From: Myxococcota bacterium
GTDB taxonomy: Bacteria; Myxococcota_A; UBA9160; JAFDDA01
Direction of reading: 5' to 3'
NCBI GenBank assembly: GCA_965228475.1
Contig: OZ245817.1
Location: forward strand, 1,856,001-1,920,000
DNA: 64,000 bases
Both the position numbers and the translations under genes were made by a program. Shown piece by piece: positions 1-64,000 of the stretch (position 1 is the first letter of the stretch; the number at the start of each line of letters is the position of its first letter). The notes below the pieces were generated by a model, which was given only the letters and a program-made list of their open reading frames with translations, did no database searches and was not told the DNA's origin.

Positions 1-1
1 T

Positions 2-940
2 CGTGAGGGTTGTGTGGGTTCGGTCGATCTCGAGATCGCCAATACGAGCCCGAACCTGCCCATTTCGATCACGAACATCGCGACGCCGCACGGCGCACTT
101 CGCTTCGCCGAGTCGCTGCCGATCCGGATCGAACCCGGGGACCGCCGCAACCTGGCCTTCCACTTCAGTCCCGACGGGCCGGGTGCGCGTACGGGCGAGG
201 TCGTGATCCAGACGGACGAAGGGCGCCTTCGCCCCCTGGCGCTTCCCGTGACGGCCCAGGCTCGCGCGGCCGTCCCGCGGGCACAGGCCATCGCACCGGC
301 GCCGCTCGATCTCGTCTTCGTGCTCGACGTCTCGACCACGATGAACGAGCTGGCGGCCCTGCGCGCGGCCGTGATCCGCGTTTTCGACGTCGCCCGGGCC
401 AGCGGCCACGACGTCCGCTTCGGACTGACGACCTTCGAGAACGACGTGCGGGTCCACGGCGCCGGCCGCTTCCTCGAGCCCGAGGCGTTCCTGGCCGAGC
501 TCGACTCCCAGCTGCTGGAGGGAAGCTGGCTCCCGAACCCCGAGCTTCCGCGGCAGCTCCTGAACTTCGACTTCCAGGAGAACATCCTCGATGCGCTGGC
601 CCTCTCGGCAAGCGAGTTCGAGTTCCGGCCGGACGCACGCCACTTCTTCCTCTTGATGACGGACGACACGTTCCTCGAGCCGCCGGACCGCTTCAGCGAC
701 GGGACGCCGGTGCTGCACTCCTTCGCCGAGGTCTCGCAGGCCCTCGTGGATCGCGAGGTGAGGCTCTTCTCCGTGCACGCTCCCCAGAGCGGGCGGGGGC
801 TCTCCTCGCGGTACGAAGGCGCTCCCTCCCTGGTCGCGGCGACCGAGGGTGCCTGGTTCGAGATCGCCGACGTGGACCGGGGTGTGCTCGCCCTCGATTC
901 GCTGCTCGAGGACCTGGTCGCCGGAGACCTCTGCGACTGA
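2..940 (+). CDS. 5'-partial protein: Ig-like (ASH/choice-of-anchor D-like) domain + von Willebrand factor A domain
   Basis: Frame open from the window edge; LEIAN...IEPG...FHFSP...GEVVIQTD Ig-like pattern, then LDLVFVLDVSTTM (MIDAS DxSxT), FGLTTF and LLMTDD. Confidence 0.75.
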   Translation, partial: REGCVGSVDLEIANTSPNLPISITNIATPHGALRFAESLPIRIEPGDRRNLAFHFSPDGPGARTGEVVIQTDEGRLRPLALPVTAQARAAVPRAQAIAPAPLDLVFVLDVSTTMNELAALRAAVIRVFDVARASGHDVRFGLTTFENDVRVHGAGRFLEPEAFLAELDSQLLEGSWLPNPELPRQLLNFDFQENILDALALSASEFEFRPDARHFFLLMTDDTFLEPPDRFSDGTPVLHSFAEVSQALVDREVRLFSVHAPQSGRGLSSRYEGAPSLVAATEGAWFEIADVDRGVLALDSLLEDLVAGDLCD

Positions 941-1048
941 CCGGAGGCTCACCGCGAAGCCGGGGTCGGTTCGGTGGCAACTCCTGCGTCCGCCGGACGC
1001 ACTTCTGCAACAGTCGCCGGAAGAGTCGCGGGAGTTCGCGTTCGTAGC

Positions 1049-1074
1049 TCAAGACGGGTCTCTCGAATGCCGAT
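1049..1074 (+). promoter_or_regulatory. Putative sigma28 (FliA/WhiG)-type promoter
   Basis: TCAAG-N15-GCCGAT just upstream of ATG 1084; same spacing recurs at 33065 and 38163. Confidence 0.5.
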
Positions 1075-1083
1075 GCAGCAGGC

Positions 1084-2055
1084 ATGCAGAGCCTCCCCCC
1101 TCTCCGATCCCTCTCGCCGCTTCTCCTCGGGCTCTTCGTCCTGTCGGGAGCGGTCGCCATGGTTCGCCCGGCGGCGGCGCAGGAACTCGTGCTGCGCCCC
1201 CAGTACCTTCCGGGCGACGTCTACCGCCTCTCCCTGACGAAGCAGACCGTCACGGACGCTGCGTCGCGTAGTCACGACGGCCGCTCCTTCGAGGAGGACG
1301 TCGAGCTCGCCTACAGCGCGCGCGTCGAAGTCCTGGAGGTCGATTCGGACGGACAGCCCGTGCGCGAGCGCCACGAGCGCGTGCGTCTGACCTTCGAACG
1401 CCCGGACGGATCTGGCTCACTCTTCCGCAAGGGGACCCGGTACGAGGTCCGGCGCGGCGAAGGCGGCTCCGTCGCGCTCTTCGTTCGCGGCGCGCGCGTG
1501 GATCGGGAGATCGAGCGGGTCGTTGCACCGATCCTCGAGGGCCAGTTCGAGCACGGCCCGGGACCGGCCCTGGTCGACCCCGGACGGCCCGTCGGCATCG
1601 GCGACCGCTGGGAGCTCTCGGAGGGGCAAGCGCGCGAGATGCTCCGCCGGGAAGGCTGGCGCGCCATCTCCTTCGACGGCGCGCCGACGGCAACCCTCGT
1701 GCGCCATCCGACCGAACCCCGCATGGCGCGGCTCGTCTACCGCATTCCGCTCGACTGGGTCGAGCCGGTCCGTTCCGCCCCGAACGCCGAGACGTCGAAG
1801 TCGGGCGGGATCTTCCAGGGCACGGTCGATCTTCCTCCGGACCCGCACGGCCGTCCGCTCGCGCACGCTTCGAGTCTCGAGACGGATGTGTCCGGGCTCA
1901 TCCAGCGCCACGGCGTCACCCGCAACGTTCCCTGGCGGCTCTCCCAGTCCAAGCGCTTCGGGCAGTCCGTCGAGAGCATCGCTCGCTCACCGCGCTCGGA
2001 CGGCGCCTGGGCTGCTACGGGCCACCCGGCGAGCCCGCCCCCCGAATCGCGCTGA
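1084..2055 (+). CDS. Secreted hypothetical protein
   Basis: Hydrophobic N-terminus with AAA-Q cleavage-like site; beta-rich mature region; no family recognised. Confidence 0.65.
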   Translation: MQSLPPLRSLSPLLLGLFVLSGAVAMVRPAAAQELVLRPQYLPGDVYRLSLTKQTVTDAASRSHDGRSFEEDVELAYSARVEVLEVDSDGQPVRERHERVRLTFERPDGSGSLFRKGTRYEVRRGEGGSVALFVRGARVDREIERVVAPILEGQFEHGPGPALVDPGRPVGIGDRWELSEGQAREMLRREGWRAISFDGAPTATLVRHPTEPRMARLVYRIPLDWVEPVRSAPNAETSKSGGIFQGTVDLPPDPHGRPLAHASSLETDVSGLIQRHGVTRNVPWRLSQSKRFGQSVESIARSPRSDGAWAATGHPASPPPESR

Positions 2056-2422
2056 TCCCGGGAGGGGCGGACCGGCCTCTTCACGAAGTGCGCGCGGGCC
2101 TTCGAGTTCGCTGACCCCGTAGCCCGCGGGTCGACGCTTCTTCTTCTTCTTCGAGTCACAGAATGGCGACGAACGTGTGAGCGGCGTGGTGCACGCTGCT
2201 CGTGCATCGGATTCGTGCGCAACGGTGCCGGAACCCGCACCGAAAGCGAACGTTTCGTGCGCGATGGCGACACCCGACCGTTGCCGGCGTCACGGAACGA
2301 AGACGAATCCGTGAAGGAAGCAACAACACGGCTTCCGCCTCGCGTTCCGCGCGCGCACCCAAGATATGATCCGGCCGCTTCTTCGGAGCACGATGTTCCG
2401 CTCGTCGAGGAGAAAGCCCTGC

Positions 2423-3229
2423 ATGATGTGCTGCGGTCCCTCTGGGAGTCTGCCGTTCCTGCGATCGTTCGTCGCGCTCGTCCTGGCCGTCGCTTGGGTC
2501 GGGGTCGCGGGCTCCGCCGCGGGCGAGGCTCGCGTCGACGATTTCCGCGTGAAGGTCGAGAAGTGGGTCGAGACACGGCAGATCCTGTCGGAGGAGAAGT
2601 CCGATTGGGACGCCGAGCGCGAGCTGCTTCGCGCTTCGCGAGACCTGCTCCGTCAGCAGAAGAAAGCGCTGGCGGAAGAGGTCGCGACGCTCGAAGCGAC
2701 GATCACGGAAGCCGACCAGGAGCGCACGGATCTGTTGCTCGACCGCGGGGAGTACAAGCGGTCCACCACCGTCATGGCGGAGCGTCTGCTCGGCCTCGAG
2801 CAGGACGTGAAGGACCTCGTTCCGTGGCTCCCTGAGCCGTTGCAGGCCAAGCTCGAGCCGCTGCTGGCCCAGATCCCCGAAGACCCCGAGGCGAGTCGCG
2901 CGAGCCTCGGCCAGCGGCTGATCAACGTGCTCGGCGTGATCCTCCAGTCCGAGAAGTTCGACTCGACCGCCACGCTGAGCGGAGAGACCCGGGCCGTCCG
3001 GGAGGGCGACACGCAGAAGGTCCAGGTCCGAACGCTCTACTGGGGGCTCGGCCAGGCCGTCTACGTCGACTCCCAGGGCGAGGTGGCCGGGATCGGGAAG
3101 CCCGGTGCGGAGGGCTGGACCTTCGCGGACGAGCCGGGCCTCGCCGACGACGCCGAGCTCCTGCTCGACATCTACGAGGGCAACGTCGACGTGATTCGCT
3201 TCGTCGACGTGCCGGTGACCGTCCGATGA
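2423..3229 (+). CDS. DUF3450-family periplasmic coiled-coil protein (TtpB-like, TonB2-system associated)
   Basis: GAGGAG SD before ATG 2423 (alternative start 2366); signal peptide, long coiled coil, C-terminal YWGLGQAVY...W..; first gene before a long ExbB. Confidence 0.75.
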   Translation: MMCCGPSGSLPFLRSFVALVLAVAWVGVAGSAAGEARVDDFRVKVEKWVETRQILSEEKSDWDAERELLRASRDLLRQQKKALAEEVATLEATITEADQERTDLLLDRGEYKRSTTVMAERLLGLEQDVKDLVPWLPEPLQAKLEPLLAQIPEDPEASRASLGQRLINVLGVILQSEKFDSTATLSGETRAVREGDTQKVQVRTLYWGLGQAVYVDSQGEVAGIGKPGAEGWTFADEPGLADDAELLLDIYEGNVDVIRFVDVPVTVR

Positions 3230-4653
3230 GGCGGCCGGGAAGCGTGGCTCTGGGGTTCCGCCTGCTCGCCTTGCTCGCCGTCGGCAGTCTGCTCGCGCTG
3301 GCGCCCGAGGCGTCGGCCCAGAAGTTCAACGCGGCGCAGGCGGACGTCGACCGGAAACTCGAAGGTTCGCTCCGCGAGCTGGGCGACCTCCGGGCCAAGA
3401 TCGTGAAGGAGAAGGTCCCGCTCTCGAAGAGCGTCTCGCAGCTCGAGAACGAGGTGATCGAGCTGCGCCACGAGCGCGACCGGCTGCTCAAGATCCGCGA
3501 CAGCCGGACCCTCGATCTATCGTCGCTGCGCAAGAGCGTCGAGTCCCTGGCCGACCAGGAAGACTTCATCAACAGCCGGCTCAACGAGTTCGTGCGGGAT
3601 TTCGAGGGTCGCCTCGACATCAGCGAACTGCCGCGGTTCGAAGGCTTGACCGGCCCGGCGAAGCTCGCCGAGAGCAGCGTCAACCTCGACGGCGTGGAGA
3701 AACGCGAGACCCAGCTCGCGGTCGTGAAGGCGGCCCTGCGGCGCCTGCGGGATCAGCTCGGGGGCCACGTCTACGAGGGCGAGGCCCTGAGCCCGGACGG
3801 AGTCCTCACGAAGGGCCACTTCGTCGCGGTCGGGCCGACGGTCTTCTACGTGAGCGACGACGGCGAAGTCAGCGGGCTGGTCGAGAGCCAGCTCAACGCG
3901 GCGGATCCGGTCGTCATCGCGCTGCCGGACAGCGAGGAGGGTCTCCGCAAGATCGTCAGCGGCTCGGCCGGCTCGCTTCCGCTCGACCCCACGCTCGGCA
4001 AGGCGCTGAAGACGGAGAAGGCGGCCAAGGGGCTGCTCGACTACGTCGACGACGGCGGCGTCGTCGGCTACGTGATCCTCGGCCTCGGGCTCGCGGCGCT
4101 GGCGCTGACGCTCTTCAAGGTCTTCGAGATCCTGGGCTTCGTCGTCGCCGAGCCGCGCCAGGTGGACGGGATCCTCGAGGACCTCGAGCGCGGTGACCGT
4201 GCCGCCGCCGGAAACCGCGCGGACCGCGTGGCGGGAATCTCCGGCGAGCTGCTTGCGACCGGCGTCGAGCACGCAGGGGAGAAGCGGGGCGTTCTCGAGG
4301 AGCTGCTCTTCGAGAAGATTCTCATGGCGCGCCCGATGCTCGAGCGCTTCCTCCCGTTCCTGGCGATCACGGCCGCCGCCGCGCCGCTGCTCGGGCTGCT
4401 CGGGACCGTGATCGGCATGATCAAGACCTTCCAGCTCATCACGATCTTCGGAACGGGGGATGCGAAGAGTCTCTCCTCGGGAATCTCCGAGGCGCTCGTG
4501 ACCACGGCGCTCGGTCTGATCGTCGCCATCCCGACGCTGATCCTGCACGGCGCCCTGACCCGGATGGCGAAGCACAAGCTCGGGATGCTCGAGCAGCTCT
4601 CGGTGGCCTTCGTGAACGGTGTCTCCGGGCTGCGCCGGCAGGCCGAGCGCTAG
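3226..4653 (+). CDS. MotA/TolQ/ExbB proton-channel protein with periplasmic N-terminal coiled-coil extension (TtpC-like)
   Basis: Signal peptide; APLLGLLGTVIGMIKTF and GISEALVTTALGL motifs; ATGA overlap with upstream gene. Confidence 0.9.
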   Translation: MRRPGSVALGFRLLALLAVGSLLALAPEASAQKFNAAQADVDRKLEGSLRELGDLRAKIVKEKVPLSKSVSQLENEVIELRHERDRLLKIRDSRTLDLSSLRKSVESLADQEDFINSRLNEFVRDFEGRLDISELPRFEGLTGPAKLAESSVNLDGVEKRETQLAVVKAALRRLRDQLGGHVYEGEALSPDGVLTKGHFVAVGPTVFYVSDDGEVSGLVESQLNAADPVVIALPDSEEGLRKIVSGSAGSLPLDPTLGKALKTEKAAKGLLDYVDDGGVVGYVILGLGLAALALTLFKVFEILGFVVAEPRQVDGILEDLERGDRAAAGNRADRVAGISGELLATGVEHAGEKRGVLEELLFEKILMARPMLERFLPFLAITAAAAPLLGLLGTVIGMIKTFQLITIFGTGDAKSLSSGISEALVTTALGLIVAIPTLILHGALTRMAKHKLGMLEQLSVAFVNGVSGLRRQAER

Positions 4654-4661
4654 GCCGCGGC

Positions 4662-5243
4662 GTGACGAGGATCTTCGAGATCTGGCAGAGCGGAGGGTGG
4701 GTGATGATCCCGCTGTTCCTGCTCGCGGTCCTGCTCTACGGGCAGGCCTTCCAGCTGCTGATGTACATCCGGCGCGCACGCATCGGCGGCGAGGACGAGG
4801 CGCACTGGGGCCGCTGGGTGCGGGATCCGGAGGAAGCCGAGGGCCGGGTCGCCGAGATCATCCGTTACACCCAGGACGACGTCACGACGTCCGGCCAGAT
4901 CCGCCGGCGCTTCGACGAGGTGCGTCTCGCGATCCTGGCGCTCGTGGACCGGCGCACGCGGTTCCTCGCGAGTCTCGTGGCCGCGGCTCCGCTGATGGGA
5001 CTGCTCGGCACCGTGCTCGGGATGCTGCGCACCTTCTACAGCATCGCGACCGGCGGTGGCGGGGAGACGGCGGGCAGCGTCGCCTCCGGCATCTCCGAGG
5101 CGCTCGTCACGACCCAGACCGGGCTCACGATCGCGCTGCCCGGCCTGTTCATGGTCATGCTCATCCAGCGCCGCCGGCACGACCTCGAGGCGAAGCTCTC
5201 CCGCCTCGAGAGCCTGACGCTCAGCACCATGAGGGTCGAGTAG
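4662..5243 (+). CDS. exbB: MotA/TolQ/ExbB family protein
   Basis: APLMGLLGTVLGMLRTF, GISEALVTTQTGL. Confidence 0.9.
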   Translation: MTRIFEIWQSGGWVMIPLFLLAVLLYGQAFQLLMYIRRARIGGEDEAHWGRWVRDPEEAEGRVAEIIRYTQDDVTTSGQIRRRFDEVRLAILALVDRRTRFLASLVAAAPLMGLLGTVLGMLRTFYSIATGGGGETAGSVASGISEALVTTQTGLTIALPGLFMVMLIQRRRHDLEAKLSRLESLTLSTMRVE

Positions 5244-5245
5244 CC

Positions 5246-5647
5246 GTGCCCCGGCGAAGCATCCTCGAGGAGGACGACCCGCTCGAGATCGATCTCTCTC
5301 CGATGATCGACTGCATCTTCATCCTGTTGATCTTCTTCATCGTCGCGACGGTGTTCGTGGAGGAGCAGGGGCTGCAGGTCGCCAAGCCCGACGCGTCGGC
5401 CGCGGCGTCGACCGAAGAGACCGAGAACGTCGTCCTCCAGATCACCGCCGAGAACAAGATCCTGTTCGACGGCAAGGAGATCACGCTGGCCGACGTCGCG
5501 AACCGGGTGCGGGCCGGCGTGCGGGAGCCGGACACGCCGGTCGTCCTGCGGGCGGACGAGAAGTCGGATCACGGCCTGTTCGTGGCGGTCTGGGACGCGG
5601 CGCGGCGGGGTGGGGCGGGGCAGCTCAGCTTCACCACGACGAACTGA
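5246..5647 (+). CDS. exbD: Biopolymer transport protein ExbD (copy 1)
   Basis: GTG 5246; [19 protein letters not shown] transmembrane segment with conserved Asp; VVLRADEK. Confidence 0.9.
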   Translation: MPRRSILEEDDPLEIDLSPMIDCIFILLIFFIVATVFVEEQGLQVAKPDASAAASTEETENVVLQITAENKILFDGKEITLADVANRVRAGVREPDTPVVLRADEKSDHGLFVAVWDAARRGGAGQLSFTTTN

Positions 5648-5656
5648 GCGGGGAAG

Positions 5657-6061
5657 ATGGCGAACCGCAGCATCCTCGACGAACGCGAAGAGCCGCTCGA
5701 GATCAACCTCGCGCCGATGATCGACTGCGTCTTCATCCTGTTGATCTTCTTCATCGTCACGACGGTCTTCGTCGAGGCGCCGGGCATCGAGATCCTGAAG
5801 CCCGATGCGACGGTGGACGTCGACCTCGAGAAGAACAGCATCCTGATCGGGATCACCGAGGACAACCAGGTGATCTACGGCGGCCGCGTCCTCGGCATCG
5901 CGGGGGTCGGCGCCCGCGTGAAGGCGCTGCTCAATCGCGAAGACCTGCCCGTGATCATCCAGGCCGATTCCCGCGCGGACCACGGCGTCTTCTCCGACGT
6001 CTGGAGCGAGGTCAAGAACGCCGGCGCCAAGAAGATCAGCATCTCGACGCGGAACGACTGA
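5657..6061 (+). CDS. exbD: Biopolymer transport protein ExbD (copy 2)
   Basis: [27 protein letters not shown]. Confidence 0.9.
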
Positions 6062-6714
6062 TGTCGAAGCGAACCTTCAAGCTCCCCGACGCCGATTCCG
6101 AGCTGCGCGGCAGCCTGCTGGCCGGTGGCGCCTTCGCGCTCGGCCTCTTCATCCTGATGGCCCTGGCGCAGATGATGGGCGACGTCGGCAAGCCGGACGA
6201 GAGCCTCGTCGACGACCTCCAGGCCTTCCAGGTCCCGGAGATGGAGACCATCGAGGAGGAAGAGGAGCCGCCGCCCGAAGAGGAGGAGCCGCCGGAGCTC
6301 GAGGAGGAGCTCCCCGAGCTCTCCCTCGATCAGCTCGACATCACGCTGAACCCCGGCACCGGGGGCTCGCTCATGGGCGACTTCGGCATGCCCGACTTCA
6401 AGACGCTGAAGGAGATGAGCACCTCCTTCCTCGACTTCTCCCAGCTCGATCAGAACCCGCGGCCCATCGGCGTCTTCGGCTTCAACTTCCCGAGGCGCCT
6501 GCTCAAGGAGCCGGCCAACGGCCGGATCGTCCTGCTCATCAAGCTGAGCTCCGAGGGCAAGGTCCTCGACGTGGAACTCAGCTCCTCGAATCTCCCGCGC
6601 TTCAACGACTTCGTGATGAAGGAAGTGCGGGGTTGGAAGTTCACGCCGCCCACCCAGGACGGGAAGCCCGTGAACGCCGTCGCGCGGCTCCCCATCCCGA
6701 TCCGGGTCCGATAG
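6061..6714 (+). CDS. tonB: Energy transducer TonB
   Basis: N-terminal TM, Glu/Pro-rich linker EEEEEPPPEEEEPP, TonB_C domain (FP...G.IVL...G.V...WKFTPP...GKPV). Confidence 0.9.
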   Translation: MSKRTFKLPDADSELRGSLLAGGAFALGLFILMALAQMMGDVGKPDESLVDDLQAFQVPEMETIEEEEEPPPEEEEPPELEEELPELSLDQLDITLNPGTGGSLMGDFGMPDFKTLKEMSTSFLDFSQLDQNPRPIGVFGFNFPRRLLKEPANGRIVLLIKLSSEGKVLDVELSSSNLPRFNDFVMKEVRGWKFTPPTQDGKPVNAVARLPIPIRVR

Positions 6715-6744
6715 CGGGCCCGGCTCTCGAACCGCAGGAACACC

Positions 6745-8112
6745 ATGAAGCGTCTTCCCATCCTCACGTTCGTACTCGCTGCCGCCCTCGGCGTGGCACC
6801 CGTGGCCCTCGGGCAGGCGCGCCCGTGGCAGGGCGCCTCCGTCATCGACGACCCCGAATGGCAGGCGCGCTTTCTCGGGAGCTACGGATTCCTCTCCGGG
6901 GCGGAGCCGGACATCCTCGAGGACGAAGTCGAGCTCCTGCGCGAAGTGATCGAGCTGATGAAGACGGACCGCGCGGCGGCGGCGAAGCGGCTCGCCAAGG
7001 ACATCGGCCCCGACAGCAGCGCCGCGATCGATTTCGTTCTCGCGAACCTCTACTTCCAGAACGAGGCCCTCGACGACGCGGCCAAGTACTACCGCAGCGC
7101 CATCGAGAAGTTCCCGGACTACCGCCGCGCCCACAAGAACCTCGGCCTCCTGCTCGTGCAGCAGGGGGACTTCGCCGCGGCGCTCGCCCACATCTCGAGC
7201 GCCGTTGAACTCGGCGATCGGGACGGCCGCAACTACGGCCTCATGGGGTACGCCTACATCAACCAGGAGAACTACCTGGCGGCCGAGCAGGCCTACCGGA
7301 ACGCGATCCTCCAGGACCCGAAGACCAAGGATTGGCAGGTCGGGCTCGCCCGCTGCCTGCTCCAGATGGAGCGCTACAAGGAAGCCGTCTCCCTCTTCGA
7401 CAAGCTCCTGGCCGAGAACCCGAGCGACCCGACCTACTGGATGCTCCAGGCAAACGCCTATCTCGGGCTCGAACGGCCCCAGGCCGCGGCGGTGAACCTC
7501 GAGGCCGTGCGCATGATGGGGCGGGCGCAGACGAGCAGCCTCATCCTGCTCGGGGACATCTACATGACCCTCGGCGTTCCCGAGCTCGCCCGCAGCGCCT
7601 ACCTCGAGGTGATCGAGAAGGATGCGAAGGGGGCGCAGTTCAAGACGGCGTACCGGGCCTCGGACCTGTTGATCCGGACACGCTCCTTCGACGACGCAGC
7701 GACGATCCTCGCCTCCATCGACCGCCGCTACCAGGGCAAGCTCAGCGACGAGCAGGAGCTCGAGGTCCTGACGCTGAAGGCGAAGGTCGCTCGGGGGAAG
7801 GGCAACGAGAAGAAAGCCGCGCGAATCCTCGAGTCGATCGTGAAGCGGGACGGCACGCGCGGGGACGCGCTCCTCGAGCTCGCCACGTACTACCGCACGC
7901 AGGGGAACGTCGAGAAGGCCTTCTTCCTGCTCGAGCGCGCCGAGAACCTCGAGGACTTCGAGTACCAGGCGCTCCTGCACCACGCCCAGTTCAGCGTCGG
8001 CGAGAAGGACTACGCCAAGGCGGCCGAGGTGCTCCGCCGGGCGCTGCAGATCAAGACCGAGCCGCGCGTCGAGCGGTTCCTCGCCCGCGTCGAGAGCGCG
8101 GCCGGGCGCTGA
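6745..8112 (+). CDS. Periplasmic tetratricopeptide repeat protein (TtpD-like)
   Basis: Signal peptide and multiple TPR-like repeats (AAKYYRSAIEKFP.YRRAHKNLG); follows tonB. Confidence 0.85.
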   Translation: MKRLPILTFVLAAALGVAPVALGQARPWQGASVIDDPEWQARFLGSYGFLSGAEPDILEDEVELLREVIELMKTDRAAAAKRLAKDIGPDSSAAIDFVLANLYFQNEALDDAAKYYRSAIEKFPDYRRAHKNLGLLLVQQGDFAAALAHISSAVELGDRDGRNYGLMGYAYINQENYLAAEQAYRNAILQDPKTKDWQVGLARCLLQMERYKEAVSLFDKLLAENPSDPTYWMLQANAYLGLERPQAAAVNLEAVRMMGRAQTSSLILLGDIYMTLGVPELARSAYLEVIEKDAKGAQFKTAYRASDLLIRTRSFDDAATILASIDRRYQGKLSDEQELEVLTLKAKVARGKGNEKKAARILESIVKRDGTRGDALLELATYYRTQGNVEKAFFLLERAENLEDFEYQALLHHAQFSVGEKDYAKAAEVLRRALQIKTEPRVERFLARVESAAGR

Positions 8113-8143
8113 GCGCAGACGCGACGACGAAGACGCGGATCGC

Positions 8144-11100
8144 ATGAAGCTGCTGCATCGGACATGGGCTCGAAGCGGAACGGAGCGCCGGCAACCCGGC
8201 TGGCGCCTCTTGGCGGCGCTGCTCGGCCTTCTCCTGATGGCGGGGCCGAGCGTCGCGCGGGCCGAGGAAGAGACCGGCCGGGAAGGCGTTCTCGGCGGGC
8301 AGGTCTTCGACGGAGACAGCGGGGATCCGGTCCCGGGCGTGACGGTCATCCTCACCTGGCCCGAGCCCGAGGACGGCAGCGAAGCCCGGCAGGCGATCGA
8401 GACGACCGATGCCGACGGTGCCTACCGCTTCGGCTCGGTCCCCGCCGGCTACTACAGCGTGACCTTCTCGAAGACCGGCTACCGCGCCGCCAAGATGACC
8501 CGCTTCGAGGTGCTCGCCGGGGAGGTGAACCGGGCCGACTTCCCGCTCCAGCCCGCGCCCGTCGACACCGCGGACTCCGTACTCGAGCTCGAGGCCTTCG
8601 TCGTGGAGGCGGAGGTCGTCGAGGACATCCTGAACGAGCTCGAGCTGCGCATGGACTCGGACCAGCTCCTCAACGTGATGAGCGCCGAGGACTTCTCGAA
8701 GTTCGCCGCGAGCGACGTCGCCGACGCACTCAAACGGGTCTCGGGCGTCAACGTCGTCGAGGGCCAGTTCGCGATCATCCGGGGTCTCGACGATCGCTAC
8801 AACTCGACCCTCTACAACGGCGCGCCCGTCCCGAGCCCGGACCCGGACCGGCAATCCGTCCAGCTCGACCTCTTCCCCTCGGACATCGTCAGCAACCTGA
8901 TCATCTCCAAGACCTTCGCCCCGGACCTGCCGAGCAACTCCTCGGGCGGCGCCATCAACATCCTCACCCACGACTACCCGGAGCGGTTCGAGTTCAAGCT
9001 CAGCGGCGGCACGGGCTGGAACGACAACGCCGTCCCGACCTTCCTCGACTTCGTGAAGGAGTCGGCCACCGGCGTCGACAAATCCGGCCTCAGCGACACG
9101 ATCGAGAGCGACTACGGCGGCCTCCTCGGCGGCCGCTACGAGATCTTCGGCCGGGAGGTTCGGCTGAAGCTCGTCGGGAATCGCGAGACGGACTACGAGA
9201 CGGAGGAGGGGATGTTCGAGGAGCGGGAGCCGGGCGACCCTCCGGACAATCCCGATCCCTTTGGAAACTGCGCCGTGATTCCGAGATTTGTCTTCGGCGT
9301 CGGATTCGTGTGCGACGTCCCGCTTGTCGTCTTCCCATCGGACCTGAACAATGGCCTCCTAGGCCTCACAGGTGGCCGGTTCGAGCAGCAGAAGAGTCGT
9401 CGCGAGGTTCAGCTGACCGCCTACGGCGGCGCGGGCTTCGATCTCGACCGAGAGGGTGCCCACCAGATCGACGGCTCCGTTTTCTACACGCGAAAGAAAG
9501 AGGGGTCAGTCGAGCTTCGGAGCAACGGGTTCCTTCCGGGGGTCGACCTTTCGGAGCTTGACCCGACCGACATCAACAACAGCGGGGATTTCGATGATTT
9601 TGTCGCACTCCCCAAGTCCTGGGTCGCGCGGTCCATCCGGCAGTCCGTCCTCGACACCGCAGCGGATGGTCCGGTCTTCTTCACGAGTTTCTCTGAGAGC
9701 CGGGCATTCGAGCGAGAACGTGATCTTCGCGTCTATCAGGCGAACGGCGACCACGACTTCGGGCGACTCCTGGAAGGGCTTCGCGCGAGCTGGGCGTGGA
9801 ACCGCTCTGAGACGAACCAGAACGAATCTGTCTACGGATTGCGATACTTTGCGGAACCTCCGAACGCTGCCGACGTCGGTGTGACCGACCCTCCGACCGA
9901 CCCGACGCTATATCCCCTCGAATTCGACGATGTGCTCGGTCCGGGCCCCCGCTGTCAAAGCGAAACGGGCATCGAATCCACGCAGAACTGTTTCGTCGCG
10001 AACAATGGAATCCTCTTCAGCGAGACCTCGATCTTCGAAGAGCAGGACTTCTTTCGGTTCGATGGAGAGTTCGAACGGGGGCTGTTCAGCTGGCTGACCT
10101 TCTCGTTGAAGGGCGGCGCTTGGTGGGAGGAAGCCGAGCGAGACGTGCAGGCGGGCTTCCTCGAGAACGTTTCCGTCGACGGCGAGAGTAACCAGTTTGC
10201 AATCATTGCCCCGACCGAGGAGGCGCTCGGCGGGGCACCCTTCGAAGACTGTGACGATGGGAACTGCCTAGATCGCGATGAGGACGATGTGTTCCAGTTC
10301 GTCCGGAGCAACACGAACCGCTCTGAACGCGACATCTTCGCTTGGCATCTGAACGGCAAGGCGTCCTTCTTTGACCGGCTCGATCTGCTGGCGGGGCTCC
10401 GTCGGGAGCGGATCGAGATCCGTTCCTTCAACAATCCCTTCGGGGATGGCAGTGGGGCGCCCACGTTCGGGATTCCGCGGATATTCCCGAGTCGATTCAC
10501 GCTATTCGATCGTCTCGACAATCCTGATCGCCCAAACGAGGCCGACCCCCTGAACCCCTTCAACGAGGTTGACCCAATGGATCCGCGGGTGACGGACCCG
10601 GATTTCGCGTTCAATGACCAACTTCTCGGCATCCAGGTTCCCATGGTCCCCTGTCCCACTGCCGATCGGCCCGATCGGATGTGCTCCGATCTCCGGCGCG
10701 GAGATCTCGAAGGTCTGCTCAACGGCGTGATCGATGAGGCATTCATCCTGCCTTCCTACGGTGTTGCCCTTCGGCCCCTCGAGGGTCTCACGTTCCGTGG
10801 CGCCTACTCGCGAACGGTCGCGAGACCCTCGTTTCGTGAGCTCGGATACTACGTAACGGTCGAGACTGGGACCGATGACCGAACGGTCGGGAACCCGCAG
10901 GTAAAGCTCTCGCCGGTCGAGAGCTGGGACCTTCGTGGCGAGTACGTCTGGGGAGACCTTGGGGATATCGTTGCAGTCAGCCTCTTCAAGAAGAACATCG
11001 ACGAACCGATCGAGCGGATCGTCGTTCGTGATCCCCTGGTCCTGACAGGCGATGCAGAGTTTCGAACGTTCTTCAACAATCCCAATACTGCGTCTCTGCG

Positions 11101-11740
11101 GGGCTATGAGATCGAGGCGCGGAAGAGCCTTGGGTTCCTATCGTTGAGTTTCCTGGATCGGTTCGACATCAAGCGACCCCGGTGGCTGAAGGGCTTCGAC
11201 TTCCTCCAGTACCTCTCGGTTGGCGGCAACTTCACGAAGATCGACGCCACCGTGAAACGGACGGATGGTGCGGTTCGTGGGGCGGCCGCCTATTTCGCAA
11301 ATGTGCCATCAGGGACCTTCGAGTTCGAAAACATCGAACCTGAGCGAAGGCTTTTCAACCAGCCGGAGTGGATCCTGAATGCGGATATCAGCTTCGACCA
11401 CCCCGATTGGGGCACGAAGCTTACTCTGGCGTACTTCGAGATCAGCGACATTCTCGATGCGGCTGGCACCGCGTCCTTGAACAACTCGGGCGAGCCGTTC
11501 TCCTTCACCTTGGATCAGTACAAGGACTCGTTCCATCAGCTGGACTTCATCGCGAGCCAGAAGGCGCGGATCGAGTTCCTGCGGGCCGATCTGACGGTGA
11601 AGCTCAGCATCAAGAACCTGACGGACAGCACGCGCCGTCTGATCTACGACCCCAACCAGCTCGTCGACCGGATCGCCGAGCGCGAGTACAAGAAGGGCCG
11701 CGACTACTCGCTCTCGTTCTCGTGGAAGTGGGAGTGGTAG
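8144..11740 (+). CDS. TonB-dependent outer-membrane receptor with N-terminal carboxypeptidase-regulatory-like domain
   Basis: Signal peptide; G.V.D..SG.PVPGVTV; plug DVADALKRVSGV...IIRGLDDRYN; YSRTVARPSFREL, GNPQVK; aromatic C-terminal strand YSLSFSWKWEW. Confidence 0.92.
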   Translation: MKLLHRTWARSGTERRQPGWRLLAALLGLLLMAGPSVARAEEETGREGVLGGQVFDGDSGDPVPGVTVILTWPEPEDGSEARQAIETTDADGAYRFGSVPAGYYSVTFSKTGYRAAKMTRFEVLAGEVNRADFPLQPAPVDTADSVLELEAFVVEAEVVEDILNELELRMDSDQLLNVMSAEDFSKFAASDVADALKRVSGVNVVEGQFAIIRGLDDRYNSTLYNGAPVPSPDPDRQSVQLDLFPSDIVSNLIISKTFAPDLPSNSSGGAINILTHDYPERFEFKLSGGTGWNDNAVPTFLDFVKESATGVDKSGLSDTIESDYGGLLGGRYEIFGREVRLKLVGNRETDYETEEGMFEEREPGDPPDNPDPFGNCAVIPRFVFGVGFVCDVPLVVFPSDLNNGLLGLTGGRFEQQKSRREVQLTAYGGAGFDLDREGAHQIDGSVFYTRKKEGSVELRSNGFLPGVDLSELDPTDINNSGDFDDFVALPKSWVARSIRQSVLDTAADGPVFFTSFSESRAFERERDLRVYQANGDHDFGRLLEGLRASWAWNRSETNQNESVYGLRYFAEPPNAADVGVTDPPTDPTLYPLEFDDVLGPGPRCQSETGIESTQNCFVANNGILFSETSIFEEQDFFRFDGEFERGLFSWLTFSLKGGAWWEEAERDVQAGFLENVSVDGESNQFAIIAPTEEALGGAPFEDCDDGNCLDRDEDDVFQFVRSNTNRSERDIFAWHLNGKASFFDRLDLLAGLRRERIEIRSFNNPFGDGSGAPTFGIPRIFPSRFTLFDRLDNPDRPNEADPLNPFNEVDPMDPRVTDPDFAFNDQLLGIQVPMVPCPTADRPDRMCSDLRRGDLEGLLNGVIDEAFILPSYGVALRPLEGLTFRGAYSRTVARPSFRELGYYVTVETGTDDRTVGNPQVKLSPVESWDLRGEYVWGDLGDIVAVSLFKKNIDEPIERIVVRDPLVLTGDAEFRTFFNNPNTASLRGYEIEARKSLGFLSLSFLDRFDIKRPRWLKGFDFLQYLSVGGNFTKIDATVKRTDGAVRGAAAYFANVPSGTFEFENIEPERRLFNQPEWILNADISFDHPDWGTKLTLAYFEISDILDAAGTASLNNSGEPFSFTLDQYKDSFHQLDFIASQKARIEFLRADLTVKLSIKNLTDSTRRLIYDPNQLVDRIAEREYKKGRDYSLSFSWKWEW

Positions 11741-11753
11741 GGCGCGCGGCGTT

Positions 11754-13397
11754 CTAGTTGACCCGGATCGGGACGGGGAGCCGGGCCCGCGCCGCCACGC
11801 GCTCTCCTCCGCGCGTGGGCGGTGTGAAGCGCCAGCCCTCGACCGCGTCGACGATGTAGCGGTCGAAGTCCGGCAGGTCCGAGGCTTCGACCTCAGCGTG
11901 GACGACGTCGCCCTCGGGACTCAGGTCGATCAGCAGGACGACCCTGCCGTGGGCGCGCTTGCGCAGGAGGCGGCGCGGGAACTCGAACCCGCCAGGCTCG
12001 ATCGGCCGAGGCACGGCGTCGAGCTCGCTCCAATGGGCGGGTGTCGCGGGGTCGGGCTCGGAGGCTGCGAGCTCGACGGCCGTGGGTTCAGGGTCCGGCG
12101 CAGGGCGCGTTGCCTCGGCGACGGCCGAGGCGATGGCGTCGCGCCGCTCGGTAAGGCGGGTCTCGAAGGCATCCAGACGCGCGCCATCGCACGGGCCGAG
12201 GCCACAGAAGAGATCGTGGAAGACCGAGGCGGCGACCTTGGTGGCCGACGTGGAGCCGTCGACGACGAGGCTCACCACCGCAATCCGGGGCGCCTCGGCG
12301 GGAGCGACGCCGATGAACCAGCGGTAGCGGCCCGTGGGGTTCGTGCCGCTGAGCGTGCCCGTCTTTCCCGAGACGCGGACGCCTCCGAGGAGCGGTTCGC
12401 CCCGGGCATCGTGGAAGGCGCTTCGCGCCGTGCCGTGCTCGGTGACGTTGACGAGGACCTCTCGCAGCTCGGTGGCGACCTCGGCGGTCCAGACGGGCTG
12501 GGGGGCGGCGCGCTCCGGCGGCTGCATCGGCCGGCCTTCCGCATCCTTCACCCCGGCGATCCAGTAGGGCTCGACGAGTTCGCCCCGCGCGAGCAGCGAG
12601 GCGAGGCGGGCTGCGGACAGCGGGCTGAGGAAGGACCCCGCCAGGCCTGAGCCGAGGCGCCCGAGCGCGAGCGGTCCGTCCAGCGGCTCGAGCCGGCCTG
12701 CGCGGTGCATGGCGCCTGGGACTTCGAGCAGGCCGATCGCCCGGATGGCGCGGATGAGCGCCGTTTCACCGAGGTCCCGGACCGCGAGCCGCGCGAAGCA
12801 CTGGTTGTTCGAGGTGGCCATCGCCTGGGCGAAGGAGACGGAGCGGCCTCCTTCTGCCGGTGGTTCGAGCTGGCTCGTGTAGAGCTCGTAGGGGCTCCCG
12901 TCGTAGCGGCACGTTCGTGCCGTGGCGGTCGGAGCCTCCTGGAGCACGGCGGCTGCGGTCACGACCTTCATCAGGGATGCGGTGGGGTAGGTGCCCGTCG
13001 CGGGGAAGCGATCCGGGTCGGTCGAGACATAGGCGAGCAGGGCGCCGCTCCCCGGATCCATCACCACCACGTGGCCCAGGTCGACGCCGGACCGGATCAG
13101 CGTGTCGCGAATGCGCCGCTCGAGCGAAAGGTCGAGCGTGTACTCGACCTCGTAGTAGGCGTCCGTTTCCGCGCCGGGTGCCTCGGGCTCCCAGGGCAAT
13201 CGCTCGACCCAAGGCAGGCTCGCCCCGGTCCCGAGTGCCGCTTCCGGCTCGGGTGCGAGGCCGCGAACTCCAGGCGGGAGGAGCGTCGCCCAGGCGGGGC
13301 TCGTCGAAGTCGGTGTCTCGGCACGCGCGGCCGTACCGCTGCCCATGTGAAGAACGAGCAGCGCCAGCGACGCGGCGAGGGCCGGAGCGGGGCGCAT
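11754..13397 (-). CDS. Penicillin-binding transpeptidase-domain protein fused to a C-terminal TonB_C domain
   Basis: YTLDLSLE, VVVMDPGSGALLA, SxxK (SLMK), SxN (SNN), KTG (SGKTGT), WFIGVAP; Pro-rich linker, then a TonB_C domain. Confidence 0.85.
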   Translation of the reverse strand: MRPAPALAASLALLVLHMGSGTAARAETPTSTSPAWATLLPPGVRGLAPEPEAALGTGASLPWVERLPWEPEAPGAETDAYYEVEYTLDLSLERRIRDTLIRSGVDLGHVVVMDPGSGALLAYVSTDPDRFPATGTYPTASLMKVVTAAAVLQEAPTATARTCRYDGSPYELYTSQLEPPAEGGRSVSFAQAMATSNNQCFARLAVRDLGETALIRAIRAIGLLEVPGAMHRAGRLEPLDGPLALGRLGSGLAGSFLSPLSAARLASLLARGELVEPYWIAGVKDAEGRPMQPPERAAPQPVWTAEVATELREVLVNVTEHGTARSAFHDARGEPLLGGVRVSGKTGTLSGTNPTGRYRWFIGVAPAEAPRIAVVSLVVDGSTSATKVAASVFHDLFCGLGPCDGARLDAFETRLTERRDAIASAVAEATRPAPDPEPTAVELAASEPDPATPAHWSELDAVPRPIEPGGFEFPRRLLRKRAHGRVVLLIDLSPEGDVVHAEVEASDLPDFDRYIVDAVEGWRFTPPTRGGERVAARARLPVPIRVN

Positions 13398-13714
13398 GGG
13401 CCAGAAGATATCGCCTGATTTCGCGGAGTTGGCGGGTCTCGCCCGTCCTTCGGGCAGGAATCCGCGACGGCGGCGTTGCGATTTCGTGAGGGTCGTGACG
13501 ATCCCGTGAGCCCCTGCAACACGGGGGCAGGTCCCGCCACTTCAACCTCGAAAAGTCGTCACCCAAGCGTGCCCGCCGGATGGCCGGAGATCGTGGGGGA
13601 TGGCGGCGGATCGGAAGACCCGTCCGAGGCGTGTTCTTAATCTGCGCACCGTTCGGGCCGGAAGAGTCCGGTCGGGACGCAACAGCAGGAACCCAACAGG
13701 GAGCTACCCCAATC

Positions 13715-15403
13715 ATGAAACTGAAATTGTTTGCAGCTCTGGTGCTCGCGGCCGCCGGATTCGCCGGCAACGCGCAGGCGCAGACGGTCGTTGCCGCGGA
13801 CGTCACGTCCGACACGACCTGGAGCGGCGTGATCGTGCTCGACACGGTCATCTTCGTTCGCGACGGCGCGACCCTGACCATCCTCCCCGGTACGATCGTT
13901 CGCGGTCAGCCCCGCTCGGGCCCCGTGGTCGTCGGTTCGACGGTGGGCTCGCCCGGCGCGCTCGTGGTGACCCAGACCGGCCGCATCGTCGCCGATGCGG
14001 ACGAAGCCAACCCGATCATCTTCACGACCGCGGCCGTCGACAACGACAACGACGGCGTGGCCGACGACGATGACGCCAACAACTTCGAGGACTCCTGGGT
14101 CGCCGGCGACACCTTCCTCGACGACACGCCGGCCACGGCGCCCCTCGCTCCGCTGAACACGGCGGGTGAGTCCAACGTCGCCCTCTGGGGTGGCGTGGTG
14201 CTGCTCGGCAACGCGCCGACGAACCTCGCCAACGAGTGCGGCACGGGCTACGGCACCTGCGTGATCGAGGGCCTGACGGTTCCGGGCTTCCCGGCGGCCT
14301 TCGCGACCTACGGTGGCGTGGACCCGAACGACAGCTCGGGCATCCTCGAGTACGTCTCGATCCGCCACGCGGGCGACGAGATCGGCAACGGCAACGAGCT
14401 CAACGGCCTCACCCTCGGTGGCGTCGGCCAGGGCACCAAGATCGCCTTCGTCGAGATCTACGCGAACTTCGACGACGGCTTCGAGTGGTTCGGCGGCACG
14501 GCCTCCGGCTCGAACCTGCACGTCCTGTTCGTGGGCGACGACTCGCTCGACGCCGACCAGGGCTACACGGGCGTCAACCAGTTCGTCTTCGTCGTCATGG
14601 GCTTCTTCGACGAGAACGACGACGACAGCTACGGCTCGCGCTCCGGTGACAAGGCCGGCGAGCTCGACGGCGACGACTGGCGCCCGGACGACCCGGCGCT
14701 GTTCGACAACGTGAACGTGCGCATCAATCAGCCGCTCACCGCGATCGACTCGACGCCCTGGCCGCTCTCGCAGTTCCAGTTCCACAACGTGACGGTCATC
14801 GGCTCGACGCCGGACGCCGGGCAGGAATTCACGCCCAGCTTCCCGGCTTCGACCAACGACGGCATCCAGTGGCGCAACGGTGGCGCGGGCTACGTGTTCC
14901 ACTCCATCGTCGTGAACACCGGCGCCGAGGGCGGGATCGAGATCGATTCCGACATCGGTGACGGTTCGCCGGGCTTCGACACCACGAACAACGTGGCGAA
15001 CGGCCTGGTGGCGCTGGTCTGCTCGACCCTCGACGACGGTGCTGCGCTCTCGGCGGACGAGTCGACGGCGGTGGCCAACGGCAACGCGCTCGCCGACACG
15101 CTCGGTGGCACGCCGCCGGCCTCGAACAACGTGGTCAACAGCCCGCTGTTCCCCGGCCTCGTGAACGAGGACCAGACCTTCGACCCGACCGGTGATGCGG
15201 CCGGCAAGCTCGTGAGCACGCTCAAGAGCTCGCCGATCAACCCGCGGCCGAACTTCGGCCTCACGGGAATCATCGGTTGCCCGACGATCGACAACAAGCT
15301 GGTGACCCCGGTGACGTACCGCGGCGCGTTCGATCGCACCGCCCCGCGCCTCTGGACCACCGGTTGGACGGTCCTGAGCCTCTCCGGCCTGATCGCAGAC
15401 TGA
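13715..15403 (+). CDS. Secreted acidic parallel-beta-helix-like protein of the TBDR-associated family
   Basis: Signal peptide ending AQA; LTILPGT, WGGVVLLGNAP, YGG.DPNDSSG.LEYVSIRHAG, ELNGLTLGGVGQGT, DDGFEWFGGT, C-terminal YRGAF...WTTGWT. Confidence 0.75.
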   Translation: MKLKLFAALVLAAAGFAGNAQAQTVVAADVTSDTTWSGVIVLDTVIFVRDGATLTILPGTIVRGQPRSGPVVVGSTVGSPGALVVTQTGRIVADADEANPIIFTTAAVDNDNDGVADDDDANNFEDSWVAGDTFLDDTPATAPLAPLNTAGESNVALWGGVVLLGNAPTNLANECGTGYGTCVIEGLTVPGFPAAFATYGGVDPNDSSGILEYVSIRHAGDEIGNGNELNGLTLGGVGQGTKIAFVEIYANFDDGFEWFGGTASGSNLHVLFVGDDSLDADQGYTGVNQFVFVVMGFFDENDDDSYGSRSGDKAGELDGDDWRPDDPALFDNVNVRINQPLTAIDSTPWPLSQFQFHNVTVIGSTPDAGQEFTPSFPASTNDGIQWRNGGAGYVFHSIVVNTGAEGGIEIDSDIGDGSPGFDTTNNVANGLVALVCSTLDDGAALSADESTAVANGNALADTLGGTPPASNNVVNSPLFPGLVNEDQTFDPTGDAAGKLVSTLKSSPINPRPNFGLTGIIGCPTIDNKLVTPVTYRGAFDRTAPRLWTTGWTVLSLSGLIAD

Positions 15404-15416
15404 GAACGTCACTCCC

Positions 15417-15452
15417 TTCCGGCCCGCCTGCCTGGCGGTGGGCGGGCCGGAA
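15417..15452 (+). other. Intergenic GC-rich hairpin (mRNA stabiliser or partial terminator)
   Basis: TTCCGGCCCGCC ... GGCGGGCCGGAA 12-bp inverted repeat without a U-tract. Confidence 0.5.
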
Positions 15453-15485
15453 ACTTCTCCCTGAGGAAGGAAAAGGATTTCGATC

Positions 15486-16271
15486 ATGAAGAAACTGATT
15501 CTGTTGGCATCCATCATTGCGCTCGCGCCGGCCGGCTCCGCCAAGGCGGCGATGATCGCGGGCTTCGATCACAACTCCTACGTCGCAGGCTTCTTGTCGA
15601 CGGACGGCGCGACCCTCGTCGACACGCTCGACGCGCGCTACTCGGACTTCGACCCGACCTTCGGTGCGGGCGCGGAAGCCGGCGCCTTCGGCACGCTCTA
15701 CATGGACGGCTCGTTCGGCTCCACGGCGACGCCGCTCGACGGCTCGGACCCCTACACCTCGACCTCGGGCAGCCTTTCCTCGAACGTGACGGCTCCGGTG
15801 AACGGTGAGCCGGCCGGCGACGTGCCCTTCGGCTCGACGACGGTGCTGACTTCCGAGGGCGTGGCTCCGTTCGGTTCCGAGATCAAGATGGTGGCCAACG
15901 CGGCGACCAGCGTCGTCTACTCGGCGGACCTGTCCTCGATCGCCTCGGTCGGTGACAACTGGAACCTGAGCTTCGCGGGCCAGACGCCGATCGGTACGGC
16001 CACGGTCGGCATCGAGTTCTCGACGGACGGCGCGAACTACGTGGTGGTCGGTGACGAGACCCTGAACACCGTGGACTCGACCTTCAACGTCGTCCTCGGC
16101 GGTGGCCCGTCGGCCCAGGCGTTCATCCGCCTGACCTTCGACGCCAACCAGCCCTTCATCGACAACCTGGCGATCTTCGCCGACGTGTCGGCCGTGCCGG
16201 AGCCGGCGAGCCTCGCGCTCGTCGCCAGCGGCCTGGTCGCTCTCGCGACGGTCCGCCGCCGCCGCGCCTAG
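15486..16271 (+). CDS. PEP-CTERM sorting-domain surface protein
   Basis: Signal peptide; C-terminal VPEPASLALVASGLVALATVRRRRA. Confidence 0.9.
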   Translation: MKKLILLASIIALAPAGSAKAAMIAGFDHNSYVAGFLSTDGATLVDTLDARYSDFDPTFGAGAEAGAFGTLYMDGSFGSTATPLDGSDPYTSTSGSLSSNVTAPVNGEPAGDVPFGSTTVLTSEGVAPFGSEIKMVANAATSVVYSADLSSIASVGDNWNLSFAGQTPIGTATVGIEFSTDGANYVVVGDETLNTVDSTFNVVLGGGPSAQAFIRLTFDANQPFIDNLAIFADVSAVPEPASLALVASGLVALATVRRRRA

Positions 16272-16306
16272 CGGGAGCGGTTCGGTTCGAATCAGTAGCC
16301 AGAATC

Positions 16307-16342
16307 GGGACCGCCACCTTCGGGTGGCGGTCCCAACCTTTT
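16307..16342 (+). terminator. Rho-independent terminator-like hairpin
   Basis: GGGACCGCCACC-TTCG-GGTGGCGGTCCC perfect 12-bp stem with UUCG loop, followed by AACCTTTT. Confidence 0.7.
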
Positions 16343-16359
16343 CGAGAGGTCTCTTCTCC

Positions 16360-17214
16360 ATGCGCATCGCAGCCGTCGCCACCGCTCTTCTCCTGCTCGC
16401 CTGTCTCGTCTCGCCGCCGTTCGCATCCGCAGACGCGGGGCGCATGACGAGTGACCTTCCCGAGCACGACGCCTCGGATCCCGGGGCCGCGCCGGTGACG
16501 GCCGACAATCTCGAGCAGGCCGCGCGCTTCTGGCCCTTCCGCGTGGCCGTCCGGGAGGCTTGGAAGGCCCCGGGCACGGCCAAGACGATTCGCCCGCAGT
16601 TCCCGGGCGTTCTGGTCCGGGTGGAGCCCGAAGGGATCGCCCGGATCGACTTCGGCCGCGATGGCGTCCACCGGGTTCCCGTCGCCGCGACCGACCTTCT
16701 CGAGCGAGCGAACGCGATCCGCCTGGGCCGTGAGCCGAAGACCGCGCCGAACTTCCTGTACATGGTGGCACCGCGCCTGCTCGATTCGCGGCCCGGTTCT
16801 CTCGGATCCTTCGACTATGCCGAGGTGGCCGCGCACGAGCGCTATCTGCTCGTCTTCGCCGACGTCACGAAGCCCGGGTTCGCGGACCTCGCCGCCTCGC
16901 TACGAACGGTTGCGGGGCGGCAGGATCTTCTGCCCGTCGTTTTTCCGCAGGGCCGCGTCGAGGACGTCGTCGTTCGCGACCGCCTGCGCGAGCTCGAGTT
17001 CGAAGCCGCCTTCGTCTACGACCACCTCTCGGAGGGCTACAGCAAGGCGCTGCTCGAGAGCGCGACGCCGATGCCGGCGGTGATGGTCGTCGACCAGGAG
17101 GGGCGCGCCGAGTTCGGAGAGCCGTGGTCCGCGCGAACGGAGCAGGCGTTCATCGGGCGGCTCGCTGGCGCGGCTACTCCGTCGCGCGCGGGGTCATCGT
17201 CACGATCTCGATGA
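16360..17214 (+). CDS. Secreted hypothetical protein, possible CxxC-less thioredoxin-like C-terminal domain
   Basis: Signal peptide (ASA); RYLLVF...LLPVVFP...PAVMVVDQEGR pattern. Confidence 0.55.
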   Translation: MRIAAVATALLLLACLVSPPFASADAGRMTSDLPEHDASDPGAAPVTADNLEQAARFWPFRVAVREAWKAPGTAKTIRPQFPGVLVRVEPEGIARIDFGRDGVHRVPVAATDLLERANAIRLGREPKTAPNFLYMVAPRLLDSRPGSLGSFDYAEVAAHERYLLVFADVTKPGFADLAASLRTVAGRQDLLPVVFPQGRVEDVVVRDRLRELEFEAAFVYDHLSEGYSKALLESATPMPAVMVVDQEGRAEFGEPWSARTEQAFIGRLAGAATPSRAGSSSRSR

Positions 17215-17806
17215 TCCCGTTGTCCTCTTCGACGGAGATCTGCCACGGGCGGAAGACGGGCCGCGCCTCGGCATGCGCCTCGAAGCGGCGGAAGATGCCG
17301 AGGGGCATTCCGCGGAAGACGGCCACGGCGCGATCGGTGGGCGCCTCCTCCGCGGCGAAGAAGGTCCCCATCCACTCGAAGACGAAAGCCGGTTCGGTCG
17401 TGACCCAGGGGGAGTCCGGGTTCGTGAGCCGGTTCTTCGAGTACTGCCGCTGGAAGATGGCGGCCGCGAGCCAGTAGGCCTCGCTCGCCTCGGGGCTCTC
17501 GGGGTGGAGCGTGCGGATCAGGGTCAGCAGGCGATAGGGCTCTTCGAGGCGCCGCTCGGCGACGCCGGCGCGCGCGCGCGCGAGCAGGAGGGCCGGGCTC
17601 GCGAGGAGTTCTTCCCCGCCGGGGAGTTCTTCCTCGCTCGTCGCACCGAGCAGGCCGAACTTTCGGTCGATCAGGTCGAGGCGCCGTTCGACTTCGGCCA
17701 GGCGTTCGTCGAGCGTGGTGTCCGAGGCCGCGGGTGCCGCGGAGGTCGAGAACGGTAGGGCCACCGTGCCGAGCCAGGCGGAGGCCAGCAGAACGCTCTT
17801 GCGCAT
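17174..17806 (-). CDS. Secreted coiled-coil/TPR-like hypothetical protein
   Basis: Signal peptide; LDERLAEVERRLDLIDRK; LIRTLHPESPEASEAYWLAA TPR-like helix pair. Confidence 0.6.
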   Translation of the reverse strand: MRKSVLLASAWLGTVALPFSTSAAPAASDTTLDERLAEVERRLDLIDRKFGLLGATSEEELPGGEELLASPALLLARARAGVAERRLEEPYRLLTLIRTLHPESPEASEAYWLAAAIFQRQYSKNRLTNPDSPWVTTEPAFVFEWMGTFFAAEEAPTDRAVAVFRGMPLGIFRRFEAHAEARPVFRPWQISVEEDNGIIEIVTMTPRATE

Positions 17807-17840
17807 GGTCGATCCTCGGGTGGGTGGGGCGGCTCGCGGC

Positions 17841-18458
17841 CTAGAACTGGCCGCCTTCGAGGCGGGGGTTCAGGAAGCGTCGCTCGCGGATGGGTGCGCC
17901 GCCGGACCACTCCTTGGGCGGTCCCGGAGGCGGGGCCGGCTCGGGGGTGAATCCGAGATCCCGGAGGGCTTCGAGGTCGCCCTCGGCGCGGAGCTGGTCG
18001 ACGTAGGGCACGTTGCCGAGCGCCGCCATCTCGAAGACCGTCACGCCGGCCTTGCGCTCGTTCGGGATGCCGGTCACCCGGCCTGCGTAGACGTCGTTCA
18101 GGTACTCCCAGTCGGCGCGCCGGAAGGCGTCGTCGCGGTCGACACGAGGGCTTCTCGGGACGACGTCATCGGCGCCGGCGCTCCAGAGGCGCGGGCTCCG
18201 GTCGTTTCGCTCGAGGGCAGGGCGGGCGGTCTCGCGGGGCGCCGTCTCCCTCCGCGGATCCGCGCCGCGCCGCGCGAGTTCGGCCATGACCTGGGCTTCG
18301 AACTCGTGGGCGAGGTAGGCCGCTTCGTCGCTCACCGGAGCGGGCCGTGCGGGCGGGCGGGCATCGGGCCTCTCGGAGCGCTCCCAGGGCACGAACCAGG
18401 CACCGGCGGCGACGCCGCAGAGCGCGAGGACGGTCGCGATTTCGAGTCGACGGGCCAA
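17841..18458 (-). CDS. Membrane-anchored hypothetical protein
   Basis: GGAGAG SD then TTG at 18458; N-terminal TM IATVLALCGVAAGAWFVPW; is the real 3' part of the spurious 1096-aa ORF. Confidence 0.55.
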   Translation of the reverse strand: MARRLEIATVLALCGVAAGAWFVPWERSERPDARPPARPAPVSDEAAYLAHEFEAQVMAELARRGADPRRETAPRETARPALERNDRSPRLWSAGADDVVPRSPRVDRDDAFRRADWEYLNDVYAGRVTGIPNERKAGVTVFEMAALGNVPYVDQLRAEGDLEALRDLGFTPEPAPPPGPPKEWSGGAPIRERRFLNPRLEGGQF

Positions 18459-18562
18459 ACGGGTCTCTCCCGCCGGCAGTGTATCGACGGAACGGAGTCG
18501 GCCCGGTTGCAGCCGTGCGACGATGCGGTGAAGGAATCGCGTTCTTCGGGGCGCAGCGCGCC

Positions 18563-19573
18563 CTAGCCGCGGAGTTCGGCCATGGCCGCGGCGCGTTCTC
18601 CTGCGGGCAGGAAGTCGAGGGCGCTCATCAGCCGGTCGACGCGGCCGCCGAAGCGCTCCTTCATGCGGGCGACCACCTCGCCGGGCGCCGCCACGACGGC
18701 GAACTGTTCGAGGATCTCGTCCGTGATGAGGGTGCCCATCTCTTCCCACTTGCCCTGCTTCGAGAGGTGGTTGAGCTCGGTCTGGAGCTCGCCCCAGCCG
18801 TGGGCTTCGAGCACGCCGCGGTAGGCGGGCGTCGAGCCGTAGAAGGCGATCTGCCGCGTGATGCCGGTGCGAGCGGCCTCGAAGGCCTTCTCGTCCTCCC
18901 CGGTGACGACGAAGCCGGGCAGGGTGAGGGTGAAGTCGCTGCGGCTGCGGCCGGCCTTCTCGAGGCCGCGCTCGATGGCGGGGAGCGTCACCTCGTCGAG
19001 GTACTTCGGCGTGGTGAAGGCGTGCACGATCATGCCGTCGGCGACTTCGCCCGCCGTCTCCGTCATGCGCGGGCCGACGGCCGCGAGGTAGACGCGCGGC
19101 GGGCCGTATTCCGTGTCCGTCGGCGTGAACATGGGCGTCATCAGCGTGTGGGTGTAGAACTCGCCGCGGAAGTCGAGGGGCTTGCCCTCGTACCAGTTCG
19201 CCCAGATCGCGCGGGTGGCGAGGATGAGTTCGCGCATGCGGGCCGCCGGGCTCGACCACGGCATGCTGAAGCGCTTCTGGATGTGCGGACGGATCTGCGA
19301 GCCGAGCCCGAGGATGAAGCGGCCCTTCGAGTAGGCGTTCAGGTCGTGGCCGAGGTTCGCGAGCAGCATCGGGTTGCGCGCGAAGGCGACCGCGATCGAG
19401 GTCATGAGTTCGATGCGCTCGGTGTGCTCGGCGGCGAGGGTGAGCGGCAGGAACGGGTCGTGGGCCATCTCGGCGGTGATCAGGCCGTCGAAGCCTGCTT
19501 GCTCGAGGGCACGGGCGCGTTCGGCGACCTCCCCGAGGCCTCCCATCAAGCCGGCATCGATCTTCATCGGCAT
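18563..19573 (-). CDS. LLM-class (probably F420-dependent) oxidoreductase
   Basis: AEMAHDPF, TSIAVAFARNP, GRFILGLGSQIRPHI, IAFYGSTPAY. Confidence 0.88.
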   Translation of the reverse strand: MPMKIDAGLMGGLGEVAERARALEQAGFDGLITAEMAHDPFLPLTLAAEHTERIELMTSIAVAFARNPMLLANLGHDLNAYSKGRFILGLGSQIRPHIQKRFSMPWSSPAARMRELILATRAIWANWYEGKPLDFRGEFYTHTLMTPMFTPTDTEYGPPRVYLAAVGPRMTETAGEVADGMIVHAFTTPKYLDEVTLPAIERGLEKAGRSRSDFTLTLPGFVVTGEDEKAFEAARTGITRQIAFYGSTPAYRGVLEAHGWGELQTELNHLSKQGKWEEMGTLITDEILEQFAVVAAPGEVVARMKERFGGRVDRLMSALDFLPAGERAAAMAELRG

Positions 19574-19590
19574 CCTCTCCTCGCGCCGGA

Positions 19591-21110
19591 TCAGGGGCGG
19601 GCGCGCTTCGCCCGCACCCTAGCAGGGCCGCGGGTGCCGCCGAAATCCGCAAGGGCCTGTGCCATCCGCTCGATGCCTTCGCCGATGGCCTCGGGGGAGA
19701 GGGCCGCGTACCCGAGCAGGAAGCCCGCGCGCTCCGGAGGCCGGGCGTAGTAGGGGTGGATCGGGTAGAGGCCGACGCCCCGCTGCTCGCAGGCGCGACG
19801 GAAGACGGACTCCTCGCTGCGAGGGAGGTCCGGGATCCAGAGCAGCCCGTGCAGGCCCGCCCGGGTGCCCTCGAGCTCCGCCGCTTCGGGCAGGTGCCGG
19901 CGACGGCGGCCTCGAGGGCTTCGCGCCGCCTGCCGTTCAGGACGCGCGCCCGCCGCACGTGTCGTTCGAGGTGGCCTTCCTCGATGAACTCGGCGAGCAC
20001 GCGCTGCTCGAGGTTCGAGGAGCCGGTGTCCGCGTAGGCCTTCGCGAGGGTGAAGGGGCGCACGAGCGCTTCGGGGAGCACCAGCCAACCGAGTCGGAGA
20101 GAAGGGAAGAGGACCTTGCTCGCGGTGCCGAGGTAGAGCACGTGCCCGCCGCGGTCGAGCCCTTGCAGGGAAGGTACGGGGCGCCCTTCGTAGCGGTACT
20201 CGCCGTCGTAGTCGTCCTCGAGCACGAAGGCGCGTTCGCGCTCCGCCCAGGAGAGCAGGGCGAGGCGTCGCTCGAGCGAAAGCACGCCTCCCGTCGGGAA
20301 CTGGTGCGAGGGCGTGACGCACACGCCGCGCAGGCCGCCTTGCGTCTCGAGTTCGTCGATGCGCAGACCCTCGCCGTCGACGGGGACCGGCACGACCTCG
20401 GCGCCGTAGGCGGCCAGGGCGTAGCGGAAGCCCGAGTAGTGGGGCTCTTCGAGGGCGATGCGGTCGCCCGGGTCGAGCAGGACGCGGCCGATCAGATCGA
20501 TCGCCTGCTGCGAACCGTGCGTGATCAGGATCTGTTCCGGGCGGCAGGCGACGCCGCGTGCGCGCCGCAGGTATCCGGCCAGGGCCTCGCGGAGCTCCGG
20601 GGCGCCGGCCGGTTCCCCGTAGGCGAGCTTGCGCACGCTGGCGCGCCGGGCGTGCCGGCCGAGCAGGCGGCACCAGGTCTCGAGGGGGAGGTCGCCGTAC
20701 GCCGGTTCGCCGTAGCGGAAGTCGTAGGGGAGGTTCTTGCGCGGGATGGCCCAGCTGACGCCGCCGCGCGGGGCCATGCCGACCATGCGCACGGCGGCCT
20801 GCGAGAGCGCAAGGGCCGGGCGGTCCGCTGCGCTTCGGGGCGCCGCGGGTTCGGCGGGGAGGGCCGCGTCGTCCGGCAGGCTCCCGGCCACGTAGGTTCC
20901 CGATCCGGTCTTCGCGACCACGTAGCCTTCGTCGCGGAGCTGGTCGTAGGCCTGGAGCAGGGTGTTTCGCGAGACGCCGAGCTCCCGCGCCAGGAGCCGG
21001 GTCGCCGGGAGGCGCGCGCCACGCCGAAGGCTTCCTTCAAGGATGGCACCACGGAGTGCCCGGTAGGCCTGCTGGTGGAGGGCGCCTTCGCCGTCGAGTT
21101 CGAGCCACAT
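19591..21110 (-). pseudogene. MocR/PdxR-family regulator (GntR HTH + PLP aminotransferase-like domain), frameshifted near 19899 (may be a sequencing error)
   Basis: RLPATRLLARELGVSRNT HTH, EDDYDGEYRY, GTASKVLFPSLRLG; C-terminus (AGLHGLLW...GFLLGYAAL) continues in another frame. Confidence 0.8.
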
Positions 21111-21187
21111 GGGGCCTCCAATTGGCTCCATCCATACGATAGAAACGGCTCTTGTGGAAGGGCCTATTTCGGGCGAGTGTGGAAACC

Positions 21188-21994
21188 ATGGCGGCCGACG
21201 TCGACGGATTCCTGCGGCACTTCGTGGCCTTCGGCGCGCGCCCGGACACGGAGCGCTACCTCCGCCTGTTCCACCCCGAGGCGACCCTGTTCGACGCGGG
21301 CATGCCGCAGCCGATCACGGTGCCGGAGATTCCGGAGCACATCGAGGGGATCCTGAAGCTCGTCCCGGACTTCCGCATGACCCCGGAACGCTGGCGCGAG
21401 CGCGGGGGGACGCTCTTCGTCGAGGCGCGCAACACCGCGAGCCTCGGCACGACCGCCCTCGATTGGCGCTCGGTCTACTGCATGGACCTCTCGGAAGACC
21501 GCGTCCTGCGCGGCCGCCGCTACTACGACCGGCGGGCCCTCTACGGGAAGCTCGACCCGACCCTCCCGAGTCTGCCCGCGCCCGACCCGGCTGCGACACC
21601 GGAATGCGTCGATCCGGCCGAGGCCGAGCCGTGCTTCGATGCCGACGAGAGGACACGCCGCCTCGGGGAAGCCCTCGAGGCCGGCAACGCGGCGGAGCTC
21701 GCGGCGCTCTTCCGGGACGACGCGACCCTCGCGAGCCCGGAGCTCGGCCGCCCCTTCGCGCGCAGCGAGCTCACCGCGTGGCACGCGGCCCTTCATCGTC
21801 TCCTCCCGGGTCTGCGCTTCGAACGGCTCGCGTTCGCCGGCGACGCCGCGCTCTCCTTCGCCGAGTGGCGCGTCACCTGCGGTCCGATCTCGTTCACGCG
21901 CGTCGACCGGCTCGACTGCGCCGCGGGCTCGATTCTTGCGGCCCGCGCCTACTTCGACACCCTCGAACTCGCAACACGGTTGGAGGCCCGGTGA
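21188..21994 (+). CDS. Tandem NTF2/SnoaL-like domain protein
   Basis: LFHPEATL...RRYYD and LFRDDATL...RAYFD repeated SnoaL-like units. Confidence 0.75.
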   Translation: MAADVDGFLRHFVAFGARPDTERYLRLFHPEATLFDAGMPQPITVPEIPEHIEGILKLVPDFRMTPERWRERGGTLFVEARNTASLGTTALDWRSVYCMDLSEDRVLRGRRYYDRRALYGKLDPTLPSLPAPDPAATPECVDPAEAEPCFDADERTRRLGEALEAGNAAELAALFRDDATLASPELGRPFARSELTAWHAALHRLLPGLRFERLAFAGDAALSFAEWRVTCGPISFTRVDRLDCAAGSILAARAYFDTLELATRLEAR

Positions 21995-22428
21995 CCCTTT
22001 CCGCCGAAGCGACGAGCGCCATCGAGAAGTTCATCGTCGGCGCGCCCTACGGCCAGCTGCTCGGCCTCACCTGCGAGCGCATCGAGCCCGACCGCGTGTG
22101 CGTACGCCTGCCGTACCGGGAGGCGCTGACGACCCTCGGCGAAATGGTGCACGGGGGCGCGATCGCGTCGCTCGTCGACGTGGCGGCGACGGCCGCGGCC
22201 TGGGCCCACCCGGAGGCGAGCTTCGGCGCCCGGGGCACGACCGTCGGCTTCAACGTCAACTATCTCGCACCGGGGCTCGGATGCGACCTGGTCGCCGACG
22301 CGCGCATCGTGAAGCGCGGTGGCTCGCTTTGCGTGATCGACGTCGCCGTCGCCAGCCCGGAAGAGACGCCCGTCGCCCGCGCCCTCGTCACCTACAAGCT
22401 CTCGCTGGCCCGGCCGGCGGACGCCTAG
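21991..22428 (+). CDS. PaaI-family hotdog thioesterase
   Basis: VHGGAIASLVD motif; GTGA overlap with upstream gene. Confidence 0.88.
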   Translation: MTLSAEATSAIEKFIVGAPYGQLLGLTCERIEPDRVCVRLPYREALTTLGEMVHGGAIASLVDVAATAAAWAHPEASFGARGTTVGFNVNYLAPGLGCDLVADARIVKRGGSLCVIDVAVASPEETPVARALVTYKLSLARPADA

Positions 22429-22437
22429 GAGTCCCGC

Positions 22438-23370
22438 ATGTCGGATCTCGCACGCTTCCTCGAGTACGCCCGCGCCTTCGAACTCGCCCAGGCGATCGAC
22501 GACTTCTCCCTGATCGAACCCTTCTTCGCGGCCGACGCCGTCCACTTCGTCGCGGGGTCGGGGCCGTTGGCCGCCGACGACCACGGCCGCGAAGCGGTCG
22601 TCGCCGGACTGCGGGCCAGCGTGCAGGGCCTCGACCGCCGCTTCGACCTGCGGGTTCCGGAGATCCTCGAAGGCCCGGTTCCCCGGGAAGACGGCGTCTG
22701 GATGCGCTTCGGCCTGCGCATGCAGCGGGCCGGACTGCCCGACCTGGTCTTCGAGGGGGAGCACCTGACGCGCTACGACGACGCCGGCGCCATCGTGCGG
22801 ATCGACGAGAAGATCCTCGGCGACGGCGAAGCCGAAGTCGCGGAGTACCTGGCCCAGCACGACCACGCGCTGCGTCCCGCGGCGAGTCCGGCCGATCTGC
22901 CCGGGGAGACCGGGCTCGCCACCCTCCGGGATGCCCAGCAGCGAAGCCTCGTGCGGGCCTACGGCCATGCGAAGAGCGCCCGCGACGCGGACGCGGCCCT
23001 GGCCGTCTGCCACCCGGACTTCCGGATCGACACGCTGCCGTTCCGGCTCTGCACGAAGGATCGCGACGACACGCGCAACCAGCTCGCGGTCTTCTTCTCG
23101 GTCTTCCCGGACTACCGCGTCGAGACCGAAGCGGTCGTGGCCGGGGCGGATGGCGCCGCGTGGTGGGGCACGATGAGCGTGACCTTCGCGGGCGCCCTGC
23201 TCGGCATCGAGCCGACCGGGCGGGCGAGCCGTCAGCCGGCCTTCTCGGCCTTCGATTTCAAGGATGGACTCTTGAGCCGCGAGCGGTTCTACTTCGATCT
23301 CGGCACCCTGTGCGAGAACACCGGGATGCCCGCTGCGGAGCTCGAGCGCGCCCTGGCGCTCCTGCGCTGA
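22438..23370 (+). CDS. NTF2/SnoaL-like + ester-cyclase-like two-domain protein
   Basis: FFAADAV; FFSVFPD...G.LLGIEPTGR...FKDGLLSRERFYFD. Confidence 0.75.
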   Translation: MSDLARFLEYARAFELAQAIDDFSLIEPFFAADAVHFVAGSGPLAADDHGREAVVAGLRASVQGLDRRFDLRVPEILEGPVPREDGVWMRFGLRMQRAGLPDLVFEGEHLTRYDDAGAIVRIDEKILGDGEAEVAEYLAQHDHALRPAASPADLPGETGLATLRDAQQRSLVRAYGHAKSARDADAALAVCHPDFRIDTLPFRLCTKDRDDTRNQLAVFFSVFPDYRVETEAVVAGADGAAWWGTMSVTFAGALLGIEPTGRASRQPAFSAFDFKDGLLSRERFYFDLGTLCENTGMPAAELERALALLR

Positions 23371-23444
23371 CGGCGCCGATTCATCGCTCCCGCGCCTGAC
23401 CATCGCTCCGGTGGCGATGGGGCCGGGGGCCGGAAGGACCTGCC

Positions 23445-25628
23445 ATGCCCGAAGCCCTTCATCGCGCCTGTCACCTGTGCGAGGCCGGCTGCGGCCTGAG
23501 CTTCCAGGTCGAGCACGGCAAGATCCTCGCCGTCCGCCCGGACCGGGAAGACCCGCGCTCCCAGGGCTACGCCTGCCCGAAGGGCATCCACATCGCGGAC
23601 ATCCAGGAAGACCCGGATCGCATCCGGCGCCCGCTGCGGCGGACCGCCTCCGGCGACTTCGAGGAGGTGAGCTGGGAGGTCGCGCTCGGCGAGACGACCG
23701 AGCGGCTCGCGGCCATCCGCAAGCGCGACGGCGCCGACGCCCTCGGCATCTACATGGGGACGCCCGTGGTGCACGACCACGGCGCTTCGCTCGTGCGCTC
23801 GGGCCTGCTCGAGGCGCTCGGGACGCGCAACAGCTTCAGCGCCGGATCCCAGGATACGAGCCCGCGCTTCGCGACCTCGTGGCATCTCTACGGCAGCTCT
23901 TTCGTGGTGCCGATCCCCGACGTCCAGCGCACGGATTACTTCCTGTGCATCGGCGCGAATCCGATCGTCTCGAACGGCAGCGCGATGACGGCGCCGGACA
24001 TGCGGCGGCGCCTGCGGGCCCTGAAGGAGCGCGGCGGCCGGCTCGTCGTGGTGGACCCGCGCCGCACGGAGACCGCCCGCGAGGCCGACGAACACGTCGC
24101 GGTTCTGCCCGGCGGCGACGCGGCGCTCCTGTTCGGGATGCTCCGCGTGCTGCTCGACGAGGGCCTCGAAGACCGCGCCGCCATCGATGCGACGGCGTCG
24201 GGTTTCGCCGAGGTCGAGGCGCGCGTCCGCCGCCTCGAGCCGAAGGCCCTGGCGCGCTCGTCCGGTGTTCCGTGGGAAGTGATCGCGCGGCTGGCGCGCG
24301 AGTTCGCGGCGGCGCCGAGTTCCGTCGCCTATTCGCGGATCGGGGTCTGCAACAGCCGCTACGGCAGTCTCGCCACCTACGCCGGCGACCTGTTGAACCT
24401 CGCCGCCGGCCGTCTCGGCGCCGTGGGGGGCGCGATGTTCCCCGTGCCCGCCGCGGACCTCTCCCGCATGTCGCGGCTTCCGGGCATGGACGGCCACGGC
24501 CGTCGGCGAAGCCGCGTGCGGGGGCTGCCCGAGACCCTCGGGGATCTTCCCTCGGCCTGTCTGGCCGAGGAGATCGAGACCGAAGGCCCCGGACAGATCC
24601 GCGGCCTGATCACCTACGCGGGGAACCCGGTCCTCTCGGTGCCGAACGGCAAGCGCCTTGACCGCGCCTTCGCGAGCCTCGAGTTCATGGTCTCGATCGA
24701 CCTCTACCTGAACGAGACCACGCGCCACGCCGACATCCTCCTCCCGACCGCGTGGTCCCTGACCGAGGAACACTACGACGTGTTCTTCGCGAACTTCGCC
24801 GTCGAAGACTACGCGCGGCTCTCGCCGCCCGTCGTCGAGAAACAGGCCGAGGACCGCAACGATTGGGAGATCCTGCTCGCCCTGGCCGAGGGCCTCGGCG
24901 GCGGGCTGAGCGGCGTCGGCCCGCTCGACGCCCTGGTTCGCGCGGCGCGCAAGCGCGGGTACGGCCTGACGCCGGACCACGTGCTCGACGCCCTGCTGCG
25001 CACGGGGGCCCACGGCGACGGCTTCCTGCCGAAGCCGCTCCGGTTCGGCCGCTACCGCGACGGGCTCTCCCTCGCCGCGCTGCGGGAGATGCCGCGCGGG
25101 GCCCATCTCGGACCGATGCAGCCGGGGGTGGCGCACCGGGTCCTGCATCGGGAGGGCCGTGTTCGCGTTGACCCGGCGCCGTTCCTCGACGCTTTCGACG
25201 ACTGGGCCCGGGATCCGGCCGCGGCCACGCCGGCCGAAGGCGATCTCCTGCTGGTCGGCCGGCGCGAGATCCGCTCCAACAACTCCTGGATGCACAACGT
25301 GCCGGCGATGGTCTCGGGCCGCGACCGCTGCGTGCTCACGGTTCATCCGGAGGATGCCGCGCGCCTCGGGCTCGAAGACGGCGGCACCGCCGTGCTCGAG
25401 AGCCGCATCCACGCGGGAGCGGTTCCGGTCGCCGTCTCCGACGAGATGCGGCCCGGCGTGGTGAGTCTTCCGCACGGTTGGGGTCACCAGCGCGCGGCGG
25501 CGACGCTGCGGGTCGCCGGTGAGCTGCCCGGCGTCTCCTTCAACGATTGGAGCGACGATGCCGTCACCGAAGCCGTGGTCGGGCAGTCGGTGCTGAACGG
25601 CGTCCCCGTGACGGTCCGCGCGGCCTGA
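23445..25628 (+). CDS. Molybdopterin (bis-MGD) oxidoreductase with N-terminal 4Fe-4S cluster
   Basis: CHLCEAGC...CPKG; GANPIVSNG, VVVDPRRTETA; SNNSWMHN; VHPEDAARLG; LPHGWGH; no Tat signal. Confidence 0.9.
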   Translation: MPEALHRACHLCEAGCGLSFQVEHGKILAVRPDREDPRSQGYACPKGIHIADIQEDPDRIRRPLRRTASGDFEEVSWEVALGETTERLAAIRKRDGADALGIYMGTPVVHDHGASLVRSGLLEALGTRNSFSAGSQDTSPRFATSWHLYGSSFVVPIPDVQRTDYFLCIGANPIVSNGSAMTAPDMRRRLRALKERGGRLVVVDPRRTETAREADEHVAVLPGGDAALLFGMLRVLLDEGLEDRAAIDATASGFAEVEARVRRLEPKALARSSGVPWEVIARLAREFAAAPSSVAYSRIGVCNSRYGSLATYAGDLLNLAAGRLGAVGGAMFPVPAADLSRMSRLPGMDGHGRRRSRVRGLPETLGDLPSACLAEEIETEGPGQIRGLITYAGNPVLSVPNGKRLDRAFASLEFMVSIDLYLNETTRHADILLPTAWSLTEEHYDVFFANFAVEDYARLSPPVVEKQAEDRNDWEILLALAEGLGGGLSGVGPLDALVRAARKRGYGLTPDHVLDALLRTGAHGDGFLPKPLRFGRYRDGLSLAALREMPRGAHLGPMQPGVAHRVLHREGRVRVDPAPFLDAFDDWARDPAAATPAEGDLLLVGRREIRSNNSWMHNVPAMVSGRDRCVLTVHPEDAARLGLEDGGTAVLESRIHAGAVPVAVSDEMRPGVVSLPHGWGHQRAAATLRVAGELPGVSFNDWSDDAVTEAVVGQSVLNGVPVTVRAA

Positions 25629-25665
25629 GCCGCCCGCGCTCGCGCTGCGGAGCGGCCGCGCTTCG

Positions 25666-26139
25666 CTACTTGCTGTAGTTCTTGCCGCTCGGCGTCTTCC
25701 CGCCGTGCTGCGGGACCGAGTAGTTCTGGGGCACCTCGGGCGCCGACGGCCGGTCCGGCCGCGGCCGCAGCACGGAGTCCGGGATCTTTCCGCTCCGCAG
25801 GCCCGCGCCCTTGCCCGAAGGGTCGGTGTCGTCGTCCATCCCGCTGCCGGTCCCCTCGCTCGGGTCCTCTTCCTGGGGTTCGTAGCCTTCGGGGACGTCG
25901 CCCTCGAAGCTCAGCTCCGAGGGGAGGTCTCCCGTCGGCCGGATGAAGCCGTCGGAGTTCTCTTCGGGGACGTCGGGCTCGAGGCCGTCGTAGCAGCCGA
26001 GGCACTCGGCGCATTCCCGCGGAATTCCCAGGCTGTCGAGGAGTTCCTGCTCGACATCGCAGCCGCCGAGCAGCATGGGGATCACGAGCGTGGCCGAGGC
26101 GATGCTCGGGACGAGCCAGCGTCGAAGGGTCGGGTTCAT
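25666..26139 (-). CDS. Putative lipoprotein with CxxCxxC motif and low-complexity tail
   Basis: Lipobox LGGC; CAECLGC; acidic/Pro-rich remainder. Confidence 0.55.
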   Translation of the reverse strand: MNPTLRRWLVPSIASATLVIPMLLGGCDVEQELLDSLGIPRECAECLGCYDGLEPDVPEENSDGFIRPTGDLPSELSFEGDVPEGYEPQEEDPSEGTGSGMDDDTDPSGKGAGLRSGKIPDSVLRPRPDRPSAPEVPQNYSVPQHGGKTPSGKNYSK

Positions 26140-26183
26140 GGCGGGGAGCCTACGCGACGGACCCGGGGATGCGGAAGTGTGGG

Positions 26184-27434
26184 TCAGAGCCCTCGGTTCT
26201 GTGCGCCGCGGGGGCCCTGAGCGGCCAGGCCCGCGAGGTTCTCGCGCATGATCTTGCGCGTGCTCTCGGCGGAGAGCCCCTCGAGCTCCTCCTGGAACTC
26301 CGAAGGCCAGACGAGCCCTTCGGGGTGGGGATAGTCCGAGCCGCAGAGCACCTGGTCTTCGCCGAGGGCCGCGACCACCGCCGGGACGTCGTCCTCGTAG
26401 AACGGCGCGACGAAGAAGTTCCGCTTCAAGGTCTCGCTCGGGCGCAGGGGCGGCTCGCCGAAGCGCCAGAGGTCCTTGCTGAACAGGCGCGCGACGCCGT
26501 CGAGCTTGCGCAGCAGGGCCGGCACCCAGGAGGCGCCGTACTCGATCGAGAGGATGCGCAGCTCCGGGAAGCGGCCGAACAGGTTGTCGGCGACGAGCGC
26601 CGTCAGCGTGTCCGTGATCGGCCGCTCGGTGAAGGAGAGCACGTACTCCATCAGCGAATGCCGGTGCGAAGGCGGGTGCGGACGCAGCCCCCAGGGCGTG
26701 TTGTACATCTCGGAGAAGGGCGTGCGGCCGATGTGGTAGACGACGTTCAGTCCGGCTTCGTGCACGCGCGCCCAGAAGGGGTCGAAGTGCGGGTCCGCCG
26801 GGGATCGGCCGTCGATCGGGCCGGCGGTGAGGATCATGAAGCGGGCGCCGCGCTCGAGGACGCGCTCCGTCTCCGCGATGGCTTCGTCGACGTCCGCGAG
26901 GGAGTTCATCGGGGCGCCGAAGATGCGCCCGTCGGCGCCGTAGCCCCAATCCTCTTCGACCCAGCGGTTGAAGGCGCGCAGGCTCGGGTAGAGCGCCTCC
27001 CGGTGTTTCGGCTTGCGCAGCTGTGGCTCGAGGCCGACCCCCGCCGTCGGGAGCATCAGGCAGGCCTCGACGTTCTGTTCGTCCATGCGCGCGAGCCGGG
27101 CCTTGCGTTCGACGAACTCCGGGACTTCCAGGGCGTTCATGGGGGAAAGGCTCGGGCTTCCGCCTTCGTCCGTCTCGCCGCGGAGGAAGTGCTTCATGAT
27201 CCCGGGCGGGCCGATGCTGTCGCCGGCGCCGACGCTGAAGAACTCGCAGCGCTCGTTGCCGACGTACATGCGGCCGGGACGGCCGGGCTCCGAGCGGTCG
27301 ATCCACATCGTGCGATCGCGAAAGCCGGCCTCGATGTGGCGCTGGTAGCAGTCGTCGGGTTCGTAGTAGTGGTTGTCGGCGTCCCAGATCCGGTAGGGGA
27401 GGGGCGCAGCGTCGGGCGAGGTCGGTTCGGACAT
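26184..27434 (-). CDS. Amidohydrolase_2 family metal-dependent hydrolase
   Basis: DADNHYYE, FNRW, DPFWA, YHIG, GSDYPHPEG. Confidence 0.88.
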   Translation of the reverse strand: MSEPTSPDAAPLPYRIWDADNHYYEPDDCYQRHIEAGFRDRTMWIDRSEPGRPGRMYVGNERCEFFSVGAGDSIGPPGIMKHFLRGETDEGGSPSLSPMNALEVPEFVERKARLARMDEQNVEACLMLPTAGVGLEPQLRKPKHREALYPSLRAFNRWVEEDWGYGADGRIFGAPMNSLADVDEAIAETERVLERGARFMILTAGPIDGRSPADPHFDPFWARVHEAGLNVVYHIGRTPFSEMYNTPWGLRPHPPSHRHSLMEYVLSFTERPITDTLTALVADNLFGRFPELRILSIEYGASWVPALLRKLDGVARLFSKDLWRFGEPPLRPSETLKRNFFVAPFYEDDVPAVVAALGEDQVLCGSDYPHPEGLVWPSEFQEELEGLSAESTRKIMRENLAGLAAQGPRGAQNRGL

Positions 27435-27541
27435 GGCATCGCTTTCGGGGAACCCGGCGGGAGCCTAGCACCTGGTGGGGCAAGAGAGGGTTGCTCGAAC
27501 GGGCTCCGATCGCGCAAGCTGTCGCCGGGGAGGGGCGCTCC

Positions 27542-28477
27542 ATGGCATTCGACAACCGGGTGACGCGCATGCTCGGCGTCGAGGTCCCGATCGTCCAGGC
27601 GCCGATGGGCTGGATCGCCCGGGCCCCGCTCGCCTCGGCCGTTTCGGAGGCCGGCGGGCTCGGCATCATCGAGACCTCCTCGGGCGAGCTCGACGCGATC
27701 CGCGGGGAGATCCGGCGCATGCGTGAACTCACCCGGAAGCCCTTCGGCGTGAACGTGGCCCAGGCCTTCGTCCGCGACCCGGACATCGTCTCCTTCGTGA
27801 TCGACCAGGGCGTCCGCTTCGTGACGACCTCCGCCGGCGACCCGACCCGGTACACCCGTCAGCTGAAGGACGCCGGCCTCACGGTGTTCCACGTCGTGCC
27901 GACGCTGCGCGCGGCGCAGAAGGCCGTGGACGCAGGCGTCGACGGGCTCGTCGTGGAAGGCGGCGAGGGCGGCGGCTTCAAGAACCCGCGCCCGGTCTCG
28001 ACCCTGGTGCTCGTGCCGCTGATCCGGGAACGGCTCGACGTTCCGATCATCGCGGCCGGGGGCATCTGCGACGGCGCTTCCATGGCGGCAGCCTTCGCGC
28101 TCGGCGCCGAAGGCGTGCAGATGGGGACGCGCATGGTCTCGGCGGCGGAGTCGCCGGTCCACGAAGGCTGGAAGAAGGCGATCGTCGAGGCGCCGGAGAC
28201 GGGGACGGTGTTCCTGAAGCCCGAGCGGGGGCCGGCCCTCCGCGCGCTGCGTACCGAGACGACCGAACGGCTGGAAGCCGGGGAAGGGGACCCGATGGCG
28301 ACGCTCGGCGGCGGCGTGCGCGACGTGTACTTCGAGGGGCGGCTCGAGAAGGGCATCGCGCTGACCGGGCAGGTGGCGGGCCGCATCGACGGCGTCCGGC
28401 CGGTGGCGGAGATCCTCGCGGAGACCGTCCGCGAGTTCGAGGCGACGGCGGCGCGCCTGGCGGGGCCAACATGGTAG
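27542..28477 (+). CDS. Nitronate monooxygenase / FabK-like FMN oxidoreductase
   Basis: PIVQAPMG, EGGEGGG, IAAGGICDG, GAEGVQMGTR, GQVAGRI. Confidence 0.88.
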   Translation: MAFDNRVTRMLGVEVPIVQAPMGWIARAPLASAVSEAGGLGIIETSSGELDAIRGEIRRMRELTRKPFGVNVAQAFVRDPDIVSFVIDQGVRFVTTSAGDPTRYTRQLKDAGLTVFHVVPTLRAAQKAVDAGVDGLVVEGGEGGGFKNPRPVSTLVLVPLIRERLDVPIIAAGGICDGASMAAAFALGAEGVQMGTRMVSAAESPVHEGWKKAIVEAPETGTVFLKPERGPALRALRTETTERLEAGEGDPMATLGGGVRDVYFEGRLEKGIALTGQVAGRIDGVRPVAEILAETVREFEATAARLAGPTW

Positions 28478-29742
28478 GCCGGCGGCGACTCCCGAAGGTG
28501 CGGATCTCCCCGGGTCTTCTTGCGGTGGTCCTGCTCGGCGGTTTCGCCGGAACCGGCTCGGCGCAGGTTCCGCCCGAGGCGATCGGCCGCGTCGAAACGC
28601 TCCCCGCGGAGAAGCCGGCGCACTGGGTCTGGGCCTTCGATGCCGTGAACTCCCGCGTCGCGTTGATCGACCTCGACGACGGCCGCATGCGCGGCATCGT
28701 CGACGGAGGCTGGGGCATCACGACGCCGCTCTTCCCGCCGGGGGGCGGCCTGCTCGTCCCGGAGACCCACTACTCGCGAGGGAGCCGCGGCCAGCGAACG
28801 GACGTCGTGACGTTCTACGACGGCACGTCCCTGGCGCCGGAGTACGAGGTGGTGATCCCCGCGAAGCGGGCGCACAACGTGCTCTCGGTCGGAAACGCGG
28901 CGCTCGAAGACGGGGGTCGCTTCCTGGCCGTTGCGAACATGACCCCGGCCACGTCCCTGAGCATCGTCGACCTCGAGCGGCGGACCTTCGCCGGGGAGGT
29001 GCCGACGCCCGGGTGTGCGCTCGTCTACGGCGCGGGCGCTCGCCGCTTCATCAGCGTGTGCGCCGACGGCACCCTGCTCCTGGTCGAGCTCGACGGCGAG
29101 GGCAACGCCGTGCGCCGGCTGCGCTCGGAGCGCTTCTTCGACGTCGACGCGGATCCGGTCACCGAGAAAGCCGTGCGCCGCGGCGACGTCTGGTACTTCG
29201 TCTCCTTCGAGGGCGTCGTGCACGAGGTCGACGTGTCCGGCGGCGCGCCGCGCTTCGCCGAGCCCTGGCCGCTCTTCGACGACGCCGACCGCGAAGACCG
29301 CTGGCGGGTCGGTGGACGCCAGCTCCTTGCGGTGCATCGGGAGAGCGGCCGCCTGTACGTGCTCGTGCATCAGGGCGGGCCCGATACCCACAAACAGCAC
29401 GGGAGCGAGGCCTGGGTCTACGATCTCGAGTCCCGCACGCGTGAGCAGCGCATCGCCCTGCGCAACCCGGGCCTCACCTACCTCGGCGTGTCGATGGGCT
29501 TCGGTGAAGACTGGATCTGGCCCTTCAACCGGATCTACGACGCGCTCCTCTCCCTCGCGCCCCTCGGTGCCTCGAGCCTGGCCGTGACCCAGGGTGCCGA
29601 GCCGATCCTGATCGCCGCCGGGGAGTTTTCGGGCACGCTCGCGCTTCACGACGCGAGCTCCGGCGACTTCCTGCGCCGGATCACGACGGGGAACACGACG
29701 AATCTCGCCGTCCATGCCCCCTATCTGGGAACGGCGGAGTGA
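28471..29742 (+). CDS. mauB: TTQ amine dehydrogenase large (beta-propeller) subunit, MauB/AauB
   Basis: Signal peptide; ETHYSRGSRGQRTDVV, NMTPATSLSIVD, PTPGC...CADG, WRVGGRQ, THKQ. Confidence 0.88.
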   Translation: MVGRRRLPKVRISPGLLAVVLLGGFAGTGSAQVPPEAIGRVETLPAEKPAHWVWAFDAVNSRVALIDLDDGRMRGIVDGGWGITTPLFPPGGGLLVPETHYSRGSRGQRTDVVTFYDGTSLAPEYEVVIPAKRAHNVLSVGNAALEDGGRFLAVANMTPATSLSIVDLERRTFAGEVPTPGCALVYGAGARRFISVCADGTLLLVELDGEGNAVRRLRSERFFDVDADPVTEKAVRRGDVWYFVSFEGVVHEVDVSGGAPRFAEPWPLFDDADREDRWRVGGRQLLAVHRESGRLYVLVHQGGPDTHKQHGSEAWVYDLESRTREQRIALRNPGLTYLGVSMGFGEDWIWPFNRIYDALLSLAPLGASSLAVTQGAEPILIAAGEFSGTLALHDASSGDFLRRITTGNTTNLAVHAPYLGTAE

Positions 29743-29758
29743 GTCCGGGGTGGGTGGA

Positions 29759-30304
29759 GTGAGTCTCGACCCGGTCGTCCTCTGGATCCTGCGCGGAAGC
29801 GTCGCCCTGCTCCTCCTGCTGGCCGCCGCCCACAAGCTGCGCGCGCCCCGCGACTTTCGCGCGATGGTCGCCGACTATGCGCTTCTTCCCTCTGCGCTCC
29901 TTCCGGCGTTCGCGTGGGGGCTTCCCGTCCTGGAGGCCGGGCTCGGGATCGCGCTGGCGTTCGAGGCGACGGCCGTGTGGGCCGCCCGAGCCTCGGCGGG
30001 CCTGTTCGCGCTCTATGCGTTCGCCATCGCAGTGAACCTCGTTCGCGGCCGCCGGCACGTCGCGTGCGGGTGCTTCGGGCCGGCGGCCGAGCGGCCGATC
30101 CACGCGGGCCTCGTCCTGCGCAACAGTGGGCTCGCGGGCGTGGCCCTGGCGGGGAGCCTCGCGGCGACGCCGCGGAGCCTCGGTGCGCCCGACGCGTTCA
30201 CGGTCGCCGCCGCGATCGCGTGTCTCGCCTCCGCCTACTTTGCCGCGGACGCGCTGCTCGGCGCCGATCCTCATCGCGTGTCCGCTCCGAGGGGGCTCTC
30301 GTGA
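29759..30304 (+). CDS. mauE: Methylamine utilisation membrane protein MauE
   Basis: HKLR...F...Y.LLP, NLVRGR...CGCFG, LVLRN; start uncertain (29714-29759). Confidence 0.85.
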   Translation: MSLDPVVLWILRGSVALLLLLAAAHKLRAPRDFRAMVADYALLPSALLPAFAWGLPVLEAGLGIALAFEATAVWAARASAGLFALYAFAIAVNLVRGRRHVACGCFGPAAERPIHAGLVLRNSGLAGVALAGSLAATPRSLGAPDAFTVAAAIACLASAYFAADALLGADPHRVSAPRGLS

Positions 30305-30930
30305 GCGAGCCCTGGGTCGTCTCGCAGGTCGTCCTCTGGGTCGTCGTCGTCGGGCTGGCCCTGGTGGTGCTGGCGCTCGCGCGTCAGATCGGGCTGCTGC
30401 ACGAGCGCATCGCGCCGGTCGGCGCGCTCGTCGGTGCGGAGACGCCGAGGGTCGGAGAGCTCGCGCCCACCCTCGAGATCGAATCCTGGTCGGGGAAGTC
30501 GGTTCGGGTCGGGGGCGTCGCCCCGGACGGGCGCAGCTCGCTGCTGCTGTTCGTCTCGCCGACCTGTCCGGTGTGCCGGGAACTCCTGCCGGTGGCTCGC
30601 GCGATGGTGTCGAGCGCGACCGAGCGGGTCCGCCTGGTCCTCGCCTCCGACGGTCCGCGCGAAGAGCACGAGACCTACGTCGCGCGGAACGGACTCTCGG
30701 AGGAGACCTATCTCCTTTCGAAGCCGCTCGGACTCGCCTACCAGATCGGACGGCTTCCCCACGCGGTGTTGCTCGACGAAGCGGGCGTCGTCCGGGCGCG
30801 GGGCCTGGTCAATACCCGCGAGCATCTCGAGAGCCTGTTCGAGGCGCGAGACCGCGGCGTATCCTCGGTTCAGGAGTATCTTGCGCACGAGCAGCCGGAT
30901 CGTCCGGCCCGCGAGGAGGCTCACGGATGA
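30301..30930 (+). CDS. mauD: Methylamine dehydrogenase accessory protein MauD (thioredoxin-like)
   Basis: ARQIGLLHERIAPVGAL, FVSPTCPVC, GLVNTREHLESL. Confidence 0.92.
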   Translation: MSEPWVVSQVVLWVVVVGLALVVLALARQIGLLHERIAPVGALVGAETPRVGELAPTLEIESWSGKSVRVGGVAPDGRSSLLLFVSPTCPVCRELLPVARAMVSSATERVRLVLASDGPREEHETYVARNGLSEETYLLSKPLGLAYQIGRLPHAVLLDEAGVVRARGLVNTREHLESLFEARDRGVSSVQEYLAHEQPDRPAREEAHG

Positions 30931-31469
30931 GTGCCATCGATCGTCTCGTTTCCGATGCGTCCCGGCGTCTCGCGCGCTCGACCTCGCGCCGCGGCTTTCT
31001 CGGGCGGCTCGGCGGGCTCCTCCTCGGGGGCGCGGCGGTCCCGCTGCTGCCCGTGGCGCGCGCTGCGGCGCAGGGCCGCGAGCCGGCCCCCGGCGAGCCC
31101 GACCCGGAGACGCCGGAAGGCGACCCGAACCACTGCGACTACTGGCGCTACTGCGGCGTCGACGGCTTCCTCGCGAGCTGCTGCGGTGGAACGCACCGCT
31201 CCTGCCCGCCCGGGACCGAGATGTCCGCGGTCACCTGGGTGGGGACGTGCCGCAACCCGGCGGACGGGCGCGACTACGTCATCTCCTACAACGACTGCTG
31301 CGGCAAGAACGCCTGCGGGCGCTGCTTCTGCAATCGCAACGAAGGCGACAAGCCGATCTACTTCCCCTCGAAGTCGAACGACATCAACTGGTGCATGGGC
31401 CGGGCGGGCGTCGTCTACAACTCGACCACGGCCATCGTGATCGGCGTCGCGACGGAACCGGACCGGTGA
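30927..31469 (+). CDS. mauA: TTQ amine dehydrogenase small subunit (aromatic-amine-dehydrogenase-like)
   Basis: Tat signal SRRGFLG; CDYWRYC.VDG, TWVGTC (Trp57-equivalent), YNDCCG, NDINWC (Trp108-equivalent). Confidence 0.93.
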   Translation: MSAIDRLVSDASRRLARSTSRRGFLGRLGGLLLGGAAVPLLPVARAAAQGREPAPGEPDPETPEGDPNHCDYWRYCGVDGFLASCCGGTHRSCPPGTEMSAVTWVGTCRNPADGRDYVISYNDCCGKNACGRCFCNRNEGDKPIYFPSKSNDINWCMGRAGVVYNSTTAIVIGVATEPDR

Positions 31470-31936
31470 TCTCGCGGCTCGTGGTTGCCCGGCCCCGGAG
31501 GACGCTCCTCCTGCCGGCGCTCCTCGCCCTCGGCCTCGCGCCGGTCGGCGCGGCTGCCGAATCCCCAGGCGTCCTCTACATGCTCCACTGCCAGGGCTGC
31601 CACCTTGCAGACGGGACCGGCGCGCCGGGTGCGGTGCCGAGCCTCGCGGGCTCGCTCGCGGCGTATCTCACCGTGCCGGACGGCCGCGCCTATCTCGTGC
31701 AGGTTCCGGGCAGCGCTTCGTCCCGCCTCGACGACGCCGAGCTCGCCGACGTCCTGAACTGGATGCTGCTGCGGTTCGGCCCCGAGGCTGCCGCCCGGGG
31801 GGCGGCGCCGTACACGCGGGACGAGGTCGCACGCCTGCGGAGCACCCCCCTCGAAGACGTCGATGGGACCCGCCGGCGCCTCCGCGAGCAGATCTCCACC
31901 GGTTCCCCGGGCCTCCGGCCGCCGGGAGCCGGATGA
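31466..31936 (+). CDS. Monoheme cytochrome c
   Basis: Signal peptide; YMLHCQGCH, VPSL, GRAYLVQVPG; GTGA-coupled to mauA. Confidence 0.85.
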   Translation: MISRLVVARPRRTLLLPALLALGLAPVGAAAESPGVLYMLHCQGCHLADGTGAPGAVPSLAGSLAAYLTVPDGRAYLVQVPGSASSRLDDAELADVLNWMLLRFGPEAAARGAAPYTRDEVARLRSTPLEDVDGTRRRLREQISTGSPGLRPPGAG

Positions 31937-33024
31937 CCTCTTCGCAAGCGGGGCCCCGGCCCGAGATCGTCTCCCTGACCGGCCTTCGCGCCTTCGCCGC
32001 CCTCTGGGTCGTGGCGCATCACCATCGTGTCTTCGTCGAGGGGGAGCTGGCCGCGCCCTTCGCCGGCATGCTCGAGCGGGGCTACCTCGGTGTCGACGTC
32101 TTCTTCACGTTGAGCGGGTTCGTCCTCGCCTACAACTACGGCGGGCGCCTGAAGAGCGGCGCCGATCACGTTCGTTTCCTGGTGCTGCGGATCGCGCGGC
32201 TCTATCCGCTGCACCTCGCGACCTTCCTGGGACTGGCGGGGCTCGCGACGTTGGCGCCGCTGCTGGGCGTGGAGCCCGGGAGCCCCGAGCGCTACGTCTT
32301 CGACCGTCACTTCGTCTTGCACCTCTTCATGGTGCACGCCTGGGGGTTCGAAGACTCCCTGCGTTTCAACCAGCCTTCCTGGTCGGTCTCGGCGGAGTTC
32401 TTCGCCTACCTCTGCTTCCCGCTGGCCTGGGCGATCGTTTCGCGGGCTCGCGGGGCGGCTGTCTCGGCGGCCGGTGCGGGCGCGGCATGCGCCGCCGTGA
32501 TCCTCGCCCTCCGCGCCCTCGGCTACGACGGGCTCCACGTCCCGACCGGTCATGCGTTGGTGCGCGTGGCCGGGGAGTTCCTGGCGGGCTGTTTCGTCTT
32601 CCGTGCCGTCGAGCAGGGGGGGCCGCGTCTCGGCGCCGCGGCGACCGCCGTCGCGCTGGCCGCGCTCGTGGGTCTCGCGCTCTCGCCCTGGGGCGACCCA
32701 TGGATGGCGCCGGGCGCCTCCCTGCTCGTCTACGTCCTGGCCCAGGGGAGCGGTGGCGCGCTGAAGGCGTTCACGGCGCCGGCCGTCCGCTACCTCGGCA
32801 AGATCTCCTACTCGATCTACCTCACGCACATGCCCATGCTCGCGCTGCTCCACCGGATCCTTCCCAGCTGGGAACTCGGTGCGCTCCCCTGGCTGCCCAC
32901 GCTGGCCATTCTCGCGGCCCACACGGTGGTGATCCTCGGGGTCGCGGCGGCGAGCTACCGCTGGATCGAGGCTCCCGCCCGGGAGGCGATCCGTAACCGT
33001 CTGGATCTCGGTAGAACGCCCTAG
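31933..33024 (+). CDS. Acyltransferase family 3 (OafA/YrhL-like) membrane O-acyltransferase
   Basis: SLTGLRAFAA, GVDVFFTLSGF, RIARLYP, WSVSAEFFAY, LGKISYSIYLTH. Confidence 0.9.
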   Translation: MTSSQAGPRPEIVSLTGLRAFAALWVVAHHHRVFVEGELAAPFAGMLERGYLGVDVFFTLSGFVLAYNYGGRLKSGADHVRFLVLRIARLYPLHLATFLGLAGLATLAPLLGVEPGSPERYVFDRHFVLHLFMVHAWGFEDSLRFNQPSWSVSAEFFAYLCFPLAWAIVSRARGAAVSAAGAGAACAAVILALRALGYDGLHVPTGHALVRVAGEFLAGCFVFRAVEQGGPRLGAAATAVALAALVGLALSPWGDPWMAPGASLLVYVLAQGSGGALKAFTAPAVRYLGKISYSIYLTHMPMLALLHRILPSWELGALPWLPTLAILAAHTVVILGVAAASYRWIEAPAREAIRNRLDLGRTP

Positions 33025-33064
33025 CCGCCGCCGGCGGCTTCGCACCCCGTGTGACCGAAAGCCC

Positions 33065-33091
33065 CGAAGTCCGGCCCGGGGCGCGCCGATA
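33065..33091 (+). promoter_or_regulatory. Putative sigma28-type promoter
   Basis: CGAAG-N15-GCCGATA upstream of the diguanylate cyclase. Confidence 0.45.
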
Positions 33092-33129
33092 CGTCCGGGG
33101 TGCCCGTCCGTCCGGGCACCGGAGAGCGA

Positions 33130-34050
33130 ATGGCGACCCTGTTGATCATCGAAGACTCGCCGACGCACCGCGCGGAGATCCGCGCGGCGGTGGAGCCGAC
33201 GGGCCTCTTCCAGGAGGTGATCGAGGCCGAGGACGGCGTGGCCGGGCTGAAGACCCTGCTCTCGGAATCGATCGACGTCGTGCTGTGCGACCTCCACATG
33301 CCGGGACTCGACGGCGAGAAGCTCCTTCGCATGCGTTCGAGCCAGGGCGTGAGCGCCGAGGTTCCCTTCCTCTTCCTTTCGGCGAGCCAGGATCAAGAGC
33401 AGATCATCCGCCTGCTCGAGGGCGGCGCCGCCGACACGATCTCGAAACCCTTCCATCCGGCGGAGCTCGTGGCGCGGCTCGCGCTGCACCTGAAGCTGAA
33501 GCGGCTGCAGGACGAGCTGCGCGAGAAGAACGCGATGCTCGGGAAGCTCTCGACGACCGACCCCGTGACCGGTCTGCGCACGCGCCGCTATGCGAGCGAG
33601 GTGCTGAACATCGAGTGGATCCGCGCGCGCCGCTACCACCACGGGCTCTCGGTGATGATGGCGGACCTCGACCACTTCAAGCGGGTGAACGACGAGTACG
33701 GTCACCCGGCCGGGGATGCCGTCCTGCGCGGCGTCTCCGAGATCCTTCGCCAGACCCTGCGCGCCTCGGACGTGGCCGGCCGCTACGGCGGCGAGGAGAT
33801 CCTCGTGGTCCTCCCGCACACGGACGTCGACGGCGCGAAGCAGCTCGCCGAACGCTGGCGCGAGGCCGTGGCCCACGCGGCCTTCGACTCGCCCGATGGT
33901 CGCGAAGTGGAAGTGACCGTGAGCATCGGCGTCGCGTCCTTCGACGCGGAGCACGCCTCGCCCGAAGACCTGGTCACCGCTGCCGACGAAGCGCTCTACG
34001 CCGCGAAGCACGGCGGGCGCGACCGCGTGGTGGCGGCCGGCGAGGCCTAG
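33130..34050 (+). CDS. Response-regulator diguanylate cyclase (REC-GGDEF)
   Basis: LIIEDS, CDLHMP, KPF; DLDHFKRVND; RxxD I-site (RASD) and RYGGEEI. Confidence 0.92.
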   Translation: MATLLIIEDSPTHRAEIRAAVEPTGLFQEVIEAEDGVAGLKTLLSESIDVVLCDLHMPGLDGEKLLRMRSSQGVSAEVPFLFLSASQDQEQIIRLLEGGAADTISKPFHPAELVARLALHLKLKRLQDELREKNAMLGKLSTTDPVTGLRTRRYASEVLNIEWIRARRYHHGLSVMMADLDHFKRVNDEYGHPAGDAVLRGVSEILRQTLRASDVAGRYGGEEILVVLPHTDVDGAKQLAERWREAVAHAAFDSPDGREVEVTVSIGVASFDAEHASPEDLVTAADEALYAAKHGGRDRVVAAGEA

Positions 34051-35396
34051 GGCTTCTCCGATTCCGCACGGCGCTTGCGCCAGGCCGCGAGCCGCTGCGC
34101 GATCGCTTCCTCCGCACCCACCTCCTTCGGCTCGTAGAAGGTCTCCTTCTGGAGCGCCTCGGGCAGGTTCGGATCCGCGACGAAGGCCTCGGGCTCGTCG
34201 TGGGCGTAGCGGTAGCCCGCGCCGTGGCCGAGTTCCTTCATCAGCCGCGTCGGCGCGTTGCGAAGATGCTTCGGTACGGGAAGGCTGCCGTGGGCCTCGA
34301 CCGCCGCCATCGCCCGGCCGAGCGCGACGTAGGCCGCGTTGCTCTTGGGCGCGCACGCCAGGTAGCTCGTGGCCTGGGCCAGCGGGATGCGCGCCTCCGG
34401 CATGCCGATGCGCTCGACGGCGAGCTGGGTCGAGGTGGCGAGAGGCAGGGCGGCCGGGTCGGCGTTGCCGACGTCCTCGCTCGCGAAGATGACGAGCCGC
34501 CGCGCCACGAAGCGGGGGTCTTCGCCCGCCTCGAGCATGCGGGCCAGCCAGTAGAGGGCGGCGTCCGGGTCGCTCGCGCGCATACTCTTGATGAGGGCGG
34601 AGACGACGTCGTAGTGGGCGTCGCGGTCCCGGTCGTGGGCGAGGATGCGCCTGCCCGCGGCGCGCCGGATCGTCTCGAAGGAGAGCGTCTTCGCTCCGTC
34701 GGCGGCTTCGAGGGCCACGGCGTCCTCGAGCAGGCCGAGGGCGCGCCGGGCATCGCCGTCGCAGGCGGCGGCCACGGCGCGCAGGGCCTCGTCGCTCGCG
34801 TCGACCCGGCTTCGCCCGAGCCCGCGGTCGTCGTCTTCGAGGGCGCGCCGCAGGAGCGTGGTCAGCGCGGTCGCGTCGAGGGGCTCCAGCGTGACGACGC
34901 GGCAGCGCGAGAGCAGCGGCGCGTTGACCTCGAAGGAGGGGTTCTCGGTCGTCGCGCCGACGAGGGTCACCGTGCCCTGCTCGGCGTGGGGGAGCAGCGC
35001 GTCCTGCTGGGCGCGGTTGAAGCGGTGGATCTCGTCGATGAACAGGACGGTGCGGCGCCCCTGGGAGCGGTCGAGGGCGGCGGCGGAGACCGCCTCGCGG
35101 ACGTCCTTCACCCCGGCCAGTACGGCCGAGAGCGGCTGGAAACGCGCGCGCGCGGCGACGGCGAGCAGGCGCGCGAGGGTGGTCTTGCCGCAGCCCGGCG
35201 GGCCCCAAAGGATGAGCGAGGGCAGCTCGTCCGCGTCGAGCAGGGTGCGCAACGGTGCGCCGGGGGCGAGCAGACGATCCTGGCCGACGACCTCCGCGAG
35301 TTCGCGCGGCCGCATGCGTTCCGCCAGCGGAACCAGGCGGCGCTTCGTCTCCGCGTCCGCGCGCGGGGCGAACAGGTCTCCGGGCTCTCCGTCCAT
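34047..35396 (-). CDS. rarA: Replication-associated recombination protein A (AAA+)
   Basis: PLAERMRP, GPPGCGKTT, IDEIHRFN, ATTENP, ASEDVGNAD. Confidence 0.95.
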   Translation of the reverse strand: MDGEPGDLFAPRADAETKRRLVPLAERMRPRELAEVVGQDRLLAPGAPLRTLLDADELPSLILWGPPGCGKTTLARLLAVAARARFQPLSAVLAGVKDVREAVSAAALDRSQGRRTVLFIDEIHRFNRAQQDALLPHAEQGTVTLVGATTENPSFEVNAPLLSRCRVVTLEPLDATALTTLLRRALEDDDRGLGRSRVDASDEALRAVAAACDGDARRALGLLEDAVALEAADGAKTLSFETIRRAAGRRILAHDRDRDAHYDVVSALIKSMRASDPDAALYWLARMLEAGEDPRFVARRLVIFASEDVGNADPAALPLATSTQLAVERIGMPEARIPLAQATSYLACAPKSNAAYVALGRAMAAVEAHGSLPVPKHLRNAPTRLMKELGHGAGYRYAHDEPEAFVADPNLPEALQKETFYEPKEVGAEEAIAQRLAAWRKRRAESEKP

Positions 35397-35535
35397 CGCG
35401 TCGATGGTACCGCGAGGAACCGCCGGGCTCCTCTGCGGTCCGCTCGCGCCCGGCGGTTCCCGGCCGCACCGGGCCGCCGGCTTGCCGCCCCGGGTGGGGG
35501 ATGTGATATTGACCCGACGCCCAGGAGAAGGACCC

Positions 35536-36387
35536 ATGGCGATCCGATCCGTCGGTCTTTGCGTGCGCGCGAACCATCCCGAAGCCGGCGGCACCGTCCG
35601 CGGGCTCGCGAAGTGGCTCGATGCGCGTGGCCTTTCCGTCCGGCTCGATGAAGAGGCCGGCGAGCTGGTGGGCCGTCCGGGTGAGACCCGGGAAGAGATC
35701 GCGGCCGCCGCGGACCTGCTCGTGGTGCTCGGCGGCGACGGGACCCTGCTCTCGGCGGCGCGGGCGAGCGGCGAGCGGGCCGTGCCGATCCTCGGCGTGA
35801 ACCTCGGCCGCCTGGGCTTCCTCACGGAGACGAGCCACGACGAGCTCTATGCCGCCCTCGAACGCGTGCTCGCGGGCGAGGCGCGCGTGGAGGCCCGCAT
35901 GCGGCTGGCCGTGCGCGCCGAGCGCGAAGGGCGCGTCCTCGGCGAGTGGCTCGCCCTGAACGACGCGGTCATCACCTCGCAGCATCTGGCGCGCATGCTC
36001 GATCTCGACGCCTTCGTCGACGGCCGCAAGGTCACGACCTACCACGCCGACGGCCTGATCGCGTCCACGCCGACCGGCTCGACGGCCTACTCGCTCTCGG
36101 CGGGGGGCCCGATCCTCGACCCCGCCCTCGACGCGGTCGTGCTCTCGCCGATCTCGCCCCACACCCTGACCCAGCGGCCCATCGTCCTCCCTGCGGACCG
36201 CAAGATCGAGATCTCCCCCGCGACGACGGGGACCCAGATCACCGTCGACGGCCAGGCCGGCGTCCGGCTCGAAGAAGGAGACCGCGTCCACGTCACGCGC
36301 TCCCAGTTCCCAGCGCAGCTCGTGGTCTCGCCCTTCCGCACGCGCTTCGAGATCCTGCGCACCAAGCTCCACTGGGGTGAGCGCTAG
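35536..36387 (+). CDS. nadK: NAD kinase
   Basis: GGDGTLL, GRLGFL, LND, TPTGSTAYSLSAGGP. Confidence 0.95.
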   Translation: MAIRSVGLCVRANHPEAGGTVRGLAKWLDARGLSVRLDEEAGELVGRPGETREEIAAAADLLVVLGGDGTLLSAARASGERAVPILGVNLGRLGFLTETSHDELYAALERVLAGEARVEARMRLAVRAEREGRVLGEWLALNDAVITSQHLARMLDLDAFVDGRKVTTYHADGLIASTPTGSTAYSLSAGGPILDPALDAVVLSPISPHTLTQRPIVLPADRKIEISPATTGTQITVDGQAGVRLEEGDRVHVTRSQFPAQLVVSPFRTRFEILRTKLHWGER

Positions 36388-36389
36388 GC

Positions 36390-38084
36390 GTGCTCGAATC
36401 GCTTCGCATCGAGCGGCTCGCCGTCGTGGACTCGGTCGAGATCGAACTCGGCCCGGGTCTGAACGTGCTGACGGGCGAGACCGGCGCGGGCAAGTCGATC
36501 ATCCTCTCGGCCCTGGGCCTGCTCGCCGGCGGACGGGCGAGCGGCGAGACGATCCGCGCCGGGGCCGAGGACGCCCTCGTCGAGGCCGTCTTCTCGACGG
36601 CGGACCTCGCCGACGTGAAGGAAGCCCTGGCCGAGCGGGGCTTCGAGGCGGACGAGGATTCGCTCGTGGTGCGGCGGCAGCTCGCCCGGAGCGGACGCCA
36701 CCGCGCCCGCGTCGCCGGGGAGACGGTGCCCGCGGGCCTGCTCGGCGAACTGTTCTCGGGACGTCTCGAGATCTCGAGCCAGCACGCTTCCCAGGCGCTG
36801 CTGCGGCCGGAAGCCCAGAGCCGCCTGCTCGACGAGTTCGGAGGCCTGCTCACGTCGCGCCAGCGCGTCGCGGAGGCCTACGCCCGGGTGAAGGACCTCG
36901 ACGAGCGCGCGCACGCCCTGCGCGCCGCGGCGGAGGAGCGCGCGCGGCGCGAGGACTTCCTCTCCTTCCAGGTCGAAGAGATCGATGCCGTGGCTCTCGA
37001 GGAGGGCGAGTGGGAGGGGCTCGTCTCCGAACGCGCGCGCCTCGGCCACGCGGATCAGCTCGGTCTCGGCGTTCGCGAGGCGGTGGTGGCACTCTCCGGC
37101 GACCCGGGCGCGGCCGACGCTCCGGGTGCAGCGGATTGGACGGCCCGGGCCGGGCGCGCCGTCGAGGGGCTCGCGGCCCTCGACGCTTCGCTCGAGCCGT
37201 TCGCCGAGCGGCTCCAGGCGGCGGCCGAGGAGATCGCCGACCTCGCCGCCGAGCTCGAGCGCTACGGAGACGGCGTCGAAGCGGATCCGGCGCGTCTGGC
37301 CGAGGTCGAGGAGCGCCTGGCGCGCATCGAGCGCCTGAAGCGGAAGTACGGCGAGGACGTCGCCCAGGTGCTCGCCTTTCGCGAACAGGCGGCGGAGGAG
37401 CTCGCGTCGCTGCGCGGCGCCGAGGCGGGGCTTTCGAAGCTCGATGCCGAACGCGCCGAGGCCCGGGCCGACCTCTCGCGCGCCGCAGAGGAACTCACGG
37501 CCGGCCGCACGAAGGCCGCGGCGAAGCTCTCGCGCGCCGCGCAGAAGGGGATCCGCTCGCTCGCCCTCGAGCAGGCGCGCTTCCAGGTCGAGCTCGAGCC
37601 CGCCGCCGGCCCGGACGATCTGCCGAGCGGACCGAACGGCGCCGAGACGGCGGCCTTCCGGTTCGCCGCGGATCCCGGCACCGAGCTGCGCGACCTGCGG
37701 CGCGTCGCCTCCGGCGGCGAGCTCTCGCGCGTGTTCCTCGCGCTGAAGAACGTCCTTCGCCCCTTCGGCGCCGGCATGGTTCTCGTCTTCGACGAAGTGG
37801 ACGCCGGGATCGGCGGCGCCGTGGCGGACCGCGTCGGCGCGTCGCTCGCGGAGCTCGCCGAGGAGCACCAGGTCCTCTGCATCACGCACCTTCCCCAGGT
37901 CGCGGCGCGCGCGGAGCACCACTTCCGCGTCCACAAGGCGACCGAGAAGGGGCGGGCGGTGACCCGGGTGGATCCGCTCGGCGATTCCGCCCGCGTCGAC
38001 GAGATCGCCCGCATGGCCGGGGGCGCCCAGATCACGGCGGCCACCCGCAAGCACGCCCAGGAACTCCTCGCCGCCGGCCGCTAG
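36390..38084 (+). CDS. recN: DNA repair protein RecN
   Basis: LTGETGAGKS, ASGGELSR, FDEVDAG, ITHLPQVAA. Confidence 0.95.
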   Translation: MLESLRIERLAVVDSVEIELGPGLNVLTGETGAGKSIILSALGLLAGGRASGETIRAGAEDALVEAVFSTADLADVKEALAERGFEADEDSLVVRRQLARSGRHRARVAGETVPAGLLGELFSGRLEISSQHASQALLRPEAQSRLLDEFGGLLTSRQRVAEAYARVKDLDERAHALRAAAEERARREDFLSFQVEEIDAVALEEGEWEGLVSERARLGHADQLGLGVREAVVALSGDPGAADAPGAADWTARAGRAVEGLAALDASLEPFAERLQAAAEEIADLAAELERYGDGVEADPARLAEVEERLARIERLKRKYGEDVAQVLAFREQAAEELASLRGAEAGLSKLDAERAEARADLSRAAEELTAGRTKAAAKLSRAAQKGIRSLALEQARFQVELEPAAGPDDLPSGPNGAETAAFRFAADPGTELRDLRRVASGGELSRVFLALKNVLRPFGAGMVLVFDEVDAGIGGAVADRVGASLAELAEEHQVLCITHLPQVAARAEHHFRVHKATEKGRAVTRVDPLGDSARVDEIARMAGGAQITAATRKHAQELLAAGR

Positions 38085-38162
38085 GGCACGCCCCGACCCG
38101 CCGACCGGCAACTCGGGTGCAAGCCCCAGGCAGGCCTCCGGCAAAAACCCGACCGCTGGGGG

Positions 38163-38188
38163 TCAAGCCCACCTCCCCTCGACCCGAT
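38163..38188 (+). promoter_or_regulatory. Putative sigma28-type promoter
   Basis: TCAAG-N15-CCCGAT upstream of the FHA gene. Confidence 0.45.
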
Positions 38189-38229
38189 GTAGGAGGGGAG
38201 AGAACCCCTGGAGGACCTTCGGAGACCCG

Positions 38230-38553
38230 ATGGCTGCCGAATCGCGGGCCAACCGACCCAAGCGTGCGTCGCTGCACGTGAAGGGTGGCTTCTACGCCGG
38301 GCTGGAAGTGCCCGTCGATCGGACGCGCATGGTGATCGGGCGGGGCCGCGGCGCGGACCTCGTGATCGCCGAATCGACGATGTCGCGCGAGCACGCGGCG
38401 ATCGCGTTCGAAGAGGACGGCTGCATCATCGAGGATCTCCAGAGCACCAACGGCACCAAGGTCAACGGCGAGCGCTGCGACCGCGGTTCCCTCCAGGACG
38501 GAGACGAGATCCAACTCGGACGGCTCCAGCTGCAGATCCATCTGCAGGACTGA
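38230..38553 (+). CDS. Stand-alone FHA domain protein
   Basis: IGR...SREHA...DLQSTNGT.VNG...DGDEI.LG. Confidence 0.92.
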   Translation: MAAESRANRPKRASLHVKGGFYAGLEVPVDRTRMVIGRGRGADLVIAESTMSREHAAIAFEEDGCIIEDLQSTNGTKVNGERCDRGSLQDGDEIQLGRLQLQIHLQD

Positions 38554-38575
38554 GCCGGCCCGGCGGAGAGCGGAC

Positions 38576-39532
38576 ATGCAGGAATACACCGTCATGATCT
38601 TCCGCGACCATTCGTCGCCCGTGCGGCGCTACAAGGTCGCGAAGGAGCGGATGCAGCGGGGCGCAGCGATCGCTGCCGTCGTCGTCGTGGCCGTGCTCGC
38701 GGTGATGGGCGACTACGTGCGCGTCCGCGGCGACGTCCGGGAGCTCGCCGAGCTGCGCCAGGAGACCGCGGCCCAGCGGGAGCAGATCGCCGCCTTCACG
38801 AGCAAGGTCCAGGCCCTCGATGGCCAGTTCGCCCGCATCACCGAATTCGAGCGCAAGGTCCGCGTGATCGCCGACCTGCCGAGCGCCATGGTCGCCACCG
38901 AGTCCGAGTCGCCCGCCGGCGTCGGCGGGGGCGACGACGCCGAAGGCGGAGCGGTCGTCACCGACGAACTGCCAGCGCGCAAGCCCGTCGAAGCGGCGCA
39001 GACCGCTCGCTCGGGCGATGGCTCGGACTGGTTCGCCTCGCTCGACGGCGACGCGACGCGCCTGCTCTCGGCTGCGGCCGAGCGGGAACAATCCCTGGCC
39101 GACCTGGTCGAGAAGCTCCGCGGCAAGTCGGACCGGCTCGCCTCGACGCCCTCGGTCTGGCCCGCCAAGGGCTGGGTCACCTCGGGCTTCGGCCGGCGGG
39201 TCTCGCCGTTCACCGGGAAGTCCCAGATGCACAACGGCCTCGACATCGCCGCCGAGCACGGGACGGACATCTCGGCGCCCGCGCGCGGCCGCGTGAAGTT
39301 CGCGGGCCGGAAGGGGCCGCTCGGCAAGACCGTCATCATCGACCACGGCCACGGCATCGAGACCCTGTACGGGCACTGCGCCGAGATCCACGTGAAGAAG
39401 GGGCAGCGGGTCGAGCGGGGCCAGTGGATCGCGGAGATCGGAAACACGGGCCGCAGCACGGGGCCCCACCTGCACTACGCGATCCTGAAGAACGGGCGGC
39501 CCGTGAACCCGAGAAAATACATCCTGGAGTAA
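38576..39532 (+). CDS. M23 family metallopeptidase
   Basis: TM + coiled coil; HNGLD, YGH, GRSTGPHLHY. Confidence 0.92.
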   Translation: MQEYTVMIFRDHSSPVRRYKVAKERMQRGAAIAAVVVVAVLAVMGDYVRVRGDVRELAELRQETAAQREQIAAFTSKVQALDGQFARITEFERKVRVIADLPSAMVATESESPAGVGGGDDAEGGAVVTDELPARKPVEAAQTARSGDGSDWFASLDGDATRLLSAAAEREQSLADLVEKLRGKSDRLASTPSVWPAKGWVTSGFGRRVSPFTGKSQMHNGLDIAAEHGTDISAPARGRVKFAGRKGPLGKTVIIDHGHGIETLYGHCAEIHVKKGQRVERGQWIAEIGNTGRSTGPHLHYAILKNGRPVNPRKYILE

Positions 39533-39632
39533 CTCCAGGCCTGGCCAACCCCCCATCGGTGTTTAACCTTGCCGGTTCTCGCTTCCCCCGAGGGGCAGCC
39601 TGAACCGGTTTCTGTAGACTCCGCGGGCGGAC

Positions 39633-42422
<2,790 letters not shown>

Positions 42423-42443
42423 CGCCGATCGCTCCTCTCCCCC

Positions 42444-43664
42444 ATGCCCCGAAAACACGCTGAAGAAGAGATCGAGCCCGCAGCCCTCCCGGAGGGCTTT
42501 CGGGCGGCGGCCGTCGCCTGCGGGATCAAGAAGAAGGGGCTCGACCTCGCGCTGATCGCGAGCGAGGGCCCGGCGCGCATCGCCGGCGTCTTCACGCAGT
42601 CGACGGTCGTGGGCGCGCCCGTCGAGTGGTGCCGCGAGCGCGTGCCGCACAAGGCCGGGCGGGCGGTCATCGTGAACGCGGGCATCTCGAACGTCGGCAT
42701 GGGCGAGCGCGGGCGCCGCGCTGCCAAGGGAATGGCGGTGGCCGCCGCGAAGCAGCTCGGCTGCGACCCCGATGAGGTGCTCGTCGCTTCGACGGGCGTG
42801 ATCGGCGAGCCCCTGCCCATCGAGAAGATCCGCGACGCCGCGCCGCGGCTCGCCGACCGGCTCTCGGCCGACGCGCTGCCCGACGTCGCGCGCGCCATCA
42901 TGACCACCGATACGTTCCCGAAGGTCGCGAGCGCCCGCACGCGCATCGACGGCCGCTGGGTGACCGTTTCCGGCGTCGCCAAGGGTTCGGGGATGATCGA
43001 GCCGAACATGGCGACGATGCTTTCGTTCCTCTGCACCGACGCCGCCGTCTCGACGCGCACGCTGCAGGGCATCCTGCGCGACGTCGCCGACGACACCTAC
43101 AACCGCCTGAGCATCGACGGCGAGGGCTCGACGAGCGATACGGTGCTGCTGCTCGCCAACGGCCGCGCGGAGAACGCGACCCTGCGCGGGAGCCGGACCA
43201 CCGGGGTGCGCCGCTTCACCCGGGCGCTCCACGAGGTGTGCGAAGACCTGGTCCGGCAGCTCGGCCGGGACGGGGAGGGGGCCACCACCCTCGTGACCGT
43301 CCGCGTGACGGGCGCGAAGAACCCGGCCGAGGCCGACCGCGCGGCGCGACGCATCGCGAACTCGCTGCTGGTGAAGACGGCCGTCTTCGGCCGCGACCCG
43401 AACTGGGGCCGGATCCTCCAGACGCTCGGCGCCGGGCAGATCCAGATGAACCTCGCGAAGACGGAGGTGCGCCTCGGCGGCGTGCCCGTCTTCCGCAACG
43501 GCGCCTCGGCGGGCGCCGCCGCCCGCGAACGCGCGCGCAAGAAGCTCGACGCGCCGGAGCTCGAGATCGCCGTCGATCTGGCCGCGGGCCGGAGCGCCGC
43601 GCACATGATCACCTGCGACCTCTCCTACGACTACGTGAAGATCAACGCCGAGTACACGACGTGA
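42444..43664 (+). CDS. argJ: Bifunctional ornithine acetyltransferase/N-acetylglutamate synthase
   Basis: STGVIG, IMTTDT, KGSGMIEPNMATML, DGEGAT, DPNWGRI. Confidence 0.95.
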   Translation: MPRKHAEEEIEPAALPEGFRAAAVACGIKKKGLDLALIASEGPARIAGVFTQSTVVGAPVEWCRERVPHKAGRAVIVNAGISNVGMGERGRRAAKGMAVAAAKQLGCDPDEVLVASTGVIGEPLPIEKIRDAAPRLADRLSADALPDVARAIMTTDTFPKVASARTRIDGRWVTVSGVAKGSGMIEPNMATMLSFLCTDAAVSTRTLQGILRDVADDTYNRLSIDGEGSTSDTVLLLANGRAENATLRGSRTTGVRRFTRALHEVCEDLVRQLGRDGEGATTLVTVRVTGAKNPAEADRAARRIANSLLVKTAVFGRDPNWGRILQTLGAGQIQMNLAKTEVRLGGVPVFRNGASAGAAARERARKKLDAPELEIAVDLAAGRSAAHMITCDLSYDYVKINAEYTT

Positions 43665-44139
43665 GCGGGGCGATCCTTCCCGATCGGGAGCGGCCGGCCT
43701 GAGCGTCTTCGGCACGCGGGAGCCGGGCCTGCGCTATCGGCCGCGCCCGGCGGCGTACGTGATCGTGCTCGACGGGGCCGGGTGCGTGGCCTGCGTCGAA
43801 GAGGAGTCGGGCCTGTTCCTGCCCGGCGGCGGGATCGAAGCCGGGGAGGACGCCTTGGCGGCCGCGCACCGGGAGGTGGCCGAGGAGTGCGCGCGCGAGC
43901 TCCTCGCTCCGGAGCCGATCGCCTCCGCCGTCCAGTTCCATCTGAACCCGCGCGAGGGCGGGATCGAGCTCCAGGCGACCTTCTTCGCCGGGCAGTTCGG
44001 CCGTTCGCTCGACCGCGAGGCCGAACACGCGCTGCGCTGGCTGCCGGTGGATCCGGTGCCGGGGTTCTACCACGATGCCCACGCCTTCGGCCTGCGGCGG
44101 GCTCTCGAGCGGGCCGCGCGGCCGTCCGGCCGGGGCTGA
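43661..44139 (+). pseudogene. NUDIX hydrolase, apparent 1-nt frameshift near 43670 (may be a sequencing error)
   Basis: Nudix box GGGIEAGEDALAAAHREVAEE; the conserved-looking VFG.REPG.RYRPRPAAY lies upstream of the first in-frame GTG (43759); adding one G to GGGG (43667-70) joins it to the GTG overlapping the argJ stop. Confidence 0.6.
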
Positions 44140-44197
44140 ACCCCGGGCCCGGCGGGGTGGGGCGACGCGCGCGCGGTTCTGCTATCTACCCGCGAAA

Positions 44198-44321
44198 CCA
44201 CACGTTCCGGACCGCCCCTGCGGTGGCTCGGGTCGCGCGGCGCCGAGACTCCGGTCGGGCGCCGTTCGTACACCGGGCTGGGGGAGAACACGGCCGGAGC
44301 GGCGGCGAAACCGCAGAGGAG
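44198..44321 (+). ncRNA. rpsB leader (t44/S2-leader-like cis-regulatory RNA)
   Basis: CCACAC start after a TGnTATCTA extended -10; CGTTCCGG(44203-10)/CCGGAGCG(44294-301) stem crossed by CTGCGGT(44218-24)/ACCGCAG(44310-16) next to the SD. Confidence 0.6.
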
Positions 44322-44326
44322 AGTTC

Positions 44327-45349
44327 ATGTCCGAAGCAACCCCGGACGCCACGGCGTCGGACGGGGCGGCCCCCGAAGGCCCCAAGCCCAACGAACCCTT
44401 GACCGTTCGCGCCCTGCTCGAAGCCGGCGCGCACTTCGGCCACCAGACCGGCCGCTGGAACCCGCGGATGAAGCCCTTCATCTTCGGCGACCGCAACGGC
44501 ATCCACATCATCGACCTCGACCAGACGCTCGGGCGCTTCCAGTCCGCCCTCGACTACCTGCGCAGCGTGACCGCGGCCGGCGGCAAGGTGCTGTTCGTCG
44601 GAACGAAGCGTCAGGCCGAGGCGCCGATCGAGCTCGAGGCCAAGCGCGCCAACCAGTTCTACGTGAACAAGCGCTGGCTCGGCGGCATGCTCACGAACTT
44701 CCGCACCGTCAAGAAGTCGATCGACCGCTTCAAGCAGATGATCGCCCTCGTCGAGGACGAGGAGAAGGTTGCGGACCTGAGCAAGCGCGAGCTCTCGCGC
44801 ATCAACCGGCAGATCGAGAAGTACCGCAAGTCACTCGACGGCATTCGCGAGATGGGCCGCCTGCCCGACGCGCTGTTCGTGATCGACGTGAACCGCGAGC
44901 ACATCGCCGTCTCCGAGGCCCAGCGCCTGGGGATTCCGATCGTCGCGATCGTCGACTCGAACTGCAGCCCCGAGGGCGTCGACCTCGTGATTCCCGCCAA
45001 CGACGACGCGATCCGCGCGATCCAGCTCTACTGCGCCCAGGTGGGCGACGCCTGCGCCGAGGGCAACGCGATCCACCAGGACCGCATCATCAGCGAGGCG
45101 GAGTCCCGCCCGGCCGAGGCCAAGGGGCCGAAGCGCGGGCCCGCCTCGGGCCGCAAGGTCGTCGAGATCACGCAGCAGCCGCGCCGCGGCCACCAGGCCG
45201 AGGGCGAGACCCGCGGCAACCGGGGCACCCGGGGACGCGGAGCGAAGAAGGAAGAAGGAGCCGCGCCCGCCGAGGCCGCGGCCCCCACGAGCGAAGCCGC
45301 CGCGCCCGCTGCCGAGAGCACCGAAGCGACGCCGCCGAGCGAAAGCTAG
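44327..45349 (+). CDS. rpsB: 30S ribosomal protein S2
   Basis: LLEAGAHFGH...WNPRM, RWLGGMLTNF, PANDDAIRAI. Confidence 0.97.
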   Translation: MSEATPDATASDGAAPEGPKPNEPLTVRALLEAGAHFGHQTGRWNPRMKPFIFGDRNGIHIIDLDQTLGRFQSALDYLRSVTAAGGKVLFVGTKRQAEAPIELEAKRANQFYVNKRWLGGMLTNFRTVKKSIDRFKQMIALVEDEEKVADLSKRELSRINRQIEKYRKSLDGIREMGRLPDALFVIDVNREHIAVSEAQRLGIPIVAIVDSNCSPEGVDLVIPANDDAIRAIQLYCAQVGDACAEGNAIHQDRIISEAESRPAEAKGPKRGPASGRKVVEITQQPRRGHQAEGETRGNRGTRGRGAKKEEGAAPAEAAAPTSEAAAPAAESTEATPPSES

Positions 45350-45368
45350 AACAGAGAGGACGGATTCC

Positions 45369-46250
45369 ATGGCCATCTCCGCCAAGGACGTAAAGGCGCT
45401 GCGCGAGCGGACCGGCGCCGGCATGATGGATTGCAAGAAGGTGCTCACCGAAGCCGACGGTGACATCGACAAGGCGATCGAACTGTTGCGAGAGCGCGGC
45501 CTCGCCAAGGCCGCCAAGCGCGAAGGGCGCGCGACGACCGAGGGCACCGTGGCGATCGTCACCGACGGCGCCGCGGGCGCCATCGTCGAGCTCGGCTGCG
45601 AGACCGACTTCGTCGCCAAGACGGACGATTTCCAGGCCCTCGCGGCGGAAATCGCCCAGGCCGTCGTGAAGGACGCCTCGATCACCGACGCGGCGGCGGC
45701 GCTCGAAGCCTCCGTCGGCGGGCAGAAGCTCTCGGACCGCCTCGGCGAGGCCGTGGGCAAGCTCGGGGAGAACGTGCAGCTCAAGCGCGCGGGCCGGCTC
45801 GAGGCCGGAAACGGGATCGCCGGCGGCTACGTCCACGCGGGCGGCCGCCTCGGCGTCCTCGTCGGGCTCGCCACGGACGGCTCGGGAGACGCGGTCGTGG
45901 GCCTCGCGAAGGACCTCGCCATGCACGTCGCCGCCGCCGACCCGGCGCCCGTGGCCGTGGATCGCGACGGCGTGTCCTCGGAGCTGATCGAGCAGGAGCG
46001 CACGATCTACCGGCGCCAGGCCGAGCAGGAAGGCAAGCCCGAGAAGATCCTCGACCGGATCGTCGACGGGAAGATCGGCAAGTTCTACTCGGACGTCTGC
46101 CTGCTCGAGCAGGCCTTCGTGAAGGACCCCGACAAGACCATCGCGGAGCTCCTGAAGGACGCGGCCGGCAAGATCGGCAGCGACGTCACGGTGACGGGCT
46201 TCGTCCGCTACCGGCTCGGCGAGGGGGCCGCGGAAGAGGAGACCGAGTGA
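45369..46250 (+). CDS. tsf: Elongation factor Ts
   Basis: [21 protein letters not shown]. Confidence 0.97.
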
Positions 46251-46963
46251 AAGCCGCCTATCCGCGCGTGTTGCTGAAGCTCTCCGGCGAGGTGCTCGCC
46301 GGCGACGACGGCTTCGGGATCAACCCCGCGGAGATCGCGCGCATCGCCGGCGAGGTGCGGGACGCACACGCCCTCGGTGCGCAGATCGGCATCGTGATCG
46401 GTGGCGGGAACATCATCCGGGGCGCCACCGCGGCGGCCCAGGGGATGGACCGCGCCAACGCCGACTACATGGGGATGCTCGGCGGCGTGATCAACGGACT
46501 GGCGCTGCAGGGAGCGCTCGAGGAGGCCGGCCTCCAGACGCGGGTCCTCACCGCCATCGAGATCAAGCAGATCGCCGAGCCCTACATCCGCCGGCGCGCG
46601 GTGCGGCACCTCGAGAAGGGCCGCGTCGTGATCTTCGCGGCCGGCACCGGCAACCCCTACTTCACGACCGATACGGCGGCGGCGCTCCGGGCGGCCGAGA
46701 TCCACGCCGATACGATCCTGAAGGGAACGAAGGTCGACGGCGTCTACGACTCGGATCCGAAGAAGAACCCGGACGCCGTGCGCTTCGAGCAGCTCTCCTA
46801 CGACCAGGCCATCCGCGACAACCTGGCGTTCATGGACCAGACGGCCATCGCGCTGTGCCGGGAGAACTCGCTCCCGATCCTGGTGTTCGACATGACGGCG
46901 CCGGGAAACATCGCGAAGGTCGTCGCGGGCGAGAAGCTCGGGACGAGGGTCGGCGGGCCCTAG
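46247..46963 (+). CDS. pyrH: UMP kinase
   Basis: [27 protein letters not shown]. Confidence 0.97.
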
Positions 46964-46993
46964 GCGCGCGGCCAGGAAAAGGAGAGAGCAGCC

Positions 46994-47563
46994 GTGTCGG
47001 AGGAAGACGTTTCCCTCGTCCTGGAAGAGACGAGCCAGCAGATGGACAAGGCCGTGGAGCACCTGCGCCACGACCTCCAGAAGATCCGCACGGGGCGGGC
47101 CAGCACGGCCCTGCTCGACGGCATCTCCGCCGACTACTACGGCACGATGACCCCCCTGAACCAGCTCGCCACGCTCTCGGCCCCGGACCCGCGGCTGATC
47201 GTGATCTCGCCCTTCGACAAGGGCGCGATGCAGGCGATCGAGAAGGCCATCCAGACCTCGGACCTCGGTCTCACGCCCGCCAACGACGGCAAGGTGATCC
47301 GGATCCCCATCCCGCCGCTCACCGAAGAGCGCCGCAAGGAGCTGGTCAAGCACGTCCACAAGGTGGCCGAACAGCACAAGGTGGGAGTGCGCGAAGCGCG
47401 CCGGGACGGCCTGGCGCTGCTCAAGGATTCCCAGAAGGAAGGTTCCCTTTCCGAGGACGACAAGCGCCGCGCCGAGAAGAAGGTGCAGGACGTGACGGAC
47501 GCCGCCACCGCGACGATCGACAAGATGGCGCAGCAGAAGGAAGAGGAAGTCCTCGAGGTCTAG
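46994..47563 (+). CDS. frr: Ribosome recycling factor
   Basis: IRTGRA, PPLTEERRKELVK. Confidence 0.97.
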   Translation: MSEEDVSLVLEETSQQMDKAVEHLRHDLQKIRTGRASTALLDGISADYYGTMTPLNQLATLSAPDPRLIVISPFDKGAMQAIEKAIQTSDLGLTPANDGKVIRIPIPPLTEERRKELVKHVHKVAEQHKVGVREARRDGLALLKDSQKEGSLSEDDKRRAEKKVQDVTDAATATIDKMAQQKEEEVLEV

Positions 47564-47570
47564 CCCGACC

Positions 47571-48329
47571 ATGAGCGAACGCCGGCTCCACAAAGAACAC
47601 ATCCCGCGCCACGTCGCCATCATCATGGACGGCAACGGGCGCTGGGCCGAGGCGCGCGGCCTCGAGCGCAACGCGGGCCACCGCGAAGGCGTCGAGGCGG
47701 TGAAGGCCACGGTGCGTGCGGCCAACGAGCTCGGCATTCCCCGGCTGACCCTCTACTCCTTCTCGAGCGAGAACTGGAACCGGCCGAAGACCGAGGTCCA
47801 GGAGCTGATGCGCCTGCTCGACCAGTACCTCGAGAGCGAAGTCGACGAGGTCATGCGCAACGGCATCCGCATCCAGGCCGTCGGGCGCCTCGACCGCCTG
47901 CCGCCGGTCGTGCGCAAGCGCCTCGAGGAAGTGATCGAGCGTTCGAAGGACAACCGGGAGATGACGCTCGTCTTCGCGCTCTCCTACGGTGGCCGACAGG
48001 AGATCGTGGACGCCGTGCGCGGCATCCTGAAAGACGCGGAGCAGGGGAAGCTCGACGCCGAGGCCATCGACGAGAAGTCCTTCGCGGCCTACCTCTACGC
48101 TCCCGACGCGCCGGATCCGGACCTGCTGATCCGCACGGGCTCCGAGCTGCGCATCTCGAACTTCCTGCTCTGGCAGATCGCCTACACGGAGATCCACGCT
48201 GCGCCGGTGATGTGGCCGGACTTCCGCAAGGAACACCTGGTCGAGGCGCTGCTCGACTACCAGGACCGCGAGCGCCGCTACGGGCTCACGAGCCAGCAGG
48301 TCCGAGGCCCCCGGCCGGAGGAGCAATGA
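47571..48329 (+). CDS. uppS: Undecaprenyl diphosphate synthase
   Basis: HVAIIMDGNGRWA, FSSENWNRP, LLIRTGSELRISNFLLWQ. Confidence 0.96.
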   Translation: MSERRLHKEHIPRHVAIIMDGNGRWAEARGLERNAGHREGVEAVKATVRAANELGIPRLTLYSFSSENWNRPKTEVQELMRLLDQYLESEVDEVMRNGIRIQAVGRLDRLPPVVRKRLEEVIERSKDNREMTLVFALSYGGRQEIVDAVRGILKDAEQGKLDAEAIDEKSFAAYLYAPDAPDPDLLIRTGSELRISNFLLWQIAYTEIHAAPVMWPDFRKEHLVEALLDYQDRERRYGLTSQQVRGPRPEEQ

Positions 48330-49525
48330 GCTCCGGCCCGCGCCGGCTGGTGGTGCTCGGGAGCACCGGCAGCGTCGGCGAGCAGACCCTTGACGTCGTT
48401 TCGGGCTTCCCGGATCGCTTCCAGGTGACCGCGCTGGCCGCCGGCCGCAACGTCGCGAAGCTCGCCGAGCAGGTGAAGCAATTCCGCCCGTCCCTGGTTT
48501 CGCTGGCCTCCGAGGCCGACGCCGGCGCCCTGCGCGAAGGGCTCGGGGCCGAGTTCCGCGATCTCGACGTCCGCTGCGGAGAGGACGGCCTGCTGGCCGT
48601 CGCGACCTCGCCGGGCGATCTCGTCATGGCGGCGCTGGTCGGGGCCGTCGGGCTGCAGCCGACGCTGGCGGCGATCCGCGCGGGCCGCGACATCGCCCTC
48701 GCGAACAAGGAAGTGCTCGTCATGGCCGGCGCCCTCGTGCGCCGCGAGGTGGCCGCGCGCGGCACCACGCTCCTGCCCGTCGACAGCGAGCACAACGCGA
48801 TCTTCCAGGCCCTGGCCGGCCAGCGGCGCCGCGACGTCGCGCGCCTGCTGCTGACGGCCTCGGGCGGCCCGTTCCGCACCTGGAGCGCCGAGCGCATCGC
48901 GAACGCCCGCGTGGCCGAGGCCCTCGACCACCCGAACTGGGACATGGGCCCGAAGATCACGATCGATTCCGCGAGCCTGATGAACAAGGGCCTCGAGGTG
49001 ATCGAAGCGCGCTGGCTGTTCGACGTGCCGCCCGAGCGGGTGGACGTCGTCGTGCACCCGCAGTCGATCGTCCACTCCCTGGTCGAGTTCGTGGACGGCT
49101 CGGTGCTCGCGCAGCTCGGCCTGCCGGACATGCGCGTGCCGATCGCCGTGTGTCTGGCCCACCCGGAGCGGCTGCCGCTCGACCTGCCGCGCCTCGATCT
49201 GGCCGAGCACGCCCGGCTCGACTTCGAGGCCCCGGACCGGCAGCGCTTCCCGAACCTCGACCTCGCGTATCGTGCGCTCGCGGGCTCGGAAGCGGCCCCG
49301 GCCGTGCTGAACGCCGCCAACGAGGTCGCCGTGGCCGCCTTCCTCGACGAAAAGATCTCCTTTGGCACTTTGTCGGAGGTGAACCGGACGGTGCTCGAGG
49401 CGCATCTGAACGAAAAGGCCGGTGAGAAGGTCGAAAGCCTGGACGCCGTGGTCGCGGCGGACGAATGGGCCCGGGCCTGTGCCCTGGCCTGTGTCGAGAA
49501 CGCCGGGGAACCCGGGAGAGACTGA
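48326..49525 (+). CDS. dxr: 1-deoxy-D-xylulose-5-phosphate reductoisomerase
   Basis: LGSTGSVG, LANKE, PVDSEH, HPNWDMGPKITIDSA. Confidence 0.96.
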   Translation: MSSGPRRLVVLGSTGSVGEQTLDVVSGFPDRFQVTALAAGRNVAKLAEQVKQFRPSLVSLASEADAGALREGLGAEFRDLDVRCGEDGLLAVATSPGDLVMAALVGAVGLQPTLAAIRAGRDIALANKEVLVMAGALVRREVAARGTTLLPVDSEHNAIFQALAGQRRRDVARLLLTASGGPFRTWSAERIANARVAEALDHPNWDMGPKITIDSASLMNKGLEVIEARWLFDVPPERVDVVVHPQSIVHSLVEFVDGSVLAQLGLPDMRVPIAVCLAHPERLPLDLPRLDLAEHARLDFEAPDRQRFPNLDLAYRALAGSEAAPAVLNAANEVAVAAFLDEKISFGTLSEVNRTVLEAHLNEKAGEKVESLDAVVAADEWARACALACVENAGEPGRD

Positions 49526-51225
49526 TGCTGAGCGGACTCTACGACGCCTCCTCCTTCATGTTCGCCTTCGTCGCGATGCTCGGCGTGCTGATCTTCGTCC
49601 ACGAGCTCGGGCACTTCCTCGTCGCCAAGGCCTGCGGCGTGCGCGTGCTGAAGTTCTCGCTCGGCTTCGGCCCGCCGATCGGCTTCGGCCGCTACCGCAT
49701 GCGCTGGGAGCGCGGCGGGACCGAGTACGTCGCCGCGTGGTTCCCGCTCGGCGGCTTCGTGAAGATGCTCGGCGAGAACCCGGACGAAGAGGACGAGCCC
49801 GAGGTCGTCGCGAGCCCCGAAGAGGCGCTCAACAACAAGAACCTCTTCCAGAAGCTCGCCATCGTGATGGCCGGGCCGGCCATGAACCTGCTGCTACCCG
49901 TCCTGATCTTCTGGGTGCAGCTCGCCGTGGGGCTCCCGCGTGGGGCACCGGTCGTCGGCACCGTCGAGCCCGGCTCGCCGGGGGCCGAAGCGGGGCTCCT
50001 GCCGGGCGACGAGATCCGCGCCATCGACGGCGAGCCCGTGGCCTGGTGGATCGAGGCCGAGTCGAAGCTCAACCAGGCGCCGAACGAGACCCTGGCGCTG
50101 ACCGTCGCCCGGGACGGCGCGGAGCGCGAGATCCGCCTGCCCGTCGCCGCCCGCGCGGGCATCGACGACTACGGCGCCGTGGCCGAGCTCGGCTGGAGCG
50201 GCCTCCTGCACTCGCGCCAGCAGGCCCTGCTCGGCGTGCGCGACGCGGCTTCGCCGGCGAGCCAGGCGGGCCTGCGCTCCGGGGATCGCGTCGAGGCCGT
50301 CGCCGGCGAAGAGATCGAAGACTGGTCCGCTTTCTCGGCCGCCTACGCCGCGGCGAGCGGGCCCGTGAGCCTGACCGTCTCCCGCGCGCCCGTCGGCGCC
50401 GCGGAGGACGCCGAGCGCGAGAGCGTCGAGGTCACCGTGCCCGCCGTCGGCAGCGTGGATGCGCTCGGCGTGCTTCCGGCCGCGGTGCTGATCGCCCAGG
50501 TGACGCCCGATTCCGCCGCCGACGAGGCCGGCCTCGAGCCGGGCGACCTGATCGTCTCGGTCGACGGCGCGCCGCTCGGAAGCTTCGGCGCCCTGGTCGA
50601 CGCCGTCCGCACGAGCGAGGGCCGGGCGCTCGAGATCGCCTACGCCCGCGACGGCGAGACCCGCGCCGTGCCGATCGCCCCCCGCAAGCAGGAAGCCAAG
50701 AACGCCCTCGGCGTGCCCGAGGTGCGCTGGCTGATCGGCATCCAGTCCGAGGTCGCGGCCCTCGTCGGCGCGGTGAAGCCGGACCGCGAGCGCAACCCGA
50801 TGGTCGCGATCCCGCGCGCCTTCGAGATGACCGCCGAGTCGACGGGCCGCGTGCTCACGGGCTTCAAGAAGCTCATCACCGGCGAGGTCGAGCGCAACAA
50901 CATCTCGGGCCCGATCGGCATCGCCGTGATCGCCCACAAGGCCCTCGAAGCCGGCTGGGAGATCTATCTCGGCATGCTGATCATGATCAGCATCAACCTC
51001 GGCATCCTGAACCTGCTGCCGATCCCCGTGCTCGACGGCGGCCAGGCCGTGCTCTTCCTGGTGGAAGGCATCAAGCGCAGCCCGCTCTCGATCCGCACCA
51101 AGGAAGCCTTCCAGACCGCCGGCGTGATGGCGCTGCTCTTCCTGATGGGCTTCGCCTTCTGGAACGACATCAGTCGTTTCTGGGGCACCTTCGTCGGGTA
51201 CCTGAAGGAGAGTACGGGCCTCTAG
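49525..51225 (+). CDS. rseP: RIP metalloprotease RseP (about three PDZ domains)
   Basis: HELGH, AGPAMN, three SPA..AGL..GD-type repeats, NLLPIPVLDGG. Confidence 0.94.
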   Translation: MLSGLYDASSFMFAFVAMLGVLIFVHELGHFLVAKACGVRVLKFSLGFGPPIGFGRYRMRWERGGTEYVAAWFPLGGFVKMLGENPDEEDEPEVVASPEEALNNKNLFQKLAIVMAGPAMNLLLPVLIFWVQLAVGLPRGAPVVGTVEPGSPGAEAGLLPGDEIRAIDGEPVAWWIEAESKLNQAPNETLALTVARDGAEREIRLPVAARAGIDDYGAVAELGWSGLLHSRQQALLGVRDAASPASQAGLRSGDRVEAVAGEEIEDWSAFSAAYAAASGPVSLTVSRAPVGAAEDAERESVEVTVPAVGSVDALGVLPAAVLIAQVTPDSAADEAGLEPGDLIVSVDGAPLGSFGALVDAVRTSEGRALEIAYARDGETRAVPIAPRKQEAKNALGVPEVRWLIGIQSEVAALVGAVKPDRERNPMVAIPRAFEMTAESTGRVLTGFKKLITGEVERNNISGPIGIAVIAHKALEAGWEIYLGMLIMISINLGILNLLPIPVLDGGQAVLFLVEGIKRSPLSIRTKEAFQTAGVMALLFLMGFAFWNDISRFWGTFVGYLKESTGL

Positions 51226-51239
51226 GCGCCCGCTCGGGT

Positions 51240-51935
51240 CTAGCGCCGGCCTCGCGTGCGAAACGCGAACGCCGCGGCGGCGCAGGCGAGCAGCGCCACC
51301 GGCCCGGGTTCGGGCACCGGCGAGAAGGTCGTCAGCACCCGGACGTAGTCCCCGGGCGTGTTCGCGGCCCAGTCGACCGTCACCTCGCGCAGGCCCGTGA
51401 TCGTGACCGAGTCGCCCCCTTCGAGCCCGCGCAGCCCCGGGGCCTGGTAGGTCACGCCCGTGTTGGCGAGGAAGTCGCTGGCGGTCAGCAGCGCAGAGCT
51501 GCTGATCACGGCGAGGATGTCCGAATCGAAGGTGACGGTACCGACCTGGGACCGCCGGATGGAGCCGGCCGGGTCGAAGGCGATGTAGTGACTGGCGACG
51601 GTGGTTCCTGCGGCGAGCGTCCCCTCGCCGGCGCTGCCCCCCATTCCATCGGCGATCTGGCTCACATCGAGCGGCGCCGGAAGCACGATGTTCTGGTCCT
51701 CATCGAAGGCGAAGAGGTTCAGGGATTGCAGGGAGTTCTGTCCGACCGTGTTGTCCGGGTCGGACTCCGTGAAGGGCACCGTGAGCTTCACGAACACGCC
51801 GCCGTTGTCGAAGGAGTAGCCGCCGGTGACGGCGCCGCCGATGACGGTGGCTGCCGCGGGGCTGGCGGCGAGCAGCAGGGCGCCGAGCAGGGCGAGGGTT
51901 CGGGCGGGGGCTTCGAGCGGCAGGATCGGTCGCAT
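51240..51935 (-). CDS. PEP-CTERM sorting-domain surface protein
   Basis: Signal peptide; C-terminal PVPEPGPVALLACAAAAFAFRTRGRR. Confidence 0.85.
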   Translation of the reverse strand: MRPILPLEAPARTLALLGALLLAASPAAATVIGGAVTGGYSFDNGGVFVKLTVPFTESDPDNTVGQNSLQSLNLFAFDEDQNIVLPAPLDVSQIADGMGGSAGEGTLAAGTTVASHYIAFDPAGSIRRSQVGTVTFDSDILAVISSSALLTASDFLANTGVTYQAPGLRGLEGGDSVTITGLREVTVDWAANTPGDYVRVLTTFSPVPEPGPVALLACAAAAFAFRTRGRR

Positions 51936-52018
51936 GGTTTCTCCTCCCGATTCAGTGGTGGGCCGGGCCCCTTTGTGGCACCCGCGAGCGGGCCACGGGG
52001 CGGCTACCCTCCGCGCCC

Positions 52019-52708
52019 ATGCGGATCCTGGCCATCGAGAGCGCGACGGAAGAGCCGTCGGTCGCCGTCGTTTCCGGGGAGGGCGTGCTCGCCCTGCGGC
52101 CGGCCTCCCGGGACGCGCGGCGCTCGGAAACGCTGCTGCCGGCGATCGTCCACGTGCTCGACGAGGCCGGCCTCGCGCTCGCCGACCTCCACGGCTTCGC
52201 CATCGCCATCGGCCCGGGCTCCTTCACGGGCCTGCGCGTCGGCCTCGCGACCCTCAAGGGAATCGCCTTCGGCGACGACCGCCCGGCCGCTGGCGTTCCG
52301 ACCCTCGACGCCCTGATGCTCCAGGCCGGCGAGCCGCGGCCGGCGCCGGTGGTGGCGGCCCTCGACGCCCGCCGGGGCGAGGTCTACGCCCAGGTCTTCG
52401 CCGAAGGGGCGGGCGAGGAGCCCCTGGTGCCGGAAGGGCTCTACCGGCCCGAAGCGCTCGGCGCGCTTCTGCCCGAGGGACTCGGGAAGGGAATCCTGGT
52501 CGGAGACGGCGCGCGGGTCCTTGCCGGGACGCTGGGCCCGGCCTTCGAGGCGCTTCCAGTGGGCCCCTCCGCGGCGCAGGTCGGAGCCCTGGGGCTCCGG
52601 AGTCTCCGGGCAGGCCAGGGCATTCCCGCCCGCGAGCTCACCCCGTACTACGGGCGCCGCGCCCAGGCGGAAGTCGAGCGGACCGGGAGCGCCACCGAGG
52701 CGCGCTAG
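52019..52708 (+). CDS. tsaB: tRNA threonylcarbamoyladenosine biosynthesis protein TsaB
   Basis: [25 protein letters not shown]. Confidence 0.93.
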
Positions 52709-52736
52709 CGGCCTCTCCTGCGAGGTCGGGCCGCCT

Positions 52737-52765
52737 TTGACACCCCTGGGGCCTTCCCATAAGAT
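52737..52765 (+). promoter_or_regulatory. sigma70 promoter of the ilvC-psd-pssA-leu operon
   Basis: TTGACA-N17-TAAGAT. Confidence 0.75.
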
Positions 52766-52976
52766 CGCGTCCAAGCAACGGAAACGCGCGATCGGCGCGC
52801 CTTCGCGGGCTCCGTCGTCGACCATCGCCGGACGCGATGGCGCAGCGCGTCGCCGAACCTCGAACCTGCGGACTGGATCCCCCGAGACGCCGTATCGTCC
52901 CGGAACGCCGAATCCTCCGGGCAGGCAGGCCCCACCCAAACGGGCCGCCGGACCCGAGCACCCCAAGGAGAGACCG

Positions 52977-53999
52977 ATGGCACTGAACACCTACTACGAC
53001 AAGGACGCGGACCTCGGCCGGCTGGAAGGCAAGACCGTCGCCGTGATCGGCTACGGCAGCCAGGGCCACGCGCACACGCTGAACCTGCGCGACTCGGGCG
53101 TCGACGTCGTCGTCGGCCTCCGCAAGGACTCGAGCTCGCGCCCGAAGGCCGAGGCCGAGGGGATCCGCGTGCTCGAGCCCGCCGAGGCCGCGCGCACCGC
53201 GGACCTCGTGATGATGGCGGTGCCCGACGAGCTCATGGCCGACATCTACAAGGAAGAGATCGGGCCGAACCTCGAGCCCGGCAACTACCTCGCCGTGGCG
53301 CACGGCTTCAACATCCACTTCGGCCAGATCGCGCCGCCCGAGGGCGTGAACGTGATCATGATCGCGCCGAAGGGCCCGGGCCACACGGTGCGCGGCCAGT
53401 ACGAAGAGGGGCGCGGCGTGCCGTGCCTCGTGGCCGTCCACTCGGACCCGTCGGGCGACTCGCTGCAGATGGCGCTCGCCTACGCGAAGGGCCTCGGCGG
53501 CGGCCGCTCCGGCATCATCGAGACGAACTTCCGCGAGGAGACCGAGACGGACCTCTTCGGCGAGCAGGTCGTGCTCTGCGGCGGCCTGACGGCGCTCATG
53601 ACGGCCGGCTACGAGACGCTCGTCGAGGCGGGCTACGCCCCGGAGATGGCGTACTTCGAGACGATCCACGAGGTGAAGCTGATCGTGGACCTGATCTACG
53701 AAGGTGGCCTGGCCAACATGCGGTACTCGGTCTCGAACACGGCCGAGTACGGCGACCTCACGCGCGGGCCGCGGGTGGTGGACGCCGGCGTGAAGGAGCG
53801 CATGAAGGAGGTGCTCGGGGAGATCCAGCGCGGCGACTTCGCGCGCGAGTTCATCCTCGAGAAGAAGGCGGGCAACGCCGGCTTCCAGGCGCTCCGCCGC
53901 CAGGGCGAAGAGCACGATCTCGAGAAGGTCGGGGCGAAGCTGCGCGGCCTCATGCCGTGGCTCGAGCAGAAGCGCCTGGTCGACCGCAGCAAGAACTAG
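52977..53999 (+). CDS. ilvC: Ketol-acid reductoisomerase
   Basis: [32 protein letters not shown]. Confidence 0.97.
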
Positions 54000-54017
54000 G
54001 AGCCAGCGAGGTCTCGC

Positions 54018-54710
54018 ATGGGCGAGGAGCAACGCGCGCCGGAGCCCCCCCACTTCTCCGAACGGCCTACCGAGGCGGTCGTGCCGGACGCGTGGGTGCT
54101 CGCCTCGGTGCCGATCGTGGTGGCGGCCTTCGCGCGCTGGTTCGACGTGACGCCGCTCCTGTGGCTCGGGGTCGGTCTGGCCGTCTTCACGGTGGCCTTC
54201 TTCCGCAACCCGAACCGCACCATCCCGGGCGACGAACGCACCGTCGTGTCGCCGGCGGACGGCCGCGTCATCGAGGTGGGCGTGATCGAGGAGCCCGACG
54301 GCACGAAGGCGCTGCGCATCGGGATCTTCCTCTCGGTCTTCAACGTCCACGTGAACCGCATGCCGCTGGCGGGGCGGGTCGAGTCCGTCGACCGGGCCGG
54401 CACGAAATACCTCGCGGCCTTCGACCGGCGCGCCGAGGGCGAGAACGTGCGCTCGACACTCACGATGCGGACGGCGGCCGGCGAGCGCTTCCGCGTCACC
54501 CAGATCACGGGGCTCATCGCGCGGCGCATCGTCTCGCATCCGCAGGTCGGCGAGTGGGTCGGCCGCGGTGTGCGCTACGGCCTCATCCGCTTCGGCTCGC
54601 GCACGGACGTCGTGCTCCCCGAGGCCGCCGTGGCTCGCGTGGCCCCCGGCGAGCGGGTGCGCGGCGGAAGTACGATACTCGCAGTGATGCCCGGGGGGTC
54701 CGCCACATGA
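54018..54710 (+). CDS. psd: Phosphatidylserine decarboxylase proenzyme
   Basis: FFRNP, SPADG, FNVHVNR, RFGSR cleavage motif. Confidence 0.92.
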   Translation: MGEEQRAPEPPHFSERPTEAVVPDAWVLASVPIVVAAFARWFDVTPLLWLGVGLAVFTVAFFRNPNRTIPGDERTVVSPADGRVIEVGVIEEPDGTKALRIGIFLSVFNVHVNRMPLAGRVESVDRAGTKYLAAFDRRAEGENVRSTLTMRTAAGERFRVTQITGLIARRIVSHPQVGEWVGRGVRYGLIRFGSRTDVVLPEAAVARVAPGERVRGGSTILAVMPGGSAT

Positions 54711-55507
54711 GAATCGTGGAAGACGAGGAAGGGAAGGGGGCCGCGCCGAAGCGCCGCCGCCGCACCCGCGAGGAGCGCCGCCGCCAGCTCCCCGCGCTGC
54801 TGCCGAACCTGCTCACGACGGGGAACCTGGCCGCGGGCTTCTTCGCGATCACCCAGTCCGCGAGCGGCAACATCGACAACGCCGTCGTGGCGATCATCTT
54901 CGCCATGACCTGCGACCTGTTCGACGGCCGGGTCGCGCGCCGCGTCGGCGCCGAGAGCCCCTTCGGCGCCGAGTACGATTCCATCGCCGACGCCGTTTCC
55001 TTCGGCGTCGCGCCGGCGGTCCTGACGTTCCACTTCGGGCAGCTCCAGGAGCTCGGCTGGACGGGCTGGGTCGTGGCCTTCGCCTACATGGTGTGCGCGG
55101 CGCTCCGCCTCGCGCGCTTCAACGTCTCCTCGGGCCGCTACAAGAACTACTTCCAGGGCCTGCCGAGCCCGGCCGCGGCCGGCATGGTCGTCAGCACCGC
55201 CTGGTTCTTCTCGACGCTCCACGAGATGGGCGTCCAGACGCAGGTGCCCGCACTCTTCATCGCCATCGGCCTCGTGGGGCTCGGTCTGCTCATGGTCAGC
55301 AACATCCCCTACCGCAGCAGCAAGGGAGCCTCGGCCGGCGGGAACTCGGGCCGCTCGAACGTGCTCATGGTGATCGGCTTCGTGCTGGTCCTCGCGAAGC
55401 CCTCGGTCACGCTCTTCCTGATCGGCATCACCTACGTCTCGCTCGGGCCGCTCGAGATGCTCTGGCGCCGGCGGAAGGGCATCGCTCTGGAGGAGGTCGA
55501 CGCGTGA
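54707..55507 (+). CDS. pssA: CDP-diacylglycerol-serine O-phosphatidyltransferase
   Basis: PNLLT, DLFDGRVAR...FGAEYDSIAD, RLARFN, GLPSP. Confidence 0.93.
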   Translation: MRIVEDEEGKGAAPKRRRRTREERRRQLPALLPNLLTTGNLAAGFFAITQSASGNIDNAVVAIIFAMTCDLFDGRVARRVGAESPFGAEYDSIADAVSFGVAPAVLTFHFGQLQELGWTGWVVAFAYMVCAALRLARFNVSSGRYKNYFQGLPSPAAAGMVVSTAWFFSTLHEMGVQTQVPALFIAIGLVGLGLLMVSNIPYRSSKGASAGGNSGRSNVLMVIGFVLVLAKPSVTLFLIGITYVSLGPLEMLWRRRKGIALEEVDA

Positions 55508-57048
55508 GCGAGAAGATCCGCATCTTCGACACCACCCTGCGCGACGGCGAGCAGTCCCCGGGCTGCAGCATGAATCTCCAGGAGAAGCTCACGCTGGCCC
55601 GCCAGCTTCGCGACCTCGGCGTCGACATCATCGAGGCCGGCTTCCCGATCGCGAGCGAGGGCGATCTCGAATCCGTGAAGGCGATCTCCCACGAGATTCG
55701 CGAGCCGGTGATCTGCGCGCTCTCGCGCACGAGCCGCGCCGACGTCGAGCACGCCCTCGAAGCGCTCGGTCCGGCGGCGAAGCCCCGGGTGCACGTCTTC
55801 ATCGCGACGAGCGACATCCACCTCGAGCACAAGCTCCGCATGACCCGCGAGCAGGTCCTCGAGGAGGTCGACCGCGCCGTTCGCCAGGCCCGCCAGCACG
55901 TGGACGACGTCGAGTTCTCCGCCGAGGACGCCACGCGCTCGGACTGGGACTACCTGGTCGAGGTCTTCGACGCCGCCATCGCCGCCGGGGCCTCCACGCT
56001 GAACGTGCCGGACACGGTCGGCTACACGACGCCGAGCGAGTACCACGACCTGATCACCTTCCTGCGCAAGAACGTCTCCGAGGCGGATCGCGCCATCTTC
56101 AGCCTGCACTGCCACAACGATCTCGGCCTCGCCGTCTCGAACAGCCTCGCCGCGATCCGCGCAGGCGCCCGCCAGGTCGAGTGCACCGTGAACGGGATCG
56201 GCGAGCGCGCGGGCAATACGGCCATGGAAGAGGTCGTGATGGCCCTGAAGACGCGCCCGGACACCTTCGGCGGTCTCGACACGAACATCGACACCAAGGA
56301 GATCTGGCCGACGAGCCGGCTGCTCTCCTCGATCACGGGTGTCTCGGTGCAGCCGAACAAGGCCATCGTCGGCGAGAACGCCTTCGCCCACGAAGCCGGG
56401 ATCCATCAGGACGGCGTCCTCAAGAACAAGCTCACCTACGAGATCATGACGCCCGAGTCGATCGGACGGCCCTCGAACGAGCTGGTGCTCGGCAAGCACT
56501 CCGGGCGCCACGCCTTCCGGGAGCGGCTCGCGGAGCTCGGCCTGGCCATCGAGGGCGACGAGTTCGAGGCCGCGTTCAAGCGCTTCAAGGCGCTCGCGGA
56601 CAAGAAGAAGACCATCTACAACGAGGACCTCGAGGCGATCGTCTCCGACGCCGTCGGCCAGGACGACGACCGCTTCCAGCTCGGCGACCTCTCGATCGTC
56701 TCGGGCACCTTCGCGGCGCCCCACGCCACCGTGGAGCTCACCGTCGACGGCGAGGCGCGCAAGGCCACGGCCCAGGGCACCGGCCCCGTCGATGCCGTCT
56801 TCAAGGCGATCGCCGACCTCACGGCGACGAAGAGCGAGCTGCTGCGCTATCAGGTGAACGCGATCACGGCGGGCATGGACGCCCAGGGCGAAGTCTCCGT
56901 GACGCTGTCCGAGGACGGCCGGCGCGTGATCGGCCACGGCGCCCACACGGACGTGATCGTCGCGAGCGGCAAGGCCTACGTGCACGCCCTGAACAAGCTC
57001 GAGTGGCACAAACAGCGCCGCGGCGCCGCCGAGCCCCGCGGCATCTAG
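55504..57048 (+). CDS. leuA: 2-isopropylmalate synthase
   Basis: FDTTLRDGEQ, HCHNDLG, GERAGN, HQDG. Confidence 0.96.
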   Translation: MSEKIRIFDTTLRDGEQSPGCSMNLQEKLTLARQLRDLGVDIIEAGFPIASEGDLESVKAISHEIREPVICALSRTSRADVEHALEALGPAAKPRVHVFIATSDIHLEHKLRMTREQVLEEVDRAVRQARQHVDDVEFSAEDATRSDWDYLVEVFDAAIAAGASTLNVPDTVGYTTPSEYHDLITFLRKNVSEADRAIFSLHCHNDLGLAVSNSLAAIRAGARQVECTVNGIGERAGNTAMEEVVMALKTRPDTFGGLDTNIDTKEIWPTSRLLSSITGVSVQPNKAIVGENAFAHEAGIHQDGVLKNKLTYEIMTPESIGRPSNELVLGKHSGRHAFRERLAELGLAIEGDEFEAAFKRFKALADKKKTIYNEDLEAIVSDAVGQDDDRFQLGDLSIVSGTFAAPHATVELTVDGEARKATAQGTGPVDAVFKAIADLTATKSELLRYQVNAITAGMDAQGEVSVTLSEDGRRVIGHGAHTDVIVASGKAYVHALNKLEWHKQRRGAAEPRGI

Positions 57049-57069
57049 CCATTCCAGGAGAGAAACGCA

Positions 57070-58146
57070 TTGAGTCGCATTCTGCTGCTGCCGGGAGACG
57101 GCATCGGGCCCGAGGTCGTGCGCGAAGCGCGCCGGGTGCTCGACGTCGTCTCGGAGAAGTTCGACCTGAAGCTCGAGTACGAAGAGGGGCTGATCGGCGG
57201 CTCCGCCATCGACGCCGAAGGCACGCCGCTCTCGGACGAGACCGTCGCGCGCGCGCGGGGCTGCCAGGCCGTCCTGCTCGGCGCGGTCGGCGGCCCGAAG
57301 TGGGACGCGCTCCCGGTGGACACGCGCCCGGAGAAGGGTCTCCTGCGCATCCGCAAGGAGCTCGGGCTGTTCGCGAACCTGCGCCCGGCCAAGGTCTTCC
57401 CGGCCCTGGCGGCGGCCTCCTCGCTGCGGCCCGAGGTGGTCGACGGCATCGACCTGCTCGTCGTGCGCGAGCTGACCGGCGGCATCTACTTCGGCGAGCC
57501 GCGCGGGCGTGCCCTCGTCGACGGCCACCGCGAAGCGCGCAACACCATGGTCTACGACGAGATCGAGATCGCCCGCATCACGCGCGTGGCCTTCGAGGCG
57601 GCCCAGGGGCGGCGCCAGCACCTGACCCACGTCCACAAGGCGAACGTGCTCGAGGTCTCCCAGCTCTGGATGGAGGTGGTCGACGAGGTGGCGAAGGACT
57701 TCCCGGACGTGACCCTCGCGCACCAGCTCGTCGACTCCTGCGCCATGCTGCTCGTGCGCGAGCCCGCGCGCTTCGACGTGATGGTCACCGGAAACCTCTT
57801 CGGCGACATCCTCTCGGACGAGGCGGCCATGATCACGGGCTCCCTCGGCATGCTGCCCTCGGCGAGCCTCGGGGAAGGGGGCGTCGGCCTGTTCGAGCCG
57901 GTCCACGGCTCGGCGCCGGACATCGCGGGCCAGGACGCCGCGAACCCGCTTGCCACGATCCTCTCGGCCGCGATGCTCTGCGAGCACTCGCTGAACGCCC
58001 CCGAAGCGGCGCGCGCGATCGAAGGCGCGGTCTCGGCCGTGCTCGGGGCGGGCCATCGCACCGGCGACCTCGTGCTCGAGGGCGACACGACGGAGACCAT
58101 CGGCTGCCGCCGCATGGGCGACCTCGTGCTCGAACAGCTCTCCTAG
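57070..58146 (+). CDS. leuB: 3-isopropylmalate dehydrogenase
   Basis: [43 protein letters not shown] start. Confidence 0.96.
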
Positions 58147-59159
58147 TGGGCGAGGTCGTCCAGCTCGTCCGGGTGGGCCTCGTCGGCGCGGCCGGCATGC
58201 TCGGCCGCGAGGTGCTCTCGGTGCTCGAGCGCCGCAAGGCGCCGGTGATGGAGCTCGTGCCCATCGGCAGCGAGGGCTCGGTCGGCGACGGCATCGACTA
58301 CCAGAGCGAGGATCTGCCCCTGCGCCCGCCGGAGACCGAGCTCAAGGGCCTCGACTGGGTCTTCCTGTGCGCGCCCGTCGAGGCCTCCCGCGAGCACGCC
58401 CGCCGCGCCCTGCACGCCGAGGTCCCGGCGCTCGATCTCTCGGGCGCCTTCGCGGCGGAGCCCGGCGTCGCGCTGCTCGACGTCGAGCGGCTGCCCGAGG
58501 AGCCGGCCCCCGAGGACGCCGCGCCGCTGGTCTCCGTGGCGGGCGGTGCGGCGCTCGCGATCTCCCGCGTCCTGGCGCCCCTCGACGCGGCGCTGCGCCT
58601 GACCGACGTCCAGATCACCCTGCTCGAGTCCGCCTCGACGGCCGGGCACCGCGCCTTCACCGCGCTCTCGACGGAGACCGTCGCGCTCCTGAGCCAGCAG
58701 GAAGCGCCGGAGCCCGAGGCCTTGCCGTGGCCCCTGGCCTTCGACGTCCACGCCGCCACGGACGAGGAGGACGTGGAAGGGCGGAGCGCCGCCGAGGCCG
58801 CGCTCGCGCCGCAGCTCGAGCGGCTCGTGCGGGAGGATCTCGACTTCGACTGCACGATCCTCCGCATCCCGACCTTCACCGGCGAGGGCGCCTTGCTCTC
58901 GCTCGGCTTCGAAGCCGCGACGAAGCCCGCGGACGTCGAGGCCTGTCTCGGCTCGGCCGCCGGCGTGGAGGCGCTCGGTGCGAACCCGGCCGCCCTGCGC
59001 ACGCGCGCGGCGACGGGTCGCGAGGACGTGCTCGTCGGCCGCGTGCGGCCGCAGCCCGCCGGCCGCATCCAGCTCTGGCTCGCTGCGGACACCCAGCGCC
59101 TGACCGCCGACAACGCGGTCCGCCTGGCGGAGCGCCGGAACCCCCGACCCACCGAGTAA
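58146..59159 (+). CDS. Aspartate-semialdehyde dehydrogenase-like protein (Usg-type, catalytic motif degenerate)
   Basis: GLVGAAGMLG, DLSGAF, LAFDV, VLVGRVR, LW..ADT..L.A.NAV; lacks NPNC. Confidence 0.75.
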   Translation: MGEVVQLVRVGLVGAAGMLGREVLSVLERRKAPVMELVPIGSEGSVGDGIDYQSEDLPLRPPETELKGLDWVFLCAPVEASREHARRALHAEVPALDLSGAFAAEPGVALLDVERLPEEPAPEDAAPLVSVAGGAALAISRVLAPLDAALRLTDVQITLLESASTAGHRAFTALSTETVALLSQQEAPEPEALPWPLAFDVHAATDEEDVEGRSAAEAALAPQLERLVREDLDFDCTILRIPTFTGEGALLSLGFEAATKPADVEACLGSAAGVEALGANPAALRTRAATGREDVLVGRVRPQPAGRIQLWLAADTQRLTADNAVRLAERRNPRPTE

Positions 59160-59161
59160 CC

Positions 59162-59908
59162 ATGCCGCGCTATCGCCTCGTCCTCGAGTACGACGGCTCG
59201 GACTTCCGGGGCTGGCAGAACCAGGCGCCGGGCGAACGGACCGTCCAGGGCACCCTCGAGGGCGTCCTCGCGAAGCTGACCGGGCAGGCGGTCTCCCTCA
59301 CCGGGGCCGGCCGCACGGACGCCGGCGTCCACGCGGAAGGGCAGGTGGCGAGCTTCGTCCTGCCGGAGGAGGGCTTTCCGGTCGAGCGCCTCGTTCCGGG
59401 CCTGAACTCGAACCTGCCCGACGACCTGGCCGTCCGGAGCGCGGAGATCGTCCCCAACGCCTTCGACCCGCGCCGGGACGCCCGCTCGAAGCACTACCGC
59501 TACGAGATCTGGAACGGCCCGGTCCGCTCCCCCCTGCGCCGCCGCCGCATGGCCTGCGTCCCGGAGCGCCTCGACCGCGGCGCCATGGCCCGGGCCGCGC
59601 GCGCCTTCGAGGGCAGCCACGACTTCGCCTCGCTCCAGAGCACCGGGAGCTCGGTCAAGACGACGAAGCGGACGATCCTGCGCTGCGAGCTGGCCGGGGA
59701 GGGCCATCACCTGCGGCTCGACATCGAGGGGACGGGCTTCCTGCGGCACATGGTCCGGACCCTCGCGGGGACCCTCGTCGAGGTCGGCCAGGGGCGCCGC
59801 AGCGCCGAGTCGATCCCCGAACTCCTGGCCGCGGCGGACCGCACCCGGGCCGGCCCGACGGCGCCCGCCTGCGGCCTCACCCTGGTCGCGGTGCGCTACG
59901 GGGCGTAG
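59162..59908 (+). CDS. truA: tRNA pseudouridine(38-40) synthase
   Basis: YDGSDFRGWQ, GRTDAGVHA, FLRHMVR. Confidence 0.95.
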   Translation: MPRYRLVLEYDGSDFRGWQNQAPGERTVQGTLEGVLAKLTGQAVSLTGAGRTDAGVHAEGQVASFVLPEEGFPVERLVPGLNSNLPDDLAVRSAEIVPNAFDPRRDARSKHYRYEIWNGPVRSPLRRRRMACVPERLDRGAMARAARAFEGSHDFASLQSTGSSVKTTKRTILRCELAGEGHHLRLDIEGTGFLRHMVRTLAGTLVEVGQGRRSAESIPELLAAADRTRAGPTAPACGLTLVAVRYGA

Positions 59909-59977
59909 GGTCCCGGCGAGCGGGGGCCGCCCCAGGGTTTCCCTCTTGAAATCGCGCGGTTAGGGCGGGAAGTGGCC

Positions 59978-60006
59978 TTGACGGCGCCCCGCCTCTGAGA
60001 TAAACA
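59978..60006 (+). promoter_or_regulatory. Putative sigma70 promoter of rplM-rpsI
   Basis: TTGACG-N17-TAAACA. Confidence 0.55.
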
Positions 60007-60073
60007 ACCGCCTTCCTCTCGAGATCGATCCGTTCCGACGCCGTCCCGGCGGCGAACGAAGGAGTGTTCCGCC

Positions 60074-60547
60074 GTGGGAGCCACTGCGCACCGCGCCACG
60101 AAGAGCCTGAAGCCGGCCGAGGCCGTTTCGCACTGGTACGTGATCGACGCCGAAGACGTCGTCCTCGGCCGCCTCGCCACGCGCGCCGCGACGATCCTGC
60201 GCGGCAAGCACCGCCCGGATTTCACGCCGCACGTCGATCACGGCGACGGCGTGATCGTCGTCAACTGCGAGAAGGTGAAGCTCACGGGCCGCAAGCTCGA
60301 ACAGAAGACGTACTACCGGCACAGCGGCTGGGTCGGTTCGATCAAGTCGACGACGGCGGGTGAAGTGCTCGCCGGGCCGTTCCCGGACCGCGTGATCCAC
60401 GCCGCCGTGAAGGGCATGCTCCCGAAGAACGCCCTCGGCCGGAAGATCATGGGCCGGCTGAAGATCTACAAGGGCCCGAACCATCCCCACGCGGCGCAGT
60501 CGCCCCAGGTGATCGAGATCGGCTCCAAGGAGAATTCGAATGGCTGA
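60074..60547 (+). CDS. rplM: 50S ribosomal protein L13
   Basis: WYVIDA...LGRLA, RGKHRP.FTPH, GMLPKN. Confidence 0.97.
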
Positions 60548-60932
60548 AGCGCTCGCCACGGCCACCGGCAAGCGGAAGACCGCGATCGCCCGCGTGCGGC
60601 TGCTCGCGGGGACGGGCAACGTCGTCGTGAACGGCCGCCCGGTGGACGAGTACTTCCCGCGCGACACGCTGCGCGGCATCGTGGCCCAGCCCATGGTCGC
60701 CACCAACGTGGTCGGCCGCTACGACGTGCACGCCAATCTCGACGGCGGCGGCATCGCCGGCCAGGCCACGGCCCTGCGCCACGGCATCGCCCGCGCCCTC
60801 GAGAAGCTCGACCCGACCCAGCGCACCACGCTGAAGAAGGCCGGGTATCTCACTCGAGACTCGCGCAAGAAGGAACGGAAGAAGTACGGCCAGCGCGGTG
60901 CCCGTGCGCGCTTCCAGTTCTCCAAGCGCTAG
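60540..60932 (+). CDS. rpsI: 30S ribosomal protein S9
   Basis: [23 protein letters not shown]...QFSKR. Confidence 0.97.
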
Positions 60933-60985
60933 GCCGAAGCGTCCCAGCGGGCGGCACGCCGCAAGGCACCGCCCCGAAAGAACCG

Positions 60986-61016
60986 ACGGGAGGCCGCACC
61001 ACGGCCTCCCGTTTTT
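60986..61016 (+). terminator. Rho-independent terminator
   Basis: ACGGGAGGCCG-CACCA-CGGCCTCCCGT followed by a T-tract. Confidence 0.8.
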
Positions 61017-61041
61017 CGTTTCCCCTTCATCCGGACCCACC

Positions 61042-63817
<2,776 letters not shown>

Positions 63818-63909
63818 GAGCTGCGGAGCGGATTCTTCCGCGATTCCAAGCGCCTCGGCCGCTTGCGCACGCGCAAGGGCTGGGCGAAGGTTGCGGTTTC
63901 CAAGGACGA

Positions 63910-63985
63910 GGGACGCTAGCTCAGTTGGGAGAGCGCCGCCTTCACACGGCGGAGGTCACTGGTTCGAGCCCAGTGCGTCCCACCA
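63910..63985 (+). tRNA. tRNA-Val (anticodon CAC)
   Basis: GGGACGC/GCGTCCC acceptor stem, D arm AGCTCAGTTGGGAGAGC, anticodon stem CCGCC-TTCACAC-GGCGG, GGTTCGAG T loop, encoded CCA. Confidence 0.95.
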
Positions 63986-64000
63986 CTCGCCCACCACGGG

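Follow-up and report, generated by a model that had tools for sequence, protein, structure and literature searches.

A recurrent myxobacterial gene cluster pairing a TonB-dependent receptor with a secreted beta-helix protein

Gene content of the locus

The window, a 64,000 nucleotide stretch of the genome of a marine member of Myxococcota (GCA_965228475.1, contig OZ245817.1, positions 1,856,001 to 1,920,000), contains the genes listed in Table 1. Eight plus-strand genes, from a DUF3450 gene through a TonB-dependent receptor gene, are spaced by intergenic gaps of -4 to 31 bp. An initial annotation had named a DUF3450 protein, a long ExbB, an ExbB, two ExbD copies, a TonB, a TPR protein, a receptor, a PBP-TonB_C fusion and a PEP-CTERM protein, and all of these produced matches far beyond chance in Pfam and NCBIfam. 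The DUF3450 gene, the single one of its kind in the 5.0-Mb genome, was correctly recognized, but the start assigned to it, 2423, is an in-frame alternative ATG within a longer gene. The long ExbB gene overlaps its end by 4 bp, and PF01618 covers residues 338-456 of the long ExbB (E 1.7e-27, Pfam). ExbD copy 1 also matched the ExbD/TolR models of NCBIfam below cut-off, and both copies are retained in related loci with identities of 61-78%. The gene order bears out the Vibrio TonB2/TonB3 architecture that had been proposed, and the motor belongs to the TonB2-type operons already known.

Table 1. Genes of the cluster, with window coordinates and supporting matches
Feature	Coordinates	Strand	Evidence
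up1084, secreted, 323 aa, unnamed family	1084-2055	+	predicted helix-filled beta-barrel
DUF3450 protein, TtpB-like, opens motor operon	2366-3229	+	PF11932 E 2.2e-21, 76.7 bits (cut-off 32.6)
Long ExbB, TtpC-like, 475 aa	3226-4653	+	periplasmic N-terminal part, then MotA/ExbB channel domain
ExbB, 193 aa	4662-5243	+	PF01618 E 2.8e-23
ExbD copy 1	5243-5647	+	PF02472 E 1.2e-27
ExbD copy 2	5657-6061	+	PF02472 E 3.2e-26
TonB, 217 aa (N-terminal anchor, acidic linker, TonB_C)	6061-6714	+	PF03544 E 7e-9; TIGR01352 33.7 bits (cut-off 27.1)
TPR protein, TtpD-like, 455 aa, signal peptide	6745-8112	+	many TPR families, e.g. TPR_19 E 1e-32
TonB-dependent receptor, 1198 aa (CarboxypepD_reg, TonB-box-like motif, Plug, barrel)	8144-11740	+	PF13620, PF07715, PF00593
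PBP-TonB_C, 547 aa (soluble periplasmic class-B-type PBP transpeptidase, Pro-rich linker, TonB_C)	11754-13397	-	PF00905 E 5e-27; PF03544 E 3e-9
Secreted acidic right-handed beta-helix, 562 aa, Beta_helix_4 (Pfam 38.1)	13715-15403	+	PF28492; AF2 fold
PEP-CTERM protein, 261 aa, unnamed subfamily	15486-16271	+	PF07589 25.2 (cut-off 20.7); TIGR02595 23.5 (cut-off 16)
ORF296, secreted, signal-like N-terminus	16324-17214	+	no family match
ORF210, secreted, signal-like N-terminus, unnamed family	17174-17806	-	no family match

The receptor carries L-[DE]-L-E-x-F-V-V-E immediately C-terminal to its N-terminal domain, a sequence kept in 27 aligned relatives, and ends in SWKWEW. Its top NCBIfam match was to the TonB-Xanth-Caul subfamily, which is associated with carbohydrate uptake, and it scored 190 bits against TIGR01782, under the cut-off of 310. 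All siderophore, heme and B12 models of NCBIfam scored far below their cut-offs (17 bits for the siderophore models) and no riboswitch was found at the locus, which argues against a known siderophore or B12 transporter unrelated to the downstream genes, an objection the initial annotation had raised to its own proposal. No SusD family match was seen among the window proteins scanned with Pfam.

The 562-aa protein, initially described as beta-helix-like, has a right-handed beta-helix fold, as judged from an AF2 model (pLDDT 88.9, pTM 0.91) and structure comparison. Its gene is single copy in the genome and most likely starts at 13715, with the signal peptide MKLKLFAALVLAAAGFAGNAQA, rather than at 13580. 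The protein has a pI of 4.05, and the precomputed PF28492 label, named from the Atlas, was on 120 of 120 homologue clusters among the matches listed. Polysaccharide lyases, epimerases and depolymerases/tailspikes matched the fold with Z scores of 17-20.6 (VIA), and the fold is also found in adhesins (Vag8, pertactin, PfbA) and in NosD. Across phyla, E185, E228, D253, D254, D275 and D279 are invariant and R387 is nearly so.

The PEP-CTERM assignment held above both curated cut-offs, while every named PEP-CTERM subfamily model in Pfam and NCBIfam fell below cut-off; homologues share an AGWDFSQ motif after the signal peptide in the alignment. Two exosortase genes are present in the genome, along with 40 PEP-CTERM matches. 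ORF296, which had no sequence match in Pfam, NCBIfam or PDB, probably combines a small beta domain with a thioredoxin-like fold without CxxC; an Atlas lead pointed to Thioredoxin_8 and SH3_3+redoxin clusters (score 0.95, 173 shared features), and no conserved Cys pair was present in its alignment. ORF210 matched no Pfam or NCBIfam family, but its relatives are mostly lipoproteins, with a lipobox in 6 of 11 aligned relatives. The up1084 gene, which lies beyond 2423-17806 and is an optional cluster member, likewise had no Pfam or NCBIfam match. At E<=1e-3 its family comprises 331 representatives, and the top fold match of its AF2 model (pLDDT 90.6) was the lipovitellin/vitellogenin N-terminal barrel (Z 10.3, rmsd 5.0, 210 aligned), followed by small outer-membrane barrels (Z 8-9.5).

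The PBP-TonB_C fusion was also confirmed; it had been listed as following the operon, but lies on the minus strand, convergent with the receptor gene across a 13 bp gap and divergent from the next gene. Active-site motifs are preserved in related clusters (SxxK in 118/120, SNN in 120/120 and KTG in 120/120), and the closest solved structure is M. tuberculosis PBPA (3un7, E 8e-16). Its TonB_C is 55% identical to that of the cluster's TonB, and no other TonB_C in the genome matched it at E<=1e-3.

Conservation of the cluster and its core pair

The beta-helix gene was found in 66 of 193 genomes of the same order, and the counts out of 49 given here refer to the 49 loci read among those 66 genomes. 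The receptor adjoins the beta-helix gene in 43 of these 49 loci. When loci were retrieved with the beta-helix alone, 32 of 35 had a receptor of the same type adjacent, and one of the three misses had no upstream sequence. Judged by record titles, loci with both genes span Myxococcota, Ignavibacteria, Cytophagia, Balneolaceae and Holophagae/Acanthopleuribacter, as well as KSB1, Zixibacteria, GN15, Chitinivibrionales and Planctomycetota. In the other phyla this pair alone persists from the cluster, and only the pair was conserved in six distant loci. In 28 of the 49 loci the module has a Ton motor operon as its neighbor, of the TtpC type in 20 and with a different ExbB/ExbD set in eight; only four lacked a Ton motor despite at least 10 kb of upstream sequence. 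These counts do not support the claim that the motor is dedicated, and the description of a single physical machine is also not supported as stated.

The means of anchoring the beta-helix protein differs by lineage. A PEP-CTERM signal was present in 48 of 49 loci; a separate PEP-CTERM gene lies 3' of the beta-helix gene in 36, with two more recognized by motif alone. The beta-helix ORF has its own PEP-CTERM tail in nine loci, and a tenth is cut off inside the motif; these are exactly the loci that have no separate PEP-CTERM gene. Elsewhere the beta-helix protein carries a T9SS Por_Secre_tail (L020, L021) or a Dockerin_1 domain (L033), or is a lipoprotein fusion with ORF210 in frame and N-terminal to the beta-helix domain (L007, L103). 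ORF296 is the most constant accessory gene (47 of 49 loci), and up1084 homologues are found inside the cluster or next to it in L008, L011, L012, L017, L051, L053, L054, L074, L075, L090 and L108.

The components thus co-occur in other genomes, so the doubt attached to the original proposal, that they might not, does not hold. The set recurs in many genomes, and literature searches found no published description of it, in agreement with the claim that the combination was undescribed. That these genes are neighbors by descent only, with no functional unit, seems hardly credible. The distribution is patchy (66 of 193 genomes), the beta-helix gene was not found in the genome from the same genus (89% complete), and several members are optional. 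However, cluster membership is retained while gene order and strand reshuffle repeatedly, receptor and beta-helix stay paired across phyla, and fusions occur between the beta-helix and PEP-CTERM, between the beta-helix and ORF210 and between the PBP and a TonB_C of the same type as the cluster's.

Among 16 genomes having the PBP-TonB_C fusion, it lies within or adjoining the cluster genes in 11, at six or more positions and in one case (G045) inside the operon, and apart from the cluster in five. It is present in 8 and missing from 41 of the 49 loci. It is therefore an optional accessory, dispensable for the core function, and the idea that the system has its own peptidoglycan-modifying module is not supported as stated, any role in peptidoglycan being putative.

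The fusion also bears on a structural or force-transmitting envelope complex, Tol-Pal- or Agl-Glt-like, in which the motor, peptidoglycan (via PBP-TonB_C) and a surface adhesin would be linked, not for transport but to serve adhesion, motility or the integrity of the outer membrane. Besides a motor and a TonB, the operon encodes a TPR protein and a coiled-coil protein, and a transpeptidase domain accompanies them. This set resembles the link between Tol-Pal, CpoB and PBP1B, and also the Glt proteins of Myxococcus that bear TonB_C. Both TonB_C domains had weak, sub-cut-off NCBIfam matches to the AgmX/PglI C-terminal domain (E 1e-4 to 2e-4), and the beta-helix fold is common to adhesins. We nevertheless consider such a complex quite improbable: the outer-membrane part is a receptor in full, plug and TonB box included, most loci lack the fusion, and outside Myxococcota the pair has neither motor nor PBP nearby.

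Possible functions of the cluster

The CarboxypepD_reg-type receptor and the cell-surface beta-helix protein are best explained as the two-gene core of a TonB-dependent import locus, in which the surface-anchored partner would capture or cleave the substrate and periplasmic proteins would assist; we give this reading about an even chance of being correct. The beta-helix protein would be exported and then held at the cell surface, in the source genome probably by its neighbor, the PEP-CTERM protein sorted by exosortase, by the ORF210 protein or by both. There it might bind, and perhaps cleave, an extracellular polymer, most plausibly an acidic glycan or cell-wall material. Fragments would enter via the receptor, driven by the adjacent motor (TtpB-TtpC-ExbB-2xExbD-TonB-TtpD), and could be received or processed in the periplasm by ORF296, the up1084 barrel and, in some genomes, the PBP transpeptidase domain, which may dock through its own TonB_C on the TonB box of the receptor. 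No substrate-specific enzyme, inner-membrane transporter or regulator was conserved with the core in the cluster and six distant loci, so nothing points to the cargo or proves import.

Capture of a small ligand or metal, in which the acidic beta-helix would hand a scarce nutrient to the receptor without depolymerization, is unlikely. Hemophores or surface binding proteins serve a receptor in HasA/HasR and TbpB/TbpA, and the low pI, invariant Asp/Glu clusters and Asp-rich loops of the beta-helix would suit such a role, as would the fold match (Z 18.5) to NosD, a beta-helix working with metal centers. No glycoside hydrolase, lyase or sulfatase genes were found near the pair in six distant loci scanned. 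Against this, no Fur box was found at the locus in a search limited to the E. coli/Vibrio consensus, and the missing riboswitch, the low siderophore, heme and B12 scores and the carbohydrate-associated top match of the receptor all point elsewhere.

Export or display, also put forward initially, would have the Ton-powered receptor carry the beta-helix protein, the PEP-CTERM protein or both through the outer membrane, much as Oar carries PopC in Myxococcus; we regard this as rather unlikely. The Myxococcota beta-helix proteins carry only a Sec signal with a PEP-CTERM tail or partner, and we know of no established outer-membrane route for PEP-CTERM proteins. The receptor shares the N-terminal architecture of Oar (CarboxypepD_reg, Plug, barrel), and PMC6434023 shows a case in which secretion of a protein needs a TBDT with ExbB/ExbD/TonB. 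The same paper, however, gives Oar-type architecture for 28% of all TBDTs (PMC6434023), so the architecture does not indicate secretion. About 40 PEP-CTERM matches stand against only six receptors in the genome, and relatives in Ignavibacteria and Cytophagia keep the pair though their beta-helix has a T9SS tail, and hence its own export route. Export of the beta-helix via the receptor is therefore unlikely as a general function.

Comparison with known systems

PMC6957404 gives the Vibrio TonB2/TonB3 order as ttpB-ttpC-exbB-exbD-tonB-ttpD, with ttpD2 the last gene of its operon. The myxobacterial motor likewise has DUF3450 first, then a long ExbB-like protein, ExbB, ExbD and TonB, and TPR last, and as in TonB3 a receptor gene is also in the operon (PMC6957404). 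It differs from the Vibrio systems in having two exbD genes, in showing no match to the Fur-box consensus, in placing the receptor 3' of the TPR gene and not ahead of the operon, and in adding the beta-helix, PEP-CTERM, ORF296, ORF210, up1084 and PBP-TonB_C genes. Oar/PopC of Myxococcus xanthus, a precedent for Ton-dependent protein secretion, also involves a CarboxypepD_reg-extended receptor in a myxobacterium (PMC6434023). In contrast, no PopC-like cargo is present here, and beta-helix relatives in other phyla use T9SS.

The PBP-TonB_C transpeptidase domain resembles those of class B penicillin-binding proteins, with SxxK, SxN and KTG intact, but the protein has no membrane anchor, dimerization or pedestal domain (Pfam) and instead carries a signal peptide of the cleavable type and, at its C-terminus, a TonB_C domain. 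Ferredoxin uptake by the Fus system of Pectobacterium uses a receptor (FusA), a dedicated TonB-like protein (FusB) and a periplasmic protease (FusC). Both are receptor loci with their own TonB-type protein and a periplasmic enzyme, which in Fus acts on the imported cargo; here, unlike Fus, PBP transpeptidase and TonB_C are in one polypeptide without a TonB-type membrane anchor. In SusC/SusD, TbpA/TbpB, HasR/HasA and BtuB/BtuG, the gene for a TonB-dependent barrel adjoins that for a surface or secreted substrate-capturing partner, and there, as here, the two have stayed paired across great evolutionary distances. Unlike SusD, TbpB and HasA, the partner in this cluster is a right-handed beta-helix of the Beta_helix_4 family, and unlike SusC/SusD-type bipartite systems its anchor is swapped between lineages among PEP-CTERM, T9SS tail, lipoprotein and dockerin.

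Gene content and the Ton motor

Because the G+C content of the window is about 70%, genes were chosen by their family matches in Pfam and NCBIfam and not by ORF length. These profile matches recovered every element named in the initial annotation, including the transpeptidase-TonB_C fusion (PF00905 and PF03544), which was found on the minus strand, and the Pfam domains together with the gene order confirmed that the seven-gene motor operon has the Vibrio TonB2-type architecture claimed for it. The eight genes from DUF3450 through the receptor are separated by gaps of -4 to 31 bp. A DUF3450 gene stands at the head, followed by a long MotA/ExbB protein and by ExbB, ExbD and TonB, with the TPR gene last, which is the composition of a TonB2/TonB3-type (TtpC-containing) Ton system. 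In the published account of the Vibrio systems (PMC6957404), the TonB2 order is ttpB (DUF3450), ttpC, exbB, exbD, tonB and ttpD (TPR), and the TonB3 operon includes a receptor gene. The window operon differs in having two exbD genes where the Vibrio TonB2 and TonB3 systems have one, and in placing the receptor gene after the TPR gene, unlike those systems. Since this is the sole DUF3450-type motor in a genome with six receptors, five ExbD-family genes and six TonB_C domains, it is possible that it is dedicated to this receptor.

Features of the window cluster and its flanks, with the matches on which each was identified
Feature	Coordinates	Strand	Evidence
5'-open ORF	2-940	+	Weak VWA match (E 1.4e-5); not conserved with the cluster
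up1084, secreted protein	1084-2055		Cluster member beyond the range of the initial annotation
DUF3450 (TtpB-like)	2366-3229	+	PF11932, 76.7 bits (cut-off 32.6)
Long ExbB (TtpC-like), 475 aa	3226-4653	+	C-terminal MotA/ExbB, PF01618 at residues 338-456
ExbB	4662-5243	+	Pfam/NCBIfam
ExbD, first gene	5243-5647	+	Pfam/NCBIfam
ExbD, second gene	5657-6061	+	Pfam/NCBIfam
TonB, 217 aa	6061-6714	+	TonB_C match; N-terminal anchor by reading
TPR protein (TtpD-like)	6745-8112	+	Pfam/NCBIfam
Receptor, 1198 aa	8144-11740	+	CarboxypepD_reg, Plug and barrel domains
Transpeptidase-TonB_C fusion	11754-13397	-	Converges on the receptor gene
Beta-helix protein, 562 aa	13715-15403 (likely start 13715)	+	Acidic, secreted, pI 4.05; beta-helix fold
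PEP-CTERM protein	15486-16271	+	PF07589 and TIGR02595 above cut-offs
ORF296	16324-17214	+	No sequence-level family
ORF210	17174-17806	-	No family match
1096-aa ORF	17841-21131	-	GntR and aminotransferase (MocR-type) domains, first ~390 residues only

The remainder of the 1096-aa ORF that flanks the cluster is Arg/Pro-rich and looks like high-G+C read-through, and ORFs with thioesterase domains overlap it further along. A promoter and terminator scan of the DNA gave no signal exceeding chance, and no RNA dataset containing the locus was present among the listed sequencing runs. Partial matches to the locus in sequencing runs came, in small shares, from marine and plastisphere metagenomes.

The receptor and the beta-helix protein

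The receptor was compared with the expected features of a TonB-dependent receptor, namely a plug, a 22-strand barrel, a TonB box and an aromatic C-terminus. It matches PF07715 and PF00593 (the barrel at the domain level), has a TonB-box-like motif and ends in ...KWEW. The motif, L-[DE]-L-E-x-F-V-V-E (L-E-L-E-A-F-V-V-E in the window receptor), lies immediately behind the N-terminal domain; it is kept across 27 aligned relatives, where it can be read as the TonB box. The top NCBIfam match was TonB-Xanth-Caul (TIGR01782) at 190.4 bits, below the cut-off of 310 for that subfamily. A siderophore, heme or B12 receptor subfamily was rejected, as the siderophore, heme and transferrin models fell far below their cut-offs (TIGR01783, 17 bits against 223.5; TIGR01785, 25.6 against 316.85; TIGR01786, 42.4 against 323.75) and an Rfam scan of window positions 1-20000 returned no match, hence no cobalamin riboswitch. 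The 19-mer Fur box consensus, as quoted in PMC6957404, had no match anywhere in the window with up to 3 mismatches, and the motif of this lineage may differ from it. That the locus captures a metal or a small ligand in the manner of a hemophore is an unlikely reading; these scans gave no iron or B12 signal. The receptor gene has a G+C of 0.625 and a GC3 of 0.81, compared with a GC3 of 0.93-0.95 in its operon neighbors, and the 10-12 kb bin has the lowest G+C of the window (0.613); the amino-acid composition of the protein, or a separate origin for its gene, might account for this.

The initial call of a beta-helix for the acidic secreted protein is borne out by its family label, by a confident model and by structural matches. 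A precomputed PF28492 label, named Beta_helix_4, 'pectate-lyase like beta helix', in the Atlas, was present on 120 of 120 homologue clusters among the matches listed, including the window protein's own at 99% identity. An AlphaFold model built from 33 sequences reached a pLDDT of 88.9 and a pTM of 0.91; Foldseek E-values for it were weak, and a structure search over 48,161 chains matched it at Z 17-20.6 to many right-handed beta-helices. These included enzymes, namely alginate lyase (6kfn, Z 20.3), mannuronan epimerases, phage tailspike depolymerases and Pel9A (Z 17.7, 310 residues aligned), as well as the non-enzymes NosD and the adhesin-type Vag8. The right-handed beta-helix fold can thus be regarded as settled and the activity, with both enzymes and non-enzymes among the matches, cannot. 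Beta-helix polysaccharide lyases and glycoside hydrolases are recognized by family-specific catalytic residues and a Ca2+ site; the protein is matched to such enzymes by its fold. Residues E185, E228, D253, D254, D275 and D279 are invariant across phyla and R387 is nearly so, a pattern that would fit a putative metal-assisted active or binding site. In loci annotated as Cytophagia, GN15 and Zixibacteria MAGs (L021, L022, L024, L026 and L030; L and G numbers denote the related loci and genomes compared with the window cluster), the beta-helix unit of ~430 aa is repeated two to three times within ORFs of ~990 to more than 1400 aa. One relative has a second locus (L016, positions 7412-11608) in which the beta-helix is the C-terminus of a 1399-aa ORF; the N-terminal part of this ORF gave weak matrixin (E 0.0014) and GEVED matches, and no receptor gene is nearby.

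How widely the receptor and beta-helix genes occur together was read from a cross-phylum scan, in which the beta-helix query was run against one genome per GTDB species, giving 35 loci that were then searched by tblastn with all window proteins. A CarboxypepD_reg-type receptor gene adjoins the beta-helix gene in 32 of the 35; L007 and L016 lack a receptor and L031 has no upstream sequence. Sixteen of the loci are distant, in groups annotated as Ignavibacteria, Cytophagia, Balneolaceae, Holophagae, Acanthopleuribacter, KSB1, Zixibacteria, GN15, Chitinivibrionales and Planctomycetota, and in the six of these scanned with Pfam the receptor/beta-helix pair was all that they had in common. A cultured bacterium, Acanthopleuribacter pedis KCTC 12899 (L027), is among the carriers of the pair. 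Neither those six loci nor the window cluster had a glycoside hydrolase, lyase, sulfatase or SusD gene, and a typical polysaccharide-utilization locus was rejected. A SusC/SusD-type pair was likewise discarded, with no SusD family among the 17 window proteins scanned; related loci place the beta-helix gene, and not a SusD-like one, beside the receptor.

Within the order, the beta-helix gene was present in 66 of 193 genomes (41 of the 101 of high quality) and was not found in a genome of the same genus that is 89% complete. We read 49 of the 66 loci (40 + 9), a set that overlaps with L001-L019, so that the two are not independent samples. In 43 of these 49 the receptor and beta-helix genes are neighbors. 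G060 has the motor between the two genes, and L117-L119 begin in the same way, with the sequence ending inside the motor; of the remaining two, L110 has no upstream sequence and L103 no receptor. A TtpC-type motor was found beside the receptor/beta-helix module in 20 of the 49 loci and the other motor set (ExbB-ExbB-ExbD-ExbD) in 8, while 4 had no motor within at least 10 kb upstream of the module and the rest had flanking sequence too short to judge. In other families of the order, the non-TtpC motor (ExbB-like, ExbB, ExbD, ExbD) stands ahead of the module (L003, L004, L010, L013, L081, L082, L085, L088, L097, L099 and L114). The same module has thus been combined with Ton motors of two kinds.

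Probable surface anchors, accessory proteins and the transpeptidase-TonB_C fusion

The PEP-CTERM protein has the C-terminal domain and signal peptide of an exosortase substrate, and the genome carries two exosortase genes (PF09721) elsewhere and 40 PEP-CTERM matches in all; every named PEP-CTERM subfamily in NCBIfam scored below its cut-off for the window protein. Behind the beta-helix gene, 36 of the 49 loci have a separate PEP-CTERM gene, and two more (L117 and L119) have one recognized by motif alone. Nine loci without that gene carry ...PVPEPG-hydrophobic-RRRR at the end of the beta-helix ORF, and a tenth such contig ends within PVPEP. Elsewhere the beta-helix ORF ends in a T9SS sorting tail (L020 and L021), begins with a dockerin module (L033) or is fused in frame with an ORF210-type lipoprotein (L007 and L103). 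This range of sequence features, the most telling result of the comparison, suggests that each lineage probably fixes the protein to its surface by a different device. From this anchor pattern, the beta-helix protein would be expected to act at the cell surface, and in the window genome the PEP-CTERM protein and/or ORF210 may hold it there. The PEP-CTERM gene of the cluster often occurs in two copies (L082, L084, L085, L086 and L091; also L083, L092, L096 and L097), either in tandem behind the beta-helix gene or elsewhere in the same locus. That these genes are mere neighbors with no functional unit among them is highly improbable, given that cluster membership survives rearrangements and that three kinds of fusion occur.

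The anchors also bear on whether the receptor might export or display the beta-helix protein. According to PMC6434023, Oar of M. xanthus, which is required for PopC secretion, has a CarboxypepD_reg, Plug and barrel architecture, an arrangement common to 28% of all TBDTs. The window receptor has the identical domain architecture, including the CarboxypepD_reg N-terminal extension of an Oar-type secretion TBDT, a type that is defined by a demonstrated secreted cargo as well. The beta-helix of some relatives carries a T9SS tail, and the lineage-specific anchors argue against beta-helix export as the general role of the receptor, so that Oar-like export or display is fairly improbable. PF25183 (OMP_b-brl_4) had no match in the genome.

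ORF296, ORF210 and up1084 gave nothing useful in Pfam, NCBIfam or PDB-sequence searches. ORF296 was found in 47 of the 49 loci; the Atlas gives no more than a hint of a relation to clusters of thioredoxin-like and SH3+redoxin proteins, and CxxC is absent from its family alignment. The up1084 family has 331 representatives without a Pfam match. Its model (pLDDT 90.6) is a long-stranded barrel with helices inside, and the nearest folds are the lipovitellin/vitellogenin N-terminal barrel (Z 10.3) followed by small outer-membrane barrels, a predicted similarity that at this Z gives no assignment of function.

The transpeptidase domain of the fusion (PF00905, E 5e-27) has class B PBPA (3un7, E 8e-16) as its closest solved relative, and the protein has the SxxK, SxN and KTG motifs of a class B HMW PBP transpeptidase. 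In the best 120 related clusters these are kept in 118, 120 and 120, respectively; almost all of them have PF00905 together with PF03544, under names no more specific than 'TonB family protein' or the like. Pfam detected just these two domains in the fusion, and neither the membrane anchor nor the dimerization/pedestal domain of a class B PBP; its N-terminus looks like a signal peptide of the cleavable kind. Nor is the fusion a TonB protein, despite a TonB_C match of 40.1 bits to TIGR01352 (cut-off 27.1), as its N-terminal 400 residues are the PBP domain behind the signal peptide, with no anchor to engage ExbB/ExbD; the separate TonB reads as having both parts. The TonB_C of the fusion shares 55% identity with the TonB_C of the cluster TonB, and at E<=1e-3 it matched no other TonB_C in the genome.

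Sixteen genomes, that of the window among them, carry the fused form. In 11 it adjoins the cluster genes or lies among them, and at least six positions are represented, such as between the receptor and beta-helix genes, on the upstream side of the motor, in the TonB-TPR gap inside the operon (G013 and G045) and beside up1084; in the other 5 it is isolated among unrelated genes. It accompanies only 8 of the 49 beta-helix loci. A related-locus search with the fusion as query returned solely unfused relatives, and an unfused PBP-like paralogue of ~430-480 aa, matching residues ~37-410, was present in 36 of 41 genomes of the order (loci L042-L048 and L058-L061 are examples). The unfused and unlinked copies sit amid unrelated housekeeping genes, and in the window genome this query detected the fused copy alone. 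A tree built from the TonB_C domains has too little resolution to date the fusion, and it speaks neither for nor against a single origin. A structural or force-transmitting complex resembling Tol-Pal or Glt is distinctly unlikely, the PBP being optional and the receptor having a full plug.

Function and comparison with known systems

The best supported reading, in which we place middling confidence, is a TonB-dependent import unit. The surface-anchored beta-helix would capture or cleave an extracellular polymer and periplasmic helpers would process the cargo, with the PBP-TonB_C protein, as a periplasmic enzyme, perhaps recruited to the TonB box of the receptor. A different reading, which must be considered a long shot, is that the receptor with its own Ton motor is an outer-membrane translocon or holding platform for the exosortase-sorted beta-helix, and that the PBP-TonB_C protein fastens the complex to peptidoglycan. 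If true, this would be a TonB-powered surface-display or force-transmitting machine and would supply a route for PEP-CTERM proteins across the outer membrane, for which we know of no established one.

The combination of genes had not been recognized as one already described, and searches of open-access text, covering PF28492, the gene combination, a PBP/TonB C-terminal fusion and receptor/beta-helix clusters, likewise turned up no published account of it. The motor, the receptor and the PEP-CTERM signal are of known kinds. What is new is the cross-phylum pairing of a receptor with Beta_helix_4 and exchangeable anchors, the myxobacterial accessory set, by which several unannotated families are defined, and the PBP-TonB_C family. 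More than 100 protein clusters join an apparently active PBP transpeptidase domain to TonB_C, and if TonB_C docks on a TonB box, its role would be that of a targeting module, here for an enzyme of the periplasm. By linking PEP-CTERM sorting directly to one particular receptor, the locus gives exosortase research a new point of entry.

Among TonB-dependent receptors that have a surface partner of their own, those of Bacteroidota (SusCD) and of a small number of pathogens are the best understood. The present locus suggests another pairing, one that crosses phyla, of a receptor and a beta-helix whose surface anchor is swapped between lineages, and it offers a clear hypothesis that can be tested at the bench for many genes called 'hypothetical', in marine and soil metagenomes.
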